The translations under genes were made by a program, and so were the position numbers. Source: an uncultured bacterium (GTDB lineage: Bacteria > Abyssobacteria > SURF-5). From it: 64,000 nucleotides of DNA. Location: assembly GCA_964453435.1 (NCBI GenBank), contig CAYVQZ010000002.1, positions 179,439 through 243,438 on the forward strand. Direction: 5' to 3'. This document shows positions 1 to 64,000 of this stretch, piece after piece. Below the pieces are notes generated by a model. The model was given only the letters and a program-made list of their open reading frames with translations. It was not told where the DNA came from and did not search any database. Each line of letters begins with the position of its first letter. Position 1 is the first letter of the stretch.

Positions 1-403
1 TCGAAAACGTGTCCGATTCCTTCCGGAACCCCGACCCTATTGTTGCGGCCTCGGCGACGAACAAATGGAGAAAGTCGCCGTGTGTCTTCAGGTGATCGAG
101 CAGAAAGCCCGCTATCCGGTCCGCCAGCAAAAGCCAATCGTCCTGTGTGGTGACCGACTTCAAATCCACATTGAACAGTCCCGAAATCGTGAGTTCTCGG
201 TACTGGTGAAGCAACGCCGAGAAGATGTCGGCCTTGTTCTTAAAGTACAGATAGAATGTTCCCTGGGTCACGCCGGCGGCGCGCACAATGTCGGAAATCG
301 TTGTCGCATAATACCCCTTCTTGACAATGATCTCCAAAGCTGCGCCGAGTAGCTCGCGCTCGGTCACCTCTCGCGCGATTTCCGCTGCTCGTGTTCTCGC
401 CAT
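1..403 (-). CDS. TetR/AcrR-family transcriptional regulator, C-terminus runs off the window start
   Basis: Minus-strand reading frame from ATG at 403 gives MARTRAAEIAREVTERELLGAALEIIVKKGYYATTISDIVRAAGVTQGTFYLYFKNKADIFSALL..., with the typical TetR N-terminal HTH. GGGAGAGGG RBS lies 5-10 nt upstream. It sits 15 nt downstream of the radical-SAM stop, in the same operon. It is absent from the ORF track because it is open at the window edge. Confidence 0.8.
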   Translation of the reverse strand, partial: MARTRAAEIAREVTERELLGAALEIIVKKGYYATTISDIVRAAGVTQGTFYLYFKNKADIFSALLHQYRELTISGLFNVDLKSVTTQDDWLLLADRIAGFLLDHLKTHGDFLHLFVAEAATIGSGFRKESDTFS

Positions 404-418
404 CGGGCTTCCCTCTCC

Positions 419-2179
419 CTAACACACACTATCGGCCGGCTCGGGCTCGTCGTACACTTTCAGCGGAGCGGGTTTCTCCGGACCGCGCCCCCTTTTCACG
501 AGGGGAACCTGGCTTACCTCGGGATTGTAGTACCATTTTCTGATGGGCGGGTCGAATGGGTCATCTGCCTTTGGCGCTTTCAACTGCTCCATCCGTTGCT
601 CGACAAGATTGCAGAATCCCGCGGAGAACAACTGCTGCTCGTCGGTTGCCTCTCCGAAAAGGCGATGGTATTGTTCCTTCGCTTCGAGAACCTTCGTGCG
701 CACGGTCTCGCTGGGCGCGTATTTGGCGCATGCCTCCAGAATCGGGTATGTCCTCTGGCAGCGCTCGGCGAAAAAGGGCGCCTTCTGCTCCCGCAACAGC
801 GGACGGTGAGACGTGCTGCATGTCTCATAACCATTCAAATTGATTTCAAAGCCGCGAAATATTCCGGGCCCGTTCTTTTGATACAGTTTCTGATGAGCCA
901 GCTCGAAGTAATTTTTCAATTCCCCATGCTCGAAATTCTTCGGAATAAATGTTCCGTCATTGCATTGTTGGATGTCGTGATAGGTGAGCTTGGGATTGAT
1001 TCTTCCGTTCTCCTTCATCCTCTTGTACAGTTCCGTTCCCGGACATGCCGTAAGGAACGTAATCTGATATGCCGGCGGCGCGAGGTCCACAAAGAAGTCT
1101 ATATCCTCCACAATATTGTCCGGAGTATGGAAATCCCATCCGAGCACCATCGACGCCGTAGAGCCGATACCGTATTCCGCCATGGCGCGGAACGTGGATT
1201 TAATGTCGTCGCACGAGCGTTTCTCAATTTTGTGTTCCGACGTTATAACGTCGCTGATGCTCGATTCGACACCGATCCAGACCGAATCAACGCCGCATTC
1301 CAACAGTTCTTCCATGCTGTAATGAGTCATGGAGCGCAAATCACCAAAGCAAAAATAGCCCAGCTTGCGCAGACCGTATTCCTTGTCCTCCCGAATCAGC
1401 TTTCCGAGTTGTCTCACATAATCGGGATTGAGAAGAAGGTCCTCATCCAAAAGAGATACCGATGTGGCCATGCCCCCGTTTCGCCTGCAGAAATGCTTCA
1501 GGGTTTCAAACGTCTCCTCGGGCGAGGCAACATACATCTTCTGCTTTTTGAACATGGCGGAAGTGCAGCAGAACTCACAACCGTTCGGACACCCGAGCGC
1601 GACCAGCATCATCGCGTTCATCGACTTCGATGAATATGAAAAACCTTCCGCGCCGGGGAAGTGCGTCTCGTTCAAGGGAAGATACTTCTGCATTATCGGC
1701 CTGTCCACCGGTTCATCCCCCAGTATCTTGCGCATGAAGCGCACACCCTCTTCCCGACACAGGAAATCGGCCTCCCGCAAGAGGTATTCCCCGTCTCCGC
1801 TTGTTTCGCCCGGCGGCGGGTCGTCAAGATTCAGGATGCCGTAACCGCCGATAATGACCTTCGTCCGGGGAGCGATCTCTCGCGCAATACGAATCATCCG
1901 CGCCACTTTTCCAATGTTCAGCGCGATGAGCTGAATACCGACGTAGTCATATCCCTTCCTCAGTTCTTCAACGTAGTCCTCAATATGGGGGAACTCCATC
2001 ACGGTCGCCTGGGCACGAACGTTCTCCGCAATGAGGTAAAGCGCCAGGCAAGGAGAATACGACGAGAGCGAGAAAGGACCCTGTCCCCGCTGGAGGCGCG
2101 ACTGAAGAATGTCATACTGATTCTCGCCCCACTCGAGGTCGTATGGCCCATACGGATTGGTAAGGAGTACGCGTTTCAT
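419..2179 (-). CDS. B12-binding radical SAM protein (class B-type radical SAM enzyme)
   Basis: 586 aa with a CxxxCxxC cluster (GCPNGCEFCC). An N-terminal region precedes the radical SAM core. Function is unknown. Confidence 0.75.
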   Translation of the reverse strand: MKRVLLTNPYGPYDLEWGENQYDILQSRLQRGQGPFSLSSYSPCLALYLIAENVRAQATVMEFPHIEDYVEELRKGYDYVGIQLIALNIGKVARMIRIAREIAPRTKVIIGGYGILNLDDPPPGETSGDGEYLLREADFLCREEGVRFMRKILGDEPVDRPIMQKYLPLNETHFPGAEGFSYSSKSMNAMMLVALGCPNGCEFCCTSAMFKKQKMYVASPEETFETLKHFCRRNGGMATSVSLLDEDLLLNPDYVRQLGKLIREDKEYGLRKLGYFCFGDLRSMTHYSMEELLECGVDSVWIGVESSISDVITSEHKIEKRSCDDIKSTFRAMAEYGIGSTASMVLGWDFHTPDNIVEDIDFFVDLAPPAYQITFLTACPGTELYKRMKENGRINPKLTYHDIQQCNDGTFIPKNFEHGELKNYFELAHQKLYQKNGPGIFRGFEINLNGYETCSTSHRPLLREQKAPFFAERCQRTYPILEACAKYAPSETVRTKVLEAKEQYHRLFGEATDEQQLFSAGFCNLVEQRMEQLKAPKADDPFDPPIRKWYYNPEVSQVPLVKRGRGPEKPAPLKVYDEPEPADSVC

Positions 2180-2272
2180 CGGAACACCTCTCAGACTTTG
2201 TTTTCGCGGCTTCGCGATTCGAGTTTCCGTTGAACACCCCGAAGGCTCAAGGCTCCGGCGCGCTTGAGCTAA

Positions 2273-2292
2273 CTGACTGATACGTCAGTCAG
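2273..2292. promoter_or_regulatory. Perfect inverted repeat CTGACTGA-tacg-TCAGTCAG upstream of the radical SAM-TetR operon; candidate TetR operator
   Basis: 8-bp arms with a 4-nt loop, read directly, about 95 nt upstream of the radical SAM start at 2179. TetR regulators commonly bind such palindromes. Confidence 0.3.
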
Positions 2293-2550
2293 CTTATCAC
2301 ACCCGACGTCTCCTGTCAAGATGTGGCCATCGAAAATACAACCCTCATAGTGGAGTATTCCGGCCCCTGCGCCCCAACGACCCGAAAACATTTCCGCAAC
2401 CTTTCAAGACGACTTGCAACATGCGAAGGCTCCAACTGCAAGATGTATGTATCTTTGATAGCCGGGCCTGTTATCGGAACGCAGGAATTTTGGTGAGCCT
2501 GCTGGCAGTGTCTCCAAAAACGTGTACGGAACGATGTGCCCGATGCCCGC

Positions 2551-2579
2551 TTGACACAGCCCGCAGCACCGTGTAAAAT
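2551..2579 (+). promoter_or_regulatory. Candidate sigma70 promoter (TTGACA-17nt-TAAAAT) oriented toward the cytochrome/oxidoreductase operon
   Basis: TTGACA at 2551-2556, a 17-nt spacer, then TAAAAT at 2574-2579 with TG immediately upstream. About 180 nt upstream of the first operon gene. Confidence 0.35.
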
Positions 2580-2758
2580 AAAGAAACCAACCAAAAAGAC
2601 TGCAAGTTCGGTCCCCGAAACACACACCTCCAGAAGGTTTCATCCTCTGGTTGTTAATTCGGCCTGATAATAAAAAATGAATAAGAGCGACGAATACTCA
2701 AAATCGCATCTGCGGTCACATTCAAATCTGCCGGCCGCGGAACCGGCCGCAGCGTAAG

Positions 2759-3406
2759 TTGAAAAGAGCGATAGTGGGCAAAATATCAAAGAAGAAGAAT
2801 TCGGCCATCACGCTCGGAATATTTGTCGGTGGATTCGTATTCCTCCATCTGGTGGGTCGCCATGGCATGCCCTTACTCATGTATACGCGACAATCACAGC
2901 CGGTGAGCTTCAGTCATGCGATCCACGGTCGGGATGTCGGCATCTCCTGCGAGACCTGTCATTTCTTTTATGCGGATGGCAGTTGGTCGGGAATCCCCAC
3001 TATCGACGTCTGCGCAAACTGCCATAGCGAAGTTCTTGGGGAGTCAGAGGCCGAGAAGCATTTTGTCGAGAACTATGTGAAAAAAGACAGAGAAGTGGAA
3101 TGGGGCCTCTATTTCAGACAACCTCAGTGCGTGTCTTTCTCGCATTCCTCGCACGTCAGAGGCGCAGAACTCGCCTGTGAAACGTGTCACGGCCCCCAGG
3201 GTCTCTCCGACCAATCAACGAGATATCTGACCAACCGAGTTACAAAATACAGCTACGTGCTGTACGGCTCGGAAACAGAAAAGAATCTGAGTGCGGTGAT
3301 ACGCAAGAAGAGAAGCAACGTGTGGGGAACCATGGGAATGAACGAGTGCGCAGAGTGTCATCGAGCCAGAGGAACAAGTACGGCATGTTTTATTTGTCAC
3401 AGATAA
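2759..3406 (+). CDS. Membrane-anchored pentaheme cytochrome c (QrcA/ActA-like)
   Basis: Five CxxCH motifs (CETCH, CANCH, CETCH, CAECH, CFICH) and an N-terminal TM helix ITLGIFVGGFVFLHLV. The start is uncertain: TTG at 2759 or GTG at 2774. Confidence 0.75.
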   Translation: MKRAIVGKISKKKNSAITLGIFVGGFVFLHLVGRHGMPLLMYTRQSQPVSFSHAIHGRDVGISCETCHFFYADGSWSGIPTIDVCANCHSEVLGESEAEKHFVENYVKKDREVEWGLYFRQPQCVSFSHSSHVRGAELACETCHGPQGLSDQSTRYLTNRVTKYSYVLYGSETEKNLSAVIRKKRSNVWGTMGMNECAECHRARGTSTACFICHR

Positions 3407-3437
3407 ACGGAATGTATCGGGGTTGGGAAACCGTCAA

Positions 3438-5825
3438 ATGAATATTAGTCGGAATGCATTCCTCAAAGCCCTCGCGTTTGCCGGCGGAGGCGCCTTCGGC
3501 TTCATCTCTTCGCCTGCTCCCTGGCATCTTGTCAGAGACCTCGCCCGGTGGACCCAAAATTGGCCGTGGGTTCCGGTTCCCCCTGCGGGAGAGCCGTCCT
3601 TTGAAAAGACTGTCTGTTCCATGTGTGACGGCGGTTGCGGCATACGCGTGAGAAAGCTCGGCCAAAGGCTTGTGAGAGTGGACGGAGACCCGCATCATCC
3701 CATCAACCAAGGGGCGCTCTGTCCGCTTGGCACAGCTTCCCTGCAAATGGCGTATGGCCCCTCCCGCATTCGAGAACCAATGAAACGGGTCGGCCCGAAA
3801 ACGAATCCTGGCTGGAGCCCCGTCACGTGGGAGGACGCCATTGCGGAAGTCGCCTCCAAGGTCAATGAACTGCGGAGTTCGGAAGAATCTCAATCGCTCG
3901 TCTGCCTCACAGGCGGCTGCGAGAATACAACAAATCATTTGTTCCAACGCTTCCTCCATGCAGTCGGCTCCCGAAATTTCATTAAGATGAATTCGCAGAC
4001 CCATGCCCGCAACATCGTCTTAAAACTTATGCAGGGAGTCGACGGAAGCCTCGCCTACGACATCGAGCATTCAAAGTTTATCCTCAGTTTCGGATGCTCT
4101 TTGCTTGAAGGATGGGGAACATGGGGACGACTCCATCGGGCGTGTCTCAGAATGTTCGATGAGCCGGACTCGCGTGAGATTGTCCAAGTGGAACCCAACT
4201 TTTCCCTGACCGCCTCCAGGGCCGCGCAATGGATTCCCATCAAGCCCGGCGCCGAGGGGGCTCTTGCGCTCGGCCTCGCGCACGTCCTCATCAGGGAAGA
4301 CCTCTACGACAAAGAATTCGTCGCCAACCATTGTTTCGGCTTCGATGAATGGATAGACCAGGATGGAACGAAACATCTCGGGTTCAAAGAACATGTTCTG
4401 TCGCACTATTCTCCTCCGGCCGTTGAACGCATAACAACGGCGCCGGCGCGCCGAATAGAGGAACTCGCGCATCAGTTTGCTTCGAAACATCCCTCCGTTG
4501 CGCTTGCCGGAGGGGGACGCGGCGACCAGTTTGCATCCATCTACGACCTGATGGCCGTGCACAGCCTGAATGCGCTTGTCGGAAACATCAACCGGCCGGG
4601 AGGCGTTTTTTTGAAACAGAATCCGCCGGTCACACCCCTTCCGCCCGTCGTGATGGATGACGAGGCAAAGCGCGGATATGCTGTTGAGCGGATCGACCGC
4701 GCCGGCTCTGAAGAGTGTCCGTTTTCGGAGTCGCTGCCCGGCAACATTGAGGCCGAACGAATCAGAGTGCTTCTCATCCATGACGCAAATCCGTATTATG
4801 CGCTGCCCGAACGGGAAATCGCTGAGGAGCTGTTCGCAACAGTCCCGTATATCATAAGCTTTGCTTCGTACTGGGATGAAAGCGCGACACGGGCCAATCT
4901 GATACTGCCTGTATCGGAGATTTTCGAGAGGTGGGACGACTGTTTTTCGGCGCCGGAAACGCCGCACCCCGTCTATAACTTTGCCAAACCCGTGGTTGAC
5001 CCGCTTTACAACACCAGAAGCGCCGGTGACATCCTGATACAGGTGGCGGGACAAATGGGCGGAACCGTTGCGGAATCGTTTCCCTGGAACGACATGAAGG
5101 AAGTGTTCGAAGCGAGAACCAAAGGTCTGTTCCAATCGGGAGAGGGAATGATAAATACGCCGGAAGCCGCCAGCATTCTGCAGAAGGGCCATTTCTCCGA
5201 CGAAACTATCTCGCCGAATTATTCCTCCTTCTCGACGATGTGGCGGAAACTCCTGGAGAATAATTGCTGGTTCGATTCATATAAGGAGCAGGACGGAACG
5301 GAAGAGTCTCTAAGAACGCCGAGTCGAAAATTCGAGTTTTTCAGCCAGGCTCTTCGCTCTGCGTTTCGATTCTCTGACGACATCAAATGTATGCCTCATT
5401 ATCAGGAGCGTCTCCCGATCGCAGAAGGTTTCGACCTCATTATAATGCCCGAGGAAAATATCCTCGTGGCCGATGACGGCAAGGGGACCCCACCATTCCT
5501 GATGAAGCAGCTTAGCGATAAAGAGCTCTTGAAGGATGAACTGTTTGTCCGAATGAATCCGATAACCGCCATGTATCACGGTTTGCATGAGGGGGACAGA
5601 GTGCTCCTTGAATCCCCGAAGGGCAAGGTTCAGGTGAGACTGCACCTATTCGAAGGCATTCGCGAGGGAGTGGCGCTCATCCCTCTCGGGTTTGGGCACA
5701 CGGCATTTGATAAATTCATAAGCAACAAGGGAGTCAACGCGCATGAGATTCTCGAAGCGCGGAAGGACGCCGTAAGTGGACTTGCTACCTGGTGGGCTAC
5801 ACCCGGGAGGATAACAAAGGTTTGA
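3438..5825 (+). CDS. Molybdopterin-oxidoreductase family (CISM) catalytic-type subunit, QrcB/PsrA-like
   Basis: About 795 aa. N-terminal S-R-N-A-F-L-K Tat-like motif in which RN replaces RR. CxxCxxxC...C FeS-binding motif (CSMCDGGCGIRV...ALCPLG). Start ATG at 3438 preferred over the track's TTG at 3423. Confidence 0.75.
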   Translation: MNISRNAFLKALAFAGGGAFGFISSPAPWHLVRDLARWTQNWPWVPVPPAGEPSFEKTVCSMCDGGCGIRVRKLGQRLVRVDGDPHHPINQGALCPLGTASLQMAYGPSRIREPMKRVGPKTNPGWSPVTWEDAIAEVASKVNELRSSEESQSLVCLTGGCENTTNHLFQRFLHAVGSRNFIKMNSQTHARNIVLKLMQGVDGSLAYDIEHSKFILSFGCSLLEGWGTWGRLHRACLRMFDEPDSREIVQVEPNFSLTASRAAQWIPIKPGAEGALALGLAHVLIREDLYDKEFVANHCFGFDEWIDQDGTKHLGFKEHVLSHYSPPAVERITTAPARRIEELAHQFASKHPSVALAGGGRGDQFASIYDLMAVHSLNALVGNINRPGGVFLKQNPPVTPLPPVVMDDEAKRGYAVERIDRAGSEECPFSESLPGNIEAERIRVLLIHDANPYYALPEREIAEELFATVPYIISFASYWDESATRANLILPVSEIFERWDDCFSAPETPHPVYNFAKPVVDPLYNTRSAGDILIQVAGQMGGTVAESFPWNDMKEVFEARTKGLFQSGEGMINTPEAASILQKGHFSDETISPNYSSFSTMWRKLLENNCWFDSYKEQDGTEESLRTPSRKFEFFSQALRSAFRFSDDIKCMPHYQERLPIAEGFDLIIMPEENILVADDGKGTPPFLMKQLSDKELLKDELFVRMNPITAMYHGLHEGDRVLLESPKGKVQVRLHLFEGIREGVALIPLGFGHTAFDKFISNKGVNAHEILEARKDAVSGLATWWATPGRITKV

Positions 5826-5833
5826 GAAACGAC

Positions 5834-6583
5834 ATGAAGCGGGATTCCGCTCAAGGAGCGCTTATCCGCTACGGGATGATTATAGACCTTGACAAGTGCA
5901 CCGGATGCGGTAACTGCGCGGTCGCCTGTCATATGGAGAACAACGTCCCATTCATGGTAGACGAAAGCGACAAGGCGCGCAACATTGCCTGGATGAGGAT
6001 TTATCGTGTTACCAATGGGGCGGAATATCCGCGCATTCGAGTGGCCCATATTCCGCGGCCCTGCATGCAATGCGACCACCACACACCGTGCGTCTCTGTC
6101 TGTCCTGCCAGCGCGACAAACTATGACAAAGACACGGGACTCGTCGACCAGATAAACACCCGATGCATCGGTTGCCGTTATTGCATGGCGGCGTGTCCGT
6201 ACATGGTTCGATGCTTTAATTGGTGGGACCCGGTCTGGCCCGCGGACACAGAGAAATACCTCAACCCCGATGTCGCGCCGAGGATGCGGGGCGTAGTGGA
6301 AAAATGCACATTCTGCTCGCATAGGTACACGAAGGCAAAAAACAAAGCTCATGCGGAAGGTCGAACCGCATTGGAAAAGGGTGAGTACATGCCCGCCTGT
6401 GTCGAGGCATGCCCCGTCGGCGCCATGTATTTCGGCGATTTAAACAACCCCGCTGACGAGGTGGCGGTCTTTGCCAGGAGCGAACGCGCATTCAGGCTTC
6501 TCGAAAGCCTGCGTTCCGAACCGAAAGTATATTACCTCAGCTCCGAGAGTTGGGTGAAGCGATGGGCGGACAACGGCAGATGA
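5834..6583 (+). CDS. 4Fe-4S ferredoxin-type iron-sulfur subunit (QrcC/PsrB-like)
   Basis: Multiple CxxCxxCxxxCP clusters (CTGCGNCAVACH, CIGCRYCMAACP, CVEACP). Start taken at MKRDSAQG; the track ORF starts earlier, overlapping the upstream gene. Confidence 0.75.
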   Translation: MKRDSAQGALIRYGMIIDLDKCTGCGNCAVACHMENNVPFMVDESDKARNIAWMRIYRVTNGAEYPRIRVAHIPRPCMQCDHHTPCVSVCPASATNYDKDTGLVDQINTRCIGCRYCMAACPYMVRCFNWWDPVWPADTEKYLNPDVAPRMRGVVEKCTFCSHRYTKAKNKAHAEGRTALEKGEYMPACVEACPVGAMYFGDLNNPADEVAVFARSERAFRLLESLRSEPKVYYLSSESWVKRWADNGR

Positions 6584-6617
6584 ATCGCTCAGGTCTATAA
6601 ATAAGTCATACAGGCGA

Positions 6618-7871
6618 GTGAATCAAATGAGTTCAACAACGAACGACCCTCAGAAAATTCAAAGATGTTCGAGCGCAAGGTTCTTTCTGTGGGTGTCATT
6701 TTGGGCAATCGTGCTGCTCTGGGGGCTCTTCGGGGCGGCGTTGTGCCTGCTCAAAGGCTTGAACCAGACCGGAATGAATAACTATTTCGTTTTCGGCCTC
6801 TGGATTACGGTTGACCTGGCCATTATCGCACTCGGCGCGGGAGCGTTTTTCAGCGGATTCCTTTTCTACGTTCTGCGGATGGAATCTCTGCGAGAATTGA
6901 TCGGAGCCGCAGTTGTCGTCGGCTTTATATGTTATAGCGGCGCCGTCGGCATGTTGACCGTAGACATCGGGCAGCCCCTGCGCGGATACTTCAGCTTTTG
7001 GCACGCGAATGTCCATTCCATGTTGACGGAGGTAATCTTTTGCATTACGACATACTTGTTCGTGTTGACTATTGAATGCGTGCCCCTGGTGACCGGGAAT
7101 GCAACGGTCGGTAAGGCGCCGTTCCTCAGACGGTTGGGAGAGCACTTGCACGAGATCATGGTGGTCTTCGCGATTATCGGGGCTTTCCTCTCATTTTTTC
7201 ATCAGGGCTCTCTCGGAGGGATGTTCGGTGTTCTGTATGCCCGGCCGTTTTCCTACAGAGCCGGTATTGGAATATGGCCGACCACTTTTTTCCTGTTCAT
7301 CCTGTCTGCGGTTGCGGCCGGCCCCGCCTTCACAACTCTTGTGATTTGGACGACCCAGAAAATCAGCGGACGCCGTCTTGTCGCACGAGCGACTCTCTCA
7401 AAAATTGCAAAACTATCAGCCATTCTGCTTATGATTTACCTTGTTCTGAAGGCCGCAGACACAATCTATTGGGCAAATGTTACGGCGCCGTCCATGAATC
7501 TCAATTTCTCCGGCTTTTACCAGTCTCCCTATGGAATGTGGCTGCTGTTTTCCGAACTCTATCTGTTCGGATTGGTGCCGGCAATTATTCTGCTGATACC
7601 GAGGGCGCGGGACAACGATTTCTGGTTGGTCGCGGGATGCCTGTTTATGTGCGTCGGGATCGCCATTAATCGCTTCTCCGTGGCCATCCAGACACTTGCG
7701 ATTCCGGTTCTTCCATTCGAACGATTCATGGTTTACGTCCCCACATGGCAGGAGTGGTCGATTGTGGCCGCCGTCATCGCCTATGGCGTCATTGTCTTTT
7801 CTCTTGCATATCGCTATTTGAATCTGTTCCCCCGGGAAATAGAATTGAACACATTGGAACGCATGGAGTAA
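6618..7871 (+). CDS. NrfD/PsrC-family polytopic membrane quinone-interacting subunit (QrcD-like)
   Basis: 417 aa, highly hydrophobic with multiple predicted TM helices. Position follows the Mo and FeS subunits, as in CISM complexes. Confidence 0.75.
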   Translation: MNQMSSTTNDPQKIQRCSSARFFLWVSFWAIVLLWGLFGAALCLLKGLNQTGMNNYFVFGLWITVDLAIIALGAGAFFSGFLFYVLRMESLRELIGAAVVVGFICYSGAVGMLTVDIGQPLRGYFSFWHANVHSMLTEVIFCITTYLFVLTIECVPLVTGNATVGKAPFLRRLGEHLHEIMVVFAIIGAFLSFFHQGSLGGMFGVLYARPFSYRAGIGIWPTTFFLFILSAVAAGPAFTTLVIWTTQKISGRRLVARATLSKIAKLSAILLMIYLVLKAADTIYWANVTAPSMNLNFSGFYQSPYGMWLLFSELYLFGLVPAIILLIPRARDNDFWLVAGCLFMCVGIAINRFSVAIQTLAIPVLPFERFMVYVPTWQEWSIVAAVIAYGVIVFSLAYRYLNLFPREIELNTLERME

Positions 7872-7875
7872 AAGT

Positions 7876-8073
7876 ATGTGGCCGACAATATTTGAATTCA
7901 GTTGGGATACCGGCCATATGATCTTCTTCGGCGTTTTCTACGCCATAGCCATCGCAATCGCGACAAGTATCGTGTACGCCGTTACACGGTCGATTGTCGA
8001 TATGTTCACCGATGCTGAAGATGTTCTTTCGAATCACTTGGATGAGAGAACAAATTATGCGCAAGAGGAATGA
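7876..8073 (+). CDS. Small (65 aa) membrane protein, possible accessory subunit
   Basis: GGAG 8 nt upstream of ATG. Hydrophobic helix IFFGVFYAIAIAIATSIVYAV. It lies 5 nt after the NrfD-like gene. Confidence 0.4.
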   Translation: MWPTIFEFSWDTGHMIFFGVFYAIAIAIATSIVYAVTRSIVDMFTDAEDVLSNHLDERTNYAQEE

Positions 8074-8193
8074 CCGGCTTTTCCTGCCGATTATTATGTC
8101 GCCCGGCGGCGTGGGAAAGACGCGCGTCCCATGGTCAATGACTGAAGAAGATTGTCGCAACGCCCGGATGGATGAATGGGGGAGGACCAATTG

Positions 8194-9228
8194 ATGTGTC
8201 GAAAGAGACTGATTATCCCTGCTATCGTCATTATCTCCGTATTCTGGTTGGTGTTTTCCGCGCTTGCAGGGGAAGCTGCGAAAGAGCGCGAACCGCAGGA
8301 GTGCGTCTATGTCGGAGTGAAGAAGTGCGCCTTCTGCCATGTCCGGCTCGATGATTCGCTTCGAACATGGGCCATCACCAAGCACGCCAACGCCCTGGCC
8401 GCCCTTCGCACGCCCGAGGCGAAAAAGTTCTCGCCGGCCCCCGACGAAGACCCAAAATGCCTCAAATGTCACATGACGGGCACGATTCTTGACCCCGTGG
8501 ATATCGAGGTTGTTCACGACTTTCAGGGAGTCCAGTGCGAGATGTGTCATGGCCCCGGAAAACTCTACAAGATCGAAATGGCGCGCGCGCTTCCGATTCA
8601 CGAAGAATTGAATGAGGAGGAATGCACTCGAAGAGGTTTGGTCATCCCAACCGAACAAACCTGCCGCAAATGCCACAACGAAGAATGTCCTGTTTATCAC
8701 GGGTTCGATTTCGACGAGGCCGTCAAGTTGATCAAACACGGCCAGAAGGAGGTAAAGTGCGAATATATCGGTCAGGAAAAATGTACCTTCTGCCATGTCA
8801 AGGCTGATGAATCCGCGTCGGTATGGGTAATCTTGAAACATATCAACGCATTCTCGGTGCTTCAAACAGAACTGGCCAAAAAGTTCTCCAACGACCCCAC
8901 CAACGACGAAAGGTGCCTGGAATGCCATTCCACAGGCTTGAATGCGCCGGGTGGCTATTCCGTCGACGATCCCGCAAGTGAAAAGCTTGAGGGTGTCCAG
9001 TGCGAGATGTGCCATGGATGGGGATATAGTTATGTCGAAACCATGGCGAAGGCCAAGACACTGGGTCTTCATGGCGTAAAAAACGATTGTGTGCGGCACG
9101 GACTCGTCATACCGGACGAAAACGTGTGCGTCCGGTGCCACAACAGCCGCTGTCCGGTCTTCACCGGATTCGATTTCGAGGCCAGCCTAAAACAGCTAAA
9201 GCACGGGAAAGCCTTCAAAAAGCACTAA
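8194..9228 (+). CDS. Periplasmic octaheme cytochrome c formed by tandem duplication of a tetraheme unit
   Basis: Eight CxxCH motifs with a signal peptide. The two halves are clearly homologous (CAFCHV../CTFCHV.., GVQCEMCHGPG/GVQCEMCHGWG, CRKCHNEECPVYHGFDFDEAVKLIKHG/CVRCHNSRCPVFTGFDFEASLKQLKHG). GGGGGAGG RBS before ATG 8194. Confidence 0.8.
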   Translation: MCRKRLIIPAIVIISVFWLVFSALAGEAAKEREPQECVYVGVKKCAFCHVRLDDSLRTWAITKHANALAALRTPEAKKFSPAPDEDPKCLKCHMTGTILDPVDIEVVHDFQGVQCEMCHGPGKLYKIEMARALPIHEELNEEECTRRGLVIPTEQTCRKCHNEECPVYHGFDFDEAVKLIKHGQKEVKCEYIGQEKCTFCHVKADESASVWVILKHINAFSVLQTELAKKFSNDPTNDERCLECHSTGLNAPGGYSVDDPASEKLEGVQCEMCHGWGYSYVETMAKAKTLGLHGVKNDCVRHGLVIPDENVCVRCHNSRCPVFTGFDFEASLKQLKHGKAFKKH

Positions 9229-9351
9229 TCCCTTATTGCTCGGTCGGAACTGTCCCGATTGATGCGCTATTGCTCCGTTGCGCGAGCCGGAGCCCCGCGC
9301 CATCGCTGCGCGAGGGAATCCCAGGAGGATGTCCCATGATCGACAATCCGT

Positions 9352-9451
9352 GCGTAGGGGGCAGCCCGCCAATCTATCCCGCGAATGCGCGGGACTTCGC
9401 TCCGCTCAGCGATGAACAAGGGGGGATTCCGTAATTGGGTACAGCCCCTAC
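9352..9451. repeat. Degenerate copy of the dispersed 'tatcccgcgaa(a/t)gcgcgggacttcgct..gctcagcga' hairpin element, bounded by inverted CGTAGGGGC/GCCCCTACG
   Basis: Direct match to the 90-bp element found at 38.3, 41.8, 49.7 and 62.0 kb. Confidence 0.5.
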
Positions 9452-9718
9452 GCTGGCTTATCGGCAATATGGAAAATCGCAGGAAAGTCTCCCCGGGCCT
9501 CTTTGTCCCTCCAATCATCGGTTAATCGGTCTCAGAAACCAGCCGTTTCCGGCGCAGACACTCCGGACTTTTTCCGGGTTCCCTCCGGATTTTTCGTTCC
9601 CCCAAGGCTTGCGCTCATATTGAAAAATAAACTGAACATCTTTCTTGACATTGATTTACAGCTATGCTAAAATGCGCCGAAACGGGAGAATAATATTCAT
9701 CGCATCGAGGAGGCAAGA

Positions 9719-11092
9719 TTGGCACGTCCGGTGTTGATGGTTGTTGATGACGAACAACATGTTCTCGATACCTGCCGCGATATCTTCAAAGAAGTCTACG
9801 AAGTAATCCCCAAGCGCTCAGCCAAAGAAGCGCTGTCCCACATGGCCGATAATCAGGTCGACCTCATCTTCCTCGACATCACAATGCCCGAACTCGACGG
9901 GATGGAAATGCTCAATCGGGTCCGCATGATGGATGACCCGCCGCCCGTCGTGATGGTCACGGCTACGCGCAACATCAAGTCCGCGGTGGCGGCAATGAAA
10001 CTCGGCGCATTCGATTACATCACCAAGCCGTTCGACATCGATGAATTGCGCCTGGTCGCCGAAAAGGCCCTCGAGAACCGCACCCTGGTTAATGAGGTGC
10101 GCAATCTTCGCTCCCAGATCGAAAAGAGATACGGCTTCGAGAATCTCGTGGGCGAAAGCAAGCCCATGCAGGAAATCTACAAGAAAATCGAGCAACTCGC
10201 CAACAAACGCACGACGGTGCTTTTGCTGGGCGAGAGCGGAACGGGAAAGGAATTGGTCGCGAGAGCAATCCATTATCATCAAGACAGTCTTCGCAAGGGT
10301 GGACCGTTCATTGCGCTCGACTGCAACACCCTCCCCGAGTCCCTCTTCGAAAGTGAGTTGTTCGGACATGAAAAGGGCGCCTTCACCGGAGCCACCAAAA
10401 AGGTCGGACGATGTGAACTTGCCGACAAGGGGACATTGTTTCTTGACGAAATCGGGGAAATCCCACACTCCGTCCAAGTCAAACTCCTGAGATTTCTGCA
10501 AGAGCACGAATTCGTCCGTATCGGTGGAACCCAAAACATATCGGTCGACGTCCGAATCGTCGCCGCCACGAACCGCGACCTCGAAAAAGCCGTAAAAGAA
10601 GGAAAATTCAGGGAAGACCTCTATTACCGCGTGAATGTGGTTCCGATCTACATCCCTCCGTTGCGAGAACGCTCCGAGGATATCCCGCTTCTCCTCGACC
10701 ATTTCATCAAGAAGTTCTCGGAAGAGCTGGATGTTCCCCCCAAAACGCTCACGCCGGCGGCGGTCGACCTGCTCGTGACCCACACCTGGCCGGGAAACGT
10801 GCGCGAGCTGCAAAACGTCGTCGAACGACTGCTCGTCCTCTCAAACAAGGAAGTCACCGATATCGAAGACCTCCCCGAAAGCGTCCGGCTTGCGAGACAT
10901 GATGTTTCGCAATACTCCGATTCCATTTTCTCGGGCGAACTCTCGCTCGAACAGGCCGAGCGACAATTCCTCAGCGAGATAATCTCCGAGGCTCTCAGAC
11001 GCGCCAACGGCGTCCAAACCCGAGCGGCCGAAATGCTGAAAACAAGCAGGCGCACCCTCAAGTATCAGATGGATAAACTGGGACTCTCCTGA
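9719..11092 (+). CDS. Sigma-54-dependent Fis-family response regulator (NtrC-like: receiver + AAA+ + HTH)
   Basis: Receiver domain (VVDDE...LIFLDITMP), Walker A GESGTGKE, GAFTGA motif, C-terminal HTH. TTG start with GAGGAGG RBS. Confidence 0.85.
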   Translation: MARPVLMVVDDEQHVLDTCRDIFKEVYEVIPKRSAKEALSHMADNQVDLIFLDITMPELDGMEMLNRVRMMDDPPPVVMVTATRNIKSAVAAMKLGAFDYITKPFDIDELRLVAEKALENRTLVNEVRNLRSQIEKRYGFENLVGESKPMQEIYKKIEQLANKRTTVLLLGESGTGKELVARAIHYHQDSLRKGGPFIALDCNTLPESLFESELFGHEKGAFTGATKKVGRCELADKGTLFLDEIGEIPHSVQVKLLRFLQEHEFVRIGGTQNISVDVRIVAATNRDLEKAVKEGKFREDLYYRVNVVPIYIPPLRERSEDIPLLLDHFIKKFSEELDVPPKTLTPAAVDLLVTHTWPGNVRELQNVVERLLVLSNKEVTDIEDLPESVRLARHDVSQYSDSIFSGELSLEQAERQFLSEIISEALRRANGVQTRAAEMLKTSRRTLKYQMDKLGLS

Positions 11093-11313
11093 CAACGAGC
11101 GGTTTTGTACGCCGCCCGTCCACAAATGTTCCCGAAGCAACCACTTAGACGCCGACTTTTCTTGTGCCTCAACAATCCGTTTACAACCCTATACCCCAAG
11201 ATATAGACGACTCCTTTTCTTTACCTATAGATAAAGTGGCTTGGCATCTTCTTTGCTCAAAAACAATGTACGAAAAGATGCCATATTTATCCTCAATTAA
11301 CGGACCTCGAAAG

Positions 11314-12207
11314 ATGGCGGGCGTGAACCAAGTTGCGGAAAAAAAATTGCGGCGGAAGGAAGAGGGCAAGATGCTGATACTCGAAGTGCTGGAACTGCCC
11401 ACCCTCTCCGTCGTCTTGAACAAAGTCCTCCGAGTCGCCGGCAATGACCGCTCGAGCGCCGACGACATGGCCGAGGTGATTTCGCAGGACCAGGCGCTGA
11501 CATCGAATGTTCTGAAAATCGCAAACTCGGCCTATTTCGGGCTTTCACAAAAGGTAACAACCGTCTCCCGGGCCATCGTTGTGCTCGGTTTCGACGCCGT
11601 GAAAAGCATTGCCCTGAGCGCGTCCGTCATCGACGCGTTCCGCAAACACGCGAATCACGAACACTTTGATCGCAGCCGCTTCTGGACTCACTCGCTGGCA
11701 TGCGCCTATATGTCACGGAAAATCGCCGGAGTGACCCACAAGTCCCAGGCCGAAACCGCCTTCGTGTGCGGGCTTCTCCACGACATCGGCAAGATTGTGC
11801 TCGACATCTATTTCCCCGATAGCTACCGCTGCGTCCTCAACAAGCTCGACAACGGCCGGCGGACGTCGATGGAGGCGGAAGATGAAGTGCTGGGATTCAC
11901 GCATCCGGAAGTCGGCATGTGGGTCGCCCAGCGATGGAAATTTCCGAAATCCATCATCTTCAGCATCGCGAATCACCACGGAATGATAGCCGACGACGCC
12001 CGGTATCGGTCGCTCACGGCTACCGTCCGGGTAGCCAACCACCTCTGTCTGCAAGAGGGTATTTGCCTCTCGAACCAGGCGGTGGTCGAGCCGTTTGAGG
12101 ATTCGATACCCGAGACCATCGGGCTGAAAGCCGAAAGTGTCAAGGAACTCAGGGATGACCTGGCTGCCCGAAAAGATTCTATCCTGTCTCTGTTCGCGGG
12201 CAACTGA
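11314..12207 (+). CDS. HDOD-domain signalling protein
   Basis: HDOD signature (LLHDIGKIVL). Start is uncertain: ATG 11314 or 11371; the track ORF begins at 11164. Confidence 0.65.
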   Translation: MAGVNQVAEKKLRRKEEGKMLILEVLELPTLSVVLNKVLRVAGNDRSSADDMAEVISQDQALTSNVLKIANSAYFGLSQKVTTVSRAIVVLGFDAVKSIALSASVIDAFRKHANHEHFDRSRFWTHSLACAYMSRKIAGVTHKSQAETAFVCGLLHDIGKIVLDIYFPDSYRCVLNKLDNGRRTSMEAEDEVLGFTHPEVGMWVAQRWKFPKSIIFSIANHHGMIADDARYRSLTATVRVANHLCLQEGICLSNQAVVEPFEDSIPETIGLKAESVKELRDDLAARKDSILSLFAGN

Positions 12208-12230
12208 GAACCATCGAGGATGCGGGGATC

Positions 12231-14024
12231 ATGGCAGGTTACAGCAAGGAAACCATGGAAAAAATGGAGGCGGGGATAGGTTCCGACGAGGCCGTCTCTC
12301 TCTGTTCGCTCATTGACCGGCTGGCCGACGCGGCCTCTTTGGTGGAACGCATGCCCGAACTCTGCATGTCCATTCTGAACATGGTCATCGAGTTCACCCC
12401 GTGCGAGAACGCTTCAATCATGCTCACCAATTCCGGAACCGGAGCGCTCGACCTGTTCTGCGCCAAGGGAAGGTCGGACAACGGGGCCTTTTTCGGAAAT
12501 GCCCGACTTTCGCCCCTCTCGTTTGCGCTCGGCGAGGGCGCGGCCGGATGGGTGGCCGAGCAAGCCCGGCCCATCGTCATCAACGATTGCGAGGACGATG
12601 CCCGGTTTATCAGGCTGCCGTCGTCCCGGAAAGGGGTAAATTCCATCATATGCGCTCCGCTCCTCGTCGAACAGTCCGTCATCGGAGTGCTGAACTGCAG
12701 TCATCCGGACAAGCAGAGATTCGGCCCGGCCGACAAGCGCGCCGTGGCTATGATCGCTCGTCACGCCTCCGTTCTCATTCGAACCGCCATGGCCATCGAC
12801 CGGATGCGCGGCGAACGCAGGCGATGGGAGGAACAGGCGGAAAGCGCGAAGCAAAGGATCGCTCAGTTGGACCATACACTCGGAGAAATGCGGGAACAAC
12901 TGTACCGGACGCAGAAATTCGCCTCGCTCGGTGAACTGCTGGCCGGAGCGGCGCACGAACTGAACAACCGCATCGCGCCCATCCTCATCTATTCGCAAAT
13001 GCTCCGGCGCCACGTTACCGATGAGAAAGACCAAAAACGCCTCGGTGTCGTCGAAGACTCGGCCATCGGCGCAAAAACCATTCTCCAAACCCTGCTCAAT
13101 TATTCAAGGACCGAAAAAAGCGAAAAAGAGCCGGTCGACCTCAATCAGATTCTTCTAAACACGGTCACGCTGGTTGAATACAAAATGCGGAATCGGGGGA
13201 TCGAACTCTCGCTGGAACTCTGTTCCGACCTCCCGAGCGTGTCCGCAAACGAAAAACAGATTGCGCAGGTGCTTCTCAACCTCATCAACAACGCAATTCA
13301 CGCCATGGAGGAGAAGGGCGGAAAACTTTACGTGCGGACAACCTGTGACCGCCAAAATGTCAAGCTTACGATTTCGGATTCAGGCGCCGGCATCCCTGAG
13401 GAAATCCTCGATAAAATCTTCGACCCGTTCTTCACAACGAAGGAATCCGGCAAAGGAACCGGCCTCGGTCTGAGCATATCAAAACGATATGTCGATGAAC
13501 ATGGCGGGCGCATCTACATTGAGAGCACTAATAACGCCGGCGCCACCTTCGTCGTCGAGCTTCCCTCGACGCCCGCAGAGACAAATGCATCGGCATCCCG
13601 GCTCGAACAAGCGCCGAAGGAATCCAATGGCGAAGACGGAGCCGCGCGAATTCTCGTTGTCGACGACGACGCCACCATCCGCAACGTGATTCGGGACGTC
13701 CTCGGCAGCGCGTACGATGTCGAATTTGCCGAAAACGGAAATGAGGCGACCCAAAAAATCCAGGGCGATGTGTTCGACCTTCTCGTCGTCGACTACCACA
13801 TGCCCGGACTGGACGGGAAACAGCTCTACGAATGGGTCGCAGACCATCGGCCCGTCATGAAGAACCGGATCGTATTCAGCACCGGCGACATCTGTCGCGA
13901 TGAAATCCGGGATTTCATCGAAAGCACCGGCTGCATATGTCTTTTGAAACCATTCTCCACGGCCGACCTTCGGAAGGTCGTCTCCGCCGGCATTCACACA
14001 GAAGGAGCGGGTCTGCGGATTTGA
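12231..14024 (+). CDS. Hybrid sensor histidine kinase (GAF + HisKA + HATPase_c + C-terminal receiver)
   Basis: H-box [11 protein letters not shown]-box [13 protein letters not shown], then receiver ILVVDDD...[10 protein letters not shown]. Confidence 0.85.
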
Positions 14025-14207
14025 CAGACCCGTTCTTTCAACGAGGCCGCATTTTTTGTTATGAAGAAAATGCGCCGTATGGGCCGTAAACCGCGCCGTG
14101 ACCGTGGAATGAGAAAGAAAACGAGTAACCTCGAAGCATGGTAGGTCTGTCAAATGTGCAGACCTGAACTCTCTGCCCCCAATGGGTGGGCTAGACGGAA
14201 AATCGCA

Positions 14208-15797
14208 ATGAAGGGGTCCGCAAAAATTATGGTCTTCGATCCCGACGCCGAATCCGCCGGCCGCGTCGCGCTCTGCCTTGCGGAAGTCGGATATGAAGTC
14301 GCACGGTTCGAAACCCTCGAGCAAATGGTGACGGCCGTCAAACGATGGCCCGCAGACATCGTGTTGCTCGACCTCGGTGTCGAGGAAATCCGCGGCATGG
14401 AACTCATCAGGGAAGCCAAACGGAGCAACCCCGAGGTTTCCGTCATACTCACGGGCGCCCTGAGCGCGGTCGAGAAAAATCCCCACATGCTCATGTTTGC
14501 CGGATACGAATATGTTCTGAAACCCATCCACAACGAGCTCCTCTGCTCGATTGTCGAACAGCGTCTGAACCAGCAGCATCTCTACAGAATCTGCTCCGCT
14601 CTCAGCGCTTCGCTCGACCTGGGCGGCGTGCTCGACGTCCTGCTCGAGACCACGCTTCGCGAAGTCGGCGCGGACCAGATTGTTGTCTTTCTGAAAGACG
14701 AAGAGACGGGCGACCTGAAAATCGAGGCTGCGAAAGGAATGTCCCGCGAGTCGGTCGGTCGAAGTTTCAAGCTCGACGACGACAGCATCGTCGGCCTGGT
14801 GCTCGGCCACAACGAACCCGTCGTATTGCAGGGAGGCTTTGCGCCCGCTCATCTGTTCGGATTGGCCGCCGGCGCCGCCTCCAGCATCTACGCGCCCATC
14901 CGGCTCGGCGGGAAGACCATCGGGCTGCTCAACGTAAACCGGCTCAATCATTCGGCGCCGTTTCGACAGAGCAACCTCAGGACCGTCGAGATTGTCGCGC
15001 TGCAGACAGCCGTCGCGATTCAGAACGCGCGCGAGTACCGCCACGCTCTCGAACGACAAAAAATGCAAAACGAACTCGAACTCGCCCGCTCGATCCAGCA
15101 GAGCCTGTTCCCCAAAACCGCGGGCTTCGAACAGTATGCCGAAATCGAATCGCATTGCATTCCCGCGCGCATGATCGGAGGCGACTTCTACGATTTCATC
15201 GAGCTCGGATCCCGAAGCTTCGGCGTCGTCATCGGCGATGTCGCCGGCAAAGGGGTGCCCGGCGCATTGCTCATGATGCGCGCGGTCAGCAAGTTCCGGC
15301 TGAGGGCACGTCCCGGCAAAGACCCCGGGGAAGTGCTTTGCCAACTCAATAACGGTCTCCTCGAAAGCAGCGCGCGCGGGATGTATGTCACCGGAATCTA
15401 TGCTGTCTTCGACCTTGAACGAAGCATCGTCCGCTTCGCCAACGCCGGCCATCCGCCGCCCCTGTTCCGCCGCCGCTCCTGCAACGAGGTGGTAAGCCCC
15501 GACGAATCCGGCGGTGTGCCGCTCGGGATTCTTCGTGATTACCGCTACGAGACTGCCGAGATAGAATTCGCGCCGGGCGACCTCGCGCTGTTTTATACCG
15601 ACGGCGTCATCGAAGCCAGGAATCCCGCCGAAGAAGAATTCTCGGTCCATCGCCTAAAACGCCTGCTCCAAAACGGCGTCTCGTCTTCGCGCATGCTCAG
15701 TGAACTCCTGCTGAGCGAGATACGCTCATTCACCGCATGCAGACCTCAGCACGACGACCTCACCCTTCTCACCGTCGCCGGCAAACCCTCGAACTGA
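14208..15797 (+). CDS. Response-regulator receiver + GAF + PP2C/SpoIIE-family Ser/Thr phosphatase
   Basis: Receiver IMVFDPD...VLLDLGV, a GAF-like middle region, and PP2C motifs GGDFYDF and DVAGKG. Confidence 0.8.
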   Translation: MKGSAKIMVFDPDAESAGRVALCLAEVGYEVARFETLEQMVTAVKRWPADIVLLDLGVEEIRGMELIREAKRSNPEVSVILTGALSAVEKNPHMLMFAGYEYVLKPIHNELLCSIVEQRLNQQHLYRICSALSASLDLGGVLDVLLETTLREVGADQIVVFLKDEETGDLKIEAAKGMSRESVGRSFKLDDDSIVGLVLGHNEPVVLQGGFAPAHLFGLAAGAASSIYAPIRLGGKTIGLLNVNRLNHSAPFRQSNLRTVEIVALQTAVAIQNAREYRHALERQKMQNELELARSIQQSLFPKTAGFEQYAEIESHCIPARMIGGDFYDFIELGSRSFGVVIGDVAGKGVPGALLMMRAVSKFRLRARPGKDPGEVLCQLNNGLLESSARGMYVTGIYAVFDLERSIVRFANAGHPPPLFRRRSCNEVVSPDESGGVPLGILRDYRYETAEIEFAPGDLALFYTDGVIEARNPAEEEFSVHRLKRLLQNGVSSSRMLSELLLSEIRSFTACRPQHDDLTLLTVAGKPSN

Positions 15798-16095
15798 AAT
15801 CCGACTTCCGACCACTGATCTCGAATGTGTTTCTGAGCGCTAATAAACTGGCGAAATACAATCATTTGCATCCGCAGATTGCTCAGATTGTCGCAGATTT
15901 AGGGAACACGAATTACACGAACAGGACATAAAGATTTTGGAACCGCTTCGCGCGAAAGAATGGGAACACGAATGGCGCGAATGAAAGGATGCGTAAACCA
16001 CGGAGGGCGCGGAGAAACACGGAGAAGGGAATTGAACCAGAGGGGCACAAAGCCGTGTCAAGAACGATCGCTGATGCGGGGCGAGCGTTTTGTCT

Positions 16096-19000
16096 TCAGG
16101 TGGTTTCGGCCCAATCGCGGCAGAGAACTTCTGCCTGCTCGAGGACAAGCTCCGTAGCGCGGGCCTGCTTGTCGGGCGGGTAGCCGTAGCGGCGGAGAAT
16201 CCTTTTGGTCATCACTCGCATCTGGGCGCGGACGTTCTCGCGCAGCGTCCAATCGATGGTCACGTTGTTGCGCACGGCCTTCACGAGTTCCTGTGCGATG
16301 GTTTTCAGGGTTTCATCTCCGAGAACCTGCACCGCGCTGTCATTCGTCTCCAGGGCGTCGTAGAAAGCCACTTCCTCTTCTGTGAGTCCGAGCTTTTCTC
16401 CGCGCCGGTCGGCCTCGCGCAGGTCCTTGGCCAGATTGATGAGCTCCTCTATGACTTGCACCGTTGCTATGGCCCGATTCTGATACTTTCTGATTGATTC
16501 CTCGAGCATTTGGGCGAACGAGCGGGCCTGCACGATATTCTTTCGTTTGCGTGTCTTGATCTCGCCTTCGAGCAACTTTCGCAGCATCTCGACTGCCAGA
16601 TTCCTGTGCGGCATGCCGCGCACCTCGGCGAGAAATTCGTCGGACAGAATCGAGACATCCGGCTTCTTGAGTCCGGCAGCCGCAAAGATGTCGATTATTC
16701 TGTCCGACGCTACCGCGCGCGATACGATCTGCCGAATCGCATGGTCCAATTCCTCGGGACTGCGCCGGTCGCCTGTCACGCTTTTGCGCAGGACGGATTT
16801 GACCGCCTGGAAGAACGCGACGTCATCCCGAATCGCAAGCGCCTTCTCGTGCGGTACGGACAGCGCGAACGCATGCGACAAATCCGTGACCGCTCTCGAC
16901 AGCCGCTCCTTGCCGTCCTCCTGTTGAAGCACGTGCTCCTGCGCGGCGGGCAACACCGACAGCCGCTCCTGCGGATTGGCGGATTTCCACCGCGACCAGT
17001 CGAACCCGTGGAATATGCCGCAGCAGATTTCGTATTTCTCGAGCATCGCTTCAACGGCCCTCGCCTGGTCAATGGCGGTCTCGCCCTGTCCGCCGCTTCT
17101 CGTATAGTTCTCCACGGCTGACTGCAGTTCGTGCGCGAGGCCGAGGTAATCCACAATGAGGCCGCCGGGCTTGTCCTTGAACTTCCGGTTCACGCGCGCT
17201 ATCGCCTGCATCAATCCGTGGCTTCGCATAGGCTTATCCATGTACATCGTGTGCAGGCTCGGGACGTTGAATCCCGTCAACCACATATCGCGAACAATCG
17301 CCACCTGAAACGAGTCGTCGGGGTCCCTGAACCTGTTTGCAAGCTCCTCGCGCCGCGCTTTCGGCCGGATATGCGGCTGCCACTCGGCGGGGTCGGACGC
17401 CGAGCCGGTCATGACCACTTTGATGATGCCTTTCTTGTCGTCATCGTAATGCCATTCGTGGCGCAGAGCGACAATGGCCCTGTACAGGTCAACGCAGATT
17501 CGGCGGCTCATGCACACAATCATGGCTTTACCGTCCATCGCCCGGAGACGCTCTTCGAAGTGGTTCACGATGTCCTGCGCGATAAGCCTTATTCTCTTTT
17601 CCGCGCCGACAATCGCCTCAAGCTGAGCCCACTTCGTCTTGAGCTGCTCCTTATGTTCGACCTCTTCGCCTTCGGTCACCTCCTCGAAATCCTCATCAAG
17701 CTTTGGCCTTGCAGCCTCGTCAAGTTCCAGCTTTGCAAGGCGGCTTTCGTAGTATATCGGGACAGTCGCCTCGTCCTGCACGGCGCGCTCGATGTCATAG
17801 ATGCTGATATAGTCGCCGAAGACCGCGCGTGTGTTCTTATCGGTCAATTCGATTGGTGTTCCCGTGAACCCGATGAACGAAGCGTTCGGCAGCGCGTCCC
17901 TCATATATCGGGCGAACCCGTCAATGAAATCGTACTGGCTTCGATGGGCCTCATCGGCGATGACGACGATATTGCGCCGGTCCGAGAGCAGCGGGTGCTG
18001 GTCCTCGCCCTGGGTCGGAAAGAACTTGTGGACCGTCGTGAATACGACGCCGCCCGAGGCCACTTTCAGCTTGGCGCGCAAATCGGCCCGACTCGCCGCC
18101 TGCGCGGGCGGCTGCCGCAACAATTCATGACACCGCGCGAACGTGCCGTAAAGCTGGTCGTCGAGGTCGTTGCGGTCGGTGATGACGACAAGCGTCGGGT
18201 TCTCCATTGCCGGATGCTGTATGACGCGGCCGGCGTAGAAGGCCATCGTAAGGCTCTTGCCCGAGCCCTGCGTGTGCCACACGACCCCGACACGCTTGTC
18301 GCCGGGGCGCGCGTCGGGCCGGCTTCGGGCAAAATAGGTTCCTTCCGACTCTTTCGCCACCAGAGCCTTTGCGGGAGAAACGCAGGCGCGGATGGTCTCC
18401 TCGACGGCCACGTTGACGCCGTGGTACTGGTGGTAACCGGCCATTTTCTTGACGAGGACGCCGCTGCTGACATCCTCGAAGACGATGAAGTATCTGATAA
18501 GATCGAGGAACCGCCGCTTGTCGAACACTCCTTGCAGCGCCACCTGCAATTGGGGTACAGATTGCTCGGCGAGTTCCTGCCCTTCGATGGTCCGCCACGG
18601 CATGAACCACTCGCGGTTGGCCGTGAGCGTGCCGATCCGGGCTTCTGTGCCGTCAGAGATGACAAGCGCTTCGTTATAGGCGAAGAGCGACGGGATCTGT
18701 TCCTTATAGGTCTGAAGCTGGTTGAAGGCCGACCAAATGGTTGCGTTCTCGTCGGCGGGGTTCTTCAGTTCTATTACCGCAAATGGCAGGCCATTGACGA
18801 ACAGAACGATGTCGGGCCTGCGCTCGCGGTGGTCCTCGACAACCGTAAACTGGTTCACGGCCAGAAACTCGTTGTTCTCGGGGTCGCCGTAATCCAGCGC
18901 GCGCAAATAATCGCCGCCGAATGAGCCGTCGGGGCGCTGGTATTCCACCGGCACTCCCTCGACCAGGTATTTATGAAGGGTGTGGTTGTTCGCCACGAGT

Positions 19001-19245
19001 GAAGGCGAGTCGAGGCGCGCGAGTTTCCGAAAGCCCTCTTCCAGGACATCGGGCGACATGTGCGGGTTGAGACGTTGGAGCGCCTGCCGGAGCCGGCGCT
19101 CCAGCAGGACTTGCTTGTAGTCGTCGCGCTCGGCATGCAGTTCGCCGGGCGCAATCTCGGGACCCGGGAGGATGAGGTAACCCATGCTTTCGAGCCAGGC
19201 CAGAGCGGCCTGCTCGACGATGGATTCGGTGAAGCCGTGGGTCAT
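16096..19245 (-). CDS. hsdR: Type I restriction enzyme R subunit
   Basis: 1049 aa. Conserved HsdR N-terminus [23 protein letters not shown] and helicase motifs (TGSGKS, DEAH). AGGAGG RBS. Confidence 0.9.
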
Positions 19246-19922
19246 TGGCCCCGCCTCCTGCTGGTCCGGGTGCGGTACAGTCGTTCGGTGAAACCGCCTT
19301 CCTTCTCAAAGGCTTTGGCCTGGGCGGCGATCTGGCGGTTGAGGAAATGACACGCGAGGTTCAAAAGAGAGAGCGCTGCGTTGGCCGCGAGTTCGGCGGA
19401 AGAGACGGACTGACACGGACCTTTACGGACAGGCACGGACGAGGAACTGCGTCGGTTGTTCTTGTTGTTTGCGGCTGTCTGTGCGTGTCCCTGCTTGTCC
19501 GTGAGGTTTCGGGATTGGTGAAGTTCTTCTTCGACCCAGTCTTTGACCTCTTGCAGCGTCGAGCAGCGCTTTGCCTTGAATCGGAGAAGCGCCGGATGAT
19601 CCGGCGCCCAAATCGGCAGCCCGCGCTGCCGCAGGAAATCCTCGTAGTCCAGCTTCAGTTCCTCCAGGCTTGCGCGCGCCACGTTGGTGAGTTTCAGTTC
19701 CATTTTCTTCGAGGTGGCCGAGGCCTGGCTGCCCTCGGCAATGTTCTGGACGCCGGAGCGCGCCGCCTGCACCATCTGGTCGTGGGTGCGGCTGCGCCTG
19801 TCGATGTAGCGGTCGCAGAACCGCGCGGTCATATCATAAACCAACTGAGCGACCTGGAAGCTCTTGAGCTTTCGGTAGCCGCCGTGCTTGGGGATCAGCG
19901 GTTCTTTGTCCATTGTGTCCAT
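19242..19922 (-). CDS. Four-helix-bundle protein (TIGR02436/bAvd-like) with C-terminal extension, embedded in the hsd operon
   Basis: [18 protein letters not shown]...GVQNIAEGS pattern typical of the four-helix-bundle family frequently found in hsd loci. Overlaps the hsdR start by 4 nt. Confidence 0.6.
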
Positions 19923-19931
19923 GGTGTTCTC

Positions 19932-20159
19932 CTAGACGGTTCTTGCCACGGTCCGCTCCGGATTGGGAACCCGCATCTCGCCGGAGATGAGCTTGGGGAG
20001 AAGGGTGTCGCGGAGAGCGGCGAGGGTGGGGAACTTACCACACCCCTTATGTCCTTTGCCACAGGAGATGTCCGGCCCAGACAGGGCCAAATAGCCTATC
20101 CTCTCCAGCCATGCCAAGGCGGCTTGCTCGACTACGGATTCGGTCAACCGTAAGGCCAT
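19932..20159 (-). pseudogene. Chimeric remnant: HsdR N-terminus-like ~30 aa fused to HsdS C-terminus-like ~25 aa (recombination scar)
   Basis: [32 protein letters not shown] resembles HsdR residues 1-33. ...[23 protein letters not shown] resembles the HsdS C-terminus [27 protein letters not shown]. Its ATG overlaps the TIR-gene TGA (ATGA). Confidence 0.6.
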
Positions 20160-21262
20160 CAGAAAGGAATCTCCTCTTCCTTTGTCCGCTCTGGCGATAT
20201 CAGTTCGTTGTTTCTCACTTCCCACCGCTTCCCGGTCCATTTCTTCAAGAGCGGTTGCAGCAAATCCGTTCCCTTGAATGAACGCCTATTCTGTTCATTC
20301 GTGCGGTAAGCTTTGAAAACGTGTGTCACTTGGTCCGGGGTTAGATCCTCGAAAATCGACAAAAGGTGCTCAATCTTCCATGCTGAGTCTTCCCAAGTCA
20401 CCGAAGCAGCATAGGCGGAGAGTGCACAATCGAATAACCTCGACCTGTCTGGTAGACGCTTGTGGAGTACCTGGAATATCTTGACTGCCATGCTGTCGGT
20501 ATCAGACCAGCTACATCCACCAAGCCCTTGCCCTTTCGCCATGAGACCGTAGGGATCAAGCCCCAGCCGGACGGCAATGAGCGGTACACCTCTCCCAATT
20601 GCCACACCCACTTCCTGATCTGTCCAATTGCTGTCTTTATAATCTTCAGAAAGCAACGCCACCAAAGCATCCATACTAAACAACGCCCGTTCAATCTCGC
20701 GCTGCCATTCTTCGGTCGGTTCGATGTCCTCATGTGCGACGAACGCCGCTATCCCGCAGCGAGCGAAGGATTCTTTAAGTCTCGTCGCATGCTGCTTGAC
20801 TGAAGATTTATGGCTGAGGAAGATGCGCACGTGCTCCTGCCCCCATATCCGCTTCAATGCCTCAGCCGGAATCGACGAAGCGGCAATACGCGGTCGAAAC
20901 ACTCCGGCTCTTTCGCGCCAATTATCTACCTTTATCGGTTCCACCTCGATGAACACTTCGCTGATATATTCATTCTGGCTATTATCCAACTTGTTGATAT
21001 CATCCTTGATGTGCTTTTGGAGGCTATCCCTGTTTTCCATCACTTTAAAGTAGATATCTTCTGACACCGTAAGCGTAATTGCATGGCCATAGGTTCCACC
21101 ATTCCAATTATCATAGTCCCATCCTTCATGAATGAAGACGACGCCGTTGACGACGATTTCTCTCAGAAGTCTCTCGCCCGTTTTCTCATAGAAGCGGTTC
21201 AAGGTTGCAAGGTATGAATCCACTTTGCCAGGGAGTCGGAATTGGCGGTCACCGGTGGTCAT
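20159..21262 (-). CDS. TIR-like domain protein (TIR_2/DUF1863-type core, residues ~145-240) with unknown N- and C-terminal domains; candidate anti-phage effector
   Basis: VRIFLSHKSSVKQHATRLKESFARCGIAAFVAHEDIEPTEEWQREIERALFSMDALVALLSEDYKDSNWTDQEVGVAIGRGVPLIAV matches the bacterial TIR pattern (F-S-H-K...D-I-x-G-x-W...S-x-W-x-x-x-E...IP). ATGA-coupled to hsdS upstream and to the scar ORF downstream. Confidence 0.6.
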   Translation of the reverse strand: MTTGDRQFRLPGKVDSYLATLNRFYEKTGERLLREIVVNGVVFIHEGWDYDNWNGGTYGHAITLTVSEDIYFKVMENRDSLQKHIKDDINKLDNSQNEYISEVFIEVEPIKVDNWRERAGVFRPRIAASSIPAEALKRIWGQEHVRIFLSHKSSVKQHATRLKESFARCGIAAFVAHEDIEPTEEWQREIERALFSMDALVALLSEDYKDSNWTDQEVGVAIGRGVPLIAVRLGLDPYGLMAKGQGLGGCSWSDTDSMAVKIFQVLHKRLPDRSRLFDCALSAYAASVTWEDSAWKIEHLLSIFEDLTPDQVTHVFKAYRTNEQNRRSFKGTDLLQPLLKKWTGKRWEVRNNELISPERTKEEEIPF

Positions 21263-22566
21263 TTCACAGCCTCCATCTTTGGCAGGCGCAGTTCGCCCGA
21301 AATCAACTTGGGTAGCAGCGCGTCACGGATGGCAGCGAGCGCGCGAGACTCGTTCCTGTTCACCTCGGCTCGCAGAAACAGTGGTTGCGTGTTCTTGTCG
21401 AAGGTGGCAATGAGTTGTGAATTGTCAGGAAGAACGATGTCGCGGCTACCCACCACCTCGGGACGGATGGCGGGGTATGCTCCGCCGTCGGCAAGCCGAC
21501 CGAGTTCTTGTCCAAACTCCGGCCGTGTCGTCGCAATATGAAGGAACGCCCAGTTGCCATCCTTCGGTGTCAATGCAGCGAAACCTGTGGATGCGATTAG
21601 CGATTTCGATGGGTTCAAGGCAAGGAAGTATGCTCCGCGATCTGGTCGGACGGTCGACAGCACGGTATCGCCATGACTCAATCGTCGACGAGCCCTGCTC
21701 GGTTCTTCACCTCGAAGATAGCGGCTGATTATCCCTACCTCGCCGTGCATGACCTCGCTGATCTCGATATAGTCTATGACATCAAGGTGATCGCGTCGTC
21801 CAAGAGTGAGGGCGTTGATGTTAGCAATGTCTGAAATTTTGCCAATCCTCCACCCCTTCGGAATCTCGCCCAATTCGGAGTTCTCAAACGAATCCGGGAA
21901 GAGGTCGGCGACGTCTTTGGGCAGGTTGGGGTTGCGGCCTTGGGCTTTGGCGTGGACGGGGTCGAAGTCCACGAACCAGCTTTTGAAGATGGCCCGCGCA
22001 ATGGCCTCCAGCGTCTGATTCATTCGCCGGTTCAGCTCGATCTTGTCGTCCAACGCCCCGAGAATGCAGGCGATGGCGCGTTGCTGTTCGAGGGGAGGGA
22101 TGGTGATGTACATGCGACGTTGGTCTCGAAGACTCACATACTCCGCCATGTCCGTTTGGCCTGCCACTCCTGAAAACTGGACAAAGAACTCCCGCGAGTG
22201 CATCCAATAGTAAAGCCAACGAGGGTCCAAGCAATCACGATTCAAGACTCTCCAGAAACACAACTGGGGCGCATAGACGAACCGGGGTGTGTCATGTCGA
22301 ACAAATGCGAACCGTCCAACAGTCCCTTTCGATGTAAAAACCACATCTTCGGCTTGACTAATCTTAATTCCGACTTTTGCGAGGTCTTGTTCTGGAAAGC
22401 AATCCGCACCCGCGAAGTGAAAGCCGTTGTTGATGTTCTGCGCCCGCGCGAAAGGAATTCCCTGCGGTGACAACTCGGAGTTCTTGGCGCGATAGCCATC
22501 GTTGATCGCCAATACTCCGTTGTCGATCAATTCGGCAATGGGAGTAGGAGCGATATCACCCGCCAT
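21259..22566 (-). CDS. hsdS: Type I restriction-modification specificity subunit
   Basis: Two target-recognition-domain halves and a conserved C-terminal [16 protein letters not shown] at 22566 overlaps the hsdM stop (ATGGCGGGTGA). The track ORF is over-extended upstream. Confidence 0.85.
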
Positions 22567-24406
22567 ACCCGATATCCTCCAGATTCGCCCAGATGAGCTT
22601 ATCCAACTTGGCGGATTGGGCGGTTTGTTCGCGCAGTTCGGCGGTGAGGCGGGCCATCTTCTCCTCGAATGGCTCGCCGCCTGCCTGCCGAGCCCTTCCC
22701 TCGGCGATGGCTTGCTTGAGCCACCTACGCCCCGCGGTCGTCTTGAGTTCCTGTTCACGCGCTACAGCCGCTTCACGGCTGGTGAACTCCTCGTAATGTG
22801 CGATATAGCGGGGCTTGTTCTTCTTCGTCCAATCGGTTCCCTGCCCAGACACATGCTCTTGCCATCGCCGAGGGAGGTTATCGGTGTGGCCAATGTAGTA
22901 GCTGCCGCCTTCGCAAGCGATGGCGTAGACGAAATACACGCCAGGTCTCGGCGCAGGCAGGCCGTCCTCGACTTCCGCCGCGCCGACGTAGCGGCCGGGC
23001 GTGAGGATGTGGTTGTGATGGCGAATGTCATCGAGCGTGGCGGATTTGCACAAGCCCGGAACATCCTCATATTTTTGTGCGCAGTCCTTGTCGCCCCGCC
23101 ATGCGTGATATGTGTCGGCGATTTTCCGAATATCCTCGTCGGTCAGTTCGCGGTGGACGCGGTCGATCATGGTTCCGAGCTTGCGGGCGTCGATGATTAA
23201 GGTCTCTCCGCGTCGGTCGCGGAATCGCCGGTTCTTCTTGTCGCGCGCGATGAACCAGAGGCAGACGGGAATCTGGGTGGAGTAGAACAATTGGCCCGGC
23301 ATGGCGACCATGCAGTCAACCAGATCGGCCTCGATGATGTTCCTGCGGATTTCGCCCTCGCCGGATTGGTTGGAGGACATCGAGCCGTTGGCCAGGACAA
23401 AGCCCGCCAGACCGGTGGGCGCGAGATGATAGATGAAGTGCTGGACCCATGCGAAGTTGGCGTTGGAGGCGGGCGGGATACCATACTTCCAGCGCTTGTC
23501 GTCTTTCAGGAGTTCGCCGCGCCAATCGCTGTCGTTGAAGGGCGGATTGGCCAAAACATAGTCCGCCTTGAGGTCGGGGTGCAGGTCGCGGTGGAAACTG
23601 TCGGCGTGTTCCGGCCCGAGGTTGTTGTCGATTCCCCGGATGGCGAGGTTCATTTTCGCCAGACGCCATGTGGTGTGGTTCGACTCCTGCCCGAACACGC
23701 TTACGTTGCCCCTTGCCCGGCCTCCGTTGCCGTTGCCCGACGCATGCGCCTCGACGAACTGGACCGACTGCACGAACATGCCGCCCGAGCCGCAGCACGG
23801 GTCGTACACGCGTCCCTTGAAGGGGGCGAGCATCTCGACCAGCACGCGCACAACACAGCGCGGTGTGTAGAACTGGCCGCCCTTCTTGCCTTCGGCGCTC
23901 GCGAATTGCGAGAGGAAATATTCATACACGCGTCCCAGGATGTCCTTCGAGCGGTTCTCCTTGTCACCGAGGCCGATGTTTCCGATGAGGTCGATAAGCT
24001 GGCCGAGCCGCTGCTTGTCGAGGCGCGGATGCGAATATTCCTTCGGGAGCACACCTTTCAGTGACGGGTTCACGTTCTCAATCGCCTGCATGGCGTCGTC
24101 TATGACTTTGCCGATGGTGGTCTGTTTGGCGCATGCTTTCAGGTGTGACCACCGGGCCTCCTTCGGGACCCAGAAGATGTTCACGGCGCGATACTCATCC
24201 GGGTCCTCCGGGTCGGCGCCCTGCTCACGCTGCGTTTCGAGAAAGGCATGGTGCTCCTCGAAGGCGTCGGATATATATTTCAGGAAAATCAAGCCGAGCA
24301 CGACATGCTTGTACTCGGCGGCGTCCATATTCGAGCGCAGCGCGTCGGCCGCCTGCCACAGTTGCCGTTCGAAACCGAGGTTCGCGCCGTTGCTGGTCTT
24401 GGCCAT
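22556..24406 (-). CDS. hsdM: Type I restriction-modification N6-adenine DNA methyltransferase with an inserted YhbQ-like GIY-YIG nuclease domain
   Basis: HsdM N-terminal domain and NPPF motif. An ~85-aa insertion [67 protein letters not shown]...RRWLKQAI (GIY-YIG/COG2827-like) sits between the catalytic domain and the conserved C-terminal helix ([17 protein letters not shown]...). Start ATG at 24406 with GGGAGA RBS. Confidence 0.8.
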
Positions 24407-24643
24407 TCGGCAGTGTCTCCCATCTGTTCGTTCTGGCGACAGAATAGTTCTTCTCGGACTCTTCCATTGGAAATGATACATCATGTTATTGAAATAATCA
24501 ACTGAAAGTGCATTTGCGTCGCTGCGCTCGGTCAATTCGGGGGGACAGGATACTGATTTTTACTAGCAACGCCTCTGTTTTGCATATTGCTGAACAACGC
24601 GTCCCGCATGATAAGGTCCCCGATGGAGAAGAGCGAAAAGCGA

Positions 24644-24670
24644 ATCACGCGAAACGCGTGACGCGTGGGC
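24644..24670. repeat. Degenerate hairpin CACGCGAAACGCGTG, related to the dispersed CCCGCGAAACGCGGG element
   Basis: Palindrome read directly; flanking bases also resemble the 90-bp element. Confidence 0.3.
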
Positions 24671-25099
24671 TAATCAGTTTGTACATGCATTCACGTTCCC
24701 CGAATCGCCGGGGCAGCTTCGAAAATGCGAGAGCGAATGTTCGAAATTGCACAGTTCAACTGTAACCGGAGCAGGCGAATTCAGACCGTAAAACTCTTAT
24801 TTGAAACAGGTTATGGGCCGACGCCCCGACCGAATTCGGCTCAAAATACCATGGCATAAAAAATGCTCCCGCCTACGGCATCTATATTTGTTTCTTGCCG
24901 CGCGGGACTGTGAAGGTGTGGTGGGCTCGCAAAAACCGTTGTGGATTTACGCGCCCGAGCCTGCCGAAGGTCGCCGAACCGGGACCGCTCGTCGGGCGAG
25001 TCCCGTCGAATCATGGGGCGCATCAGCTCCGCCGCGCGCGGAGGCGGCGCCGAACTGGTATCGGAAAACACACGGAAATATGAAAACGGAGTTATCGCA

Positions 25100-26755
25100 G
25101 TGATTGAGAATCTCGATGTGAAGAAGATGCTGTTCGAGTCCGGGCATCTCCCAACCATGCCCGCTGTTGCCAACCAGTTATTGTCCATTCGGGACTGGGA
25201 AAACATCGAACTCAAAACGATAGCCGAAATAGTGGCGAAGGACGTCTCACTTTCCTCGAAGATTCTTCGCGTGGCCAATTCCCCGTTCTACGGATTCGGG
25301 CAGCGCATCGGCACGGTATCCCAGGCCATAGTGGCCCTCGGCCTTCGCTCCACCCGGTCTCTCTGTCTCAGCTTCTCGCTGCTGAAGGCGTTTCCGAACG
25401 ACGACCGCGCGTGGTTCGACTGCCACGCGTTCTGGACTCGCTCGCTGAACACCGCCGTGGCCGCGCGAGAACTCGCCTTGATTGCCGGCTCACGCACCGA
25501 AGAGGAAGCCTTCCTCGCGGGATTACTGCAAGATATCGGCGTCATGGTAATGGGGCAGTCCATCCCTGATGTATATCTGCCTGTTATCCGTGAAGCGAAA
25601 AACAAAGGCGCCTGCCTCATACAAAACGAGCGCGAGCGCCTCGGGACCGACCATGTCGAAGTCGTCAAATTACTTTTCGACCATTGGAACATGCCCGCGT
25701 CTCTGTATGTGCCCGTCCTTTACCACCACGCCCCTGAAAAAGCGTATAATGCCGATGAGCAGACTCTCATTTCGATTCGCATCCAGCACTTGGCCTCGTG
25801 TATCGGCGATTGGCTGTACACGGCCGATTTCGACAGGGACGCCTTCGAACAATTGAATGAAGCGGCTGAGGCAAACCTTAACATTTCCTCAAAGGAACTC
25901 GAAGCGCTTCTGTACCGTATCGATACTCGGATGAACGAGATATCCGAACTGTTTGAATTCAACGTCTCCCGTCCCAACACATACGCGAACTTGCTCGAAA
26001 AAGTGAATCTCACCCTCGGCGACATTGTGGACGAGCAGGAGCGGCTTCTCAGGGAACTCGAGGCTGCAAAATTGGAGGCGCATAAGCTCACCGAGCAGCT
26101 CCGCATGGCCAACATCCAACTGCTCAATGAGGCCAGAACCGACTCGCTCACCAATCTTGCGAATCGAAAACGGTTCGACGAATTCCTCCAGCAGGAACTC
26201 AACCGCTCCTTCCGCTATCACCGCCCCATCTCGCTGCTGTTCATCGACCTCGACAACCTGAAATCCGTCAACGACCGCTACGGCCACCTCGAAGGCGGAG
26301 CCGTGCTCACCCAGATAGGCGATATCCTCAGACATAAGGTCCGCGCAAGCGATATGGTGGCGAGATACGGCGGCGACGAGTTCATCATCGCGCTCGTTGA
26401 AACCGACCGCCCAGAGGCGGCGGCCACGGCCGAGCGCATACGGCGGTCGGTGGAAGAGACCTCGTTCTACATTAGCGACAGGAAACAAAAAACATATTTG
26501 ACGGTCAGCGTCGGAGTGACCACATGGCAGCCCTTCAGCAAACCCGTCACCATTGAAATTCTTGTCAAGGAAGCCGATTCCGCCATGTATCGGGCGAAAA
26601 ACGATGGGAAAAACTGCGTTGTCCTTGCCGAAGACAGGCGAGAGTCGTTCGGCCAAATTGCTCTCGATTTCCATGAGCAGGTATCGGGCGCGGGAGAGTT
26701 CCGAATTCCTCCCTCCCAAAAAAACAGGCGCATATCCGCACAGGACGGCACGTAA
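25100..26755 (+). CDS. HDOD-domain + GGDEF diguanylate cyclase
   Basis: HDOD (MLFESGHLPTMP...LLQDIGVMV) followed by a coiled coil and GGDEF (RYGGDEF). The start is uncertain: GTG 25100 with GGAG RBS, ATG 25013, or the track's 24941. Confidence 0.7.
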   Translation: MIENLDVKKMLFESGHLPTMPAVANQLLSIRDWENIELKTIAEIVAKDVSLSSKILRVANSPFYGFGQRIGTVSQAIVALGLRSTRSLCLSFSLLKAFPNDDRAWFDCHAFWTRSLNTAVAARELALIAGSRTEEEAFLAGLLQDIGVMVMGQSIPDVYLPVIREAKNKGACLIQNERERLGTDHVEVVKLLFDHWNMPASLYVPVLYHHAPEKAYNADEQTLISIRIQHLASCIGDWLYTADFDRDAFEQLNEAAEANLNISSKELEALLYRIDTRMNEISELFEFNVSRPNTYANLLEKVNLTLGDIVDEQERLLRELEAAKLEAHKLTEQLRMANIQLLNEARTDSLTNLANRKRFDEFLQQELNRSFRYHRPISLLFIDLDNLKSVNDRYGHLEGGAVLTQIGDILRHKVRASDMVARYGGDEFIIALVETDRPEAAATAERIRRSVEETSFYISDRKQKTYLTVSVGVTTWQPFSKPVTIEILVKEADSAMYRAKNDGKNCVVLAEDRRESFGQIALDFHEQVSGAGEFRIPPSQKNRRISAQDGT

Positions 26756-26805
26756 CGTCTCCGCCATCTTGCTCTGCTGCGTCGGCGCGGCACGAACAAC
26801 TTCGC

Positions 26806-27900
26806 TTACCCCTCCATCACGCAAAATTTGTCCGGCCGAATGCGCACGCTTATCGTCTGACCCTCTTCGAATGTGTAGCGGCGATAGAGAAAGTTCGGCA
26901 GCTCCACCTGTATCGTCAAGCCCGACGATTCGTCCGCCAAAGCGAGCGTGTGCGTCGCGCCCTTTTCCAGAAGTTCCTTCACTGCGCCCGTGACAATGTT
27001 GAAACCCCGGCCTTTCCGAACCGGCCGGTCAGGCTTCATCAACATGACCTCCTCGGCGCGCACGCCGAGGAACACGCGCTGCCCCGGCCGCGGCGCGAAC
27101 TGGTCCGAGTCCGCCACAAACTCGTTCGAGCCCCGCCACCGAAAGGTGAAGCGCGATGAATCGGGATCGACCGATACGACCTCTCCTTCCAGAATGTTTT
27201 CCATTCCCGTGAACCGCGCAACCTTCAGGTTCGCCGGATGAAAATACACCCTGTTCCGCTTCGCGACCTGCTCCATTTCTCCGTCAATCAAAACGGCTAT
27301 CACGTTGGCCAGTATGAACGCCTCCTCGCGGTCGTGTGTCACGTGAAGAAACGTTCCTCTCAAGCGCTGTTGCAGCCGCTTCACCAGTATCTGCAGCTCG
27401 CGCCGAATCGGTGGGTCGAGCCCACTGAAAGGCTCATCGAGCAACAGGATGCGAGGCGAGGTCACCAGCGCCCGCGCCAGCGAAACGCGCCTTCGCTCTC
27501 CTCCGCTCAGGTTCGCAGGCGTTCTCTCGAGCAGCTTCCCGACCTGCAGCGATTCCACCAAATCGTCGAACAGCGGTTCCCATTGCTTTTCGGGAATCCT
27601 CCGGGCGCGCACCCCGAACAGAATATTGTCCCGCATGCTCAGGTGGGGGAACAACGACGCGTCCTGCGGCACGTACCCGACCGAGCGGGATTCCGGCGGC
27701 AGACGCGTGACATCGTTCCCGTCGAGAAGAATCCTGCCGGTTCGCGGGCGAACCAGTCCGGCCACCGTTTCCAGAAGCGCTGTCTTACCCGCGCCCGACG
27801 GCCCGAGAAGAATGAAAAACTCGCCGTCCTCCACTTTCAAGGAAATATCGTCGAGCGAGAAATCGCCAAGCCTGAGGCCGATTCGTTCGAGCGAAATCAT
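26806..27900 (-). CDS. modC: Molybdate/tungstate ABC transporter ATP-binding protein with C-terminal TOBE domain
   Basis: Walker A GPSGAGKT, LSGGERRRVSLARAL signature, C-terminal TOBE-like region. Start MISLERIG at 27900 overlaps the modB stop. Confidence 0.8.
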   Translation of the reverse strand: MISLERIGLRLGDFSLDDISLKVEDGEFFILLGPSGAGKTALLETVAGLVRPRTGRILLDGNDVTRLPPESRSVGYVPQDASLFPHLSMRDNILFGVRARRIPEKQWEPLFDDLVESLQVGKLLERTPANLSGGERRRVSLARALVTSPRILLLDEPFSGLDPPIRRELQILVKRLQQRLRGTFLHVTHDREEAFILANVIAVLIDGEMEQVAKRNRVYFHPANLKVARFTGMENILEGEVVSVDPDSSRFTFRWRGSNEFVADSDQFAPRPGQRVFLGVRAEEVMLMKPDRPVRKGRGFNIVTGAVKELLEKGATHTLALADESSGLTIQVELPNFLYRRYTFEEGQTISVRIRPDKFCVMEG

Positions 27901-28724
27901 AGGGCGAGCGTTTTCCCCGCTATCCGTCGCAATCCCACCAGGCTGAGTGTCGCAATCAGGATCAGAATTACCACCAGTGTCAGCGCCCTGTCCACATCGG
28001 CGCTCGAAAAACCGAGATATATCGACGTGGGAATGGTCGCTGTCTTGCGCTCCGTCGCGCCCGCCAGCGTCACCGTCGCGCCAAACTCGCCGATCGCGCG
28101 CGCCCACACGAGAATCGCCGACGCCAGCAGCCCACTGCGCGACAGCGGAAGCGCCACCTTGCGAAACGCCATCCACTCGGTGCAACCGAGCGAGCGGGCG
28201 ACCTTCTCGTATCTCACCGGTATCCCCTCGAACGTCGCCTTCATCAGGCGAATCGCCAACGCGGTCACAATCGTAGCCTGCGCCACAACGACGCCGGGAA
28301 CCTCGAAGACGATCTCCCCAAAATGCTCCTGCAGCCACCGTCCCTGTCCGCTGCTGAAGGCCACCAGCAGCATCGCGCCGATGGCGATCGGGGAAATGAA
28401 CACCGGTATATCGAGCAGCGCGTCCACCAGCGATTTCCCGGGAAACTCGCGCCGGGCGAGGAAGTATGCGCTCGGCACGCCGATCCCCAGAGCGACCGCG
28501 CTCGAAACGGTGGCCGTTGTCAAACTCAAAAAAATCGCGTGCGTGATTTCCGGCGAAAGGAGCACCCCGAAAATCCGCGTTGGCGGATAATCCTGGAAGG
28601 TCATAAACAAGATGCCGAGGTAGAAGAGCACGATGAACAGCAGGGGAAGCGCGAATAATGAACGCTCGAACCCAAAGGAAAATGAATACCTCAACCGCTG
28701 TGTGTGCGTTGCTCCGTCAGCCAT
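27897..28724 (-). CDS. modB: Molybdate ABC transporter permease
   Basis: Polytopic permease with EAA-like loop (YEKVARSLGCTEWMAFRKVALP). Confidence 0.8.
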   Translation of the reverse strand: MADGATHTQRLRYSFSFGFERSLFALPLLFIVLFYLGILFMTFQDYPPTRIFGVLLSPEITHAIFLSLTTATVSSAVALGIGVPSAYFLARREFPGKSLVDALLDIPVFISPIAIGAMLLVAFSSGQGRWLQEHFGEIVFEVPGVVVAQATIVTALAIRLMKATFEGIPVRYEKVARSLGCTEWMAFRKVALPLSRSGLLASAILVWARAIGEFGATVTLAGATERKTATIPTSIYLGFSSADVDRALTLVVILILIATLSLVGLRRIAGKTLAL

Positions 28725-28728
28725 GCGC

Positions 28729-29553
28729 TCACCATCCTTCCGGCAATTCGTAGTCGCCGCCTATCAAAGCGTTCGGCGCGTGTTTTCGGGCTTCCTCCTC
28801 TCGGGTGAGATATCCCCATTTTTCGAATATCCGTTTCCCGGTGTCCGAACACGCGAAGTCCACAAGACTTTGCGCAAGCTCCCTGTTTTTCGAGTACGAA
28901 GATATCGCAATCGGCATGTAGCTGATTCGCGGAATCTGCTCCGGCCGCACCATGACGGTTTCGATTTTTTCCGGGTTCCACCACTGGAACACCCGCCAGC
29001 CCAGAACGGCGTCGGCGCCGTTCAACGCAAGGATGTTCGCCGTCTTCGCGCAGCTCTCCGTGTAGCCCAGGATTCGCGGACGAACCAGCTCGAGCACATT
29101 GTTGCGCTCGATAATCTCGACCGCATACAGGCCCGCGCACACGTGGTGAGGATTCCCGATGGCCACGCGCACGTCCTCGCGCCCGAGGTCTTCGAGTTCT
29201 CGTATGCCCTTCGGGTTCCCTTTCTGCACGTTTATCGAGGGAACCAGATACGTGACGATTCGCGCCGTCCCGGGCGCAACTGCCCCCTCGCGCTCCGCAA
29301 TGCGCATGTAGTCCGGCGAACCCGGAAAATACAGGTCGCCCCGTTTCGCTATCTTCATCTGCGACAGCAGATTCCCGGAACTGCCGAAATGAACTCTCAC
29401 CTTATGTCCCGTTTGGCTCCGGAACGCTTCCACGAGTTCCTGCGTCGCCGGCTTCGAGGCCGACCCCGCAAAGAATTCGAGCTCGCCCGCTTCCGCAACG
29501 CCGCACCACCCAAGCAACGCGACACACACCACCAGGCTAGCGCCAAACCTCAT
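28729..29553 (-). CDS. modA: Molybdate ABC transporter periplasmic substrate-binding protein
   Basis: Signal peptide and GSSGNLLSQM motif typical of ModA. Confidence 0.75.
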   Translation of the reverse strand: MRFGASLVVCVALLGWCGVAEAGELEFFAGSASKPATQELVEAFRSQTGHKVRVHFGSSGNLLSQMKIAKRGDLYFPGSPDYMRIAEREGAVAPGTARIVTYLVPSINVQKGNPKGIRELEDLGREDVRVAIGNPHHVCAGLYAVEIIERNNVLELVRPRILGYTESCAKTANILALNGADAVLGWRVFQWWNPEKIETVMVRPEQIPRISYMPIAISSYSKNRELAQSLVDFACSDTGKRIFEKWGYLTREEEARKHAPNALIGGDYELPEGW

Positions 29554-29930
29554 CTCATCCTCCCTTTCTTCGTTCGAAAAATCCGCTCAAACTGCCGGTC
29601 GGTCGAACGCTGGGCCTGCCGGTCGAACAGCTCATACAACTCCAATATCCTTTGACCCTCCCGAGTCAATAAGGTTCCCCGCTCAGCGCCGCCCCGGCGG
29701 CGGTTCACAAGCTTCAAGTTCAGCCGCTTCTCCATGCTGTCTATCAGGCCCCACGCGCGGCGGTAGTCCATCCCGAGTTCCTTCGCAGCGGCGTTAATCG
29801 AGCCGGTCCGCTCGACCGCCCGGAGCAACTCCGCCCTCCCGGCTCCCATCAGCGGATATCCGTTCAATTCGAGCCATACCTTCGAGCGCACCTCGACGGC
29901 GCGTTTGAGTAGTTCATCGAATGTCGCCAT
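29550..29930 (-). CDS. ModE-N-terminal-domain-like (molybdenum-pterin-binding/winged-helix) transcriptional regulator
   Basis: MATFDELLK...GSINAAAKELGMDYRRAWGLIDSMEKRL resembles the ModE N-terminal HTH. Overlaps the modA start (ATGA). Confidence 0.6.
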   Translation of the reverse strand: MATFDELLKRAVEVRSKVWLELNGYPLMGAGRAELLRAVERTGSINAAAKELGMDYRRAWGLIDSMEKRLNLKLVNRRRGGAERGTLLTREGQRILELYELFDRQAQRSTDRQFERIFRTKKGRMR

Positions 29931-29965
29931 GCTCGTTTCCCTCCCTGAAGGTTCCAACGCCGCCC

Positions 29966-29995
29966 ATTATGACAAATTTGCATAACACATGTCAA
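29966..29995 (-). promoter_or_regulatory. Candidate sigma70 promoter (TTGACA-18nt-CATAAT) driving the modE-modABC operon
   Basis: Minus strand reads TTGACATGTGTTATGCAAATTTGTCATAATGGG, about 36 nt upstream of the modE ATG at 29930. Confidence 0.45.
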
Positions 29996-30280
29996 TAACC
30001 CCCCGCCCGAAACCACATTCTTTGTAGGGCGCAATTCATTGCGCCCGCTTCATCCTCCCCCTTTCCTAACGGGGGACGAAGGGGAATTTTAGAACGCGCA
30101 TTCGCGCGATTCCATATCCCCGGAATCAACCCGGGCTGCCCCAAACCCCCGCACTCATGTCAAGGCCCCGCATTCATTGACTTCCTGCCGACCGCTCTGG
30201 TATCCTTCCTTATTCTGTTGCCATCCCTGCGCCGGACGCCAAGGATTGACGCCTCTCCATCTCATGACAGGCAATCCCCG

Positions 30281-31435
30281 ATGAAAAAACGCATCATATC
30301 CGTCATCTTCGTTGTCATCGCCACCGTGATGATCGGAGTCGGCATCATCGCCCCGCTCATGCCCGTCTATGCCCAGCAGATGGGCGCAACCGGCATGTGG
30401 CTCGGCATCATCTTCGCCGCCTTCGCGACCACCCGCATGATTTTCACACCGCTTTTCGGACGCTTCTCCGACCGCTTCGGAAGAAAATGGTTCCTGATGG
30501 CCGGACTCGTCGCGTTCACGCTGCTCTCGCTCGGCTATGTCGCCTCGACAACGGTCTATCAGCTTACGGTCCTGCGCCTGTTCCACGGACTGACCTCCGC
30601 CCTCGTCGTGCCGATTGCGTTCGCCTACATCGGCGACATCACGCCGCCCGGCGAAGAAGGCAAATACATGAGCCTCGTAAACCTGCCGATCTTCGTCGGA
30701 ATGGGCATCGGACCCTTTCTCGGGGGCCGCATCGCCGACGCCTTCGGCATTCGCTCCGCGTTCCTCGTCCTGTTCGCGCTCGGGGCGCTCGCTTCGCTTC
30801 TCGTGTTGTTTCTGCTGCCCGATTTCCGCGCCCGCCGCTCCGAGCATGCGGGAGAACCGGCGACCTTCCGCGCGATGCTGTCAAACAATCTCGTGAAAGC
30901 GCTCATAACCATCCGGGCGGGCGGCGCCGTCAGGCGCGCAATCGTCATGGCCTTTCTGCCCGCCTTCGCCGACTACATCGGGCTCACGAAAACTCATGTC
31001 GGAACCATGATAAGCGTGTTCATCGTCTCCGCTGCCGTCGTTCAATATCCGGCCGGCGCGCTCGCCGACCGGTTCGAAAAAATCCGTATCGTTGTCATCG
31101 GAGAAATACTCGCCACGGTCTGTTTCGCGTTCTTCCCACTCATAAAAACCTTTCCCCAGTTCCTGGCCGTCGGCGTGGTCGCCGGCGTCGCCGGCGGACT
31201 CGCCATGCCGGCCGTCCTCGCCATCAACACAGAGATCGGCCGCGACTACGGGATGGCCTCGATGATGGGCCTGCACGACGCCGCCATGGGTCTCGGCATG
31301 CTGTTCGGGGCGTTGACCGCCGGCGCCGTCATGGACGTGGTCGGCATTCGCGCTATCTTCTACTACGGCGTCGGCGTCGGCTTCGTCGGTGTCGGGCTGT
31401 TTGCGTTCCTCGCGCGCCGCCGATCCGCCGAATGA
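30281..31435 (+). CDS. MFS transporter
   Basis: 12-TM-like hydrophobic profile with an MFS-type motif (GRFSDRFGRK). Start at MKKRIISVIFVV. Confidence 0.8.
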   Translation: MKKRIISVIFVVIATVMIGVGIIAPLMPVYAQQMGATGMWLGIIFAAFATTRMIFTPLFGRFSDRFGRKWFLMAGLVAFTLLSLGYVASTTVYQLTVLRLFHGLTSALVVPIAFAYIGDITPPGEEGKYMSLVNLPIFVGMGIGPFLGGRIADAFGIRSAFLVLFALGALASLLVLFLLPDFRARRSEHAGEPATFRAMLSNNLVKALITIRAGGAVRRAIVMAFLPAFADYIGLTKTHVGTMISVFIVSAAVVQYPAGALADRFEKIRIVVIGEILATVCFAFFPLIKTFPQFLAVGVVAGVAGGLAMPAVLAINTEIGRDYGMASMMGLHDAAMGLGMLFGALTAGAVMDVVGIRAIFYYGVGVGFVGVGLFAFLARRRSAE

Positions 31436-31488
31436 CCACGGATTCCCACGAATTACACGAAACCATTTCAGCCGCGGATGGACGCTGA

Positions 31489-32450
31489 GTGCGCCAAGGA
31501 AGCGGAGAAGTTCTTACCAGTGAAAGTCTGGGCTGGACAAAGGGTAACCGCCGGTCCAGCACCGAATCCCACGTGTGGGGAGGCGACGAACCGCATGAAG
31601 CTGGGAGGAGGGAGGTATCAGGCTCCAACGAAAGTGAAGGTATTGAGCCCCGAAATTTATCACGTGTCGGAGGCCGACAGCGTTCCGTGGCTGGAAGGCA
31701 GCACTGCGCGAGTCCGCAAGGGCGAGGACTCAGCAGCCCGACGGGGTCAGAGGCCGGTTGCATGATACCACAGGGAGCTTGTATGAACTTGGGAGGGCCG
31801 GGATATTCTCCGCCAGGAGGGGGAGTGTGCGAGGACAAGCGGTGAAAGGCGAGGAGTCGCAAATGGTGTCTCGGCAGTCGGACCACTTCATAGTACCGGT
31901 GAGGCGGGGTAACGCCCGCGGAGACAAGGGGCTGGCGGCAGCGCGATGAGTTCCGTGAGCGGTTCGCGAAGTTCGGGCTGAGGATATTCGAGGCGAAGAG
32001 CAGGACAATCGAGTCCGATCGGAAGACAGGGGCGCAAGGGAAGAAAGCTGGGACCTTCGACTTTCTCGGATTCACGCATTACTGCGGGAAAACGAGAAAC
32101 GGGAAGTTCAAGGTGGCGAAGAAGACCAGCCGGAAGAAGCTCGGTTCCGTCCGGAGCGGGATCAAGGCGATGAACCAGTGGCTGAAGCGCATCCGAAACG
32201 CTGTTGGGATGAAGGCATGGTGGAAGACACTGTGCCGGAAGCTCAGCGGCCATTACCGCTACTACGGAGTGAGCGGGAACATGGAAGGGCATAAGGCGGT
32301 ATTACTGGACAACATTGCGGCTCGTCTTGAAGTGAGTGAATCGGCGCAGCCAGAAGAAGAGCTATACCGGGGAAAATTCCGAGGGGTGCTCGCTGACGCA
32401 AGATCATCTTTGAAATTACACGCTTGTCCAAAATAGCTCTTTGTCTTGGC
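31489..32450 (+). mobile_element. Degenerate group II intron remnant with internally deleted intron-encoded protein
   Basis: 5' GTGCGCC at 31489. IEP N-terminus MVSRQSDHFIVPVRRGNARGDKG at 31863. RT-domain-7/X-like C-terminus (FDFLGFTHYCGKTRNGKFKVAKK...AMNQWLKR...LSGHYRYYGVSGN) in another frame up to 32436. RT domains 0-6 are absent and no recognisable domain V follows. Confidence 0.5.
31863..32436 (+). pseudogene. Group II intron reverse transcriptase/maturase, internally deleted and frameshifted
   Basis: See the mobile-element entry. The N-terminal 29 codons end in a stop, and C-terminal homology continues in a different frame. Confidence 0.5.
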
Positions 32451-32712
32451 CAGCATTTCACGCCCGCGGAACCCTCTCTGGAAATTGTCCTTTCAGACCT
32501 GCTCCTTGAAGAAATTCCATTCCGAAATTCGTTCCTGAGCAGGGTCTTTTTCGCCTGCAAGACCAAAAAGCATTTTGCAAATCTATTTTGCTATCTGGTA
32601 TCATTTATGCACTCCGGAAATACATTTGCAGGGATTCTCGGTCGTTTGTGTTCCGAGATTCACGGTTTTGTGCCGAAGCGGTCACAAGTCTCAATCAACC
32701 TATCCACCCTGA

Positions 32713-35583
32713 ATGGCCGAAGAGACGAAACGCTGTCCATACTGCGACGAGGAAATCCGCGCCCGGGCCGTCAAGTGCAAGCATTGCGGCGCGATGCTCG
32801 ATGAATCCGTTCCCGCTCCTTCCGCCCCCGACCCCTTGGACAGTCATCCTACAATCCCTCCCGGCGAGATCAAGAGTATCCTCGGCGGCAGGTATGAACT
32901 GCTGGAGGAACTCGGGCGCGGCGGAATGGGAATCGTGTATAAAGCGCTCGACACGAAGCTCGACACGGTTGTCGCCATCAAACTCCTTCCCGAATACCTC
33001 GCGCGCGACAACCGGGGCATAAACATCCTGAAGCGCGAGGCGCTCGCGGCCATGAAGCTCTCGCATCCGAACATCATGAAGTTCTACCACTTCGAGGACC
33101 ATCCCGAGGGCAAGTTCCTCATTGTGGAGTATATCGAGGGGAAGACGCTGGACCAGATTCTCGATGAAAGCCCGGGGCATGCGCTTCCCGAGGAACAGGT
33201 CATCAAGTATGCCGTAGAGGCATGTAAGGGTTTGGAATACGCTCACTCCGAAGGCGTCATTCACAGAGACATCAAACCCTCCAACATCATGGTGGACGTT
33301 AATGGCCGGGTGAAGATAACCGATTTCGGCATCGCGCGGGTCCTGAAAGACTCCCACACCCGCCACACCGGCACGGTCACCAGCGGCACGCTCTTATACA
33401 TGAGCCCGGAACAGATACAGGGCGAGAAGTGCGATGCGCGGAGCGATATTTACTCATTCGGCATCAGCCTGTATGAGCTCTTGAGCGGAAACGCTCCGTT
33501 TTCCTCTGGGGACATCACTCATCAGCATATCAACAAGATGCCCGCTCCCATTCCCGATATCTCGGACAGGCTGAATGCAATCCTTGTCAGATGTCTCGAG
33601 AAGAAACCCGAGGACCGATTCCGGAGCGCGGGCGAACTGGCCGATGCTCTCGCGGGCAGGATGAGTGCAGAAACGACCGAAGGCTCCAAAGCTGCTCAGA
33701 AACCTCATGAGCCTTTGTCCGTCAAGCCAGGGATGAGTCGCGCCTGGGTTGTGGCAATGTTGTTTTTGATAGTTGCGCTTATCGGTGGGGCGGTCGCATA
33801 TAGATACGTGCAGGCCGGGAAAGCCGACGATGAGGCCTCCGGAGTTCGAGCACAACCGCCCGATTCGAACTTCAGAAAACTTACTCCGGAGGAAGTAAAG
33901 GCAATGGGCCTACCCCTACCTGGGGCAGAACCGGCCAGGCCGGTTATGGAACAAGACCAGTCGGGAGACGATACGTCAAGCCAACAGCCAGAGGAAGCAA
34001 AAAAGAAGGAAGCGGAAGAGAGGGCAGAGGAGCAATCCAAGGCTGGCGAAGAAGAACGCAGGCGGGAAGAGCTTGAGAAGCAGGGGCTGGCGCAGGAGCG
34101 CGAGACGGCGCTGACACAGGCCGTTGTCGAGGTGAAGGTGGCGATGGAGGCATCGCTCGAGGCTGCAAAAAGGGCGGAGGCGCCGAAGCATGCCTCATCC
34201 GAGTTCAATGTTGCCGAGCAGGAGAGAAAGAAGGCGGCTGAATATGACCAACGGGGAAACAGAGAACTGGCAAAGGCATCATACGAAAAAGCCAAGGCTG
34301 GATATGACAAGTCCGTTCAGTCAGCCAAACAGGAGAAGGCGCGAATAGAGGCCGAGAGGGTGGCGAAGCAGAAGGCAGAGGCCGAGTCTGCGAGGTCGGA
34401 GATGGCGGCCGCCAAAAGCAGGGCCGAATCGGAGGAAGCGCTAAAGTTTGCTGGCGCGGAGTACGAACCGGCACTTACTTCAGAGCGGGAAGCATCGAAT
34501 TCATTCATTAGCGGGTCTTATGTTGAGGCGAAGGCGAAATATATTTCGGCCAAGGATGGATACCTGAGGGCACTCAATTTGGCGAAGCAGATCCGTGCTG
34601 AAATGATCCTCGTCCCTGCAGGCGAATTCATGATGGGGAGTCCGTCCGGTAAAGGAGCTTATGACGAGTACCCGCAGCATAGGGTGTATGTGGATGCGTT
34701 TTATATGGATGAGTACGAGGTGACGATGAGTCAGTATATGGCGTTTATACGCGCGACTGGACATCGTGGTCTGCCTGATTGGGTTTCCAAGTATGCCCCG
34801 AGTGACAACTGTCCAGTGGTGGGGGTAAGCTGGGATGACGCGGTTGCGTATGCTCAGTGGGTTGGCAAGCGGTTGCCGACCGAGGCCGAGTGGGAGTATG
34901 CATGCAGGGCAGGGAGCGCGATGAAATACTCATTCGGCAATGACGAGGGCAGGCTGGGCGAGTACGCCTGGTATGACAAAAACTCCGGCGGGAAGACGCA
35001 TCCTGTAGGCCAGAAGAAGCCGAACAACTGGGGTTTGTACGACATGCACGGGAACGTGTGGGAGTGGTGCTCGGACTGGCATGATTCGAAATACTACCAA
35101 AGCAGCCCATCAAAGAATCCGAAAGGTCCAGCGAACGGTCGGTATCGTGTGCTTCGTGGTGGGTCGTGGGGCCACTATGCGAGTTACATTCGTTCGGCGT
35201 ACCGGGACATCGGCACACCCGTGGACACGCGTAGCGGCGTCGGCTTCCGCTGCGCTAAGGATATTAAAAATAAGCAGTATCCTGCTGCAGAATCGTCCTC
35301 AGAAGAGGTTGAAAATGAAGAAGCAATCCCCAAACCCAGCGCTCGCTATGCGTTGCAAGTTAGCTCAAGTCAAGATAAGGCGCTAGCCTACAGTCTTGTT
35401 GAGATCCTAGGGGTTCAAGGTTACGAAAGCTATGTGGAAGAAACTGCTCTCGATTCGGCATCGGGGACATGGTTCAGGGTTATGGTCGGCCCGTTTCAGG
35501 CTCGAGAAGAAGCTGAAGCAGTATTGAGAACACTAAATAAGGATTCGAGGTTTGCAGGTTTGTATTTGAGATATTTGCCCTGA
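32713..35583 (+). CDS. Ser/Thr protein kinase: N-terminal zinc ribbon + kinase + TM + coiled coil + FGE-sulfatase (SUMF1-like) domain + C-terminal SPOR domain
   Basis: Zinc ribbon CPYCDEEIRARAVKCKHCGAML. Kinase motifs GRGGMGIVYKA, HRDIKPSN, DFG. FGE-like domain from [14 protein letters not shown] to RVLRGGSW...GFRCAKD. SPOR-like tail (YALQVSS...WFRVMVGPFQAREEAEAV). Confidence 0.85.
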   Translation: MAEETKRCPYCDEEIRARAVKCKHCGAMLDESVPAPSAPDPLDSHPTIPPGEIKSILGGRYELLEELGRGGMGIVYKALDTKLDTVVAIKLLPEYLARDNRGINILKREALAAMKLSHPNIMKFYHFEDHPEGKFLIVEYIEGKTLDQILDESPGHALPEEQVIKYAVEACKGLEYAHSEGVIHRDIKPSNIMVDVNGRVKITDFGIARVLKDSHTRHTGTVTSGTLLYMSPEQIQGEKCDARSDIYSFGISLYELLSGNAPFSSGDITHQHINKMPAPIPDISDRLNAILVRCLEKKPEDRFRSAGELADALAGRMSAETTEGSKAAQKPHEPLSVKPGMSRAWVVAMLFLIVALIGGAVAYRYVQAGKADDEASGVRAQPPDSNFRKLTPEEVKAMGLPLPGAEPARPVMEQDQSGDDTSSQQPEEAKKKEAEERAEEQSKAGEEERRREELEKQGLAQERETALTQAVVEVKVAMEASLEAAKRAEAPKHASSEFNVAEQERKKAAEYDQRGNRELAKASYEKAKAGYDKSVQSAKQEKARIEAERVAKQKAEAESARSEMAAAKSRAESEEALKFAGAEYEPALTSEREASNSFISGSYVEAKAKYISAKDGYLRALNLAKQIRAEMILVPAGEFMMGSPSGKGAYDEYPQHRVYVDAFYMDEYEVTMSQYMAFIRATGHRGLPDWVSKYAPSDNCPVVGVSWDDAVAYAQWVGKRLPTEAEWEYACRAGSAMKYSFGNDEGRLGEYAWYDKNSGGKTHPVGQKKPNNWGLYDMHGNVWEWCSDWHDSKYYQSSPSKNPKGPANGRYRVLRGGSWGHYASYIRSAYRDIGTPVDTRSGVGFRCAKDIKNKQYPAAESSSEEVENEEAIPKPSARYALQVSSSQDKALAYSLVEILGVQGYESYVEETALDSASGTWFRVMVGPFQAREEAEAVLRTLNKDSRFAGLYLRYLP

Positions 35584-35595
35584 AAAATATAAGCA

Positions 35596-37785
35596 ATGCT
35601 AGAAAATATTAAAAAGTGCCCATACTGCAAGGAAGAAATCCGTGCCGATGCCATCCGATGCAAGCATTGCCACATGATGCTTAATAAGGAATCTTCTGTT
35701 TCCGATGGATCGGATGTCGCCTCCGCCGGTCCTCTTGATGATGCGGTCACACGGCTTCCCGATGACGTCGGCAGGGTTTTGTCCGACCGATTCGAGATAA
35801 GAGAGCTGATCGCCGAAGGAGGTTTCGGGAAGGTATATCGAGCTTACGACGGGGTGATGAAGATCGATGTTGCGATCAAGGAACTCTCCGACCGCTTTGA
35901 GAAAGACCGGAAGGCGGTCAGGTTCCTCCTGTCGGAGGCAAAGGCCGCTCACGCGCTGGCGCATCCTCGCATCGCGAAGTTTGACTACTACGATGAGAAG
36001 GGTAACTATCTCCTCATGGAGTATGTTCCGGGCCTCGTGGTGGGGGATGCTGTGTGCCACGACGTGGCCCAGCTGCTGGAGGCCCGGGGAGGGAAACTGT
36101 CCGAGGAGGAGGCGACACGGATCATTCTGCAACTGCTCGAAGCGCTCCAATACGCGCACGGTCTGCCCGAGCCGGTCATCCACCGCGATATCAAGCCGCA
36201 GAACCTGCTGCTTGACGCGCAGGGAAACGTGAAGGTATGCGACTTCGGCATCGCAAAGGTGGTGCGGGAGAGCGTGAGCCGGTATGGAATACCCGACACC
36301 AGCGGGACATTGATGTACATGAGTCCGGAACAGTGTGTGGGCAGGGGAGTGGACGCCCGCAGCGACATCTACTCTCTTGGCGTTACCTTGTACGAGCTTC
36401 TGAGCGGAAGGACGCCGTTCGAGGATGCCGAGGACGTCACCTATTGTCACATCAATGTGGAACCCGAGCCGATTCGAGGGGTGGGCGACCGACTGAATGA
36501 GATTGTTCTGAAGTGTCTTGCCAAAAAGCCCGAGGACCGCTGGCAGAACGCCCGCGAGTTGGCCGATGCGCTGGAGGGAAAGATCGAGACGGATTCGGAA
36601 CGCAGGGAGAAGGAAGGAGCACGGGCGGCGCTGAGGAAGCAGGAAGAGGAGCGAAAGCGGAGGGAGAAAGAAGAGGCCGAACGCAAAGCAAAAGAAGAGG
36701 CTGCGCGCCGGCGCGAGCTAGAAGAATCCCGCAGGCTCGGAGAAGAAGAGGAAAGAAGGCAAAAGGAGATCGCCCGACGGTTTGTTCTCCCGAGCATCGA
36801 CCATGAGGAAGCTGCTCGACAGGTCGATGAAGAAAAGCAAAGAAAAGAGGCTGACAGAAAAGCAAGGGAAATGGGAGATAAGTGGAAGAAAATCAGGGCC
36901 CCCGCTGTGACGTTTGCGTTGATATATATTATTGTGGGAGTGGTCGGCGGCGGCATTATTTACTACCGAGCGCAGCCGCGGAAGAAGGCGGAACGCGCCC
37001 GCCGCGAGGCGGCGGTGCGGTATGACCAGCAAGCGAAGACTCTCAGTCCTTCACAAGACACAGTTGAAGAGAAAAAACCTTGGATAGAATTTAGGATCGA
37101 TTCCTCATTATTGAGAGACAGATTAAATGAGATAACTGGGAAAGAGAAACTTGTCTTCCCAGTAATTTTCGAGGAAAGCCCGTTTAGATTTAACGTGTCT
37201 GATGCAATAATGAAAACAAGAGAGATCCAATATACATATAAGAGAAAAGGTGAAGTTTTTGGAGCCGGAAAAGGAGAGTTTGATCGAAACACCGACATAA
37301 TTGACTACGTAGTTTTGCTGCGAATATTTACCTCTTCGAAAATTCCTAAGGACCGCACCAAATTTTTCAGTATGGCCGATTACAGAGCACTTGGAGAGCA
37401 TCTATACTTGGCTGTTGTTTCTTCAGGAACAGATTATATCGATCAATTGAACACAGTATCCATATCGGAGCCCAGCGAGTTTAGATGGGAAGGCAAGAGC
37501 AATATTCCATGGCTTTTTTGCTACGATTTCGATGGGAACGGCCTAGACGAAATCTGTTTAAGCTACATTCAGCCGCGCCAAGGCCCTTATTCTTGCTTCG
37601 AAGTGTATAGACTGGATAGTACCATGAGAAAGCTTGAGAGGATTGTTGATAAGCACGTAAACATCGTAGACCCTCCATATGGAGAGTTGCATTTTGACAG
37701 CGGTTCCCTATTCTTTACGGGAACGTTTTGGGATGATCAGAGGAGAACATTTATTTTGGGAAAGCGCGAGAGGATCTTGCCTTAA
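35596..37785 (+). CDS. Ser/Thr protein kinase: zinc ribbon + kinase + ER/K-rich helix + TM + low-GC C-terminal extracytoplasmic domain (FG-GAP-like DFDGNGLDE motif)
   Basis: [22 protein letters not shown]. Kinase [17 protein letters not shown] tract [42 protein letters not shown] helix at ~aa 440. The C-terminal ~250 aa is AT-rich. Confidence 0.85.
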   Translation: MLENIKKCPYCKEEIRADAIRCKHCHMMLNKESSVSDGSDVASAGPLDDAVTRLPDDVGRVLSDRFEIRELIAEGGFGKVYRAYDGVMKIDVAIKELSDRFEKDRKAVRFLLSEAKAAHALAHPRIAKFDYYDEKGNYLLMEYVPGLVVGDAVCHDVAQLLEARGGKLSEEEATRIILQLLEALQYAHGLPEPVIHRDIKPQNLLLDAQGNVKVCDFGIAKVVRESVSRYGIPDTSGTLMYMSPEQCVGRGVDARSDIYSLGVTLYELLSGRTPFEDAEDVTYCHINVEPEPIRGVGDRLNEIVLKCLAKKPEDRWQNARELADALEGKIETDSERREKEGARAALRKQEEERKRREKEEAERKAKEEAARRRELEESRRLGEEEERRQKEIARRFVLPSIDHEEAARQVDEEKQRKEADRKAREMGDKWKKIRAPAVTFALIYIIVGVVGGGIIYYRAQPRKKAERARREAAVRYDQQAKTLSPSQDTVEEKKPWIEFRIDSSLLRDRLNEITGKEKLVFPVIFEESPFRFNVSDAIMKTREIQYTYKRKGEVFGAGKGEFDRNTDIIDYVVLLRIFTSSKIPKDRTKFFSMADYRALGEHLYLAVVSSGTDYIDQLNTVSISEPSEFRWEGKSNIPWLFCYDFDGNGLDEICLSYIQPRQGPYSCFEVYRLDSTMRKLERIVDKHVNIVDPPYGELHFDSGSLFFTGTFWDDQRRTFILGKRERILP

Positions 37786-37865
37786 GATTTGTAACAACGG
37801 TTTCCACTACTGAATGATGAGCGACCAAAATCTATCAAAACCTGCACATAATCTGGCGAGCAGAG

Positions 37866-37950
37866 AATTGCGTTAAGTATCAAGTGCAAGCATTGTCATG
37901 AAGATGCAAGAAGAGAATGGCCCCTCTCATACCAGGCCATGCAGTCCCTC
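37866..37950 (+). pseudogene. Decayed fragment of a kinase-paralog N-terminus (..IKCKHCHEDA..) within a low-GC tract
   Basis: tatcaagtgcaagcattgtcatgaagatgc versus paralog atccgatgcaagcattgccacatgatgc (22 of 28 nt match). Translates to IKCKHCHEDARREWPLSYQAMQSLV* and is not an intact ORF. Confidence 0.3.
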
Positions 37951-38159
37951 GTATAGTTTTGCTGAATGATGCATTATTGTTTTCGTATCGCGGATATACG
38001 CCGATGACGGTGGAGTGAAATTTATGATGGAGCACATGATGATTGTATCTGTACTTCTGATTTTCAGGCTCTTGAATTCTTGTCGCGATTCTGAGAACGC
38101 GTGCACATAACATCTTGCAATAAAATGCACTCCTGCTTGTGCGAGAATCAGCAAGAAAA

Positions 38160-38440
38160 ACTATTCATTTGTGGCATTCGTGTTCCAAGAGATTCTTCGG
38201 TCGCTTCGCCTCCTGAATGACAGGGAGAGGATATGTTTGAATGAATTATACCCTAAGGGGAATAGACACTGCGCGGATGGCCGAATGAATTTGGCCCCAT
38301 CCCGCGAAACGCGGGACTTCTCTAATAGCTCAGCACACTCTGAGAAAATCTGCGGATGAGGAATATATGGTCGAATGAATTCGACCCCACAGGGGGATTC
38401 GTATTCCGTATTTGTGCAGGCGCCAATTCATTCGCACGGG
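38160..38440. repeat. Intergenic repeat cluster: MITE arm + REP palindromes + 90-bp CCCGCGAAACGCGGG hairpin element
   Basis: gaagagattcttcggtcgct..cctgaatgacagggagag; ggccgaatgaatttggcccc; atcccgcgaaacgcgggacttc...gagaaaatctgcggatgaggaatatatggtcgaatgaattcgacccc; caggcgccaattcattcgcac. Confidence 0.8.
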
Positions 38441-38536
38441 TTTGATTGTATCTTCGTGCATTTGCGGCTTGAAACCCAAGGGTCTTTCCTGTTGCTTAAA
38501 GATTTCATCAGGCTAAACGGCGAATAGAGAAACAGA

Positions 38537-40840
38537 ATGGCTGCAGAGACAAAACGCTGTCCATACTGCAAGGAAGAAATCCTTGCCGATGCCATCCGAT
38601 GCAAGCATTGCCACATGATGCTTGATAAGGAACCTTCTGTTTCCGATGGATCGGACGTCGCCGCCGCCGGTCCCCTTGATGATGCGGCCACCCGGCTTCC
38701 CGATGATGTCGGCAGGGTTTTGTCCGGCCGATTCGAGATAAAAGAACTGATCGCCGAAGGAGGTTTCGGGAAGGTATATCGAGCTTACGACCGGGTGATG
38801 AAGATCGATGTCGCGATCAAGGAACTCTCCGACCGCTTTGAGAAGGACCGGAAGGCGGTCAGGTTCCTCCTCTCTGAGGCAAAGGCCGCGCACGCGCTGG
38901 CGCATCCTCGCATCGCGAAGTTCGATTACTACGACGAGAAGGGGAAATATCTCCTCATGGAATATGTTCCGGGCCTGGTGGTGGGGGAGACTGTGTGCCA
39001 CGACGTGGCCCAGTTGCTGGAGGCCCGGGGAGGGAAACTGTCGGAAGAGGAGGCGACCCGGATCATCCTGCAACTGCTCGAAGCGCTGCAATACGCCCAC
39101 GGTCTGCCCGAGCCGGTCATCCACCGCGACATCAAGCCGCAGAACCTGCTGCTGGACGCGCAGGGGAACGTGAAGGTATGCGACTTTGGCATCGCAAAGG
39201 TGGTGCGGGAGAGCGTGAGCCGGTATGGGATACCCGACACCAGCGGGACATTGATGTACATGAGTCCGGAACAGTGTGTGGGCAGGGGAGTGGACGCCCG
39301 CAGCGACATCTACTCTCTTGGCGTTACCTTGTACGAGCTTCTGAGCGGAAGGACGCCGTTCGAGGATGCCGAGGACGTCACCTATTGTCACATCAATGTG
39401 GAACCCGAGCCGATTCGAGGGGTGAGCGGGCGACTGAATGAAATCATTCTCAAATGCCTTGCCAAAAAGCCCGAAGATCGCTGGCAGAACGCCCGTGAGT
39501 TGGCCGACGCGCTGGAGGGGAGAATCGAGACGGATTCGGAACGCCGGGAGAAAGAACGAGCGCGAGCGGCGCTGAGGAAGCAGGAAGAAGAGCGAAAGCA
39601 ACGGGAGAAAGAAGAAGCCGAGCGCAAAGCAAAAGAAGAGGCTACGCGCCAGCGCGAGCTGGAAGAATCCCGCAGGCTCGGAGAAGAAGAGGAAAGAAGG
39701 CAAAGGGAGGCCGTCCGACGGCTTGACTTCCCAAGCGTTGGCCATGAGGAAGCTGCTCGAGAGTTCGAGGAAGAAAAGCGGAGAAAAGAGGCTGAGAGAA
39801 AAGCACGGGAAGAAGAGGAGGAGCGAGAAAAAAACCGAGCCGTCGTCGTGGTACTGGCGCTGATATTCTTTCTTGCGGTCGCGGTTATCGGTGGTATTTA
39901 CTATCAAGGACGGGTGCGGGAGGAAGGGGAGCGCGCCCTCCGCGAGGCGGCAGGGCGGTCTGAGCAGGAAGCGAAGCAGAAACAGGCGGAGACTGAGAAG
40001 ACGACCCAAAGAGAAGCCGTAAGACCCCAGCCTTCCCCGAAACCGGCGCCGGTTGTTGTTCCACAACCAAAGCCGACCGCTTCTCAAAAGGCGGCGGCGC
40101 AAGCTCCCGAGGGTATGGTTTTGATTCCCGCCGGCGAGTTCATGATGGGGAGCCTGTCGGGCGAGGGACACGATCATGAGCATCCGCAGCACCGTGTGTA
40201 TGTGGACGCGTTTTATATGGACAGGTATGAGGTGACGGTTGGCCAGTACAAGAGGTTTCTGAGCGCGACGGGACATCGAAGCCTTCCGGACTGGGTGTCC
40301 GAGTATTCTCGTACTGCCGACTGTCCTGTGGTGGGAGTGAGCTGGGATGACGCGGTGGCATACGCCCGCTGGGCTGGCAAGCGATTGCCGACGGAGGCCG
40401 AGTGGGAGTATGCGTGCCGGGCCGGGAGCGCGACGAAATACTCATTCGGAAACGACGAGGGCAGGCTCGGTGAGTATGCCTGGTACTATTCCAACTCCGG
40501 CCGAAAGACGCATCCGGTGGGCCAGAAGAAGCAGAACGCCTGGGGCCTGTATGACATGCACGGGAACGTGTGGGAATGGTGCTCGGACTGGTACGACAAG
40601 GATTATTATAGCAACAGCCCTTCACGGAACCCGAAGGGTCCAACGAACGGTCAGTATCGCGTGCTTCGCGGCGGTTCCTGGAACAATAACGCCAACAACG
40701 CGCGGGCGGCGAACCGGAACAACAACACGCCAACGAACACGAACAACAACAACGGGTTTCGGTGCGCCAGGACTGCTCGGAGAAACATCCTTCTCCTTGC
40801 CGGATTTCGGCAGTTCAAGGATTGCCGAAGCGCGCATTGA
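38537..40840 (+). CDS. Ser/Thr protein kinase: zinc ribbon + kinase + ER/K-rich helix + TM + FGE-sulfatase domain with Asn-rich low-complexity insertion
   Basis: About 95% nt identity to 35596..~36800 over zinc ribbon, kinase and ER/K. FGE domain [14 protein letters not shown]...[38 protein letters not shown]. Confidence 0.85.
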
Positions 40841-41039
40841 GGAGTCCAGACTCGCTCCTGCGCCGGCTTCGGGAAGCCGGCCGAAGATCACGCATGCCGG
40901 GGTTGGGCCGGTAGGGCGGGCACTACGGCTCGAACGCTCGGCCTCGGCGAATTTTTCTGGAGAAGTCGGGCTGCCTGAAGCGGGGCGTCGAACTGCGTTG
41001 TCATCCTGAACAAAGTGAAGGATCTCGCTTCTTAAGGAA

Positions 41040-41240
41040 GTTATAGTCTGAAGAGATTCTTCGGTCGCTCCCTCAGAATGACGGGGAGAGTTTTGGCCGA
41101 ATAAATTCGGCCCTACAGTGGGGAAATAGCGATTGGTTGAATGAATTTGTTCCCACGGGAAGCGAGTTTGGGGCAACATAAATTACCGCAAAGGATAGGG
41201 TCGTTGTAGGTGCGAATTTATTCGCACAGGTTTTTGGCGG
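41040..41240. repeat. REP cluster + MITE arm upstream of RAYT
   Basis: gaagagattcttcggtcgctccctcagaatgacggggagag; ggccgaataaattcggccctacag; ggttgaatgaatttgttccc; gtaggtgcgaatttattcgcacagg. Confidence 0.8.
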
Positions 41241-41277
41241 ATATACCCCGCTTCGATAGAGTAAATCGGTTGGATCG

Positions 41278-41736
41278 ATGTCATATGATGAACTGCGGAA
41301 AGGCAGGGTTTCGCGTGCAGGTCAAATATATTTTGTCACCACTGTCACATTGAATCGTAGGCCGTTTTTCGCTGATTTCCGGATGGCCAGAATGGTTGTT
41401 ACCGAAATGCGCAGATTGGATGAAGAAGGGCTTGTCCGCTCGATAGCATGGGTGTTGATGCCTGAGCATTTACACTGGCTCATGCAGATTGGAGAGACAC
41501 AGGAATTATCAAAGGTGGTAAAGTTGTTCAAGGCGCGTTCTGCAAGGCAAATTAACAGGACACTGCAAAGGAAAGGGTCGGTCTGGCAAAGAGCATATTA
41601 TGACCATGCGATTCGGAAAGAAGAAAACATTCATGAGATAGCAAAATACATCATTGCAAATCCGTTGCGAAGAGGATTGGTTTCGGGAATAGAAAAATAT
41701 TCATTTTGGGATATGGCATGGAATCTGGCCGAATAA
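41278..41736 (+). CDS. REP-associated tyrosine transposase (RAYT, IS200/IS605-like TnpA_REP)
   Basis: 152 aa with HuH motif (HLHWLM) and catalytic-Tyr region (YIIANPLRRGL). Immediately flanked on both sides by REP palindromes carrying GTAG/CTAC. Confidence 0.85.
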   Translation: MSYDELRKGRVSRAGQIYFVTTVTLNRRPFFADFRMARMVVTEMRRLDEEGLVRSIAWVLMPEHLHWLMQIGETQELSKVVKLFKARSARQINRTLQRKGSVWQRAYYDHAIRKEENIHEIAKYIIANPLRRGLVSGIEKYSFWDMAWNLAE

Positions 41737-41900
41737 ATTCGAGCCTACACGGGATTGCCGATGCGGTGCGATTGGCCGAATAAATTCGGCCCTATCCCGC
41801 GAAACGCGGGACTTCGCTATCGCTCAGCGAAATCTGAGAAAATCTGCGGATGAAGAATATATGGTCGAATAAATTCGACCCTACATATTAAACGCATTCA
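41737..41900. repeat. REP cluster + 90-bp hairpin element downstream of RAYT
   Basis: gcctacacgggattgccgatgcggtgcgattggccgaataaattcggccctatcccgcgaaacgcgggacttcgctatcgctcagcgaaatctgagaaaatctgcggatgaagaatatatggtcgaataaattcgaccctacat. Confidence 0.85.
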
Positions 41901-42085
41901 CCACGACAGCTAATCGTACTTCCTTCTTCACATCTGTGTGACGGGATGGTCACATTGATTGTGAAGCCTACAGACCGACAATCGTTTTAGTTCCCTTTTG
42001 ACTCTCAAAGGCCTCAATCCATTTTTCCCGCAATATCGACCTTTTTCGGATTTTGCCACGCCACAGACTCCGGCATCTGAAGCCG

Positions 42086-42103
42086 CTGGCATCGTTCCTG
42101 CCT
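42086..42103 (+). promoter_or_regulatory. Candidate sigma54 (-24/-12) promoter TGGCATcgttccTGC upstream of the lipoprotein gene cluster
   Basis: GG and GC elements lie at the canonical 10-nt separation (TGGCAT-N5-CTGC versus consensus TGGCAC-N5-TTGC), about 60 nt upstream of the ATG at 42163. Two sigma54 activators are encoded nearby. Confidence 0.3.
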
Positions 42104-42162
42104 TCTCTCATTCCCGATTCGATTTGTGAACGTGGTCAATGAACAGGAAAGGAGAAAACGAA

Positions 42163-43152
42163 ATGTTCAAGAAACTGATCACACTGTTGGTAGTTGTCGG
42201 GCTCTTGTTCGCGCTGGTCACGCTTTCGGAGGGCGCGCGGGAAACGTTTGCGTTCGCGAGTGAGCCCGCCAGGAAAGTGGCCGAGACAACCTCCGAGCTG
42301 ACCCAGAAAATCGGAGGAGCAATCGGCCAGAAGTTCAGTCCGGCCGACATGATCCCGGAAAATGCCGAGATCGACTGGGGCGACGGCGTCATTCGCGCGA
42401 CAGGCCATGGCGCGCTGCCGGTCGCATCGCAGTCGTATCCCCAGGCGAAACTGATGGCGGTCGGCGCCGCCGAGCTTGACGCGCAGCGTATCCTCGCCGC
42501 GACGCTCCGGGGCGCGATGATAACATCGAAGCGCAAGCTGGAAAACTATATTCAGAAAGAGTATATCGTCGAGGAGAACGTGCACGCGATGATTCACGGC
42601 GCGCAGGTGACCGACGTCCGCGTGATGCCCGACGGCAATGTAGAGGTCGACATGGAGCTTCGGCTCAAGGGAATGGAGAAGAATGCCGTTGCCAAGGCCG
42701 CCGAGGCCGAGCCGCAGCCCGCTCCCGCCAATACCGGCGTCGTTCCCGGACGTATGCAGGGATGGCGCGCGCTCGATTATTACAACCCGACCGCCGATGT
42801 GCTGGGAAGAGAAAAAGACTTCACCGGGCTGATAATCAACGCGCAGAACCTGCACGCCACCGCCGCTCTGGCGCCCGAAATCATCACGGAAACCGGTGTG
42901 CCGGTGTTCCCTCAGAAGACAGAGGGCGAGACCGAGCCCGCGCGCGTGAACGTGGCCTACGAGCCGAGCATCAACCAGGCGATGAGCAATCCGAGAGCCG
43001 GCAGCAACCCCTTGATTCTTGATGCGGTTGCCACCGGCGGGCAGCTCCGCACCGACCTGGTGATTCGCGACGCCGACTATGAGCGCCTCGCCCGAAACCA
43101 GGGCGCAGATTCGGTGCTCTCGAGTGGAAGCATTGTTGTCGTGGTTGACTGA
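42163..43152 (+). CDS. Secreted protein with signal peptide, possibly LPP20-like
   Basis: AGGAG RBS. N-terminal signal MFKKLITLLVVVGLLFALVTLSEGA. No catalytic motifs. Start at the second Met of the track ORF. Confidence 0.6.
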   Translation: MFKKLITLLVVVGLLFALVTLSEGARETFAFASEPARKVAETTSELTQKIGGAIGQKFSPADMIPENAEIDWGDGVIRATGHGALPVASQSYPQAKLMAVGAAELDAQRILAATLRGAMITSKRKLENYIQKEYIVEENVHAMIHGAQVTDVRVMPDGNVEVDMELRLKGMEKNAVAKAAEAEPQPAPANTGVVPGRMQGWRALDYYNPTADVLGREKDFTGLIINAQNLHATAALAPEIITETGVPVFPQKTEGETEPARVNVAYEPSINQAMSNPRAGSNPLILDAVATGGQLRTDLVIRDADYERLARNQGADSVLSSGSIVVVVD

Positions 43153-43277
43153 AGTGGTTAAGGAGTCTGGAGTTAACGAAGTTGACAACCGTGAGGTCGA
43201 ATGATAAAATGTTCCGGCGCTCGAAAAAATTAACCTTCCAGATGATTGACTCACCCCCACAAATAGGAGGGCGCTCG

Positions 43278-44885
43278 ATGAGAAAGAATCTTCTGGCGTT
43301 CGGTGTCCTGCTGCTCCTGATTCTGTCCGGGTGCGCCACCACTACTCCCGTTAGCCCGCCGATGGCCTCCGTCCGCGTCGAGTCCACACCCGACCATGCC
43401 ACGGTCTATTGGTCGAAAAACGAGACCGGCCCGTGGTCAACGTGGGACACGACCGGCGGCCGGCATGTGACACCCACAACTCTCCGTGTTCCCGAGGGCG
43501 ACTATTATTGGATAAAGGTCGGGAAACCGGATTACCTGGACAGCGAGCCGCAGTTTGTGCGCCCGGTTGGCGGTCACGACGCTGAACTCGTTTTCGATCT
43601 TGAGATGGAACCCGAAAAATACGCTGCCCTGCAGCGCGCAAAAGGGCTGGCGCTTCACAATGGCGAATGGGTCGACCCCGCCGCGGCGGGATTGATTCAA
43701 CAGAATGGCCGGTGGGTGGACCCGAAAGAGGAAGGCCTGATCAACTACCGGGGCAGATGGGTCAGACCCACGGACGAAGGCCTTGTGTTTGCGGATGGCC
43801 AATGGATTACTCCGGCGGAGCGCGATGAGCGAATGGGCATCGCTCGCATTCCCGACACCGAAGCCATGGAACCGGAAGCGACGGTTGCCGAGGGAATTGC
43901 GGCGGTTATGAACGGCGACCTTGCGGCCGCGCGACAGGCGGCAATCGACAATGCGCTCAACAATGCTCTTCAACAGCAGATGGGACTGCATATGAAGAGC
44001 AGCCGCGTGTCCGAGAATTACATTTTGATGAAATATCGGATTGAGTCTGAGACATCGGGAGTCGTCGATTCCTACGACATTCTGGAAGAAGCGAACGACG
44101 CCGATTTCTATTGGGTAAAGCTCGAGGTGGTCTTTAGAGAGGATGTTATCAAGAGCAAGAACCTCGACAAGACGCGCGTGCTGATAGCCGGCGATGAGGT
44201 GTTTGTCACCGATAGCGTGTTGTTCACATCTACGCTTGCTTTGCAGGAAATGGCGAGCGCATTCGCCGAGGCGGGATTTCGCGTTGTGGGAGGTCCGGAC
44301 GCGAGCTGGAATCTGCGAACTGATGTTTTTGATGCGAGCGTGTTCGAGACGTATCGCGAACAGGCAAAATTTTCAGGGGCTGACCTTTTGGCTGTTATTA
44401 ACGCCAAAAGCCAGCTCGCCGACAAGTTCGGGAACCTCGTAACATTCAACACGAACATCGAGGGACGCGTTGTCAAGGCGGAGACGGGCGAGATAGTTGC
44501 CGCCAAAACCATGGAATTGCGCGGCGACCGCAAGCTGACCGAGCCGGAGGCCGGAGAGGTCTCGCTTGCGAAGGCCGGGAGAGAAATGGGCGACTATTTG
44601 ATTGGTCAAATTGTGAATCGATATGAGGGCCTGATTTCTCACACGCTCATGGTCAGCGGCGTGAAATCACGCGGGCAGGCCGATTTGATCGTCCGGGAAC
44701 TCAGAACCTGCAAAAGTGTAAAAAGCGCCAGCCTGCTCGAGTACGACTGGGAAACCGCACGGATCGAGGTGGAACTCACGCCGACGGCGAACGAGTTCTT
44801 TCCCGAATGCGTCAACAGGCTTCAGGATGTCCATCTGAAAGTGGTTCGCAGTTTACGTTGCGACACAGTTGCCAGAGTCTATTGA
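43278..44885 (+). CDS. Lipoprotein with PEGA-like domain, GxWVxPxxEGL short repeats and C-terminal domain
   Basis: AGGAGG RBS. Lipobox LLILSGC. PEGA-like segment TTLRVPEGDYYWIKVGKPDYLDSEP. Four NGxWVDPxxxGL-type repeats. Confidence 0.7.
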   Translation: MRKNLLAFGVLLLLILSGCATTTPVSPPMASVRVESTPDHATVYWSKNETGPWSTWDTTGGRHVTPTTLRVPEGDYYWIKVGKPDYLDSEPQFVRPVGGHDAELVFDLEMEPEKYAALQRAKGLALHNGEWVDPAAAGLIQQNGRWVDPKEEGLINYRGRWVRPTDEGLVFADGQWITPAERDERMGIARIPDTEAMEPEATVAEGIAAVMNGDLAAARQAAIDNALNNALQQQMGLHMKSSRVSENYILMKYRIESETSGVVDSYDILEEANDADFYWVKLEVVFREDVIKSKNLDKTRVLIAGDEVFVTDSVLFTSTLALQEMASAFAEAGFRVVGGPDASWNLRTDVFDASVFETYREQAKFSGADLLAVINAKSQLADKFGNLVTFNTNIEGRVVKAETGEIVAAKTMELRGDRKLTEPEAGEVSLAKAGREMGDYLIGQIVNRYEGLISHTLMVSGVKSRGQADLIVRELRTCKSVKSASLLEYDWETARIEVELTPTANEFFPECVNRLQDVHLKVVRSLRCDTVARVY

Positions 44886-44917
44886 GTTCGCATTTGGAAT
44901 GTAAAGGAGTGTGGCAA

Positions 44918-46006
44918 ATGAGAAAAGTCGGATTGACTGCACTGGCGACGCTGCTGCTTTTCCTGTGCCTGGTTCCTTCCGTATCCGCCGCCCTGACTCC
45001 GCTGGAACGCGAGGCCGCGCAGCAGGCCGTCCAGGCCTGCGTTCAGTCGCTGGGAAGCACCGATATCGAGGGCATGAACCGGATCGCCGTGCTGAAGCTC
45101 GATAACGACGACGGCGAGATCACCGACCTGCTTACTATCGCCCTGACGAAGACTCCATACAGCGTCGTGCTGCGGGAGGAGCTCGAGAAAGTTCTCACCG
45201 AGCACGAGTTCAACATTCGACATGCCGACATGATCGATGCATCGACCATGAAAAAACTGGGCGGATTCCTGGGAGTAGATGGTCTCATCATCGGAAGCGT
45301 CCAGGAACAGTCGGGAGACCAGCATCAGGCCCACCTGCGGCTCAACCTCAAGCTGGCGAACGTGGAAACCGGCGAAGCGGTGTGGGGTGAGGTCGCGCTC
45401 GGCGAAACAGGAAGCGCTCCGCCGCCGCCCGCGCCTCCCGAACCGCTCACGAAGAAGCTTTCGCAGCCGGCAGTCCTCATAGTACTCATATGTATTATGC
45501 TGTTCATCATATGGCTGGTCATGGTCGCCCGGAAACCAGTGAGCGACGCGCTGGAGAATCGATACGTTGTAAAACAGGACCGGCTCGACTCCGACCAGCG
45601 GTTGAGAAACAACATGGTGCGGCAGCTCGGCTCGGCTATCGACTCGCTTCGGAACGCGCGGAACCGGGCGCATGACGCAGGCAATGACGACCTGCGGCAG
45701 AAGCTGAAGGACTGCGAGCATTCCGTGGACCTGCTGAGAATGGAAATCAGCAATGCGGAATACGGCGCGTTGCCGTTTTTCGAAAAGGATAAGGTCGAAA
45801 CACGGCATCTCGACAAGATGGTCGATTTCGACAAGACATTCGAGTCGCTGATGAAAGATATCGTCCATGAATGCTCAGAGGTTGAAAAAGCGTCTGCTGA
45901 TAATCCGGGCGATGCAGGCAAATCGATAGAAAAGGTAAGCCGGCTTGCCAAGCAGCTCAAGGACAAATTCCAGGAGCGGAAAAGCTACCTGGCCGGCGTA
46001 GGATGA
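44918..46006 (+). CDS. Bitopic membrane protein: periplasmic LpoB/CsgG-like domain + TM + cytoplasmic coiled coil
   Basis: Signal peptide. RIAVLKLDNDDGEITDLLTIALT...LGVDGLIIGSV...LKLANVETGEAVW resembles the LpoB/CsgG fold pattern. TM helix VLIVLICIMLFIIWLVMV. Confidence 0.6.
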   Translation: MRKVGLTALATLLLFLCLVPSVSAALTPLEREAAQQAVQACVQSLGSTDIEGMNRIAVLKLDNDDGEITDLLTIALTKTPYSVVLREELEKVLTEHEFNIRHADMIDASTMKKLGGFLGVDGLIIGSVQEQSGDQHQAHLRLNLKLANVETGEAVWGEVALGETGSAPPPPAPPEPLTKKLSQPAVLIVLICIMLFIIWLVMVARKPVSDALENRYVVKQDRLDSDQRLRNNMVRQLGSAIDSLRNARNRAHDAGNDDLRQKLKDCEHSVDLLRMEISNAEYGALPFFEKDKVETRHLDKMVDFDKTFESLMKDIVHECSEVEKASADNPGDAGKSIEKVSRLAKQLKDKFQERKSYLAGVG

Positions 46007-46018
46007 GGCAATATCATC

Positions 46019-47326
46019 ATGACTTCAGAACATAGCGGCGCTTCGATCTGCAGCACTTGCCATCACCCGCTGACCCCCGGCGCGAAATTCTGCGGCAATT
46101 GCGGCGCGCCGGTTCCGCGGACGGGCGGCAAAACGACCGACGAGGACATCTGGCGCTTCATCGATGAGGAGAGCGAAACCCGCAAATCCATGGGGGCGGA
46201 GAACATCGAGGAAGAGATTCGGAAGATGGAGTCGAAAATCGAGTCGGTGATCGGGGACTCGAAATCGCCATTGATGGATGAAACTGTTCAAGCAGAGCCG
46301 CCGGCGCCAACTTCTCGTTCGGAACAGCAACGAATGCGGGTCAAGACTCGCGACCTTCGCGTCGAAGTCGAGTACATGAGGAGAATAAACCCCTGCCTGC
46401 TCCACAATGAGCTTCCGGTCATCTGGCAGTTGGTTATAGGGAATTGCGCGGGGGAGGCCGCCGAGAACGGACTTGTAAAGTGCTGGCTTTCTCCTGATTA
46501 CGGTGAATATTGGCAGCGCACATTCCCAGTGATCGCTCCGGGGAAAAAGCTCGTAATCGAGGGAATCAGTATGCCTGTCCGGCTGGAGCGATTACAGAGA
46601 ATCGTCGAGGCCGAAAAAGCTTCGCTCAGGGTCGAAGTAGAAATCGACGATCACGTTTGTTTTTCGGACACGTATCCCGTCGAGATTCTCGCCTATAATG
46701 AGTGGTTTGACCATCCACTTCTGATTCATATGATAGCGTCATTGATCAAGCCAAACGATTCGGCGGTTGAGCAGATAATGACGTATTCCAGGTCGCGTCT
46801 TGCCACACTATGCGGCGAAGACGGATTTAATGGATATCAGTCAAAGGACCCGGAAAAGGTCCGAAAGATGGCGGAGGCGATCTATCTGTCGCTGCAAAAG
46901 GACTTGGATATCAGTTACATCAATCCTCCGGCGAGTTTCGAACGGAATGGACAAAAGGTTCGCTTCCCAGCTCAAATACTTGAACATCGACGAGGTACGT
47001 GTCTGGACCTGGCATTACTCTATGCCGGTTGTCTCGAAAATGCGGCGCTTCATCCCATCATATTCCTCGTGAGAGGTCACGCATTTCTTGGATGTATGCT
47101 GAGTCATGACAATCTTGATGAATCGATACTAACCGATCGTGAAATCATAAAGAAGATGGTCGAAAAAAACGCGTTGTTGACTATGAACTCCACAACATTT
47201 ACGAATGACACATCGACATTCGACCATTGTATAGAGGAAGGCAAGAAGTGTTTGGAAGGAATGCACTTTGAATATGCTATTGACGTGAAAATGGCGCGCA
47301 GGGAAGGAATAAAACCTTTGCCCTGA
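46019..47326 (+). CDS. Zinc-ribbon protein with C-terminal transglutaminase-like putative cysteine-protease domain
   Basis: N-terminal CSTCHHPLTPGAKFCGNCGAPV. C-terminal RRGTCLDLALLYAGCLENAALHPIIFLVRGHAFLGCM has the Cys/His pattern of transglutaminase-like cores. Confidence 0.55.
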   Translation: MTSEHSGASICSTCHHPLTPGAKFCGNCGAPVPRTGGKTTDEDIWRFIDEESETRKSMGAENIEEEIRKMESKIESVIGDSKSPLMDETVQAEPPAPTSRSEQQRMRVKTRDLRVEVEYMRRINPCLLHNELPVIWQLVIGNCAGEAAENGLVKCWLSPDYGEYWQRTFPVIAPGKKLVIEGISMPVRLERLQRIVEAEKASLRVEVEIDDHVCFSDTYPVEILAYNEWFDHPLLIHMIASLIKPNDSAVEQIMTYSRSRLATLCGEDGFNGYQSKDPEKVRKMAEAIYLSLQKDLDISYINPPASFERNGQKVRFPAQILEHRRGTCLDLALLYAGCLENAALHPIIFLVRGHAFLGCMLSHDNLDESILTDREIIKKMVEKNALLTMNSTTFTNDTSTFDHCIEEGKKCLEGMHFEYAIDVKMARREGIKPLP

Positions 47327-47413
47327 GTGGGGTAGAGAAGATGCGATGACTTTCGTACTAGTTTCACAAAACATCAAATATTAGAGATTCGGATCACGCG
47401 TAGGAGGAATGTC

Positions 47414-49045
47414 ATGCCCACCATACGGTGTCCAAACTGCAACAGTGAGGTAAGTGAATCGACTCCTTTCTGCCCCAGTTGCGGAAACAGTCTGTATGCT
47501 CTGTGCGTCGAATGCGGCGCGCCGGTTGAACCCGTCGCCAAATTTTGCGGAAACTGCGGCGCCAAGCTCACACAGGATACTCAGCCGATAAAACAGATGC
47601 GGTGGATGTGCGGGCCCGGCGAATTGGCGCGACGGGTCGAAGAGCGCGACCTCGAGGGAATCGTGCGAAAAGGGCTGATCGTCGAGCATGGCACGCGGGC
47701 GGTATTGCTGCAGGAGGGCCGGCTGGCGGGGACCCTCGATCCGGACTGCTACAACATCAGCACATTCAAGAAGCGTTTCATGAGCTTCGATTTCAATGTG
47801 CCCGCAACCGTCATCCTGCTTCAGGCGGCGGATATCGACTTGAACTTCGAGATTCCCCGACTGCTCTCGAAAGAAGACGTCGAGCTGTCGGTCCAGTGCA
47901 AACTGGTGCAGGGAATCGAAAAGCCGGAGTTCTTTTTCACCAATCTTCTGCGTCAGAGACAGGTTTTTACGAAATCCGACCTGCAGGGATTCCTCCAGCA
48001 GGAAATAACCAATGTGCTCCAGCCATTGATTCGCGCCGAATCCGTGAAAGACCTCTATGCCAACGTGCCTCTGAGGAAAAACATCGAGCAGGCGCTCGAG
48101 TCCGACATGCGGGTCACGCTGGAGCGCAATGGGCTCCGGCTGATCCAGTTGCGGTTCATTGACTATCTCAGCGACACGCTCGAGAAGGTGCGTTCGCAGA
48201 ACCCCGATGATTTCGTGGCGGTCGAAGCTGAGGAACTCGAACAGAAGCGCCGGGAACTCGCGACGACAATTCTCTCGCGCGAGACGATGGAGGAACTGAA
48301 ACGGCGGCGAGTAGAGGCCGACAAGTACAACTATCTGGTCGAACTCGACAAGGAAAAGCTGCTCACCGACCAGGAAAAGCGCGAGCTGGCCGATTCACTC
48401 GAGGACTACGACCTGACTCGCAAGTTCTTTGTGAACAAGACAAAGCTCTTGAACAACCAGAAGTGCGAGCGGCTGATCAACGAGTTTCGAAGAGATGAGG
48501 AATGGAAGGACAAAGAGCTCAAGTTCCGCGAGAAACGCGAGAGAAACAAGCTGTTCGACGAGTTCAAGAAAACAATCCTCGAAAATCAAAGGATAGAGCA
48601 AGATAATAAGGCGGCGTATATAAAACAGCTCGAAGAGCGCGGTCCCGACGCTCTCATTGCCGGCATGGACCCGGAGCGCGTCCGCGAATACCTCGAGTAC
48701 CAGGAAAAACTCAAAGAAATAGAGGTCGAAAAGGTCAAAGCAGGCTCGGTCCTTGACGAAAAAACAAGGGATCTGTATGAGCGGATGGTCGCCGATAGAG
48801 ACAAGATGTTCGAGCAAATGCTCAACGCGATGGTCAAGATGCAGCCCACCACAAGCGTGGTCAGCCCCGGCGGTGGCGGTGGAGGCATGTGGGGGCATGG
48901 CGGCGGGCCCACCGTTGTGCAGCTCGGGGCACAGCCCGGCGGCAGCGGCGAGCAGGCGTCAAAGACGTGCCCAAACTCGTCTTGCGGAGAGCCCGTGAAG
49001 CCGGGCGAGAAATTCTGCGGACATTGCGGAATGGCGCTTTCGTGA
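47414..49045 (+). CDS. Double zinc-ribbon + SPFH/band-7-like domain + coiled coil + C-terminal zinc ribbon protein
   Basis: N-terminal CPNCNSEV...CPSCGNS...CVECGAP...CGNCGAK. SPFH-like segment with conserved aliphatic periodicity. C-terminal CPNSSCGEPVKPGEKFCGHCG. AGGAGG RBS. Confidence 0.6.
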   Translation: MPTIRCPNCNSEVSESTPFCPSCGNSLYALCVECGAPVEPVAKFCGNCGAKLTQDTQPIKQMRWMCGPGELARRVEERDLEGIVRKGLIVEHGTRAVLLQEGRLAGTLDPDCYNISTFKKRFMSFDFNVPATVILLQAADIDLNFEIPRLLSKEDVELSVQCKLVQGIEKPEFFFTNLLRQRQVFTKSDLQGFLQQEITNVLQPLIRAESVKDLYANVPLRKNIEQALESDMRVTLERNGLRLIQLRFIDYLSDTLEKVRSQNPDDFVAVEAEELEQKRRELATTILSRETMEELKRRRVEADKYNYLVELDKEKLLTDQEKRELADSLEDYDLTRKFFVNKTKLLNNQKCERLINEFRRDEEWKDKELKFREKRERNKLFDEFKKTILENQRIEQDNKAAYIKQLEERGPDALIAGMDPERVREYLEYQEKLKEIEVEKVKAGSVLDEKTRDLYERMVADRDKMFEQMLNAMVKMQPTTSVVSPGGGGGGMWGHGGGPTVVQLGAQPGGSGEQASKTCPNSSCGEPVKPGEKFCGHCGMALS

Positions 49046-49189
49046 TACACATATGTTCCCCGAAGAGAGGTACAGCTCAGAGTCGAATTGGCAGTGATAA
49101 AGCAGTAAACGGCGAGCTTGCCGGGAATGCTTCTTTTTCATGAAGGCGCCATGGAGGCGCCTTTGTTATTTAGGAAAATTGATATGGGA

Positions 49190-49330
49190 TTCGGCGAAAC
49201 AAAGATTCTTGGTCGAATGAATTCGACCTTACAGGGGATTGCCGATGCGGTGCGAATGGTCGAATGAATTCGACCCTACAAGGGGGCGCTTTTGTAGGCG
49301 CCAATTCATTCGCACGCTCTGTGACAATCG
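49190..49330. repeat. REP cluster
   Basis: ggtcgaatgaattcgaccttacaggggattgccgatgcggtgcgaatggtcgaatgaattcgaccctacaaggg...gtaggcgccaattcattcgcac. Confidence 0.85.
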
Positions 49331-49394
49331 AAGTAACTCGCGGATAGACAAGGAAGAATAGACGGAACCACGGATGGACGCAGATAAACACGGA

Positions 49395-49535
49395 GTGAGA
49401 TGGAATTTTTCGCCCTGTCATCCTGAACCCTTCGGCTTTGCTCAGGATAAACTTCGTGAAAGGTCTCGGGTTGCGGAGAAGTTATTGAGGTTTGTCATTC
49501 TGAGCGCAGCGAAGAATCTCGGTTATTTTCTCGTA
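49395..49535. repeat. MITE-like element copy (gtcatcctgaac...gctcaggataaacttcgtgaaaggtctcgggttgcggagaagttattga..gtcattctgagcgcagcgaagaatctc)
   Basis: About 95% identical to copies at 54810-55010 and 63762-63945; small ORFs in the track (..FVILSAAKNL..) are translations of it. Confidence 0.8.
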
Positions 49536-49579
49536 CTGCCGCGCGAGGCCGAATGAGATGCCGGATAGGATTTCACACT

Positions 49580-49830
49580 GTAGACATTTTTGGCCGAATA
49601 AATTCGGCCCTACAGGGGATTGCCGATGCGGTGCGAATGGTCGAATGAATTCGACCCTATCCCGCGAAACGCGGGACTTCGCTATCGCTCAGCGAAATCT
49701 GAGAAAATCTGCGGATGAAGAACATATGGTCGAATGAATTCGACCCTGCAGGCGGTGGGTTTAGGGCAAGACGAATTACGGCGTAGGGCAATGAAATTGT
49801 AGGCGCCAATTCATTCGCACAGATTGGATA
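49580..49830. repeat. REP cluster + 90-bp hairpin element
   Basis: ggccgaataaattcggccctacagggg...ggtcgaatgaattcgaccctatcccgcgaaacgcgggacttcgctatcgctcagcgaaatctgagaaaatctgcggatgaagaacatatggtcgaatgaattcgaccctgcagg...gtaggcgccaattcattcgcac. Confidence 0.85.
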
Positions 49831-49905
49831 GTATCTGCGGCTATCTGCAAGCGCCTGCGGTTTTGAAACAACTCTTAATTCGGGAATGTGCAGATAAAAA
49901 AACCA

Positions 49906-51924
49906 ATGCCTGACGAGACAAAAAAGTGTCTCTACTGCGGTGAAGAGATACTCGCCGTAGCCATTAAGTGCAAGCATTGCCAGAGCATGCTCGACACGGG
50001 AAGCGGCGACTCACTGGATGATGCTTCCACGCAGGTTCCGGGCATGGAAGACGAATCGCTCGACGGCGCCGCAACGATGCAACACGGGCAGGCCAGGAAA
50101 TTGCTCGCCGGAAGGTATGAGATACTGGAAGAACTCGGCCGGGGCGGGATGGGAATCGTGTTCAAGGGGCGAGATACAAAGCTCGGCACACTGGTGGCAA
50201 TCAAGCTTCTGTCGAAGGAACTGGAGAGCGACCTGCGCGGCATCGAGCTTTTGAAACAGGAAGCCCGCACGGCGATGGATCTCTCCCATCCGAATATTGT
50301 GAAGCTCTACAATTACGAGGAACATGCCGACGGAAGATTCCTCGTCATGGAGTATGTCGAGGGCAAAACGCTCGAGCAGGTCCTGATTCAGAAAAAGAAG
50401 CTGTCGGAGAGAAGGGTCAGGAAATATGCGGTGGGAATCTGCAACGCGCTCCACTACGCTCACTTCAAGGGAGTGATACACAGAGACATCAAGCCATCGA
50501 ATATCATGCTCGATAAGGACGGTAACATTAAAATCACCGATTTCGGCATCGCGCGCACCCTGAAGGACAGCCAGACCCGTCAAACCGGCAGGATTACGAG
50601 CGGCACCCTGCTGTATATGAGCCCGGAACAATTGATGGGCAAGGAGGCGGACGCGCGAAGCGACATCTATTCTCTCGGAATAACGCTGTACGAACTGCTG
50701 CGCGGCGAGCCGCCTTTCACGGGCGGCGACATATCCATGCAGCACCTAAAACGGCCGATAGACCCCATTCCTGAAGTGAGCGAGGAAATGAACCTCATCG
50801 TGCAGAACTGTTGCGCGAAGGAGCTTTCCAACCGCGCGCAGGGCGCCAGACAGGTCCGGAACGCGCTGCTCATTAAGCCCGAAGCAAAGGCAAAAAGGCC
50901 CTCCGGCACGAGTCAAAAGGAAAAACCATCGGTTGCCGTCGAGGCCAAAAGACAAATAGAGATACCTCTTAATAGGCTCGCTCCGCCGATACTTGTCGGC
51001 TGCCTGATAGTCGGCCTCGTCTTGTACCTGGCGAAAGGCCTCATCTCGACGAGTTCGGATGAAGTCACCCCGCAATTGATCATGCCGGTGCAACCTCAAC
51101 CTCAGGAGGGCATCAAACCTCCGCCAACCGAAGCGGAACTTGCCGAGCGGGAGAGTGTTCAAAAAGTCGTCAAAGTAAAGGTCGCCGCCGAGAATGCGAG
51201 GACACGGGCCAAGGTTTCAGGCGCCGAACGGTTCGCGCCTCAAAGCTGGCAGGCGGGCGAGCGGAAATATCAGGAAGGCTTGAGACACGACGGGCAGAAA
51301 GAGCACACGGCGGCGATACAGGCGTTCCAGGCAGCCGCTTCCGAATTCGGTAAATCCGAGACGGCGGCGAAAAAGCTTTCAGCCCAGAGGAAAGCCGAGG
51401 AGGCCCGCAAGGCCCGGCATGCGGCGGAAAAGGCGGAACAGGAGCGGCAAGAGCAACTCGCTGCCAAAAAGTTCGCCGAAGCCGCAAAACGAGTGATGGA
51501 GCAAAAACGGGCGGCCGCGAGCCAGGTGAGCGCGGCGAGCTATGCGCCCGGTGTCTGGAAAGCTGCGGAAGACGAGCGAATTAAGGGGGACGTGTGTCTG
51601 AACCAACAGGACTACAAGTCGGCCGAGAAATGCTATAGCGATGCAAAGAATGCATATCTTAAGGCCCGCGAGCATGCGCGGTTGGAAGCCCTTGACGAAC
51701 AACTGAAAAGCAAGCAAAAAGCAATTGACCAGCGTAAAGAACAGGCATACGATTGGCATATGGACAAGCTCCGACAACTTGAAAGAGCAAAGGCATCTCA
51801 AAGTTATTTTGTATCCGAAAACAACAGATATCACCGCGAACGGGAAGCTCTGGACCAGGAAGAACAGGACGTGCTGGAATGGTACTACAGACAGAAGGAT
51901 TACATTATCAATGATTACGACTGA
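49906..51924 (+). CDS. Ser/Thr protein kinase: zinc ribbon + kinase + TM + coiled coil
   Basis: MPDETKKCLYCGEEILAVAIKCKHCQSML parallels the other paralog N-termini. Kinase GRGGMGIVFKG, HRDIKPSN, DFG. TM LAPPILVGCLIVGLVLYL. Track start GTG 49888 rejected in favour of ATG 49906. Confidence 0.85.
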   Translation: MPDETKKCLYCGEEILAVAIKCKHCQSMLDTGSGDSLDDASTQVPGMEDESLDGAATMQHGQARKLLAGRYEILEELGRGGMGIVFKGRDTKLGTLVAIKLLSKELESDLRGIELLKQEARTAMDLSHPNIVKLYNYEEHADGRFLVMEYVEGKTLEQVLIQKKKLSERRVRKYAVGICNALHYAHFKGVIHRDIKPSNIMLDKDGNIKITDFGIARTLKDSQTRQTGRITSGTLLYMSPEQLMGKEADARSDIYSLGITLYELLRGEPPFTGGDISMQHLKRPIDPIPEVSEEMNLIVQNCCAKELSNRAQGARQVRNALLIKPEAKAKRPSGTSQKEKPSVAVEAKRQIEIPLNRLAPPILVGCLIVGLVLYLAKGLISTSSDEVTPQLIMPVQPQPQEGIKPPPTEAELAERESVQKVVKVKVAAENARTRAKVSGAERFAPQSWQAGERKYQEGLRHDGQKEHTAAIQAFQAAASEFGKSETAAKKLSAQRKAEEARKARHAAEKAEQERQEQLAAKKFAEAAKRVMEQKRAAASQVSAASYAPGVWKAAEDERIKGDVCLNQQDYKSAEKCYSDAKNAYLKAREHARLEALDEQLKSKQKAIDQRKEQAYDWHMDKLRQLERAKASQSYFVSENNRYHREREALDQEEQDVLEWYYRQKDYIINDYD

Positions 51925-51944
51925 CCAATGTGGGGTGAAGGCGC

Positions 51945-53513
51945 GTGAGCATTAAGTGTCTGCAATGCGGCGATCTCAACGATAATCCAGCGAAGTTCTG
52001 CATTCACTGCGGCGAGCAACTGCCGATTGAGGCCGTGTTTACGGATTTGCGATTGAGGCTGCTGACCCGCCAGGAACTGCGGATAGGAGAATTTTCGGTT
52101 TTTGACTGCGAGGTTCTGAACGATTCCTGCCTTCCGGTAACGAATGTGAGCCTCTCCCTGTCAAGTTCGGTATTCGTCAGGAAAAGCGAATGCACTGTCG
52201 ATCTCCTCGAAAGTGCGGCCGGCGAGCGAATCGAACTCGAAGTGGAAGCCGACTCTGAAAAAAAAGGGACCGTTCTTCTTTACATGGCTCTCCGCGGGCT
52301 TGTCGATGGAAAAATTCCGCTTTGTTATAAAGGGCAAACTCGCATAAATGCCGCGCAACCGGTAATCAAAAGAGACAGTGATCAGAAGAAAATCAATATC
52401 GTTGTGGGAAACGACGCGATTTTCGACAGGATTGTCGTGAACGCCGGCGACCCGGATGAGGCTCCGGCCCCTCAGGTCACGGAGGAATGGGTAACCATCC
52501 CATTGAAACGGGACCCGAGTTCCGAGAGGGACTGGTTCGAGCAAATTCGGGCAAAATCGCTTCGCGAATGCCCGTACTGCTCCTGCAAGATTGACGTGCG
52601 CGCCGGGCGATGCGAATTCTGTTCGGCGACGATGCCTTCCTGGTTTTCAAAGCGGCAGGAGGCGCTTCACGAGTTCCGGCATTCGCCACCGCCCCCGTCA
52701 CGGGTCGAGCTGACCATTCCTTCCCTGAACAATAAAGTCTTTCGTTTCTACGTCAACTCACGAATACGGTTTGGAAGACATTCAACGAATGATATTTCGA
52801 CTCTCTTCTATGACGAAAGTGGAGCTCTGGACAGAGACAAGAGCCTGGCAATTAGCAACGAGGCTGGCGAACTTATTGTGGATGGCGGACGCGCCAACCT
52901 GCTCAATATCAACAGATTTGGCGCGCAATTCACGACTCGGCATACGTCCGAATCGATAGAAATCCAGCAAAACGAGAGAATCGAGCTCAAGCAGGGTGGC
53001 ACATTAACGTTCAGTGACACGTGCAGCCTCGATATCAGCCTGTTCACCTCGCAACGCCAGAAAGATATGAGAACGAGCGTGTTGGATGCCCAAGAAGAGA
53101 AGCTTTCTCAAGTGAACTCGCCGCCCGCGCTCGAGCGCCAAAAACAGCGCAGCTCGTGCATTATCTGGCCTGAAAGGCACGTCGAGGCCGTCCGGATATG
53201 CCGGACCGATTCTCCTGCCAATGAGGAGCACATTCTCCTTCAGAACTCCGCCTCAATCGGGAGCGGGGAAAACTGTTGTGTCCAAATCCCGAAGTCAGGG
53301 GTGCAAAAGGTCCATGCTCGCATTATCCGATACGCCGACAGCATATGGTTCGAGAACTGTTCGGGGGCGCCATTGAAATTTGAGACGGGCTCTACGACCC
53401 GGCATCTCAAAAATGACGCGATAATGAAGGTCGAAGCCGATTGTACGGTGAAATTCGAATATCTTGAAACACACCTGAAATTCCGCAGGGAAGCAAGGAT
53501 GGAAGAGTTATGA
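51945..53513 (+). CDS. Zinc-ribbon + two FHA-like domains protein
   Basis: N-terminal CLQCGDLNDNPAKFCIHCG, internal CPYCSCK..CEFC, and FHA-like blocks (VFRFYVNSRIRFGRHSTNDI...; ..SIGSGENCCVQIPKSGVQKVHARIIRY..IWFENCSGAPLKFETG). GTG start. Confidence 0.55.
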   Translation: MSIKCLQCGDLNDNPAKFCIHCGEQLPIEAVFTDLRLRLLTRQELRIGEFSVFDCEVLNDSCLPVTNVSLSLSSSVFVRKSECTVDLLESAAGERIELEVEADSEKKGTVLLYMALRGLVDGKIPLCYKGQTRINAAQPVIKRDSDQKKINIVVGNDAIFDRIVVNAGDPDEAPAPQVTEEWVTIPLKRDPSSERDWFEQIRAKSLRECPYCSCKIDVRAGRCEFCSATMPSWFSKRQEALHEFRHSPPPPSRVELTIPSLNNKVFRFYVNSRIRFGRHSTNDISTLFYDESGALDRDKSLAISNEAGELIVDGGRANLLNINRFGAQFTTRHTSESIEIQQNERIELKQGGTLTFSDTCSLDISLFTSQRQKDMRTSVLDAQEEKLSQVNSPPALERQKQRSSCIIWPERHVEAVRICRTDSPANEEHILLQNSASIGSGENCCVQIPKSGVQKVHARIIRYADSIWFENCSGAPLKFETGSTTRHLKNDAIMKVEADCTVKFEYLETHLKFRREARMEEL

Positions 53514-54694
53514 ACCGACCAAATAGGAACACCTGCAAAAGCTGTGGCTCGCTCATCGCCCCGGACAAAAGCCTCTGCAGAAAATGTGAAATGAAAACAG
53601 GAGCGAAGCCTGGCGACATGAGTTCGAGAATCGCAGAGATGGAAGCGGCGACTTCACAGCGCCTGGCGGAAATGGAAAAGAGGCGGCAGGGCTTGGCCGA
53701 AAGCCTCGATACCTCGTTGCAGGAGAGATTGACGGCGAAGAAGAAAACCGAAACCCCCGCCTCCGTCGCTGAATCCCAGGAGACCCGAACGGCGGACGCC
53801 GACCCGCTCGAGGCGCAAAACCCCGGCGCGTTCGCCAAGCTCGAGCGGCTCTGCTCGGAGATCCGCCATTCGATTGTCGAGGCATGTTTTTACAACTTGA
53901 AGCTGCAATCTCAACTGTTGCCGAAAAAGGTCGGGTCAACTGATTTCATGCAGGAATTTCGTCGCAACCTCTCGCAGTTGCCTGCGGTCGCTTCCAGGTT
54001 ACAGGATTTTTTTAATCAAGAAATCGATGCACGCTTGAAGGTTTCTTCCCTTTTCAAGGAGGAATATGGGCGAGTAATGAATGGCCTGCAGCGCCTGAAG
54101 GGGACATCCTCCGAAAACGGCGAGCCAGCAGATGAATCGATCGAGGCCGCAAGGAACATTTCGGAATCGATTGACACGATTGTTGCGGGCCTGCAATCGA
54201 TTGACGACCGGGTCAGGAAGAATAAGGTTGACGTGAAAGACCTCCTTACAGGTGTTGCGGCGGCTTCGAGAGAGCGATGCGAGGAAGCCGGGGTGAAATT
54301 GTCCGTTCATTTACCCGATGGCTCCTTTCCCAGGGTGTATTCGACCGGAAGCCTCCTCTCGGACGTCCTCCACGAACTCATTCGCAATTCGCTCAAGCAT
54401 GCGTTCCCGCTGGCTGCCGCCGTGGAGAAATGCATTGAAATCGTTGCGGACATGAGCGAGGAACCCAACCGCTCGATCATCATTCAGGTCGCGGACAACG
54501 GGCAGGGATTCCCCTTGGAAACATTGGAGCGCGCTCGGACCGAAGAAACTCCGGCAAATGGCAATGGCTACGGGCTTCCCATGGTTATCCACAACATCGA
54601 GAACCTGCATGGAGGGCAGGTAACCTGCGACAGTTCACCGGAGAACGGAACGAAATTTGTCATCAGCATACCGACCAGGCCTCCGAAAGAATAA
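53510..54694 (+). CDS. Zinc-ribbon + coiled-coil + HATPase_c (GHKL) protein without recognisable His phospho-acceptor box
   Basis: N-terminal CKSCGSLIAPDKSLCRKCE. C-terminal N-box LHELIRNSLKHAF, G1 DNGQGFP, G2 GYGLPMV. ATGA overlap with the upstream FHA gene. Confidence 0.6.
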   Translation: MNRPNRNTCKSCGSLIAPDKSLCRKCEMKTGAKPGDMSSRIAEMEAATSQRLAEMEKRRQGLAESLDTSLQERLTAKKKTETPASVAESQETRTADADPLEAQNPGAFAKLERLCSEIRHSIVEACFYNLKLQSQLLPKKVGSTDFMQEFRRNLSQLPAVASRLQDFFNQEIDARLKVSSLFKEEYGRVMNGLQRLKGTSSENGEPADESIEAARNISESIDTIVAGLQSIDDRVRKNKVDVKDLLTGVAAASRERCEEAGVKLSVHLPDGSFPRVYSTGSLLSDVLHELIRNSLKHAFPLAAAVEKCIEIVADMSEEPNRSIIIQVADNGQGFPLETLERARTEETPANGNGYGLPMVIHNIENLHGGQVTCDSSPENGTKFVISIPTRPPKE

Positions 54695-54809
54695 GCCTCA
54701 TGAAGCTCACAAAATCTGTCGGCAAAATCCGATCCAGGGCCGAATTCATTCGGCCAGTTTTCGATTGTCAACCTTTGCGCCCTGACTTTTATTCTGAGCT
54801 TCCTGAATG

Positions 54810-55110
54810 TCATCCTGGCGCGCTCGCTGTCTTTCTGAGCGTTAGCGAAGAATCTCAGGATAAACTTCGTGAAAGGTCTCGGGTTGCGGAGAAGTTATTG
54901 ATGTTTGTCATTCTGAGCGCAGCGAAGAATCTTGTTTTTAAAGAAGTTATCTTGTGGAAGAGATTCTTCGGTCGCTCCGCTCCCTCAGAATGACAGGGAG
55001 AGACCGTCAGAACGATCAGAATCATAGGGAAGGAATCTGGCCGAATAAATTCGACCCTACAGGTGGGCGGATTGTGTAGGCGCGAATTCATTCGCACAGA
55101 TTTGATATAT
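54810..55110. repeat. Full MITE-like element with ~38-bp terminal inverted repeats, followed by REP palindromes
   Basis: gtcatcctggcg...tgtcattctgagcgcagcgaagaatct...gaagagattcttcggtcgctccgctccctcagaatgacagggagag; then ggccgaataaattcgaccctacagg and gtaggcgcgaattcattcgcac. Confidence 0.85.
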
Positions 55111-55158
55111 CGGCGTGCATCTGCGGTTGCAGGGACTCATTAGCAGGGATAAACTCTC

Positions 55159-58100
55159 ATGCCCGAAGATTTGAAAAATTGCCTTAATTGCAATACGCAA
55201 CTTGGCAAAGATGACTCCGTCTGCCCGAATTGCGGCCTCGAGGTTCATGTGGACCACTTGGACGACCAGCCGACCCGGCTGGCTGGCGGTCCACTCGTAG
55301 GCGGTGAGCCGGGGACCGGAGAATTGCTCGACGACGCCGAAACCGTATTAGGAGCGCAGAGAGAAGGGTTGGGATTTGATTCTTCGCTGACTCGTGAATC
55401 CGCAACCCGTAGCAGGTACCGGATACTCGACACACTCGGCGAGGGCGGTATGGGAGTGGTCTACAAGGCCGAGGACACCAAGCTCCGCCGCACCGTCGCG
55501 ATCAAAAGACTGCTTCCGAAAGCCGAAGCCCAGCAGAAAGGTCTCGACCGATTCCTGCGGGAGGCGCACGTTGTCGCAGGCCTGAACCACATCAACATCG
55601 TGAATGTCTTTGACATAGAGCGGGACGCGAAGGGTCCGTTCATCGTAATGGAGTACGTGGAAGGAAAGAGCCTGGAGAGGGTTATCGAAGAGGAAGGGAA
55701 GATTGAGGAATCACGGGCGATAGAGCTGTTCAAGCAGGTATGTCAGGCAATCGGGTATGCCCACAGAGTGGATATCATCCATCGAGATATAAAACCGGCA
55801 AACATTATCATTACTTCCGACGGCGTTCCCAAGGTGCTGGACTTCGGGCTGGCGCAGATGGCGACCGAGTCGGATCTCTCGAAGACGGGCTACGGCATGG
55901 GCACGATGTACTACATGCCGCCGGAGCAGACGAGGGACGCGAAGAATGTCGACCACCGGGCGGATATCTATGCGCTTGGCGCCACGCTGTATCACATGCT
56001 GACCGGCGAGCGTCCGAAGCTGATAAAGGCCGACAAACTCTCTGCGGGACTGAAGGCTTTGGTCTTCAAATGCATGGAAGAGAATCCGCGGGACAGATAT
56101 TTCAGCATATCCGAAATTCTTGTTGACGTAGAGTCTTCCGTTTCGGCAAAAGACTCGAAGCCACCGAGACTGGAGTCGGAGGACGCCTGCCACAACTGCG
56201 GCTATGTCAACCCCGAAAGCGCGCGTTTCTGCAAGGCATGCGGCACGGGTTTGTTCGAGAAATGCCCGAAATGCGAGGGCGAGAACCGAGTCGGCTCGAA
56301 ATACTGCATGTCGTGCGGGCTCAACATACCGGACTTCAGGAAAGCCCGTGAGCATACCCAGCGCGCGCAGGAGTATCTCAAAAATTACAAATATTCCCGC
56401 GCCATCAAGGAACTTAAAGCAGCCCTCCAACTTGAGGTCGGGAAGATAGAAATGGAAGCTTTGCTCGCGACAGCGGAAGAGAGCCTGGCAAAGCTCAATG
56501 CACACAAAGAGAGAGCCCAAACGCTCAAGCGCGAAGAGAAATATAAGGAAGCAGAGCAAGAAATCTTGAAGGCGCTCGAACTCGACCCATCCGATGATTC
56601 CGCCGAAGAACTGAGGAGGGAAATCGGCGCTCTCATTCAGGAAGAACATCTGGCTAAAGCCGAGGCTCTGAGACGTGAATACAAATTTGAGGAGGCGGCA
56701 GCCGAATATCAACTGGTCCTGGAGCGGAACTCGGCCCATGAGAGAGCAATAAAGGCGCATAAAGAGGTCCGGGAAATCCTCGATAGTATTCTGAACCACA
56801 AAAAGAGAGCGGACGCGTTGCTCGAGCAGAAGAGATATCAGCAAGCGATAGATGAATATGAACAGATACTGAGCCTTGCGCCGACTGATGCATATGCCAA
56901 GGGTTCTGTAAAGAAGTGCCAGAAGCTACTTGAGGAAATTGAGTCGCTCAACAGGAAAGCGAACGAGGCGCTTGCCGACAAAGCATTTCCAGACGCCATA
57001 CAATTTCTGCAAAGGCTTCTCAATCTTTCTGACGATGTCGAGTCAGTTACGCATAAGCTCGAATTAGCGCGAAGCGCGCAAAAGCAAATAGTTGCCCATC
57101 TCAAGGAGGGCCGCAGACTTGCAGATAACGGCCGATACGATGAGGCGATAGAAGAGTACCGGAAAGTCCTCTCTGTTGACAGAGAACACTCGAAAGCCTC
57201 CGAGGAACTGGCTCGAATCGGGCAAACTGTTAGAGAAATAGAGAAGCTGGAAGAAGACCTGACGGCAAGCCTGGACAGGGGAGACTTTGCCGAAGCGGTT
57301 CGCCTCATACAGGCCCTGCAAGAGCACAAGCGTGATACGAAGTGGGCGGAGAACCTGTTGCAGGAGGCAAAGTCAAAGGAGGCAAGGATACGGGCGCACT
57401 ACAACGCCGCGACCAATTGGTATGGTGTCAGGAAGTATTGCAAATCAATCAGAGAAGCCGAGCGCATACTCGAAATAGCGCCATCCCATGCGGGGGCGTT
57501 GGAGATAATCGAGAAATCGAGAAGAAAAATCTCATTAATGTTGAAAGGCTTCGCGGCACTCGTGATACTCGGTCTCTCAATCGCGTTGGTCGCATACATC
57601 TCTTATCAAATTCGCAATTATTCAAAATATGTGGAGCAGGCCGAGGAAGCATTCAAGCAGGAAAAATGGGTGGAGGCGAGCAGCTACTGCATGGAGGCGC
57701 TGGAGCTCAATTCCGACGGCAAGAGAGCACTACAACTCTTGGCTGAACTGGCGCCGGCGTTGGAGACAATTGCCCAAGATGCCCGAGAGGAAGCCTTGAG
57801 CGCAAGAAAAACCGCTGAAGATGCGATGGCGCCTCTCTATGCCAAAACGACTTACGAGAGCGCCTCCAGGAGCCATGCCGAGGCGGATTCCCATTTTGGA
57901 GCAAACGGTTTTGGCCCGGCTGCACAAGCGTACAGGGGCGCCGCCGAGCAGTATCAGAACGCAACGAGCGAGGCAAAAACCGCAATGGCCAAAGCGAAGG
58001 AAGAGGCTGACAGGGAAAAATCAGCGCTCGGGGAGACGAAAAACAAGATTGATGCGCAGAAAGCAGGAAGCTATGCCCGTGAATCATTCGAGGCGGGCAA

Positions 58101-58761
58101 GCAGGCTGAGCGGTCAGCAAGTATTGAATATGACAAACAACGCTATGCGGCGGCGGCTCAAAAATATCGCCAAGCACATGCCTATTATAAAAATGTCTTA
58201 GAGCATGTCAGCAGAGCAATGGCCGAGGAAGAACTGCGCAAGCAAGCTGCTAAGGCGAGGGTGGCGATGGAGGGGTTGCTTGATGCGGCAAAGGAGGCAG
58301 AGGCACCGAAGTATGCCTCATCAGAGTTCACTTCTGCCGAGCAAGAGAGAAAGAAGGCGGAGGAATATGACCGGCGAGGAAACAGTCAACTGGCAAAGAC
58401 ATACTACGAGAAAGCCCAATCCTTATATGAGAATTCCGTTCGAACGGCTAGGCAGGAAAAGGCCCGGCTCGAGGCCACTGCGAAGAAAGCTGAGAGAATG
58501 GAAGGGCTGGTAAATTTCCTCGTTTGGCTTGTTCTGATACTTTTTTGCTTTTTTATAGCGCGTGCATTGTCCCGTTTGAGCTTTAGAGGTGGTTGTGGGT
58601 TTCTGATTTTCATATTCTTAGTAGTGCTGCCTATTTTACAGATTGTAATGGACGAATATTTTGATTCTGTAACTAAGGTGAAAATGATGGCGCCCATAAC
58701 GATTTTATTTACGATAGTTGCAACGATATTCCTTATTTTAAAAGCTCCGCGCCACCTATAA
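55159..58761 (+). CDS. Ser/Thr protein kinase: zinc ribbon + kinase + triple zinc-ribbon module + TPR repeats + TM + TPR/coiled coil + C-terminal multi-TM segment
   Basis: 1200 aa. CLNCNTQLGKDDSVCPNCG. Kinase motifs. CHNCGYV..CKACG..CPKCEGE..CMSCG. TPR-like helices. TM helices at ~aa 795 and at the C-terminus. Confidence 0.85.
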   Translation: MPEDLKNCLNCNTQLGKDDSVCPNCGLEVHVDHLDDQPTRLAGGPLVGGEPGTGELLDDAETVLGAQREGLGFDSSLTRESATRSRYRILDTLGEGGMGVVYKAEDTKLRRTVAIKRLLPKAEAQQKGLDRFLREAHVVAGLNHINIVNVFDIERDAKGPFIVMEYVEGKSLERVIEEEGKIEESRAIELFKQVCQAIGYAHRVDIIHRDIKPANIIITSDGVPKVLDFGLAQMATESDLSKTGYGMGTMYYMPPEQTRDAKNVDHRADIYALGATLYHMLTGERPKLIKADKLSAGLKALVFKCMEENPRDRYFSISEILVDVESSVSAKDSKPPRLESEDACHNCGYVNPESARFCKACGTGLFEKCPKCEGENRVGSKYCMSCGLNIPDFRKAREHTQRAQEYLKNYKYSRAIKELKAALQLEVGKIEMEALLATAEESLAKLNAHKERAQTLKREEKYKEAEQEILKALELDPSDDSAEELRREIGALIQEEHLAKAEALRREYKFEEAAAEYQLVLERNSAHERAIKAHKEVREILDSILNHKKRADALLEQKRYQQAIDEYEQILSLAPTDAYAKGSVKKCQKLLEEIESLNRKANEALADKAFPDAIQFLQRLLNLSDDVESVTHKLELARSAQKQIVAHLKEGRRLADNGRYDEAIEEYRKVLSVDREHSKASEELARIGQTVREIEKLEEDLTASLDRGDFAEAVRLIQALQEHKRDTKWAENLLQEAKSKEARIRAHYNAATNWYGVRKYCKSIREAERILEIAPSHAGALEIIEKSRRKISLMLKGFAALVILGLSIALVAYISYQIRNYSKYVEQAEEAFKQEKWVEASSYCMEALELNSDGKRALQLLAELAPALETIAQDAREEALSARKTAEDAMAPLYAKTTYESASRSHAEADSHFGANGFGPAAQAYRGAAEQYQNATSEAKTAMAKAKEEADREKSALGETKNKIDAQKAGSYARESFEAGKQAERSASIEYDKQRYAAAAQKYRQAHAYYKNVLEHVSRAMAEEELRKQAAKARVAMEGLLDAAKEAEAPKYASSEFTSAEQERKKAEEYDRRGNSQLAKTYYEKAQSLYENSVRTARQEKARLEATAKKAERMEGLVNFLVWLVLILFCFFIARALSRLSFRGGCGFLIFIFLVVLPILQIVMDEYFDSVTKVKMMAPITILFTIVATIFLILKAPRHL

Positions 58762-58979
58762 CAATCATTGTGATTTTCGAAAGGTCACACGCATAGCTTT
58801 TTGTCGTGAAATGGATTCCAGCTTTCGCGGGAATGGCAAGGAAAAAGCTTTCATCCGCTCAATTCGTTGCAATTTGTGGTATTCGTGTTCCAAAAGTTTG
58901 GATGTGGCTACGCTACGCCATGTAACGCGTTAACTTCTTTGAAAACGAGATCCTTCAATACGTTCAGGATGACAACGGA

Positions 58980-59160
58980 GAAACGGTGGTTCTCAGCATG
59001 TTATTTTGTCATTCTGAGGAAGCGCAGCGACCGAAGAATCTCAATCATTTTCTTGTACTACAAATGAACGCGAGGCTGAATGACATACCGGGTAAGATTT
59101 TAAACTTTAGACATTTTTGGTCGAATGAATTCGGGCCCACAGAGATGCGATTAAAGGCAT
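58980..59160. repeat. MITE arm + REP
   Basis: tgtcattctgaggaagcgcagcgaccgaagaatctc; ggtcgaatgaattcgggcccacag. Confidence 0.7.
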
Positions 59161-59182
59161 CGGAGGGTAACTGAAATCAATT

Positions 59183-61645
59183 ATGGCTGAAGACCTGAAG
59201 ATATGTCGGAATTGCGGCGCGCCGCTGAGCGAGAACCAGTTGATGTGCCCGGCCTGCGGAACGCGATGGGGCACGGATGCACTCGATGCTGAACCGACGC
59301 AACTGGCCGGCCACGCAAAAATCCAGGGCGAGTCGCTCGATGACGCCGAGACCATACTGAAAGAGCAGGGCATCGGGCCGGGACTTGATTCCACGGTAAC
59401 CAGCGAATCCGCAACCCGTAGCAGGTACCGGATACTCGACACACTCGGCGAGGGCGGTATGGGAGTGGTCTACAAGGCCGAGGACACCAAGCTCCGCCGC
59501 ACCGTCGCGATCAAAAGACTGCTTCCGAAAGCCGAAGCCCAGCAGAAAGGTCTCGACCGATTCCTGCGGGAGGCGCACGTTGTCGCAGGCCTGAACCACA
59601 TCAACATCGTGAATGTCTTTGACATAGAGCGGGACGCGAAGGGTCCGTTCATCGTAATGGAGTACGTGGAAGGAAAGAGCCTGGAGAGGGTTATCGAAGA
59701 GGAAGGGAAGATTGAGGAATCACGGGCGATAGAGCTGTTCAAGCAGGTATGTCAGGCAATCGGGTATGCCCACAGAGTGGATATCATCCATCGAGATATA
59801 AAACCGGCAAACATTATCATTACTTCCGACGGCGTTCCCAAGGTGCTGGACTTCGGGCTGGCGCAGATGGCGACCGAGTCGGATCTCTCGAAGACGGGCT
59901 ACGGCATGGGCACGATGTACTACATGCCGCCGGAGCAGACGAGGGACGCGAAGAATGTCGACCACCGGGCGGATATCTATGCGCTTGGCGCCACGCTGTA
60001 TCACATGCTGACCGGCGAGCGTCCGAAGCTGATAAAGGCCGACAAACTCTCTGCGGGACTGAAGGCTTTGGTCTTCAAATGCATGGAAGAGAATCCGCGG
60101 GACAGATATTTCAGCATATCCGAAATTCTTGTTGACGTAGAGTCTTCCGTTTCGGCAAAAGACTCGAAGCCACCGAGACTGGAGTCGGAGGACGCCTGCC
60201 ACAACTGCGGCTATGTCAACCCCGAAAGCGCGCGTTTCTGCAAGGCATGCGGCACGGGTTTGTTCGAGAAATGCCCGAAATGCGAGGGCGAGAACCGGGT
60301 AGGCTCGAAATACTGCATGTCGTGCGGGCTGAACATTCCTGACTTTAAGAAATCTCAGGAGCATCTGCAGCGCGCCCAGGAATACCTGAAGGAATACAAG
60401 TACTCGCGCGCGATAAAGGAACTGAAGGCCGCGCTGGAGCTCGAGGTCGAGAAGGCGGAGCTTCAAAGCCTTCTCTCGGAAGCCCAGGAAAAACTTTCGC
60501 GGCTTAACGAGCACCGAGAGAAGGCCGAAGTCCAGAAGCAGGATGGAAGCTACGAAGAAGCCGAACAAGCGGTTCTCGCAGCGATTGACTTGGACCCACA
60601 TGATGAAACGCTTCATTTGTTAAAGGGTGACATCCAGAATTTGATTCAGGAGATGCATCTGCGCGAAGCGCGCGCCAAGGCGGAACAAGAAGATTATGAA
60701 GGGGCGCTTTGTGGATGCGATAAGGTGTTCAAGTACAATCCGAACAATCGTGAGGCGAGCGAATTGCGTGACGAAGTTCTCGCCAACACAAAGAGGAAGG
60801 TCGAATTCATCTGTGCGAAGATAAAAGAGAGTCGCGCTCGCATTAACATCGAAGTCGCCGAAGGGCTGCGTCATTCGAGGTATATGCAGGGGGAGAAAGA
60901 ATGCCGACTTGCCGAAGAGGCGTTAAACTGTGGAGAGATAGGAAAGGCGCTTCGTTATTACAATCAATCGCTGGAGCAATATAGCGCTGCGGCGCGGGAA
61001 CTGGCTATTTATGATGCTTTGCCGCTCAAGTTTGAGAACTCTGTCGGCATGGAATTTGTTCTGATACCGGCGGGCGAGTTCATGATGGGCAGCCCTGAGG
61101 GCGAGGGAGACTATGATGAGCGCCCGCAACACAAAGTGATAATAACCAGACCCTTCTATATGCAGACCACTCCCGTTACACAAGCGCAGTGGAAGAAGGT
61201 GATTGGCAGGAAATTCTTGAGGAGAACCAAAAACCCATCGTACTTCAAGGGGGATGACCTGCCTGTGGAGAGAGTCAGTTGGAAAGATGCGCAGAGATTT
61301 CTGGAAAAGCTGAATCAGAAGGAACAAAAGGGAAGGTATCGCCTGCCGACGGAGGCCGAGTGGGAGTACGCATGCCGCGCCGGAAGCGCGACGAAATACT
61401 CATTCGGCAATGACGAGGGCAGGCTTGGCGAGTACGCCTGGTATGATAAAAACTCCGGCGGAAAAACGCACCCGGTGGGCCAGAAGAAGCCGAACGCCTG
61501 GGGCCTGTATGACATGCACGGCAACGTGTGGGAGTGGTGCTCGGACTGGTACGACAAGGACTACTATCGTAACAGCCCTTCACGGAACCCGAAGGGTCCA
61601 ACGAACGGTCGGTATCGCGTGCTTCGCGGCGGCTCGTGGTCTTAG
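59183..61645 (+). CDS. Ser/Thr protein kinase: zinc ribbon + kinase + zinc-ribbon module + TPR + FGE-sulfatase domain interrupted by in-frame TAG
   Basis: Nucleotides 59405-60297 are 100% identical to 55396-56288. FGE domain [18 protein letters not shown]...RVLRGGSWS then TAG at 61643-61645. Confidence 0.8.
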   Translation: MAEDLKICRNCGAPLSENQLMCPACGTRWGTDALDAEPTQLAGHAKIQGESLDDAETILKEQGIGPGLDSTVTSESATRSRYRILDTLGEGGMGVVYKAEDTKLRRTVAIKRLLPKAEAQQKGLDRFLREAHVVAGLNHINIVNVFDIERDAKGPFIVMEYVEGKSLERVIEEEGKIEESRAIELFKQVCQAIGYAHRVDIIHRDIKPANIIITSDGVPKVLDFGLAQMATESDLSKTGYGMGTMYYMPPEQTRDAKNVDHRADIYALGATLYHMLTGERPKLIKADKLSAGLKALVFKCMEENPRDRYFSISEILVDVESSVSAKDSKPPRLESEDACHNCGYVNPESARFCKACGTGLFEKCPKCEGENRVGSKYCMSCGLNIPDFKKSQEHLQRAQEYLKEYKYSRAIKELKAALELEVEKAELQSLLSEAQEKLSRLNEHREKAEVQKQDGSYEEAEQAVLAAIDLDPHDETLHLLKGDIQNLIQEMHLREARAKAEQEDYEGALCGCDKVFKYNPNNREASELRDEVLANTKRKVEFICAKIKESRARINIEVAEGLRHSRYMQGEKECRLAEEALNCGEIGKALRYYNQSLEQYSAAARELAIYDALPLKFENSVGMEFVLIPAGEFMMGSPEGEGDYDERPQHKVIITRPFYMQTTPVTQAQWKKVIGRKFLRRTKNPSYFKGDDLPVERVSWKDAQRFLEKLNQKEQKGRYRLPTEAEWEYACRAGSATKYSFGNDEGRLGEYAWYDKNSGGKTHPVGQKKPNAWGLYDMHGNVWEWCSDWYDKDYYRNSPSRNPKGPTNGRYRVLRGGSWS

Positions 61646-61735
61646 GCCGGGGGCGTGCGGGCGGCGCTCCGGTACGGCGACACGCCGACGGGCGCGAGCA
61701 GCAACGTCGGTTTTCGTTGCGCCCAGGATAAATAA
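61646..61735 (+). other. In-frame post-stop continuation encoding the conserved end of the FGE-sulfatase domain (AGGVRAALRYGDTPTGASSNVGFRCAQDK*)
   Basis: Same frame as the kinase ORF, immediately after the TAG. It matches the paralog C-termini (..[14 protein letters not shown] / ..RSAYRDIGTP..VGFRCAKD). Confidence 0.7.
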
Positions 61736-61799
61736 TTACCACTTAGCTCCTTTAGAACTTTACCAGTTGCAATGCCGCGCAATGCGCGGCATCGAAAAT

Positions 61800-62140
61800 A
61801 TTTTTTGGAAATTGGAATCGTGGAAGAGATTCTTCGGTCGCCGCGCTCCCTCAGAATGACAGGGAGGGTTTTGGTCGAATGAATTCGGATTCATGGTGTG
61901 TAGGTGCGAATTCATTCGCACACGGTGTTGGTCGAATAAATTCGACCCTACGTGAGAACGCGGATATTGGTGCGATTGGCCGAATAAATTCGGCCCTATC
62001 CCGCGAAACGCGGGACTTCGCTATCGCTCAGCGAAATCTGAGAAAATCTGCGGATGAACAACAGATGGTCGAATGAATTCGACCCTACAGGGGGATTGTG
62101 GATTATGCAGGCGCGAATTCATTCGCACAATTGTCTGTCA
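61800..62140. repeat. MITE arm + dense REP cluster + 90-bp hairpin element
   Basis: gaagagattcttcggtcgccgcgctccctcagaatgacagggagg; ggtcgaatgaattcggat; gtaggtgcgaattcattcgcac; ggtcgaataaattcgaccctacg; ggccgaataaattcggccctatcccgcgaaacgcgggacttcgctatcgctcagcgaaatctgagaaaatctgcggatgaacaacagatggtcgaatgaattcgaccctacaggg; gcaggcgcgaattcattcgcac. Confidence 0.85.
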
Positions 62141-62238
62141 TCTGCGTGAATCAGCGGTTAATAAGACAACAAAGGCAAATAACAATATCGGAATCAACCA
62201 CAACCTATGGATATCGGCAATAAAGCAGAGAAAAAATC

Positions 62239-63729
62239 ATGGCTAACATACTGATCGTTGACGACGCCATCGACAACCTAAAACTGGTTCTCGAGCACTC
62301 CCTCGAAGAGCATCAACTCTGTTACGCGAAGAGCGGCTCCGAGGCGCTTTCAGCCTTGCAGGAATCGCCCGACACGGACCTCGTTCTCCTCGATGTCAAG
62401 ATGCCTCCCGAGTTCGCCGACGCGGAAGAAGGTGAGGGAATCGAGGTGCTCAAGCGGATAAAGCAGCTCAATCCATCTCTTCCGGTCATTATGCTTACGG
62501 TGTACCACGACATCGATACTGCGGTCGAGGCAACCAAGGAAGGCGCGTTCCATTATCTTACGAAGCCGCCGGACCTCGACAAGCTTCGCGATGCGATTGA
62601 GCGCGCATTGGAAAATCGAAATCTCAGGGAAGAGGTGGGCCATCTTCGCCGGACCGTCGACGCGCTCACTCGCCTTCGCGGTTCGAAAGGCGCGAAGCGG
62701 GAGAGGTTGTCGTTCGGAGACCTGATTGGTCGGAGCCGGAAGATGCAGTCTCTGTTCGACGAGATCGAACAGGTGGCGGGCATGGATGTGTCTGTGCTCC
62801 TTCTCGGTGAGACCGGAACAGGCAAGGATGTCGTCGCCCGCGAAATCCATCGGCGCAGCCCGAGGAACAAGGGTCCGTTTCTTGCCGTGAACTGTTCCGC
62901 GCTTCCCGAGAATCTCCTCGAAAGCCAGATGTTCGGGCACCGGAAAGGCGCATTCACGGGAGCTGTCCGGGACCAGGTCGGCGATTTCGAGCTGGCGAAT
63001 GCGGGAACCATTTTCCTCGATGAAATAGGCGACATGCCGCTTTCTCTCCAGGCGAAGCTGTTGCGCGTGCTGCAGGACGGGCTGGTGAGGCCGCTCGGGG
63101 CAACCAAACCGGTGAAAGTCGATGTGCGGGTAATAAGCGCGACGAACAAGAACCTGAACGACCTCGTCTCCCGCGGGCTGTTTCGCGAGGACCTTTTCTA
63201 CCGCCTCAACGTGGTCCCCATCAGCATATCCCCGCTTCGGGAGAGACCCGAGGATATCCCCCTGCTCGCCGAACACTTCCTCAAGAAGTTCTCATCGGAA
63301 CTCGGCAAGCGGGTTTCCGGATTCACGAGCGACGCTTTGTCAAAGCTGGAGTCTCACAACTGGCCCGGAAACGTGCGCGAACTGGAAAACATTATCAAGC
63401 GCTCGATTGTTCTGGCCCGCTCCGACACGATTGACGGTTCGGACGTCATACTGGGCGAATCGCCTGCAGTTCCCGTCCGTGATGACATCTGGAAAAGCAT
63501 CCTATCGGGCGAGAATCCCATAGATGACCTCACCAGGTTCCGGAATCTTCATGGAGAGAACGCTTTAAAAGACGTGCTCACCAGGGCAATCCAGGAAAAG
63601 AACGATATCCGCGCCGCTGGCAAGCTGATCGGCTATCTCGGCCATTCCGACGACAAGACACGGTACGATAACCTGCGCAAATGGATCAGCCGCCTCGGCA
63701 TCTCGACGCGGGATATCAGGAGGAGTTAG
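62239..63729 (+). CDS. Sigma-54-dependent Fis-family transcriptional regulator (receiver + AAA+ + HTH)
   Basis: Receiver ILIVDDA...LVLLDVKMP, Walker A GETGTGKD, GAFTGA motif, C-terminal HTH. Confidence 0.85.
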   Translation: MANILIVDDAIDNLKLVLEHSLEEHQLCYAKSGSEALSALQESPDTDLVLLDVKMPPEFADAEEGEGIEVLKRIKQLNPSLPVIMLTVYHDIDTAVEATKEGAFHYLTKPPDLDKLRDAIERALENRNLREEVGHLRRTVDALTRLRGSKGAKRERLSFGDLIGRSRKMQSLFDEIEQVAGMDVSVLLLGETGTGKDVVAREIHRRSPRNKGPFLAVNCSALPENLLESQMFGHRKGAFTGAVRDQVGDFELANAGTIFLDEIGDMPLSLQAKLLRVLQDGLVRPLGATKPVKVDVRVISATNKNLNDLVSRGLFREDLFYRLNVVPISISPLRERPEDIPLLAEHFLKKFSSELGKRVSGFTSDALSKLESHNWPGNVRELENIIKRSIVLARSDTIDGSDVILGESPAVPVRDDIWKSILSGENPIDDLTRFRNLHGENALKDVLTRAIQEKNDIRAAGKLIGYLGHSDDKTRYDNLRKWISRLGISTRDIRRS

Positions 63730-63761
63730 GTCCGCGGTCTGTGATTTTACGAATTTACTTC

Positions 63762-63945
63762 TGTCATTCTGAGGGAGCCGAAGCTCAGGATAAACTTCGT
63801 GAAAGGTCTCGGGTTGCGGAGAAGTTATTGATGTTTGTCATTCTGAGCCAAGCGAAGAATCTCTTTTTTAAAGAAGGGATCGCGCAGAAGATATTCTTCG
63901 GTCGCTGCGCTCCCTCAGAATGACAGGGAAGGCGACTCTCGGGCA
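63762..63945. repeat. Full MITE-like element copy with terminal inverted repeats
   Basis: ctgtcattctgagggagccgaagctcaggataaacttcgtgaaaggtctcgggttgcggagaagttattgatgtttgtcattctgagccaagcgaagaatctc...gatattcttcggtcgctgcgctccctcagaatgacaggg. Confidence 0.85.
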
Positions 63946-64000
63946 ACTATACATAACGACATAAATAATTGCGCATAATCTCCTTTCCTGTTATACTCAA

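Follow-up and report, generated by a model that had tools for sequence, protein, structure and literature searches.

A probable recombination scar: an hsdR–hsdS chimeric open reading frame between two cassettes nested in a type I restriction–modification operon

Between two passenger genes of a type I restriction–modification (RM) operon in an uncultured SURF-5 bacterium lies a 75-codon open reading frame (ORF) that begins like one subunit gene of the operon and ends like another. What is such an ORF, and how did it come to stand there? It occupies positions 20159..19932 of the minus strand (75 codons and a stop) in a 64,000-nucleotide stretch of contig CAYVQZ010000002.1, the whole of which is referred to here as the window. 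The identical locus, with the 75-residue product called as a gene, is found on three metagenome contigs (L001–L003; related loci are designated by L numbers).

The operon is read from the minus strand in the order hsdM, hsdS, TIR gene, 75-codon ORF, four-helix-bundle (4HB) gene, hsdR. Annotation with Pfam, NCBIfam and PADLOC bears out the order hsdS–TIR–chimera–4HB–hsdR that had been proposed from the DNA letters. The methyltransferase gene hsdM (22556..24406; Pfam HsdM_N, N6_Mtase and GIY-YIG; PADLOC MTase_I, E = 1e-218) has an ORF that reaches back to a TTG at 24535, with the ATG at 24406 as the likely true start. A GIY-YIG nuclease domain of ~92 residues is inserted in frame near the HsdM C-terminus (22679–22954, minus strand; Pfam E = 9e-13); the HsdM homologues of L099 and L104 are without this insertion, yet can be aligned on either side of it. 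The resident hsdS (21259..22566, 435 residues; Pfam Methylase_S; PADLOC Specificity_I, E = 6e-88), which is also called as a 435-residue gene in L001, has its conserved 3′ tail at 21262–21351. The resident hsdR (16096..19245, 1049 residues; Pfam HSDR_N, SWI2_SNF2 and T1RH-like_C; PADLOC REase_I, 1142 bits) is intact, and its 5′ head lies at 19057–19245. HsdM, HsdS and HsdR are all present and intact, as expected of a type I RM system, and the TIR and 4HB genes are nested between hsdS and hsdR on the same strand, which is the RM-embedded arrangement as defined by Payne et al. (2024; bioRxiv 10.1101/2024.01.29.577857).

The first cassette (20159..21262, minus strand) encodes a 367-residue TIR_2-domain protein (Pfam TIR_2, E = 1e-15). 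It has weak matches to ThsB, Thoeris ThcB4 and PDC-S66 in NCBIfam and PADLOC. A Thoeris system was rejected: the operon has no ThsA-like gene, and the ThsB score is 44 bits against a curated cut-off of 220 (PADLOC E = 2e-4). The first ~135 residues of the TIR protein match no family. The second cassette (19242..19922, minus strand) encodes a 226-residue 4HB protein with 23S_rRNA_IVP and 4helix_suffix domains, which scores above the family cut-offs of TIGR02436 (35 bits, cut-off 24), TIGR04258 (69, cut-off 40) and PF05635 (34.0, cut-off 33.8) and has no PADLOC match. The third-codon-position GC content (GC3) is 0.57 in the TIR gene and 0.63 in hsdS, compared with 0.74–0.77 in hsdM, the 75-codon ORF, the 4HB gene and hsdR. 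The low value of the TIR gene relative to its neighbours suggests, without being decisive, that this gene was probably a later arrival in the operon.

The genes are tightly packed. The hsdS and TIR genes overlap by ATGA, the TIR gene and the ORF by TGATG, and the 4HB gene and hsdR again by ATGA; a 9-nt spacer separates the ORF from the 4HB gene, for which the TAGGAG of the ORF stop region provides the Shine–Dalgarno sequence. The C-terminal 'suffix' codons of the 4HB gene (19242–19275, ending in SRRRGQ and the stop) supply hsdR with its GGAGG ribosome-binding site and with the ATGA overlap, and 4HB homologues stand directly upstream of hsdR in L018 (9989–9992), L020 and L022, as if 4HB and hsdR were a fixed pair. 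Promoter and terminator counts across the operon equal the expectation from shuffled sequence, with none at the ORF, and the window contains no tRNA gene as an integration target.

The ORF had been described as a chimera of the HsdR N-terminus and the HsdS C-terminus, and nucleotide and protein comparisons uphold this description. The head (20049..20159, minus strand) is a copy of hsdR codons 1 to ~33–37: positions 20068–20147 align with positions 19154–19233 of the resident hsdR at 71% identity over 80 nt without gaps, and residues 6–33 of the product are ~71% identical to HsdR residues 6–33 (tblastn E ~ 1e-10). The tail (19932..20027, minus strand) is a copy of the last ~31 hsdS codons and the stop. 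It is ~72% identical to the resident hsdS 3′ end in a 53-nt local alignment (tblastn E = 4e-11), and ORF residues 42–74 match positions 413–445 of the 446 in the PADLOC Specificity_I profile (E = 1e-9). Both alignment scores lie above those of all 2000 shuffles (head, 54 versus 17.8 ± 2.2 with a maximum of 33; tail, 36 versus 16.7 ± 2.3 with a maximum of 31). The objection that the similarity might be confined to low-complexity stretches fails, as the ORF sequence is not of low complexity and its scores exceed those of the shuffles. Between head and tail are ~36 nt (CGKGHKGCGKFP, roughly 20028–20064) that resemble neither parent. The core of this middle part (20028..20048, minus strand) was delimited by reading the sequence and has no tblastn match; the stretch is either filler or decayed hsdR head. 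As a whole, the ORF has no match among the Pfam and NCBIfam families.

The two halves are similar to the resident genes, but the pattern of divergence is not that of local copies. The proportion of differing synonymous sites (pS) is 0.78 between the head and the resident hsdR and 0.72 between the tail and the resident hsdS, against nonsynonymous proportions (pN) of 0.14 and 0.12, respectively. With the synonymous sites saturated and the protein conserved, the halves must have split from the residents while both genes were functional, and this combination of high pS and low pN rules out a local duplication of the resident genes. As judged from these alignments, both halves derive from another working operon and are foreign to the resident genes. 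Better partners exist elsewhere: among 81 real hsdR heads, the best matches to the ORF head are those of L010 and L013 (79–80%), with the resident head at 71% ranking 12th, and among 64 real hsdS tails the best are 81–82% identical to the ORF tail, with the resident at 70% ranking 24th. Even the closest of the heads, at 79–80%, is too distant to be taken as the donor.

The origin of the tail can be narrowed further. A single block made up of the ORF tail, the spacer and the 4HB gene can be aligned with the hsdS tail and 4HB gene of L018, an operon with the order hsdS–4HB–hsdR, a full-length hsdS and a 4HB protein 69% identical to that of the window; the ORF tail and the true hsdS end of L018 share ~92% identity over 40 nt. 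This block match identifies the tail as a remnant of an hsdS that formerly preceded this 4HB gene. For the other cassette, a TIR homologue directly follows hsdS in L099, L104 and L105, and a more distant one does so in L072. A further homologue, 69% identical, is nested in a type III RM system, flanked there by the methylase and Res genes (L101, 4090–10105), so that the same cassette is found in different types of RM system. The original prediction of two tandem hsdS/hsdR junction units carrying different inserts is thus matched by the foreign halves and by the single-insert relatives, L018 for the 4HB gene and L104, L105 and L072 for the TIR gene. The suggested comparison with related genomes lacking one or both inserts succeeded in part: single-insert operons occur elsewhere, but no close relative of this organism was found to be missing an insert. 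When the 4HB and TIR proteins were looked up by exact match, only three contigs came back, all of the same locus, and hence no before-and-after pair; the closest HsdR from the genome collection reaches 80% identity. The event and its direction are therefore not directly observed.

We consider it likely that the 75-codon ORF is a recombination scar, without a function of its own, that joins two units each made up of an hsdS end, a cassette and an hsdR start. Two such units from different operons of one type I family, one with TIR and one with 4HB as its cassette, would have been joined head to tail. An illegitimate or unequal crossover would have fused the first ~33 codons of the hsdR on the TIR side to the last ~31 codons of the hsdS on the 4HB side. 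Each cassette would have retained its native translational joins (the ATGA and TGATG overlaps and the ribosome-binding site in the hsdS stop region), with the result that the operon stays one coupled unit and the scar stays an open frame. For the molecular route we infer one of three candidates: alleles may have undergone unequal crossover, incoming DNA may have been joined by homology-facilitated illegitimate recombination, or a deletion may have occurred between neighbouring systems. The hsdS tail and hsdR head that are kept in this way may later act as homology arms for the swapping of cassettes.

The scar is not peculiar to this operon. A protein search with the 75-residue product returned 82 matches at E ≤ 0.001, dozens of which are ORFs of 48–132 residues that span 80–100% of the query. 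They share one build, an HsdR N-terminus of ~16 to 75 residues followed by the HsdS C-terminal motif, with several types of join, the commonest having ...QVVLAQRLRD on the hsdR side. An exhaustive profile search over 1.84 billion cluster representatives (clusters at 50% identity) gave 963 matches at E ≤ 1e-10. The best 150 are all of 58–276 residues; ~101 of these cover both halves in one stretch and 19 more do so in two stretches. Protein searches of this kind detect in-frame chimeras only. The numbers indicate that head-plus-tail scars are a widespread class rather than a one-off. Several of the chimeric ORFs are labelled 'type I restriction enzyme R subunit' or 'S subunit' in the source databases, labels which are annotation artefacts.

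All of the chimera homologues for which the context was examined lie between cassettes inside a type I operon. L004 and L005 have the order hsdS–KwaA-KwaB–Abi_C–scar–peptidase M78 with DUF4411–hsdR, and L095 has the order hsdS–KwaA-KwaB–Abi_C–scar–AAA_13–hsdR. Longer arrays also occur: L007 has five cassettes with four remnants between them (two head–tail and two head-only), and in L092, where the cassettes number at least five, all three kinds of remnant (head–tail, tail-only and head-only) occur, and one head–tail join is out of frame (13021–13226); the arrays of L090 and L094 are similar. A further scar was found independently, via the TIR protein, in L099, where the order is hsdM–hsdS–TIR homologue–scar–reverse transcriptase–DUF6978–DUF1828/1829–hsdR. 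Homology to both parents, foreign halves, single-cassette relatives and the recurrence of scars at cassette boundaries are all shown, on the level of sequence, by these comparisons.

A comparison of L004 with L095 bears on what happens at such a boundary. Their collinearity begins at the hsdS tail, takes in KwaAB and Abi_C and ends inside the scar tail (74.6% over 2.5 kb). In the second cassette they have nothing in common, and the alignment resumes precisely with the hsdR head (80% over 3.2 kb). The region between scar tail and hsdR head thus acts like a slot that can be refilled. Exchange of its content would be the outcome expected of homologous recombination on hsdS-tail and hsdR-head arms.

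How the joins themselves form can be followed where a scar resembles the genes around it. The L004 scar shares 93% identity with the hsdR head of the same operon and is then nearly identical to that operon's hsdS tail; across L004, L095, L007 and L092 the identity to the operon's own hsdR head before the switch is 84–93%. The switch falls in L004, L095 and L092 inside a stretch, TGCGCGAC, that is common to both genes and encodes LRD in both proteins. In L007 it falls further upstream, and the head of the scar alone is close to the operon's own hsdR. Among the 81 real heads, that of the same operon is the closest to the scar head in L004, L007, L047, L063, L092 and L095. Scar heads thus track their own hsdR, which points to repeated origin within lineages and not to the spread of one ancestral gene.

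Homology-facilitated illegitimate recombination and unequal crossover are established makers of tandem structures; in the former, one conserved flank anchors the incoming DNA and the other end joins at a few identical bases. The switch within TGCGCGAC in L004, L095 and L092 resembles the outcome of this process, which is a candidate route for these loci. The resemblance has two limits: the microhomology is no longer than background, and the join in the window has ~36 unmatched nucleotides in place of the shared stretch. A built-in long microhomology was rejected as a general cause, since hsdR heads and hsdS tails share exact matches of at most 7.4 nt on average, compared with 7.5 nt in control hsdR segments. 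The joins are best described, from their sequences, as probable products of ordinary illegitimate recombination at microhomology with no dedicated site. Microhomology accounts for single joins, but not for the clustering of breakpoints in short head and tail segments.

Could the scar frame be maintained for the sake of translation? One alternative is that selection keeps the scar open as a relay, with ribosomes that have completed the upstream cassette reinitiating at its ATG and stopping beside the next cassette, the peptide itself being irrelevant. Such a relay would maintain coupling and spare the stacked operon from polarity. The junctions are what it would need: in the window a TGATG lies upstream and a 9-nt spacer with AGGAG downstream, and ATGA overlaps flank the scar on both sides in L004, L008 and L095. 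These overlaps, however, come from the native hsdS and hsdR joins. Of the head–tail joins that were not selected by the protein query, three out of four are in frame, a count that is too small to be significant (p of about 0.11); moreover, a join within a motif that has the same codon register in both parents is in frame automatically. The out-of-frame join of L092 and the frequency of head-only, tail-only and stop-containing remnants also speak against a relay, which we regard as unlikely to be the main explanation. Under the recombination-scar reading, some selection on translation through the scar is nevertheless possible, given that many scars are intact and tightly coupled ORFs.

A functional small protein is less probable still. 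Such a protein, a decoy or regulator that binds HsdM/HsdS or HsdR, tunes restriction and spreads as a gene in its own right, would be in keeping with the existence of some 100 or more clusters whose ORFs are intact and whose motifs are strongly conserved, and with the low pN relative to pS in the window, although divergence that preceded the fusion accounts for this ratio. The join and the length vary, with 16 to 75 hsdR codons and in some cases unrelated filler; scar heads resemble their own resident hsdR and not one another; decayed, out-of-frame, head-only and tail-only forms occur; the fragments are small parts of larger folded domains; and no Pfam or NCBIfam family spans the whole ORF. 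We therefore hold a dedicated product to be very improbable. The variable joins and lengths, the decayed and out-of-frame forms and the heads that track the residents argue instead for a pseudogene fragment, as far as the sequences allow this to be judged.

Two further readings of the ORF, as a silent partial hsdS belonging to a phase-variable (shufflon-type) system or as an integron-like cassette boundary run by a site-specific recombinase, are scarcely credible. Phase-variable systems are well known to have additional pieces of hsdS near their type I loci, and arrays with a repeated separator look superficially integron-like. The ORF, however, has only ~31 C-terminal codons of hsdS, without a target-recognition domain and in direct rather than inverted orientation; the boundaries have no notable inverted repeats, the join points are not fixed, and neither a recombinase nor an integrase turned up within or next to the operon, either in the window or in the annotated related loci.

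The likenesses to these known systems are nonetheless worth stating. As in phase-variable loci, hsdS-derived fragments lie beside an expressed hsdS; in those loci, however, the fragments hold target-recognition domains, are usually inverted and recombine to alter specificity, whereas the scar is the conserved C-terminal tail fused to an hsdR start. A phase-variable hsdS locus was rejected on these grounds. As in integrons, promoterless cassettes of the same orientation stand behind a common promoter, with a recurring boundary and slots that differ between relatives (L004 and L095). Unlike integrons, the operon has no integrase, attI or attC. Its cassette boundaries consist of pseudogene pieces derived from the flanking operon genes and joined at variable points, a structure that fits a combination of homologous and illegitimate recombination better than a site-specific process. 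An integron was likewise rejected, no IntI recombinase being encoded in the operon or the flanking ORFs.

To view the boundary through a sample not chosen for scars, eighty loci (L010–L089) were anchored on HsdR alone (67–80% identical to that of the window). They come from metagenome-assembled genomes of more than fifteen phyla, one archaeon included. In 59 loci the contig includes the end of hsdS as well as the start of hsdR. Of these, 55 carry an insert of 648–6687 nt between the two genes; hsdS and hsdR are adjacent in three of the remaining four and separated by a 344-nt gap in one. The 'empty' hsdS–hsdR arrangement is thus the exception in this HsdR family, and the original view of the hsdS/hsdR boundary as a recurrent insertion point is vindicated by the 55 of 59 loci with at least 648 nt there. 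The term 'integration site' should not, however, be taken as site-specific, since the joins vary and the annotated genes in or beside the operons include no recombinase. Head-only or tail-only remnants, some with internal stops, lie within the hsdS–hsdR interval in 18 of 79 loci. The ORFs in the interval (n = 123) belong mostly to defence-associated families, among them AAA_15/AAA_21 ABC ATPases (HEC-01A-, AriA-, GajA- and PtuA-like), Abi_C, SLFN_AlbA_2, DUF4276 (HEC-01B), Fic, Mrr_cat and OLD-type TOPRIM. A few are transposase-like (IS200 Y1_Tnp in three and rve_3 in two), and the content of the slot is therefore not all defence cassettes.

The presence of unrelated defence genes in type I RM operons is well documented. 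Payne et al. (2024) surveyed such genes under the term 'guilt by embedding'; for their origin they offer only the idea of a 'genomic sink', and hsdS, hsdR and recombination are absent from their text. PrrC in EcoprrI is a known embedded defence gene treated in review, TgvAB is embedded in a type I RM operon (PMC11411939), and DarTG2 lies between hsdS and hsdR at a site named a 'potential recombination hotspot' (PMC12255303). Like these systems, the operon of the window and its relatives carry unrelated defence genes on the same strand and apparently co-transcribed; unlike the published examples, this family shows physical scars at the boundaries and arrays of up to five cassettes. In the papers on embedding that we retrieved, there is no account of hsdR-head–hsdS-tail scars, scar-delimited arrays or a mechanism of embedding, and a literature search for hsdR or hsdS remnants at cassette boundaries returned only phase-variable hsdS systems and strain-specific truncations. 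Embedding as such is already known; what appears to be new, on the sequence evidence, is that cassettes are recurrently stacked and swapped at the hsdS/hsdR boundary without a recombinase, as the scars record.

Embedding in RM, BREX and similar systems has recently been used for the discovery of immune systems, while its origin had been left open. The scars provide direct sequence evidence of the embedding process, with stacking by recombination and later exchange of slots between homology arms. An hsdR head beside an hsdS tail is also a simple computational marker that delimits cassettes in multi-gene inserts, and it may help to find new defence genes and to reconstruct the order and source of acquisitions. 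In annotation, small ORFs of this kind are best treated as pseudogene fragments.

A broader reading, which is quite possible but which we hold only tentatively, is that the type I RM operons of this widespread family are recombinase-free cassette arrays, in which every cassette carries conserved pieces of the hsdS end and the hsdR start, so that it could be added, swapped or deleted by ordinary homologous recombination in any related operon. If this is true, the scars would be the boundary elements of the arrays, functionally analogous to attC sites, and the process would be a general way for defence genes to enter RM systems and be carried along with them, maybe at the hsdM/hsdS boundary too. 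At that boundary in L004, the junction sequence of the hsdM end and hsdS start occurs three times (~5177, 5857–5928 and 6364–6458) around MNT/HEPN (NTP_transf_2/HepT) inserts, and this triplicated junction suggests that the same scar-forming process may operate there.

Follow-up and report, generated by a model that had tools for sequence, protein, structure and literature searches.

A GIY-YIG nuclease segment inside a Type I modification subunit is probably a copy of a selfish, translated-through mobile cassette

Does a Type I restriction-modification system gain a second nuclease when a GIY-YIG domain appears inside its modification subunit, or is that domain a passenger? The question is raised by an hsdM gene (positions 22556–24406, minus strand; 616 aa plus stop) in a 64,000-nucleotide stretch of DNA from an uncultured bacterium, hereafter the window. 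The product of this ORF combines two Pfam domains, HsdM_N at residues 13–141 (PF12161, E = 6e-27; 23984–24370, minus strand) and the N6-adenine methyltransferase catalytic domain N6_Mtase at residues 153–481 (PF02384, E = 3e-106; 22964–23950, minus strand), with the methylase motifs DPCCGSGG (202) and NPPF (287) intact. While its score against the NCBIfam equivalog TIGR00497 (hsdM) fell short of the membership cutoff (162.7 against 242.75), the identity of the protein as HsdM is clear from the Pfam architecture and from its match to PDB 3KHK, the closest solved HsdM (E = 4e-152). A longer ORF opening at a TTG extends to 24535, and homologues begin at the ATG at 24406. A second, independent Logan assembly encodes an identical HsdM protein. 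The start of hsdS (21259–22566, minus strand; 435 aa; PF01420, E = 8e-13; start codon checked) overlaps the hsdM stop by 11 nt, and hsdR (16096–19245, minus strand; 1049 aa) lies beyond inserted cargo genes. Judged by its ORF and sequence, hsdR is apparently intact and full length, so the system keeps its usual nuclease subunit; the syntenic hsdR gene in L002 has HSDR_N, ResIII, SWI2_SNF2 and T1RH-like_C domains.

We aligned the window HsdM with other HsdM proteins, 12 lacking the insert and 20 carrying it, and the boundaries of the segment emerged as a clean indel of 282 nt or 94 codons (L483–G576; 22679–22960, minus strand), flanked in HsdM by D/G upstream and GEPFEEKM downstream. The initial annotation had described a segment of about 85 aa bearing a GIY-YIG signature; all four of the motifs it quoted are present, but the size is 94 aa. 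That the segment follows the methylase domain and precedes the C-terminal helix, as stated there, was confirmed by the HsdM alignment, by Pfam and by 3KHK, whose alignment stops at residue 481, just ahead of the insert. The displaced C-terminal segment of HsdM (22559–22678, minus strand) adjoins the methylase domain in insert-less homologues, and AF2 predicts a long helix at residues 580–611. In EcoKI and EcoR124I, the C-terminal helix of HsdM touches the HsdS coiled coil. The insert is not an ordinary HsdM linker, one of the two outcomes that would have refuted the initial annotation: insert-less homologues run EDD straight into GEPFEEKM, PF01541 is missing from 99 of the 120 best HsdM matches, and the site is empty in P0020, the nearest relative by host sequence (90% identity). 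The host part of the window protein is 85–90% identical to insert-less HsdM. A chance or artefactual origin of the segment was ruled out by the Pfam and PDB statistics and by the independent assemblies.

The segment, which we call the cassette, contains a GIY-YIG catalytic domain of the UPF0213/YhbQ/Slx1-like type at residues 491–559 (22730–22936, minus strand; PF01541, E = 8e-13, 48.9 bits against a Pfam cutoff of 22.6). The predicted catalytic residues, whose absence would likewise have refuted the initial annotation, are Y494 (22925–22927), Y504 (22895–22897), R514 (22865–22867), H518 (22853–22855) and E539 (22790–22792), all encoded on the minus strand; across 30 diverse cassettes these Y, Y, R, H and E columns either do not vary or are conserved to 90% or more. 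Among solved structures the segment profile matched the UPF0213 proteins 1ZG2 (E = 1e-16) and 1YWL (4e-15) and SLX1 4XLG (0.006); its match to T4 endonuclease II (0.001) spanned 34 residues only. An AF2 model of full HsdM built on a 33-sequence alignment had a mean pLDDT of 52 and was usable only in the regions of the cassette and terminal helix; within the cassette (pLDDT 67–90) it placed strands at 491–498, 502–508 and 532–541 and helices at 511–519, 525–529, 544–554 and 557–574, in keeping with the GIY-YIG pattern of a three-stranded sheet flanked by helices. Unlike the stand-alone bacterial UPF0213 genes of ~100 aa, the cassette lacks start and stop codons of its own. In GC content it matches the host gene.

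How widely the cassette occurs became apparent from protein searches. A word-indexed search with the 94 aa returned HsdM fragments and one other context only, and an exhaustive HMMER search was needed: phmmer against 1.84 billion representatives gave roughly 5,000 matches, 326 of them at E ≤ 1e-10. Among the best 150 of these 326, most cover query residues 1–94 internally, in proteins of 100–1100 aa, and 92 do so in one unbroken match. Pfam analysis of 108 of the matches found Methylase_S in 72 and at least 31 host families. Besides HsdS, the hosts include HsdM, HsdR, SNF2 helicases, Type ISP and DUF1156 enzymes, as well as AlaRS, LeuRS, ArgRS, DnaG, trigger factor, MsrB, QueC and TatD, and the cassette (LPAPRPG...GR[A/T]RQAG) lies in-frame inside its hosts. 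At the genome loci with AlaRS, LeuRS, DnaG, SNF2, Type ISP and HsdR hosts, the ORF was continuous in each case. Type I restriction-modification subunits and other DNA-acting enzymes make up about three quarters of the hosts. The window hsdS has no cassette. The 64-kb window held no further cassettes or miniature forms of it (0 matches to CTGCCTGC...GCAGGCAG), and the repeat 10-mer, allowing at most one mismatch, matched it 10 times against 5.2 expected, exactly only at the two cassette ends. Most genomes appear to have a single cassette copy, unlike a proliferating transposon; one MAG has two. INPHARED and IMG/VR yielded no phage or viral carriage, and PLSDB gave a single distant stand-alone Legionella gene (40% identity).

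At the DNA level the cassette is bounded by a terminal inverted repeat, CCTGCCTGCGCCGCGG...CCGCGGCAGGCAGG, and its termini are near-identical across 68 loci whose flanks range from 26 to 68% GC. The pairing of the ends contains a fixed 2-nt bulge (CCTGCCTGC[GC]CGCGG...CCGCGGCAGGCAGG). In the window, the 5' arm CCTGCCTGCGCCGAGACCTG (22942–22961, minus strand) encodes (G)LPAPRPG and the 3' arm AAGGGCTCGGCAGGCAGG (22680–22697, minus strand) encodes GRARQAG; the arms form a perfect 10-nt inverted repeat, and the ends pair in the centroid fold of the DNA as well as in the minimum-energy fold of the RNA. Using miniature units and cassettes together to set its boundaries, we placed the palindromic unit CCTGCCTGC...GCAGGCAGG at 22680–22961 (minus strand), offset by one base from the in-frame insert, so that the host codon is split after its second base; the corresponding empty site in L005 reads GAGGACGAT joined directly to GGCGAACCG. 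In the terminal stem of 17 pairs, 91.5% of cells are paired (29–50% when the arms are slid), and two-sided changes occupy 22 cells against 5.2 ± 1.9 in shuffles (0/500). RNAalifold recovered this stem independently and otherwise little conserved structure. An alternative pairing register (i+j=83) was dropped, since the coaxial register with the 2-nt bulge pairs better overall. A symmetric protein recognising both arms would also give covariation, and a hairpin or cruciform is a candidate structure.

Ends of the cassette type also bound mini-hairpins of 30–51 nt, which are common in metagenome ORFs. These minis lie inside ORFs in all frames and orientations, have lengths divisible by three (3n) in 122 of 127 cases, and were found within 3 kb of a cassette at 12 of about 80 loci; they are either non-autonomous or deleted derivatives of it. 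Cassettes themselves measure 279, 282, 285, 291, 300 or 309 nt, all 3n, and their frames run on into the host. Comparison of flanks showed the element to be preceded by GA and followed by YG, and at 40 sites outside restriction-modification genes the preference was G in 31, A in 27 and Y in 30. We saw no target-site duplication: 2-nt direct flank matches occurred at about chance frequency (10/112 minis and 0/68 cassettes).

Patterns of substitution show constraint on the cassette at two levels. Synonymous divergence of the core is saturated in 88% of pairs, against a median dS of 0.455 for the 15 terminal codons, and by this measure the ends are constrained as nucleotides. The nuclease core has a dN/dS of 0.02–0.16, indicative of strong purifying selection on the GIY-YIG domain. 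Between the window and L007, the core differs by 23 synonymous and 3 non-synonymous changes (dN/dS 0.024), and thus the window lineage of the cassette has been selected as a protein.

The history of the cassette departs from that of its hosts. Between the window and P0013/L007, the cassettes are 96% identical in amino acids and 89% in nucleotides, compared with 72% (aa) for the host parts and 63% (nt) for the flanks, and among HsdM proteins the identities of host and cassette correlate only loosely (r=0.23). Two paralogues in one MAG (L080/L086) share cassettes that are 94% identical between flanks of 65 and 56%; for L009/L010 the values are 97% and 73 and 49%. Across the compared pairs, cassette DNA is 89–97% identical and the flanks 49–75%. 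From these comparisons we infer that cassette and host phylogenies disagree and that the cassette has moved horizontally between hsdM alleles; the carrier HsdM set was collected with a cassette-containing query, which biases the sampling of hosts and leaves the incongruence itself unaffected. The cassette is sporadically present at one exact site in close homologues and is more alike than its flanks, the pattern by which a homing element is recognised. The same ends in unrelated hosts, the transfer between hsdM alleles and the miniature hairpins indicate that the cassette behaves as a selfish passenger.

The meaning implied by the initial annotation, that the Type I system had shifted or added a nuclease to its M subunit, is not supported, given the finding of the cassette in dozens of unrelated proteins. 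A functional fusion, in which the modification subunit gained a second nuclease that is kept as it improves defence, might cut independently of HsdR at or near the recognition site, or serve as a back-up against anti-restriction. This is in our judgement unlikely. It would account for the intact catalytic residues under purifying selection and for hosts that largely act on DNA (HsdS foremost, at about 72% of representative hosts, with HsdM, HsdR, SNF2, Type ISP and DUF1156 enzymes), on which a DNA-bound scaffold could provide the DNA binding that a 94-aa domain lacks. However, the identical unit sits in the series of hosts from AlaRS to TatD listed above, the closest HsdM relatives are without it, the histories of cassette and host are discordant, a full-length hsdR is present, and adaptation of the protein gives no role to nucleotide-level repeats and mini-hairpins. 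An added effect of the cassette on restriction is conceivable, though nothing points to one. We consider it very unlikely that the window copy is a decayed relic, a once-mobile cassette that has lost all activity and is carried as a neutral domain. The presence of just one copy and no neighbouring minis in the 64 kb, a GC content equal to that of the host gene, and a nearest cassette relative at 89% DNA identity, which speaks against a recent insertion, are all compatible with decay, but this copy retains every catalytic residue and both repeat arms, and the low dN/dS against L007 is not that of an inert sequence.

Two further readings would remove the segment from the mature protein. An intein, or the remnant of one carrying a homing endonuclease, would likewise be an in-frame, sporadic insert that encodes a nuclease in conserved and essential genes, yet this origin is barely conceivable for a unit of only 94 aa in which Pfam finds GIY-YIG alone and no Hint family. 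The inteins known so far carry a LAGLIDADG or HNH nuclease within the Hint fold. The cassette junctions (D/G before LPAP, and RQAG before G/E) have Leu as first residue, Gly as last, and Gly, Glu or others next, with no Cys, Ser or Thr nucleophile and no His-Asn. Alternatively, the paired ends could mark an RNA-level element, excised from the mRNA as introns or rRNA-type intervening sequences are, leaving a mature HsdM without the domain. The long-range terminal helix is conserved and is predicted for the RNA strand too, and rRNA genes of Candidate Phyla Radiation (CPR) bacteria are reported to contain GIY-YIG-encoding, non-intron insertion sequences (PMC11270868). We nevertheless hold this to be highly improbable: 3n cassettes, minis that are nearly all 3n, and open frames are needless if the segment is excised, positions 22400–23200 gave no Rfam match at E ≤ 1 (group I/II introns and ribozymes included), RNAalifold shows little conserved structure beyond the terminal helix, and cutting of the stem without ligation would destroy the mRNA.

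The explanation we favor, and think probable on the sequence evidence, is that the GIY-YIG segment of HsdM is a copy of a selfish, homing-like family of mobile cassettes that enter many unrelated genes of uncultured bacteria in-frame and are translated through, and that nothing about it is particular to the restriction system of the window. The cassette (282 nt, 3n) would be translated as an extra surface domain of its host protein and not spliced out, expression of the host gene itself supplying the nuclease. The nuclease may cut cassette-less DNA at a short motif, between GA and YG of the host; an alternative or additional substrate may be a branched or hairpin structure formed by the paired cassette ends. 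Host repair would then copy the cassette into the cut site, leading to homing at the same position in homologous genes and, rarely, to new GA/YG sites, with survivors expected only among insertions in permissive linkers. In the window, the cassette occupies the HsdM linker before the C-terminal helix, and methylation and assembly are expected to be intact. Against this explanation count the lack of a DNA-binding domain in the cassette, its apparently single copy in most genomes and its absence from the phage, viral and plasmid sequences of INPHARED, IMG/VR and PLSDB. So does the enrichment of hosts for DNA-acting enzymes, which could mean a useful role of the domain there.

The cassette overlaps in its properties with several known systems. 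Like inteins with a homing endonuclease, it is selfish, in-frame and expressed via the host gene only, and its occurrence is sporadic, incongruent with host phylogeny and at conserved positions in genes that are themselves conserved and in many cases essential (aaRS, DnaG, helicases); unlike them, it has neither Hint domain nor splice residues and stays in the mature protein, its nuclease is a minimal GIY-YIG, and it has nucleotide-level inverted repeats and minis. With the GIY-YIG homing endonucleases I-TevI, Seg and Mob it shares the catalytic domain, a homing-like spread to the same site and tolerance of divergent flanks. The I-TevI catalytic domain has a short cleavage-motif preference, and a target preference (GA and YG) can be read from the cassette flanks. 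I-TevI, Seg and Mob, however, are each encoded by a gene of their own and bind DNA through a long C-terminal region, whereas the cassette is a catalytic domain alone, from the UPF0213/Slx1 branch, without a start codon, bounded by repeats and found in none of the phages searched. Sequence family, fold and catalytic residues are those of UPF0213/YhbQ/Slx1, which are stand-alone bacterial genes or subunits of eukaryotic repair complexes and not cassettes with conserved termini. Slx1 cuts branched DNA, which suits paired element ends as a substrate. IS200/IS605 and REP/RAYT elements similarly have imperfect, bulged hairpins as cis sites, no target-site duplication and short non-autonomous relatives, but rely on a Y1 (HUH) transposase that works on single-stranded DNA, and most of them are intergenic; the cassette has a predicted hydrolytic GIY-YIG nuclease and lies inside ORFs under a 3n constraint.

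The minis resemble in behavior intragenic MITEs and the Rickettsia palindromic elements (RPEs), which insert in-frame in unrelated genes and are translated as function-compatible peptides (PMC10969869); the 30–51-nt minis likewise behave as in-frame, translated palindromes. RPEs, at about 150 bp, occur in Rickettsia only, and no autonomous partner of theirs is known, whereas in the cassette family an autonomous-looking nuclease form shares the ends, many phyla are represented and target sites are not duplicated. A GIY-YIG domain inserted in the HsdR MCA0838 of Methylococcus capsulatus was reported by Dunin-Horkawicz et al. in 2006, together with an 80% identical homologue lacking it, and was regarded by the authors as recent and probably unimportant for the enzyme (PMC1564403). 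That report, compared here by its description, dealt with one insertion and did not recognise a recurrent unit, inverted repeats, minis, further hosts or mobility. Our literature search did not find the element described; the nearest accounts are this HsdR remark (PMC1564403) and the CPR rRNA insertions (PMC11270868).

We therefore raise, as a tentative proposal that goes further than the evidence makes probable, that the 282-nt cassette and the 30–51-nt hairpins form an unrecognised class of prokaryotic mobile element. Such an element would be autonomous, restricted to ORFs and obligatorily translated through (3n, no splicing), and so able, like inteins, to spread into essential genes; it would be moved by a minimal, structure-specific GIY-YIG nuclease of the Slx1 type acting on the element's own bulged stem, a mechanism that is neither classical homing nor that of the DDE, HUH, serine or tyrosine transposases. 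If the favored explanation is correct, selfish nuclease genes have a third route, beside that of introns and that of inteins, by which to persist within essential genes, with the host surviving since the cassette is a tolerated extra protein domain and with selection enforcing the 3n length. In-frame palindromes of the RPE type would gain a candidate autonomous partner, and the long-standing puzzle of how translated repeats move would become testable. For annotation, the finding warns that where HsdS, HsdM, HsdR or another protein of an uncultured bacterium carries a GIY-YIG fusion, it is to be read as a passenger, not a new architecture. The sites of the cassette offer natural maps of insertion-tolerant positions in many proteins, and the cassette itself offers biochemistry a very small putative nuclease with a defined DNA structural partner.

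We used the whole hsdM product (22556..24406, minus strand, an ORF of 616 aa) as a query, which returned thousands of HsdM matches, and checked the best 120 for the GIY-YIG family PF01541 (present in 21, absent from 99). In the window protein, Pfam placed HsdM_N at residues 13-141, N6_Mtase at residues 153-481 and GIY-YIG at residues 491-559 (E 8e-13, 48.9 bits vs a cutoff of 22.6); the AdoMet motif DPCCGSGG and the catalytic NPPF motif are both intact. Alignment of the 21 carriers with 12 non-carriers resolved the extra segment as a single gap-free block of 94 residues, which runs from LPAPRPG to GRARQAG (L483..G576, nucleotides 22679..22960) and is directly followed by GEPFEEKM; the alignment to 3KHK, the closest solved HsdM (E 4e-152), stops at residue 481, just before the block. 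The Pfam match and this clean block, absent from most of the best homologues, confirm the initial annotation's claim of a GIY-YIG domain inserted in HsdM; all motifs that it quoted are present in the ORF and its placement of the insert was right, but its length of ~85 aa has to be corrected to 94. AF2 modelled the methylase core poorly and the block confidently (pLDDT 67-90), as a GIY-YIG fold in the order strand-strand-helix-helix-strand-helix-helix; a long C-terminal helix (residues 580-611) comes after it. A profile of the block searched against structures matched the UPF0213 proteins 1ZG2 (E 1e-16) and 1YWL (E 4e-15) and also SLX1; judged by sequence, the encoded domain is a GIY-YIG superfamily member of the UPF0213/Slx1 branch.

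In the operon, hsdS comes next, overlapping hsdM by 11 nt, and a full-length hsdR (16096..19245) lies further downstream, with some inserted genes between. Between hsdS and hsdR, a minus-strand gene whose start overlaps the hsdS stop (20159..21262) encodes a 367-aa TIR-domain protein (PF13676, E 1e-15; weak ThsB_TIR and nucleoside deoxyribosyltransferase-like matches too) and looks like defence cargo within the Type I operon. A small minus-strand ORF (19932..20240) joins an HsdR-N-terminus-like piece to an HsdS-C-terminus-like piece and looks like a remnant left by another Type I locus or a rearranged one. A minus-strand gene (19242..19922) that lies immediately upstream of hsdR and overlaps its start belongs to the '23S rRNA intervening-sequence protein' family of four-helix bundles (PF05635, 34.0 bits vs a cutoff of 33.8); in Candidate Phyla Radiation (CPR) bacteria, rRNA insertion sequences are reported to contain this family as well as GIY-YIG (PMC11270868). 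At L005, our empty-site reference locus, RhuM, OLD-family and UvrD-like genes stand in place of this cargo, and a group II intron reverse transcriptase gene (RVT_1 and GIIM; L005:1318-2589) lies ~3.4 kb upstream of the insert-less hsdM.

With the 94 residues as query, an exhaustive phmmer run over 1.84 billion representative proteins yielded 5,270 matches at E ≤ 1e-3 and 326 at E ≤ 1e-10. The best 150 mostly covered query positions 1-94 (92 unbroken) and lay internally in proteins of 100-1,100 aa; matched proteins share the unit LPAP(R/Q)PG...GR(A/T)RQAG. Pfam identified 31 families altogether, with Methylase_S (HsdS) in 72 of 108 matched proteins, and also HsdM, HSDR_N, SNF2, DUF1156, SelR/MsrB, trigger factor, TatD, QueC, arginyl-tRNA synthetase, SET, HPPK and cobalamin adenosyltransferase. 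The principal hosts are Type I R-M genes. At genomic loci, the cassette splits alanyl- and leucyl-tRNA synthetases, DnaG primase, SNF2 helicases, a Type ISP enzyme and HsdR, the reading frame being unbroken on either side of the cassette at each. Since the frames are continuous in alanyl-tRNA synthetase (L039:2194-4419; MAG labelled Candidatus Moraniibacteriota), leucyl-tRNA synthetase (L041:2026-4893; uncultured Gammaproteobacteria) and DnaG primase (L047:2323-4407; unclassified 'bacterium'), these presumably essential host proteins must tolerate the extra domain. The 282-nt unit is recurrent, sits in frame in many hosts and has no translation signals of its own, with neither a start nor a stop codon of its own in any copy. 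One peptide pattern, scanned over 185,579 species genomes, gave ~133 copies, nearly all in metagenome-assembled genomes and spread over many phyla, including Patescibacteria (CPR), and one archaeon; phage records, IMG/VR contigs and PLSDB plasmids yielded none.

Several arrangements depart from the simple insert. One HsdS (P0138) carries two cassettes (residues 209-304 and 337-430) and another HsdS (P0180, residues 331-447) an internally deleted one (LPAPQPGKW|LEGEIKAGRTRQAG) adjoining a full one; both look like stages of decay or nesting. On an AT-rich contig (L001:265-678), a cassette with GC-rich consensus termini follows an N6_N4 DNA methylase gene and precedes a HipA-like gene; it occupies a short ORF, the flanks of which duplicate a host tail (LTENEIKIVE ... 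LTPEEIKIVE). Other in-frame GIY-YIG subfamilies occur at L079:3001-3282, L075:3001-3249, L059, L063, L065, L068, L077 and L083. An HsdS-type subfamily (LPQAEPG...ARTQTGDP) differs in its inverted repeats (14-nt perfect, GGCCGAACCCGGTC/GACCGGGTTCGGCC) and has an apparently duplicated host VRAKM motif; in a Bacteroidota HsdR-type subfamily, which includes the cultured Tangfeifania diversioriginum DSM 27063, terminal repeats were undetectable.

The host part of the window protein is 90% identical to the insert-less HsdM P0020; P0013, an HsdM encoded at L007, shares 96% identity with the window protein in the cassette and just 72% in the host part. At the DNA level the same pair is 89% identical over the cassette and 63% identical over the flanking stretches of 150 nt and 120 nt. 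Likewise, P0005 and P0006 have cassettes 98% and hosts 84% identical, L009 and L010 share 97% in the cassette vs 73% and 49% in the flanks, and two paralogous Type ISP genes of one MAG, which have the cassette at one shared position, agree at 94% over the cassette and at 65% and 56% over the flanks. The limits of high identity are the limits of the unit. Host and cassette histories within HsdM disagree (identities correlate at r=0.23 overall), as homing-like invasion of a specific site would predict and vertical descent would not, and horizontal movement into identical sites of diverged homologues is established. The Slx1/UPF0213-type nuclease itself is under purifying selection: the catalytic residues (Tyr, Tyr, Arg, His and Glu) vary little or not at all among diverse cassettes and are present in the window copy, and core dN/dS is 0.024 for the window vs L007, 0 for L009/L010, 0.09 for L037/L046 and 0.16 for L040/L050. 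Selection thus acts on the domain as a protein in every location, hosts unrelated to DNA included.

A perfect 10-nt inverted repeat lies at both ends of the window cassette. In 68 loci whose flanks range from 26 to 68% GC, the terminal sequences are CTGCCTGCGCCGCGGCCGG...CCGGCCGG(G/A)CGCGGCAGGCAGG, with identical synonymous codon choices. In 1,596 pairwise comparisons, synonymous divergence was saturated in 88% of pairs in the core and in only 2% over the 15 terminal codons (median dS 0.455). The conserved end-to-end stem (17 pairs with a 2-nt bulge and one mismatch) was 91.5% paired vs 29-50% in slid controls, with two-sided changes in 22 cells vs 5.2±1.9 in shuffles (0/500) and covarying pairs at columns 22-279, 23-278 and 25-276. 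RNAalifold independently predicted the long-range terminal helix and little else conserved, and in the window copy the ends pair whether the fold is computed as a DNA centroid or as an RNA minimum-energy structure. The ends are a signal at the level of DNA; base pairing would account for the signature, and a symmetric protein recognising both arms would equally leave it. The window cassette contains a second inverted repeat, an internal one (22688..22711 / 22861..22884, 24 nt, 83% complementary), which pairs the LPRRW-encoding with the AIAEGR-encoding region; it is found in HsdM-type cassettes (L007, L009) and is not conserved family-wide.

Hairpins of 16-38 nt with cassette termini lie within 3 kb of 12 of ~80 cassette loci, and carrier HsdM proteins hold short LPAPxxxRQAG peptides at other positions too. 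A metagenome scan, in which such mini-hairpins were abundant, added at least 127. Mini-hairpins measure 16-49 nt overall and occur at L002:7297-7324, L007, L008, L009, L011, L025, L027, L070, L072, L076, L086 and L087-L166, the commonest among the matches listed being CCTGCCTGCGCCGAGGCTTCGGCAGGCAGG. Among the 127 listed, the core measured 28, 31, 34, 37, 46 or 49 nt in 122, with C before it in 125 and G after it in 121, so that the mini unit CCTGCCTGC...GCAGGCAGG is almost always a multiple of three; minis lie inside ORFs in three frames and both orientations. The C...G extension also holds for the cassette, and the true cassette unit is therefore shifted by one base (22680..22961), splitting a host codon after its second base. 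Cassettes measure 279-309 nt, every one a multiple of three. Host bases are GA before the unit and a pyrimidine then G after it, likewise at 40 sites outside R-M genes, and no target-site duplication was found at cassettes or minis. RNA-level excision is disfavoured by the 3n lengths and ORF residence, which argue that cassettes and minis both stay in mRNA and are translated; no Rfam family matches the cassette.

In population behaviour the cassette resembles intein-borne or free-standing homing endonucleases, but it lacks the Hint domain and splice-junction residues of inteins and the own gene and DNA-binding domain of homing endonucleases. Rickettsia palindromic elements are likewise translated in-frame palindromic inserts (PMC10969869). 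Because of these absences and that of a target-site duplication, the cassette fails the defining tests of both kinds of element. According to a 2024 survey, the insertion sequences that encode GIY-YIG in CPR rRNA genes are not introns (PMC11270868); these sequences may be related to the cassette. Searches of full-text literature outside most subscription journals turned up no account of the unit or of its repeats, minis and range of hosts.

We propose that translation of the host gene would supply the nuclease, which would cut cassette-less DNA at a short GA|YG-type motif and/or cut the branched structure formed by the paired ends; Slx1-type enzymes are structure-specific. Repair would then copy the unit in, by homing through break repair or by hairpin-directed transposition, and survivors would be insertions in permissive linkers only, such as the junction of the HsdM catalytic domain and C-terminal helix or the HsdS regions just upstream of the EPASxLLxRI motif. 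The initial annotation had read the domain as a nuclease built into a Type I modification subunit. That reading finds only partial support: the domain is present and looks active, but the evidence says that the cassette in HsdM is a selfish passenger. We rate it as a variant of homing endonuclease elements and in-frame palindromic repeats, with a substantial, though less than even, chance that its mechanism defines a new class. What deserves attention is the passenger itself, a nuclease-encoding cassette that is widespread and translated through, has paired ends and comes with miniature derivatives.

Follow-up and report, generated by a model that had tools for sequence, protein, structure and literature searches.

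The RAYT gene and the REPs around it

The window, by which we mean the whole 64-kb stretch of DNA that was analysed, contains a RAYT gene, six kinase genes and two unrelated families of short palindromic repeats, REP and X. These features are arranged as follows:

38235..38441, mixed strands: REP cluster A, full composite, 5' of kinase 38537-40840; degenerate REPa 38235-38252 (+), REPb 38279-38296 (+), 71-nt spacer, REPc 38369-38386 (+), inverted REPd 38420-38437 (-)
41000..63930: palindromic repeat family X, unrelated to REP, GTCATTCTGAG...GCGACCGAAGAATCTC; 12 copies, mostly inverted pairs, at 41000/41073, 49417, 49494, 54907/54985, 58964/59008, 61851, 63763 and 63837/63915
41095..41231: REP cluster B1, directly 5' of RAYT; 41095-41112 (+), degenerate 41135-41152 (+), 41210-41227 (-)
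41278..41736, plus strand: RAYT (TnpAREP) gene, 152 aa, from Pfam, NCBIfam and alignment to E. coli TnpAREP
41727..41884, plus strand: REP cluster B2, 3' of RAYT and overlapping the gene end; REPa 41727-41744, REPb 41774-41791, spacer, REPc 41863-41880 followed by CTAC
49211..49319: REP cluster C, short module form; 49211-49228 (+), 49258-49275 (+), 49298-49315 (-)
49592..49824: REP cluster D, full composite, 5' of the kinase starting at 49906; 49592-49609 (+), 49639-49656 (+), spacer, 49728-49745 (+), 49803-49820 (-)
54734..54755, minus strand: single REP, GGCCGAATGAATTCGGCC then CTGG, just past the stop of gene 53510-54694
55039..55101: REP cluster E, REPIN-like inverted pair, 5' of kinase 55159-58761; 55039-55056 (+), 55080-55097 (-)
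59119..59140, plus strand: single REP F, GGTCGAATGAATTCGGGC then CCAC, 5' of kinase 59183-61645
61873..62132: REP cluster G, 3' of kinase 59183-61645 and 5' of the sigma-54 regulator 62239-63729; degenerate 61873-61890 (+), 61904-61921 (-), then a full module of 61930-61947 (+), 61978-61995 (+), spacer, 62067-62084 (+) and 62111-62128 (-)

The RAYT gene is present in one copy in the 64-kb window, and its 152-aa ORF scored 158.1 bits against the NCBIfam model REP_Tyr_transpos (NF047646, cutoff 80) and 49.9 bits against Pfam Y1_Tnp (PF01797). The protein database holds a 114-aa form; the gene should be annotated as 152 aa. In the alignment with E. coli TnpAREP (4ER8), for which residue roles were taken from PMC3479197, the HuH motif H64-L-H66, the catalytic tyrosine Y124 and N128 correspond to H59-M-H61, Y115 and N119, so that the HuH and Tyr residues on which the original prediction hinged are present. 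Of 17 aligned homologues, all have H64, and at least 90% retain H66 and Y124. The motifs EHLH, VWQ and YIIANP fit TnpAREP subclass 2.5 in Table 1 of PMC6006769, which is characterized there by DH[LF]H, WQ and YI[VI]ANP, a mean length of ~151 aa and short REPs; by motif alone, and with one conservative E-for-D deviation, the protein is a predicted member of this subclass, which corresponds to RAYT Group 3. Three REPs (41,095-41,227) lie within 185 bp 5' of the gene and three more (41,727-41,880) within 150 bp 3' of it, as the predicted bracketing of the gene implied, and its TAA stop codon is placed inside the loop of the first 3' REP.

A census with the core motif GAAT[AGT]AATT revealed 27 REP-like palindromes with the consensus TGGYCGAATRAATTCGRCC-CTAC between 38,235 and 62,128, where at least 25 had been predicted. 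Searching the 64-kb window for GGYCGAATRAATTCGRCC with up to two mismatches yielded 32 strand-hits, compared with 0.06 from shuffled sequences, and the variant GTGCGAATRAATTSGCGCC was matched seven times, always on the minus strand (0.03 by chance). The predicted clusters at 38.2, 41.1, 41.8, 49.2, 49.6, 55.0, 59.1 and 61.9 kb were all recovered, and one further single copy was found at 54,738-54,755 (-). One more degenerate match, at 34,493, is intragenic and probably due to chance, and it is not part of the 27-element count.

Read on the strand opposite most copies, the REP unit is 22 nt long and consists of 5'-GTAG and a hairpin with a 7-8-bp stem and a 4-nt loop; two stem variants, GGYCGAAT.. 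and GTGCGAAT..., are found. At least six of the eight stem pairs form in 24 of the 27 REPs, and a REP taken singly has a folding energy of -6.5 to -7.8 kcal/mol (z about -4 to -5). Three of the seven inverted copies (GGCGCC variant) form no hairpin by themselves. The original prediction held that CTAC almost always follows the palindrome: this stands if one mismatch is tolerated (24/27), but the exact tetranucleotide follows in only 13/27, against a CTAC background of 0.0016 per position, so the wording was somewhat generous. All but one of the REPs (26/27) are intergenic, because they are tolerated there, and the remaining one overlaps the last 10 nt of the RAYT gene. The window repeats are short palindromes that fold into stem-loops with z = -4.3 to -4.9 and have GTAG at the 5' foot, as GTAG-type REPs of 20-40 nt with GTAG or GTGG do, and their format is the same as that of the REPs in Table 1 of PMC2817692.

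Another question is whether this REP and this type of RAYT also occur together elsewhere. The 22-mer was found in at least 120 genome stretches, mostly of Gamma- and Betaproteobacteria, with ~65 unrelated assemblies among the matches listed; among these matches, the REP core is abundant in Stutzerimonas stutzeri genomes. In the sequences covered, neither of the two observations named as refuting the original prediction was made. The variant REP was found in at least 120 metagenome stretches, and none of these listed loci carries the module spacers of the window or aligns to it. At all eight inspected loci with a RAYT homologue (L008, L075, L115, L202, L218, L248, L249 and L250), the gene has members of this REP family on its flanks, no more than 600 bp away and with both stem variants represented. 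A literature search for the REP core sequence returned unrelated primer matches only. Judging from these sequence data, the locus is very probably (we would put it at about 0.85) a REPtron, that is, a RAYT gene (an intact, domesticated tyrosine transposase, in one copy in the window) with cognate REPs on both sides and a local REP population, of textbook style and apparently functional.

If the biochemistry of E. coli TnpAREP and of IS200/IS605 is a guide, from which all of the following steps are drawn, the RAYT would bind a folded REP on single-stranded DNA, recognizing the GTAG 'guide' at the hairpin foot, and would cut and rejoin the strand via a 5'-phosphotyrosine at Y124, with the metal held by H64 and H66. 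REPs or REP multimers could in this way be copied to new extragenic sites, here preferentially near the gene. GTAG-dependent cleavage and rejoining of single-stranded REP DNA has been demonstrated for E. coli TnpAREP only (PMC3479197).

Composite modules and alternative readings

Three REPs in direct orientation, one inverted REP (+ + + -) and a structured 71-nt spacer make up the recurring composite, the edges of which are the first REP stem base and CTAC. A 160-nt module is 94% and 91% identical among three sites with unrelated flanks; cluster B2, which lacks the inverted REPd, shows 94% identity to 49591-49750 over 160 nt. The inverted end pair of the full module folds as a long hairpin, whereas the preceding three REPs are direct, unlike the alternation of classical BIMEs. 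Cluster D folds at -50.1 kcal/mol (z = -4.0), the REPc and REPd of cluster A fold jointly into a REPIN-like hairpin, and the folding energy of the pair in cluster E is -12.9 kcal/mol (z = -2.7). A module with three direct REPs is atypical; head-to-tail dimers are reported to be rare in most genomes (PMC3733652). Several X copies end 5-50 nt ahead of the first REP of a cluster, and the intergenic regions are thus X/REP mosaics.

Do these modules reflect the activity of the RAYT, or could the REPs be a decaying or static relic, with modules that rose in number through homologous recombination, gene conversion or replication slippage while the RAYT is idle or performs another task on single-stranded DNA? 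The latter possibility can be supported by the size of the repeated unit, which comprises whole modules of 160-250 nt including non-REP spacer, and by the degeneracy of several REPs. Moreover, the neighbouring kinases are clearly mosaic in a way that resembles gene conversion (identities of 89.7% over 1,422 bp and of 94.6% over 1,128 bp), indicating that recombination is active in the region, and RAYT-mediated transposition of REPs in vivo has never been shown for any system (PMC6006769 and a bioRxiv paper). However, the homology between modules reaches precisely as far as the REP stem and CTAC and does not run into the flanks; single REPs and doublets are present as well (54738, 59119, 55039/55080); the RAYT reading frame is unbroken and encodes every catalytic residue; and the identical REP-RAYT pairing is kept across many distant genomes. 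We therefore regard such a relic as unlikely, and a functional REPtron remains our preferred reading.

The original prediction also proposed that the REP clusters served as recombination substrates generating the kinase array and that they mark the duplication breakpoints. REPs are recombination hot spots in other bacteria, and a REP cluster adjoins one end of five of the six kinase genes, so that the placement of clusters at kinase boundaries stands in part; it fails at the junction of kinases 32,713-35,583 and 35,596-37,785, which are separated by 12 bp without a REP. A comparison of paralog breakpoints with REP positions speaks against the proposal: all seven inter-paralog homology tracts start and end inside genes, with the closest REP 130-5,362 bp away, and match protein domains (kinase core, FGE-sulfatase). 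In addition, the kinase orthologue of a syntenic relative (L242) already follows the SPFH gene; this junction, located at 49 kb, is REP-free there and thus predates the REPs. REPs also adjoin non-kinase genes equally (RAYT, 42139, 53510-54694 and 62239). A role of the REPs in building the kinase gene family is not supported, and such an attribution, which we consider very improbable, should not be made.

It is just as improbable that the palindromes are operator or terminator sites, or RNA hairpins, that control the kinases and have nothing to do with the transposase-like gene. In favour of such sites, the palindromes are perfect 8-bp inverted repeats around GAATTC-like cores, and the copies lie 50-110 bp 5' of several start codons, where they would be co-transcribed with co-directional genes. 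However, the same sequence is present beside unrelated genes in the ~65 unrelated assemblies among the matches listed and flanks RAYT homologues in 8/8 cases, up to seven copies occupy one spacer, and no T-tract follows the hairpin. A promoter and terminator scan gave nothing above shuffled sequences, its lone terminator-like match being within the shuffle level, and no Rfam family matched the REPs or the X repeats at gathering and E-value thresholds. Secondary effects of the REPs on mRNA stability, as for E. coli REPs, are possible.

An ordinary IS200/IS605 element or its MITE-like derivatives can practically be dismissed: the protein shares homology with IS200 TnpA (Pfam Y1_Tnp; matches to PDB 2F4F and 2EC2), but it scores 36.9 bits against the IS200 equivalog model (NF033573), under the cutoff of 55 and far from the 158 of the RAYT model, has YIIANP as in RAYTs instead of the IS200 Y---Q, and exists in the window as one gene copy without an adjacent tnpB against 27 hairpins. 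A CRISPR-like array was also considered and rejected; the spacing is irregular, and there are no unique spacers.

Host and origin of the system

The QrcD marker shows 77% and 71-72% identity to Hydrogenedentota/Abyssobacteria, and from this one protein marker the host looks like a bacterium of that type, while the nearest named RAYTs are proteobacterial. The RAYT gene differs from its surroundings in composition: its GC content (0.442; 44% vs 56%), GC3 (0.458) and codon use rank among the lowest ~1% of native windows of 152 codons, whereas the genes surrounding it match the rest of the window (r = 0.94). A compositionally foreign RAYT is accompanied by a REP that is letter-for-letter the same as in many Gamma- and Betaproteobacteria. 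Among 72,556 plasmid records, 13 contain RAYT homologues, the best of which (Pseudomonas, 45% identity) has a quite different REP, and no vector was found. Judging from the host marker and the composition of the gene, a non-proteobacterial host probably took up the REP/RAYT system by horizontal transfer.

Evidence for mobility of the REPs is provided by the syntenic relative L242, in which the same four-gene order is present, with 67% and 59% amino acid identity for the two genes compared. Its spacer is 138 bp long and REP-free, whereas the corresponding spacer of the window is 860 bp long and contains seven REPs. The REPs were therefore probably inserted after the local gene order, kinases included, had been set. 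The Qrc neighbourhoods of relatives (L244-L247, ~70 kb) contain no REP of the window family, which carries no information because the window's own Qrc side is also without them. No REP was found in the 43 kb adjoining the 24-kb REP zone, comprising 38 kb of the window and 5 kb from the left extension (Logan contig L252, 4,960 bp). REPs are typically abundant genome-wide, in most cases with >100 dispersed copies.

Few populations that resemble mobile elements are believed to be maintained by vertical inheritance; REP/RAYT systems belong to these, and those of the Group 3 type are described as essentially vertically inherited and mostly proteobacterial; to our knowledge, there is no documented case of the founding of a new REP population. 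We tentatively raise the possibility, which we ourselves hold to be doubtful, that a Group-3-type REP-RAYT was recently transferred to a Hydrogenedentota/Abyssobacteria-like genome and that its REPs have been caught at an early, local stage of colonisation, having spread as a 4-REP composite by cis or local hopping over ~24 kb near the RAYT and not yet reached the rest of the chromosome. If true, the locus would capture, in nature, the beginning of a REP population. Should the full genome confirm that the REPs are confined near the RAYT, it would illustrate in nature how a population is founded horizontally and spreads with a cis bias; if not, the finding is one of routine annotation. In either case, the locus is a clean REPtron, probably from a candidate phylum of which little is known; its REPs are distributed strikingly locally, and an empty site exists at the orthologous position of a relative. 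The REP repeats should be masked.

Comparison with known REP/RAYT systems

The REP/RAYT locus described here is a fresh instance of an established type of system. The closest counterparts are the Pseudomonas/Xanthomonas RAYTs of Group 3 or subclass 2.5 (Bertels & Rainey 2011; Bertels et al. 2017; Quentin et al. 2018), with which it shares the protein length of ~151 aa, the motifs (D/E)HLH, WQ and YI[VI]ANP, short GTAG REPs, a single gene flanked by REPs and inverted pairs that can fold as REPIN-like hairpins. It differs from them in its host, which is probably of the Hydrogenedentota/Abyssobacteria and not a Xanthomonad or Pseudomonad, in the HuH motif, which begins with E where homologues have D, and in the arrangement of three direct REPs and one inverted REP instead of inverted doublets.

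With the E. coli YafM TnpAREP (Group 2, 4ER8) and its BIMEs, the locus has in common the combination of GTAG and hairpin, the mosaic intergenic grouping, the HuH motif with a single Tyr and the REPtron layout, although the proteins are distant (E = 1.6e-8). The stems of the window REPs are perfect over 7-8 bp and lack the bulge required by E. coli TnpAREP, and the modules are mostly head-to-tail, in contrast to the alternating BIMEs. The window RAYT has R132 where E. coli has H123, and the C-terminal tail bearing E161 is absent in its clade. With IS200/IS605 TnpA, the catalytic fold is shared, and recognition of a hairpin and a tetranucleotide on single-stranded DNA is the likely chemistry; the window gene is distinguished by its single copy in the window, a score below the IS200 cutoff, another Y-motif and repeats that far outnumber the gene.

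Finally, the repeats resemble the GTAG super-family (Di Nocera et al. 2013) in the tag at the stem-loop end, in their extragenic position, mostly between co-directional genes, and in the occurrence of singletons, dimers and large clusters. That survey also provides precedents for families outside Proteobacteria and for block-wise, local clustering, namely, GTAG-23 of Thermomicrobium roseum and the GTAG-1 arrays around the EPS genes of Thauera, and it lists GTAG-24 in P. stutzeri. Written as GTAG-GGYCGAAT-Y-ATTCGRCC, the window REP, which we matched to no named family of that survey, carries this tag at the foot of its hairpin.

The transposase gene and its hairpins

The gene of the REP-associated tyrosine transposase (RAYT) scores 158.1 bits against the NCBIfam equivalog 'REP-associated tyrosine transposase' (cutoff 80), versus 36.9 bits against the IS200 model, which is under the cutoff of 55.

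41,278-41,736: RAYT ORF, 152 aa, Pfam Y1_Tnp match

In the alignment with the E. coli TnpAREP crystal structure (4ER8), H64-L-H66, Y124 and N128 of the product correspond to H59-M-H61 (HuH motif), Y115 (catalytic tyrosine) and N119 (metal ligand), with the roles given by Messing et al. (PMC3479197). The HuH, Tyr and Asn columns are invariant or nearly so in 17 homologues. The EHLH, WQ and YIIANP motifs, the length of 152 aa and the shortness of the REPs agree with TnpAREP subclass 2.5, equal to Bertels Group 3 (motif table in Quentin et al., PMC6006769, Table 1), a putative assignment made by motif, not by tree. The NCBI protein database lists a 114-aa form starting at M39; conservation of the N-terminal 38 residues in homologues supports 152 aa as the real product. 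The protein ends in WDMAWNLAE instead of the usual ...WD-A-WL, and the first downstream REP contains the last three codons of the gene and its TAA stop, in place of the family's C-terminal WL.

With up to two mismatches allowed, GGYCGAATRAATTCGRCC gave 32 strand-hits in the window versus 0.06 in dinucleotide-preserving shuffles. The GTGCGAATRAATTSGCGCC variant gave 7 matches, all on the minus strand, versus 0.03 expected. A census with the core GAAT[AGT]AATT revealed 27 REPs between 38,235 and 62,128, where the original prediction had counted at least 25; the clusters lie at the predicted positions, with one more copy at 54,738. An extra, poor core match lies at 34,493, within a kinase gene. 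At least 6 of the 8 stem positions pair in 24 of the 27 REPs. The claim that CTAC almost always follows the stem holds within one mismatch (24/27), but the exact tetranucleotide follows only 13. Read on the other strand, the unit is 5'-GTAG and then a hairpin of 7-8 bp, its loop measuring 4 nt; the REPs in the table of Nunvar et al. (PMC2817692) have the same format. Single units fold as DNA with -6.5 to -7.8 kcal/mol (z -4.3 to -4.9). GTAG is preceded by T in 18 of the 27 and by the dinucleotide CT in 8, the latter being reminiscent of the E. coli CT cleavage sites. The RAYT match, the catalytic residues (H64, H66 and Y124) and the 27 GTAG-tagged hairpins thus bear out the predicted REP/RAYT system, which is genuine and apparently intact.

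Composite REP modules and X repeats

Alignment of the clusters revealed a composite unit that recurs. REPa and REPb are joined by a 29-nt linker, REPb and REPc by a 71-nt spacer that contains two small hairpins, CCCGCGAAACGCGGG and CTCAGCGAAATCTGAG; after REPc, a variable spacer of 13-57 nt leads to REPd, which is inverted and belongs to the GTGCGAAT subtype.

38.23-38.44 kb: full module
41.73-41.88 kb: module without REPd, directly after RAYT
49.21-49.32 kb: short-form module
49.59-49.82 kb: full module
61.93-62.13 kb: full module

The a-b-c part (160 nt) shows identities of 94% and 91% between sites, and its homology runs from the first stem base of REPa to the CTAC of REPc, with unrelated outer flanks, so that the module boundaries lie at a REP foot and a REP tag. 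REPc can pair with REPd to form a longer hairpin resembling a REPIN; of the seven REPd copies, three (GGCGCC variant) do not fold alone. The module spacers were absent from ~1.4 Mb of REP-bearing loci of other organisms. A fifth spacer copy (CTATCCCGCGAAtGCGCGGGACTTCGCT..GCTCAGCGA) is located at 9354-9452, in the REP-free left half of the window, between the arms of another inverted pair, whose ends are GTAG/CTAC (GTAGGGGGCAGCCC... / ...GGGTACAGCCCCTAC). Perhaps the pair represents a second GTAG-REP/REPIN family, possibly native, that has the spacer in common with the main family. The Logan contig L252, from the same organism, has its break precisely at this copy.

An unrelated palindromic family, X (GTCATTCTGAG...GCGACCGAAGAATCTC, or GTCAT(T/C)CTGAG...GCGACCGAAGAATCTC), is present in 12 copies from 41.0 to 63.9 kb, mostly as inverted pairs ~75 nt apart.

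X copies: 41000, 41073, 49417, 49494, 54907, 54985, 58964, 59008, 61851, 63763, 63837, 63915

Since several copies adjoin REP clusters directly on the 5' side, the intergenic spacers are X/REP mosaics. No X copy occurs in the first 41 kb of the window or was found in the ~1.4 Mb of other organisms' REP-bearing loci, and the family has no Rfam match.

Local distribution of REPs and the kinase paralogs

The intergenic DNA to the right of 37.8 kb (~4.3 kb) contains all 27 REPs, that to the left (~5.0 kb) none (p ~1e-9 with REPs as independent; 0.002 with the 8 clusters as units). L252, which extends the window by 4,960 bp to the left, adds no REPs; the distribution is strictly local within the 69 kb of genome examined. 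Block-wise clustering has precedents in GTAG-23 of T. roseum and in REP arrays that surround EPS genes of Thauera (PMC3733652).

A contig of a syntenic relative (L242) retains the gene order CsgG/LpoB-like, Zn-ribbon, DZR-SPFH and kinase, with protein identities to the window of 67% for DZR-SPFH and 59% for the kinase. The spacer between these two genes measures 138 bp without REPs in L242 versus 860 bp with 7 REPs and X elements in the window. Therefore, the REPs are probably insertions post-dating this gene order, loss in the relative being less likely. A zinc-ribbon gene at 46019-47326 (+) belongs to a block of five genes (42139-49045), among them CsgG/LpoB-like and SPFH genes, that is conserved in L242; its product of 435 aa matches the first ~313 of 1,903 positions of the anti-phage ProA model (280 bits, far under the cutoff of 1,500).

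By analogy with E. coli TnpAREP and IS200/IS605 elements, RAYT would bind the folded REP on single-stranded DNA, read GTAG, and cut and rejoin through Y124, with H64 and H66 holding the metal; by such cutting and rejoining it could copy REPs or REP multimers to other places outside genes, with a local bias in this case. Protection of mRNA 3' ends or attenuation are possible secondary roles; a scan of the window gave no terminator signal above chance.

Were the REPs substrates of the recombination behind the array of six zinc-ribbon-type Ser/Thr kinase genes, as originally predicted? These genes are mosaic at the level of domains: some segments have 80-95% nucleotide identity, while others have little. 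Their FGE-sulfatase domains are 79-85% identical.

35,617-37,038 and 38,558-39,976: self-comparison, 89.7% identity
55,318-56,445 and 59,327-60,454: self-comparison, 94.6% identity
34615-35263, 40127-40772 and 61344-61730: further mosaic segments

This pattern suggests recent duplication or gene conversion that involved only the FGE-sulfatase domain and the core of the kinase. Paralog breakpoints and REP positions do not coincide: all ends of the high-identity tracts fall inside coding sequence, the nearest REP being 130-5,362 bp away. A REP-free gap of 12 bp separates kinases 1 and 2, L242 has the 49-kb kinase junction but no REPs there, and non-kinase genes also have REPs at their borders. 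A role of REPs as recombination substrates is thus unsupported, and their co-location with kinases simply reflects REPs in spacers between co-directional transcription units. The 1.9-kb gap directly upstream of the first kinase gene contains an Rfam group-II-D1D4-6 intron match (31523-31756, +; 118 bits, gathering score 49).

Related systems and the origin of RAYT

The 22-mer REP with CTAC occurs in at least 120 genome stretches. Among the matches listed, these come from ~65 assemblies, nearly all of them gamma- or betaproteobacterial (for example Stutzerimonas, Parahaliea, Oceanisphaera, Zobellella, Methylobacter, Acidiferrobacteraceae, Gallionellaceae), with one labelled Planctomycetota. The GTGCGAAT variant was found in at least 120 metagenome stretches, frequently as inverted doublets. 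RAYT homologues share 51-60% identity in five REP-bearing loci and 61-65% in three further contigs, and the REP family, often with both stem variants, lies within the 600 bp flanking the homologue in all eight, a conserved REP-RAYT pairing. A homologue of 45% identity on a 98-kb Pseudomonas plasmid (NZ_CP135972.1, 31707-32168) is flanked by a different, Pseudomonas-type REP, as expected from RAYT-REP co-evolution. Plasmids are generally described as lacking RAYTs; homologues of any kind were present on 13 of 72,556 plasmid records.

The window encodes qrcB and qrcD. Judged by the single marker QrcD, whose best named relatives are from Hydrogenedentota (77%) and Candidatus Abyssobacteria (71-72%), with Thermodesulfobacteriota (62%) behind them, the host is probably non-proteobacterial. 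On the contig L246, from a host relative whose QrcD is 77% identical, perfect palindromes GTAGGGGCGCACGGCCGTGCGCCCCTAC directly follow gene ends at 11261-11288 and 12742-12769; they make up another GTAG-tagged REP family within the host lineage. A defence-like block at 16096-24535 (-) of the window includes HsdR type I restriction (598 bits), a protein with a TIR domain at 20159-21262 and, at 22556-24535, an HsdM methylase with a fused GIY-YIG nuclease domain.

The genes of the REP zone match the rest of the window in GC, GC3 and codon usage (r = 0.94). RAYT itself, with GC 0.442, GC3 0.458 and r = 0.32, ranks within the bottom ~1% of 269 native windows of 152 codons. The RAYT genes of eight other hosts are only 0-8 points lower than their flanks, and in one the gene is about one point higher. 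This foreign composition and the proteobacterial nearest neighbours of RAYT favour horizontal acquisition, as already inferred for its protein class generally (Quentin et al., PMC6006769). That a recently transferred system has been caught during the local founding of its REP population seems unlikely, at roughly one chance in five. The system is of a known type; what is unusual is that its host is probably non-proteobacterial, that RAYT is foreign in composition, that the four-REP module is mainly head-to-tail and that the REPs are strictly confined to one part of the 69 kb.

Follow-up and report, generated by a model that had tools for sequence, protein, structure and literature searches.

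Gene conversion between paralogous genes is established in bacteria and depends on RecA (PMC8022953; PMC6053082). It has been described for tufA and tufB (Abdulkarim and Hughes 1996, as cited in PMC8022953) and, more broadly, under the heading of prokaryotic concerted evolution (Wang and Chen 2018, PMC6053082), where non-reciprocal recombination keeps paralogs identical or near-identical, synonymous sites included, and closer to each other than to their homologs in other genomes; the list of 26 genes given there holds no kinases (the word "kinase" has 0 occurrences). Conversion between rRNA operons is RecA-dependent and far faster than the input of mutations, and near-identity among the operons represents a steady state (PMC8022953). 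Gene conversion between paralogs is also reported for the PE/PPE and ESX families of Mycobacterium tuberculosis (PMC12046097, PMC13061034, PMC1762029), and deletion between paralogs has been documented as the origin of chimeric genes at icd/icdC and manB/cpsG (PMC13626634). For the bacterial Ser/Thr kinases themselves, an atlas (bioRxiv 10.1101/2025.01.12.632604) describes architectures in which the kinase domain is followed by TPR repeats, a transmembrane segment or an FGE-sulfatase domain, and its text has 0 occurrences each of "tandem", "paralog" and "zinc ribbon". A literature search for gene conversion in Hanks-type kinases returned nothing useful; the one paper that it turned up, PMC7226565, concerns archaeal post-translational modifications.

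Two tandem kinase genes, K1 and K2, whose architectures are of the kind catalogued in the atlas, present an internal module that resembles these systems in part. As in tuf and in concerted evolution generally, the two paralogs are identical at all codon positions within the shared segment and closer to each other there than to homologs from elsewhere; in tuf, however, the entire gene is homogenised between distant copies of the same function, whereas in K1 and K2 only an internal module of ~0.9 kb is affected, in genes of different architecture lying 4 kb apart. The rRNA operons differ from K1 and K2 in being non-coding, highly expressed and dosage-selected, with many donors and with whole operons rather than a domain undergoing conversion. 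The mycobacterial families offer the parallel of partial mosaic tracts in an expanded family, tracts that short-read assembly readily misses or distorts, but conversion is discussed there chiefly as diversifying the genes for surface proteins and antigens, while in K1 and K2 the conserved catalytic core appears to be converted and the variable parts untouched. The substrate at icd/icdC and manB/cpsG, in-phase paralogous direct repeats, is the same as in K1 and K2, where neither crossover nor deletion has taken place, both genes are kept and a chimera is only predicted.

Antigenic variation systems provide a further comparison. In Neisseria pilE/pilS and Borrelia vlsE, silent partial cassettes move a variable segment between conserved borders. 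Copying in these systems is likewise non-reciprocal, between nearby paralogous sequence and an expressed gene, but K1 and K2 are two complete genes in which a conserved core would have been copied between variable borders. Programmed cassette conversion of the pilE/pilS type, which would call for silent, promoterless donor cassettes of partial length, was rejected as an explanation for the locus: each of the two ORFs is complete and has its own start codon, 421 nt of spacer lie between them, and they share the conserved core while their borders vary.

The window, by which we mean the whole 64,000-nucleotide stretch of an uncultured bacterium's DNA that was analysed, contains six or more clustered Hanks-type Ser/Thr kinases of modular build, whose C-termini, serving as sensors or anchors, differ from one gene to the next; K1 and K2 are old tandem paralogs among them. 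The coordinates of the features discussed are collected in Table 1. Pfam Pkinase scores (6e-51 for K1 and 3e-51 for K2) and the catalytic motifs present in both translations, namely GEGGMGVV (Gly-rich loop), VAIKRL (VAIK lysine), HRDIKPAN (HRD catalytic loop) and DFGLA (DFG), firmly predict that both products are Hanks-type (eukaryotic-like) Ser/Thr protein kinases. K1 comprises an N-terminal zinc ribbon, the kinase domain, a double zinc ribbon (Pfam DZR, 5e-12, residues 344-387, with four CxxC knuckles), TPR repeats (TPR_2, 3e-19), a hydrophobic, transmembrane-like segment, a coiled-coil and C-terminal hydrophobic segments, the hydrophobic segments being judged by eye on the translation. In K2, a short TPR region comes after the N-terminal zinc ribbon, kinase domain and double zinc ribbon, and the protein ends in an FGE-sulfatase-like domain (4e-52) that is cut by an in-frame TAG. 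Neither protein is assigned here to a defence-kinase family: matches to PADLOC kinase models (e.g. PD-T4-6) reach ~250 bits but extend over the generic kinase domain only (e.g. model positions 7-208 of 486), matches to NCBIfam MAD6 and PglW fall far under the cut-offs, and neither protein reaches any curated NCBIfam cut-off. For a neighbouring gene, the closest relatives that carry a name belong to Candidatus Abyssubacteria, at 52-57% identity. The spacer between K1 and K2 contains REP-like repeats, namely GTCATTCTGAGG...GAAGAATCTC at 59007-59042 and a palindrome at 59107-59147; no Rfam family matched the intergenic repeats, and promoter and terminator scans gave nothing decisive.

Table 1. 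Features of the K1/K2 locus and of related patches in the kinase cluster (positions are those of the window).
Feature	Position	Strand	Description	Basis
K1	55159..58761	+	1200-aa predicted Hanks-type Ser/Thr kinase	ORF and translation; recorded from NCBI as P0003, on a 243,438-bp contig
K2	59183..61645	+	820-aa predicted Hanks-type kinase	ORF and translation; recorded from NCBI as P0001, on a contig of equal length
Intergenic spacer K1-K2	58762..59182	.	421 nt, with REP-like repeats	
Tract copy 1	55396..56288	+	K1 residues 80-376; kinase domain and first one and a half zinc ribbons	
Tract copy 2	59405..60297	+	K2 residues 75-371	exact string identity with copy 1
Fuzzy 3' tract edge	56289..56321	+	mismatches at 56289 and 56292, then 29-nt exact run	
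K1 diverged 3' flank, start of TPR region	56322..56720	+	homologous to K2 ~60331-60730	
Older tract, kinase B	35617..36850	+	about 93% identical to kinase C 38558-39790, ~1.2 kb	
K2 FGE-sulfatase second half	61344..61639	+	91% to kinase C (40386-40681), 82% to kinase A (34874-35169)	
K2 FGE-sulfatase in-frame continuation after TAG	61646..61735	+	AGGVRAALRYGDTPTGASSNVGFRCAQDK, then stop	alignment with paralogs A and C; translation

String comparison of the assembled contig confirmed the 893-bp exact duplication between two kinase genes that an earlier note on this DNA had reported: the 893 nt at 55396-56288 recur without a single difference at 59405-60297, an offset of 4009 nt. The only further exact run of at least 15 nt at this offset spans 56293-56321 (29 nt). 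The two ORFs are on the same strand and read both copies in one codon phase, with in-frame junctions at either end. Alignment of the flanks, which the note had proposed as a means of defining the tract boundaries, revealed 33 nt of near-identity beyond the 3' end of the exact tract. Since just two mismatches interrupt the identity there, the tract can also be read as 926 nt long with a slightly fuzzy 3' end; in these 33 nt, 2 of 11 third positions differ, against ~5.5 expected at the divergence level of the flanks. This edge may represent the end of a heteroduplex or of patch repair, or two later mutations. The content that the note had assigned to the tract held for the kinase domain but not for a triple zinc ribbon, as Pfam identifies a double one, of which three of the four knuckles fall inside the exact tract and the last in the near-identical 33 nt downstream. 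The N-terminal parts are diverged as described, over 79 codons in K1 and 74 in K2 rather than ~75 in each. The sequence beyond ~56300/60310, regarded in the note as diverged throughout, is still homologous for ~130 codons, along which protein identity declines from 89% to about 40%, and is unrelated only thereafter. Over this 3' flank, nucleotide identity between K1 and K2 drops from 79% to 67%, 57% and 53%, with third-position identity of 0.30-0.53.

Synonymous sites provide evidence for sequence transfer. Across the 297 codons of the tract, dN and dS between K1 and K2 are both 0, while dS (NG86) in the flanks ranges from 1.2 to above 2.7, or is incalculable, and third-position identity is 0.31-0.51. 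In the 44 codons 3' of the tract, 89% of residues are conserved and only 50% of third positions are identical. A dS of 0 adjoining saturated dS, even where the protein is 89% conserved, means that purifying selection does not explain the tract, and the contrast in synonymous divergence between tract and flanks led to the rejection of codon bias as well. It is almost certainly incorrect that no transfer took place and that the identity derives from extreme purifying selection or codon constraint, or from a recent whole-gene duplication followed by fast divergence of the flanks. In every array examined, conservation is highest in the kinase domain, as such a reading would have it, but selection on the protein leaves synonymous sites free and the same domain is just 52-83% identical to its closest homolog. 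The saturated dS and the indels of the flanks are, moreover, incompatible with a duplication young enough to have left 893 nt untouched. Tandem duplication of a 4-kb unit was rejected on similar grounds, as it would leave 4 kb of identity instead of 0.9 kb amid saturated flanks.

Comparison with an outgroup points in the same direction. In a GENECONV-style test on a codon alignment of K1, K2 and an outgroup, K1 and K2 agreed at 266 consecutive polymorphic sites, and the longest such run in 10,000 permutation shuffles averaged 11, with a maximum of 26. The outgroup (g2, a kinase of locus L025) is the closest relative found, at 61% amino acid identity, and is a single and moderately close sequence. 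Inside the tract, nucleotide identity is 1.00 between K1 and K2 and 0.52-0.83 to g2. Over the first 30 codons it is 0.51 between K1 and K2, with K1 and K2 showing 0.64 and 0.64 to g2, and over codons 412-441 it is 0.64 between the pair and 0.76 and 0.66 to g2. Outside the tract, K1 and K2 are hence as close to each other as each is to g2, or less so, with the caveat that this relies on one outgroup whose orthology to K1 or K2 is not assignable; the N-terminal pairs among K1, K2 and the L025 kinases are all 39-49% identical and do not single out orthologs. Both loci retain their own flanks and intact frames across all four junctions, and no crossover product was detected. In its run length, its synonymous homogenisation, the closeness of the paralogs inside the tract only and its non-reciprocal outcome, the K1/K2 tract has the properties expected of ectopic gene conversion. 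With a GC3 of 0.72, the tract lies closer to the flanks of K2 (0.63-0.70) than to those of K1 (0.55-0.58), which weakly hints at K2 as the donor.

Other mechanisms of segment transfer were also considered and discarded. Insertion of a mobile element does not account for a tract that keeps the reading frame and a colinear position in each gene, and neither a repeat scan nor pairwise alignment detected end marks. A diversity-generating retroelement would have repeats differing mainly at template adenines, next to a reverse transcriptase; the repeats here are identical, and the sole trace of a retroelement anywhere in the window, the degenerate remnant of a group II intron, lies 23 kb from them.

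The locus was further compared with independent assemblies of public reads. A Logan contig, SRR7048220_50664 (L109; 3,176 nt, k=31, in 3 samples), matches window positions 56259-59434 exactly, taking in the last 30 nt of copy 1 and the first 30 nt of copy 2. These are the ends expected of a k=31 graph with limits at 56288 and 59405, and they confirm the boundaries and the tandem order, the interiors of the copies not being addressed by this contig. The segment running from the 3' part of K1 through the spacer into the 5' part of K2 is therefore contiguous in an assembly independent of the one analysed here. Other Logan contigs show 0-1 mismatches to the window in 9.4 kb across runs, indicating that the population is nearly clonal. 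No publication turned up in a literature search for the run accession. The 3' part of K2 has exact matches of 33 nt and 40 nt to paralogs A and C, which likely break k=31 contigs at those points.

The breakage of Logan contigs exactly at the repeat ends implies that the read graph is a loop, A-R-B-R-C, in which assemblers re-use node R. The earlier note had warned of assembly collapse, and the warning is fair to the extent that such a loop could yield an exact interior, even though the k=31 assembly agrees exactly with both boundaries and with the tandem order. We consider it rather unlikely that the exactness is a construct of assembly, in which a merely similar segment collapsed to one graph node and was written twice, the true copies differ somewhere and both the figure of 100% and an extreme recency are overstated. 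Small differences between the copies could indeed vanish through bubble popping in a short-read loop, the full-length K1 and K2 proteins were found only in the NCBI assembly, in one contig, and the presence of the public data in Logan run-based assemblies is consistent with assembly from a read graph. Collapse nevertheless requires near-identical copies, and sequences diverged to the level of the flanks, with 50% third-position identity, cannot merge; the read-derived boundaries match those of the contig to the base; and patches of 92-93% identity in kinases B and C and in L025 were assembled without collapse, from which it follows that partial homogenisation is real in this gene family.

The same graph topology formally fits a linear path A-R-C together with a circular R-B. 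Under this reading no single genome would carry the duplication, and the data would combine a chimeric kinase (K1 N-terminus, tract, K2 C-terminus) with a 4,009-bp circle, or with a second strain carrying the K1 C-terminus and the K2 N-terminus. Chimeric genes arising by deletion between paralogs are documented (PMC13626634), yet this arrangement appears very improbable: a 4-kb circle devoid of replication functions would not last at assembly-level coverage, the population is near-clonal, the same contig for segment B occurs in 3 samples, and the reading frames of both full genes are intact over all four junctions.

Overall, the data make it highly probable that the tract results from homology-dependent, non-reciprocal gene conversion inside a modular kinase cluster that evolves through domain-sized exchanges, in agreement with the earlier note, which proposed that paralogs lying 4 kb from each other had undergone conversion or recombination. 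A segment of ~0.9 kb, encompassing the catalytic domain together with the larger part of the neighbouring double zinc ribbon, would have been copied from one gene to the other by an exchange without crossover (ectopic gene conversion), as a result of which K1 and K2 would each have retained their own N-terminal and C-terminal parts. The process presumably began with a break or gap in one copy, followed by RecA-type strand invasion and repair from the other copy, with the ends of the tract set where homology falls off and the 3' end resolved as a short mosaic. The dating of the event as very recent has to be softened: where conversion is faster than the input of mutations, identity is a steady state and need not date any single event.

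Comparable patches of lesser identity are found elsewhere in the cluster and in other kinase arrays. The older tract shared by kinases B and C includes a 195-nt exact run at 36289-36483, and the C-terminal parts of the two genes are unrelated. Two tandem kinases of L025 have 299 nt in common at 92% identity, a stretch that begins at the same point in the kinase domain, and three unrelated metagenomic arrays (L039, L063 and L084) contain kinase-domain patches with third-position identity of 0.8-0.95. We infer from these patches that conversion recurs, as concerted evolution, and did not consist of one event. Searches for further copies were negative within their scope: the protein database held no third copy of the kinase module, the genome contigs scanned with K1 gave a best identity of 43%, a metagenome scan with a 42-nt stretch of the tract found no match, a metagenome profile scan recovered only kinases at 49% identity or less, and look-ups of the exact products of K1, K2 and the upstream histidine kinase returned no match.

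Exchange in the cluster appears to extend to the FGE-sulfatase module. The first halves of this domain in kinases A and C and in K2 are much more diverged than the second halves, a pattern that indicates a putative module exchange across more than 20 kb. The FGE-sulfatase match in K2 spans profile positions 4-222 of 255 (Pfam), and the in-frame TAG at 61643-61645 lies upstream of the remainder containing the GFRC motif. The C-terminus of K2 thus falls short of a complete FGE-sulfatase (SUMF1-like) domain, which would include the C-terminal strands with that motif, and the predicted reading frame shows a nonsense codon 30 codons ahead of the ancestral stop.

The recurrence of domain-restricted patches in kinases B and C, in L025 (where the 5' boundary almost coincides) and in the three unrelated arrays could be taken to suggest that homogenisation is itself selected, in that identical catalytic and zinc-ribbon modules would give differently sensing kinases the same output (substrates, partners or heterodimerisation), much like the functional uniformity invoked for tuf. 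Lasting concerted evolution in prokaryotes is, in addition, enriched in genes whose products belong to the same complexes (PMC6053082). We nonetheless regard a role for selection as unlikely, since the same, self-reinforcing pattern is expected without it: conversion requires homology, and only the kinase domain is similar enough to recombine. The nonsense codon in the sensor domain of K2 also argues against strong selection on this gene.

The K1/K2 tract extends a familiar type of event to a new gene family and is an ordinary case of partial overwriting by homologous recombination that leaves the current understanding of recombination unchanged. In a little-sampled lineage of anaerobes, it is a clear example of conversion restricted to a single domain although both signalling proteins have several. 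When phylogenies of bacterial Ser/Thr kinases use the kinase domain only, such events can make paralogs cluster by genome, which would mislead the timing of duplications. Direct repeats of 893 nt also invite assembler collapse and make these arrays unstable in assemblies and genomes alike, being a substrate for a 4,009-bp deletion that would leave an in-frame chimera of the K1 N-terminus and the K2 C-terminus. Sharing identical catalytic and zinc-ribbon modules on different input modules, K1 and K2 are predicted to have shared substrates. It is conceivable, though unlikely, that domain-restricted conversion is general, and possibly selected, in tandem arrays of bacterial Ser/Thr kinases, keeping catalytic modules uniform while sensors diverge or are swapped. 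If this were true, K1 and K2 would be the freshest instance of the process, with kinases B and C, L025, L039, L063 and L084 as older ones, and each array would amount to many inputs wired to one shared output module.

Direct string comparison of two tandem Hanks-type Ser/Thr kinase genes (K1 and K2) revealed an 893-nt tract present without a single mismatch at both 55396-56288 and 59405-60297 (offset, 4009 nt), bearing out the perfect identity reported in an earlier note on this DNA. Both copies of the tract lie in the same codon phase within same-strand open reading frames, spanning residues 80-376 of K1 and 75-371 of K2. Aligning the flanks, as the earlier note had proposed for placing the boundaries, yielded a sharp 5' end, with four of the eight bases directly upstream already differing and indels required farther upstream. 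At the 3' end, two mismatches (56289 and 56292) separate the tract from the next exact run of at least 15 nt at this offset (56293-56321; 29 nt), and the boundary could be placed anywhere from 56288 to 56321.

Pfam searches identified in both proteins an N-terminal zinc ribbon, a Hanks-type kinase domain (Pkinase E-values of 6e-51 in K1 and 3e-51 in K2) and a double zinc ribbon (DZR), and the GEGGMGVV, VAIK, HRDIKPAN and DFG catalytic motifs are all present in the two kinases. The kinase domain falls in the tract, as previously claimed, but the presumed triple zinc-ribbon module corresponds to the DZR (K1 residues 344-387), with four CxxC knuckles of which three lie within the exact tract. Beyond the DZR, K1 presents TPR repeats and, as judged by eye from the translation, a hydrophobic segment, a long coiled-coil region and C-terminal hydrophobic segments; in K2, a brief TPR region precedes an FGE-sulfatase-like domain. 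The latter is cut by an in-frame TAG codon (61643-61645), past which another 29 codons of homologous frame, with the conserved GFRC motif, lead to a second stop (61643-61735). Either K2 was truncated recently or is decaying, or else this codon varies with the strain or the assembly. Because their NCBIfam and PADLOC matches are confined to the generic kinase domain or score well under curated cut-offs, K1 and K2 are considered unclassified Hanks-type kinases rather than defence-family members.

Coordinates of kinase genes and other features in the window and in three fetched arrays
Feature	Position	Strand	Remarks
Anaerobic respiratory-type cluster	3423-5825; neighbours 2759-9228	+ (3423-5825)	multihaem cytochromes, molybdopterin oxidoreductase, 4Fe-4S protein
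Type I restriction-modification locus	16096-24535	-	HsdR, HsdS, HsdM
23S-rRNA-IVP-family protein	19242-19922	-	
TIR-domain protein	20159-21262	-	weak ThsB-like and SAVED-TIR matches
Group II intron, 5' part	31523-31756	+	RF02005, 118 bits; just upstream of kinase A
Short ORF	32113-32436	+	like C-terminal end of intron maturase, by eye
Kinase A	32713-35583		
Kinase B	35596-37785		
Kinase C	38537-40840		
Zinc-ribbon protein	46019-47326	+	NCBIfam anti-phage ProA model match
Kinase D	49888-51924		
K1	55159-58761	+	ORF, 1200 aa
K2	59183-61645	+	ORF, 820 aa
REP-like repeats	38183-38470, 41066-41893, 49199-49850, 54850-55130, 58986-59147, 61820-62160, 63741-63952		
L039 kinases	130-2667, 6947-9886, 9986-12583		
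L063 kinases	5301-7850, 7847-10447, 11696-14128		
L084 kinases	886-3570, 3982-6663		

In a large protein database, K2 and K1 (P0001 and P0003, both recorded on NCBI contigs of 243,438 bp) are followed by a protein with 61% identity (P0002) from a 7.5-kb ENA contig (L025), and no closer sequence was found in genome-contig or metagenome searches. Using an L025 kinase gene (g2) as outgroup, nucleotide identity for K1-K2, K1-g2 and K2-g2 was, respectively, 0.51, 0.64 and 0.64 in the first 30 codons, and 0.64, 0.76 and 0.66 in codons 412-441; inside the tract it was 1.00 for K1-K2 and 0.52-0.83 for either kinase against g2. Outside the tract, the distance between K1 and K2 hence equals or exceeds that of either to g2, whereas inside it they are identical, indicating that the paralogs are old and the tract young or continually renewed. 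N-terminal pairs among K1, K2 and the two L025 kinases are all 39-49% identical, with no evident orthologue pairing.

The identity of the tract extends to synonymous sites, with dN = dS = 0 across 297 codons (Nei-Gojobori). In the 44 codons directly 3' of it, protein identity is 89%, third-position identity is 50% and dS is saturated (~2.7), while the first 79 codons have a third-position identity of 0.31-0.51 and a dS that is either 1.2 or incalculable. The flanks, described in the earlier note as diverged, are so at synonymous sites, but the protein just 3' of the tract is well conserved. Given that synonymous sites are scrambled in the flanks, purifying selection on the protein cannot explain the identity of the tract. 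In a GENECONV-style test on the codon alignment of K1, K2 and the outgroup (625 polymorphic sites; 10,000 permutations), K1 and K2 agreed at 266 consecutive polymorphic sites, against a mean longest run of 11 and a maximum of 26 in permuted data. Purifying selection, codon bias and a very recent whole-gene duplication are all contradicted by the saturated, indel-bearing flanks and the outgroup distances. Cassette-type programmed conversion and a DGR were rejected on their defining features.

The product of a neighbouring gene (P0121) also occurs in Logan assemblies (k=31 assemblies of public reads) of SRR7048218 and SRR7048220, and Logan contigs presented 0 and 1 mismatches to the window in 9,395 nt, indicating that the population is nearly clonal. 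It had been predicted beforehand that a k=31 graph contig would begin within copy 1, 30 nt short of its end. The product of 56260-58761 is on record in a Logan contig (SRR7048220_50664), present in three samples, that is an exact substring of the window (56259-59434) and spans the last 30 nt of copy 1, the 3' part of K1, the spacer and the first 30 nt of copy 2. The ends of this contig and of a second one in this part of the window (L108) are predicted to the base by all 31-mers repeated within the window; the two contigs at the window start (L106 and L107) both stop at 9395, likewise an intergenic repeat. These data trace the four junctions, the branch points and the tandem order to the reads themselves, and not to one assembler, the copy interiors falling outside their scope. 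A repeat R among three unique segments (A-R-B-R-C) forms a simple graph loop in which the assembler writes node R twice and a few copy-specific differences could be popped as bubbles. It is quite unlikely that the perfect identity is overstated in this manner, and only that claim would be affected: since collapse requires prior near-identity, the difference from the flanks, where third-position identity is 50%, holds even if the copies were collapsed. The read graph would formally also fit one chimeric gene accompanied by a 4-kb circle or by a second strain, but this is highly improbable in a near-clonal population in which three samples all retain segment B.

The window encodes six Hanks-type kinases (A, B, C, D, K1 and K2), most with an N-terminal zinc ribbon, and their C-termini differ (FGE-sulfatase, SPOR, TPR or no recognised domain). 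Self-comparison revealed ~93% identity over ~1.2 kb between B (35617-36850) and C (38558-39790), with third-position identity of 0.78-1.0 and a 195-nt exact run (36289-36483 and 39230-39424). This stretch covers the N-terminus, the kinase domain and ~100 further codons, followed by unrelated C-termini, and has the appearance of a K1/K2-type conversion that is older or layered. The second halves of the FGE-sulfatase domains of A (34874-35169), C (40386-40681) and K2 (61344-61639) are 82-91% identical, with third-position identity of 0.70-0.86 versus 0.3-0.5 in the first halves, and A (34130-34353) matches the C-terminal region of K1 (58253-58476) over 224 nt in phase at 78% identity. Judging from these sequence patterns, kinase modules seem to have been exchanged over more than 20 kb.

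Similar mosaics were detected outside the window. Two tandem L025 kinases, the downstream one cut off after the N-lobe, have 299 nt in common at 92% (2792-3090 and 6985-7283), in a patch beginning at almost the same kinase-domain point as the K1/K2 tract. A caspase-like gene upstream of them contains a 305-nt exact repeat (1751-2055 and 2168-2472). Self-BLAST of 105 fetched loci identified three unrelated metagenomic arrays (L039, L063 and L084) of tandem kinase-TPR and kinase-PD40 paralogs. Their kinase domains present patches at third-position identity of 0.8-0.95, with boundaries varying by pair, next to equally conserved protein segments at 0.42-0.55 and C-terminal parts at 0.2-0.4. This suggests that kinase-domain-restricted gene conversion may be common in such arrays. 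Taken together, the mosaics in B/C, A/C/K2, L025, L039, L063 and L084 indicate that domain-scale exchange recurs in these arrays, with the K1/K2 tract as its latest visible outcome.

Ectopic gene conversion is the best-supported explanation for the K1/K2 tract, given the identity at synonymous sites, the in-frame colinear junctions, the retention of both genes and the recurrence in other kinase pairs. A break or gap would open in one kinase copy and lead to strand invasion of the paralog, 4 kb distant, for repair; resolution without crossover would then replace ~0.9 kb of one gene while leaving its own flanks in place. By analogy with established work on bacterial gene conversion (PMC8022953), the process would depend on RecA. 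The tract ends were presumably set where homology is lost, which fits the indel-rich linker at the sharp 5' end and the short 3' mosaic, and the kinase domain would be preferentially converted as the only part similar enough to recombine. GC3 (0.72 in the tract, 0.63-0.70 in K2 flanks, 0.55-0.58 in K1 flanks) weakly suggests K2 as donor, or GC-biased repair. Selected homogenisation of a 'shared output module' is possible though unlikely, and is not required; a K2 whose sensor domain contains a nonsense codon is unlikely to be under strong selection.

At a mutation rate of ~1e-10 per bp per generation (PMC8022953), mutation input into 2 x 893 bp amounts to ~2e-7 per generation, and zero differences place only a bound of the order of 1e7 generations on when conversion last occurred. 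Reported conversion rates range from 2e-8 (tuf) to ~1e-5 per donor pair (rRNA) (PMC8022953), and the identity could equally be a steady state of frequent conversion. The recent conversion between paralogs put forward in the earlier note thus holds as conversion, on a dS of 0 against saturated flanks, with its recency constrained only by this loose bound.

A CxxC...CxxC zinc ribbon opens most consecutive genes in 46019-62000 (two unknown-function proteins, a Band 7/SPFH protein, kinase D, an FHA-like protein, a histidine-kinase ATPase protein, K1 and K2) and also kinases A, B and C, farther upstream; an N-terminal tag common to an entire signalling cluster is unusual. Residues 127-435 of the protein at 46019-47326 match the first 313 of 1903 ProA model positions (2e-83), scoring 281 bits, far below the 1500-bit cut-off, as the protein has just the N-terminal part. 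In the kinase cluster, nearly all genes are bordered by dense families of REP-like intergenic repeats, which match no Rfam family. They include 14 copies of the palindrome GGYCGAATRAATTCGRCC, a repeat unit GTCATTCTGAGGGAGCG...CGACCGAAGAATCTC in both orientations and composite units of ~160 nt up to 94% identical, and k=31 Logan contig breaks fall exactly at them. The intron sequence upstream of kinase A is probably a degenerate group II intron remnant; no domain V/VI match was found. The restriction-modification locus, whose HsdM is fused to a GIY-YIG nuclease domain, may form a small defence island (16096-24535) with the TIR-domain and 23S-rRNA-IVP-family proteins it carries. The best named relatives of the oxidoreductase are from Candidatus Abyssubacteria (52-57%) and Candidatus Poribacteria (49%), and these low identities indicate that the host belongs to a poorly sampled lineage.

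Concerted evolution is well documented for bacterial paralogs such as tuf and rRNA operons (PMC8022953), and 26 concertedly evolving genes, with no kinase among them, are reported in PMC6053082. The PE/PPE families are mentioned as a further documented case of bacterial gene conversion. Kinases combined with TPR, transmembrane or FGE-sulfatase domains are catalogued in a bacterial STK atlas (bioRxiv 10.1101/2025.01.12.632604), and our literature search found gene conversion and Hanks-type kinases mentioned together only in a review of archaeal post-translational modifications. The K1/K2 tract is hence a new instance of a well-documented type of event, clean and unsurprising to a specialist, with practical relevance for kinase phylogenies and for the assembly of such arrays. 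It follows from the sequence that K1 and K2 couple different input modules to the same catalytic and first-zinc-ribbon modules. A 4,009-bp deletion through recombination of the two direct repeats would generate an in-frame K1-N/K2-C chimera, and deletions of this type leaving chimeric genes have been documented in E. coli (PMC13626634).
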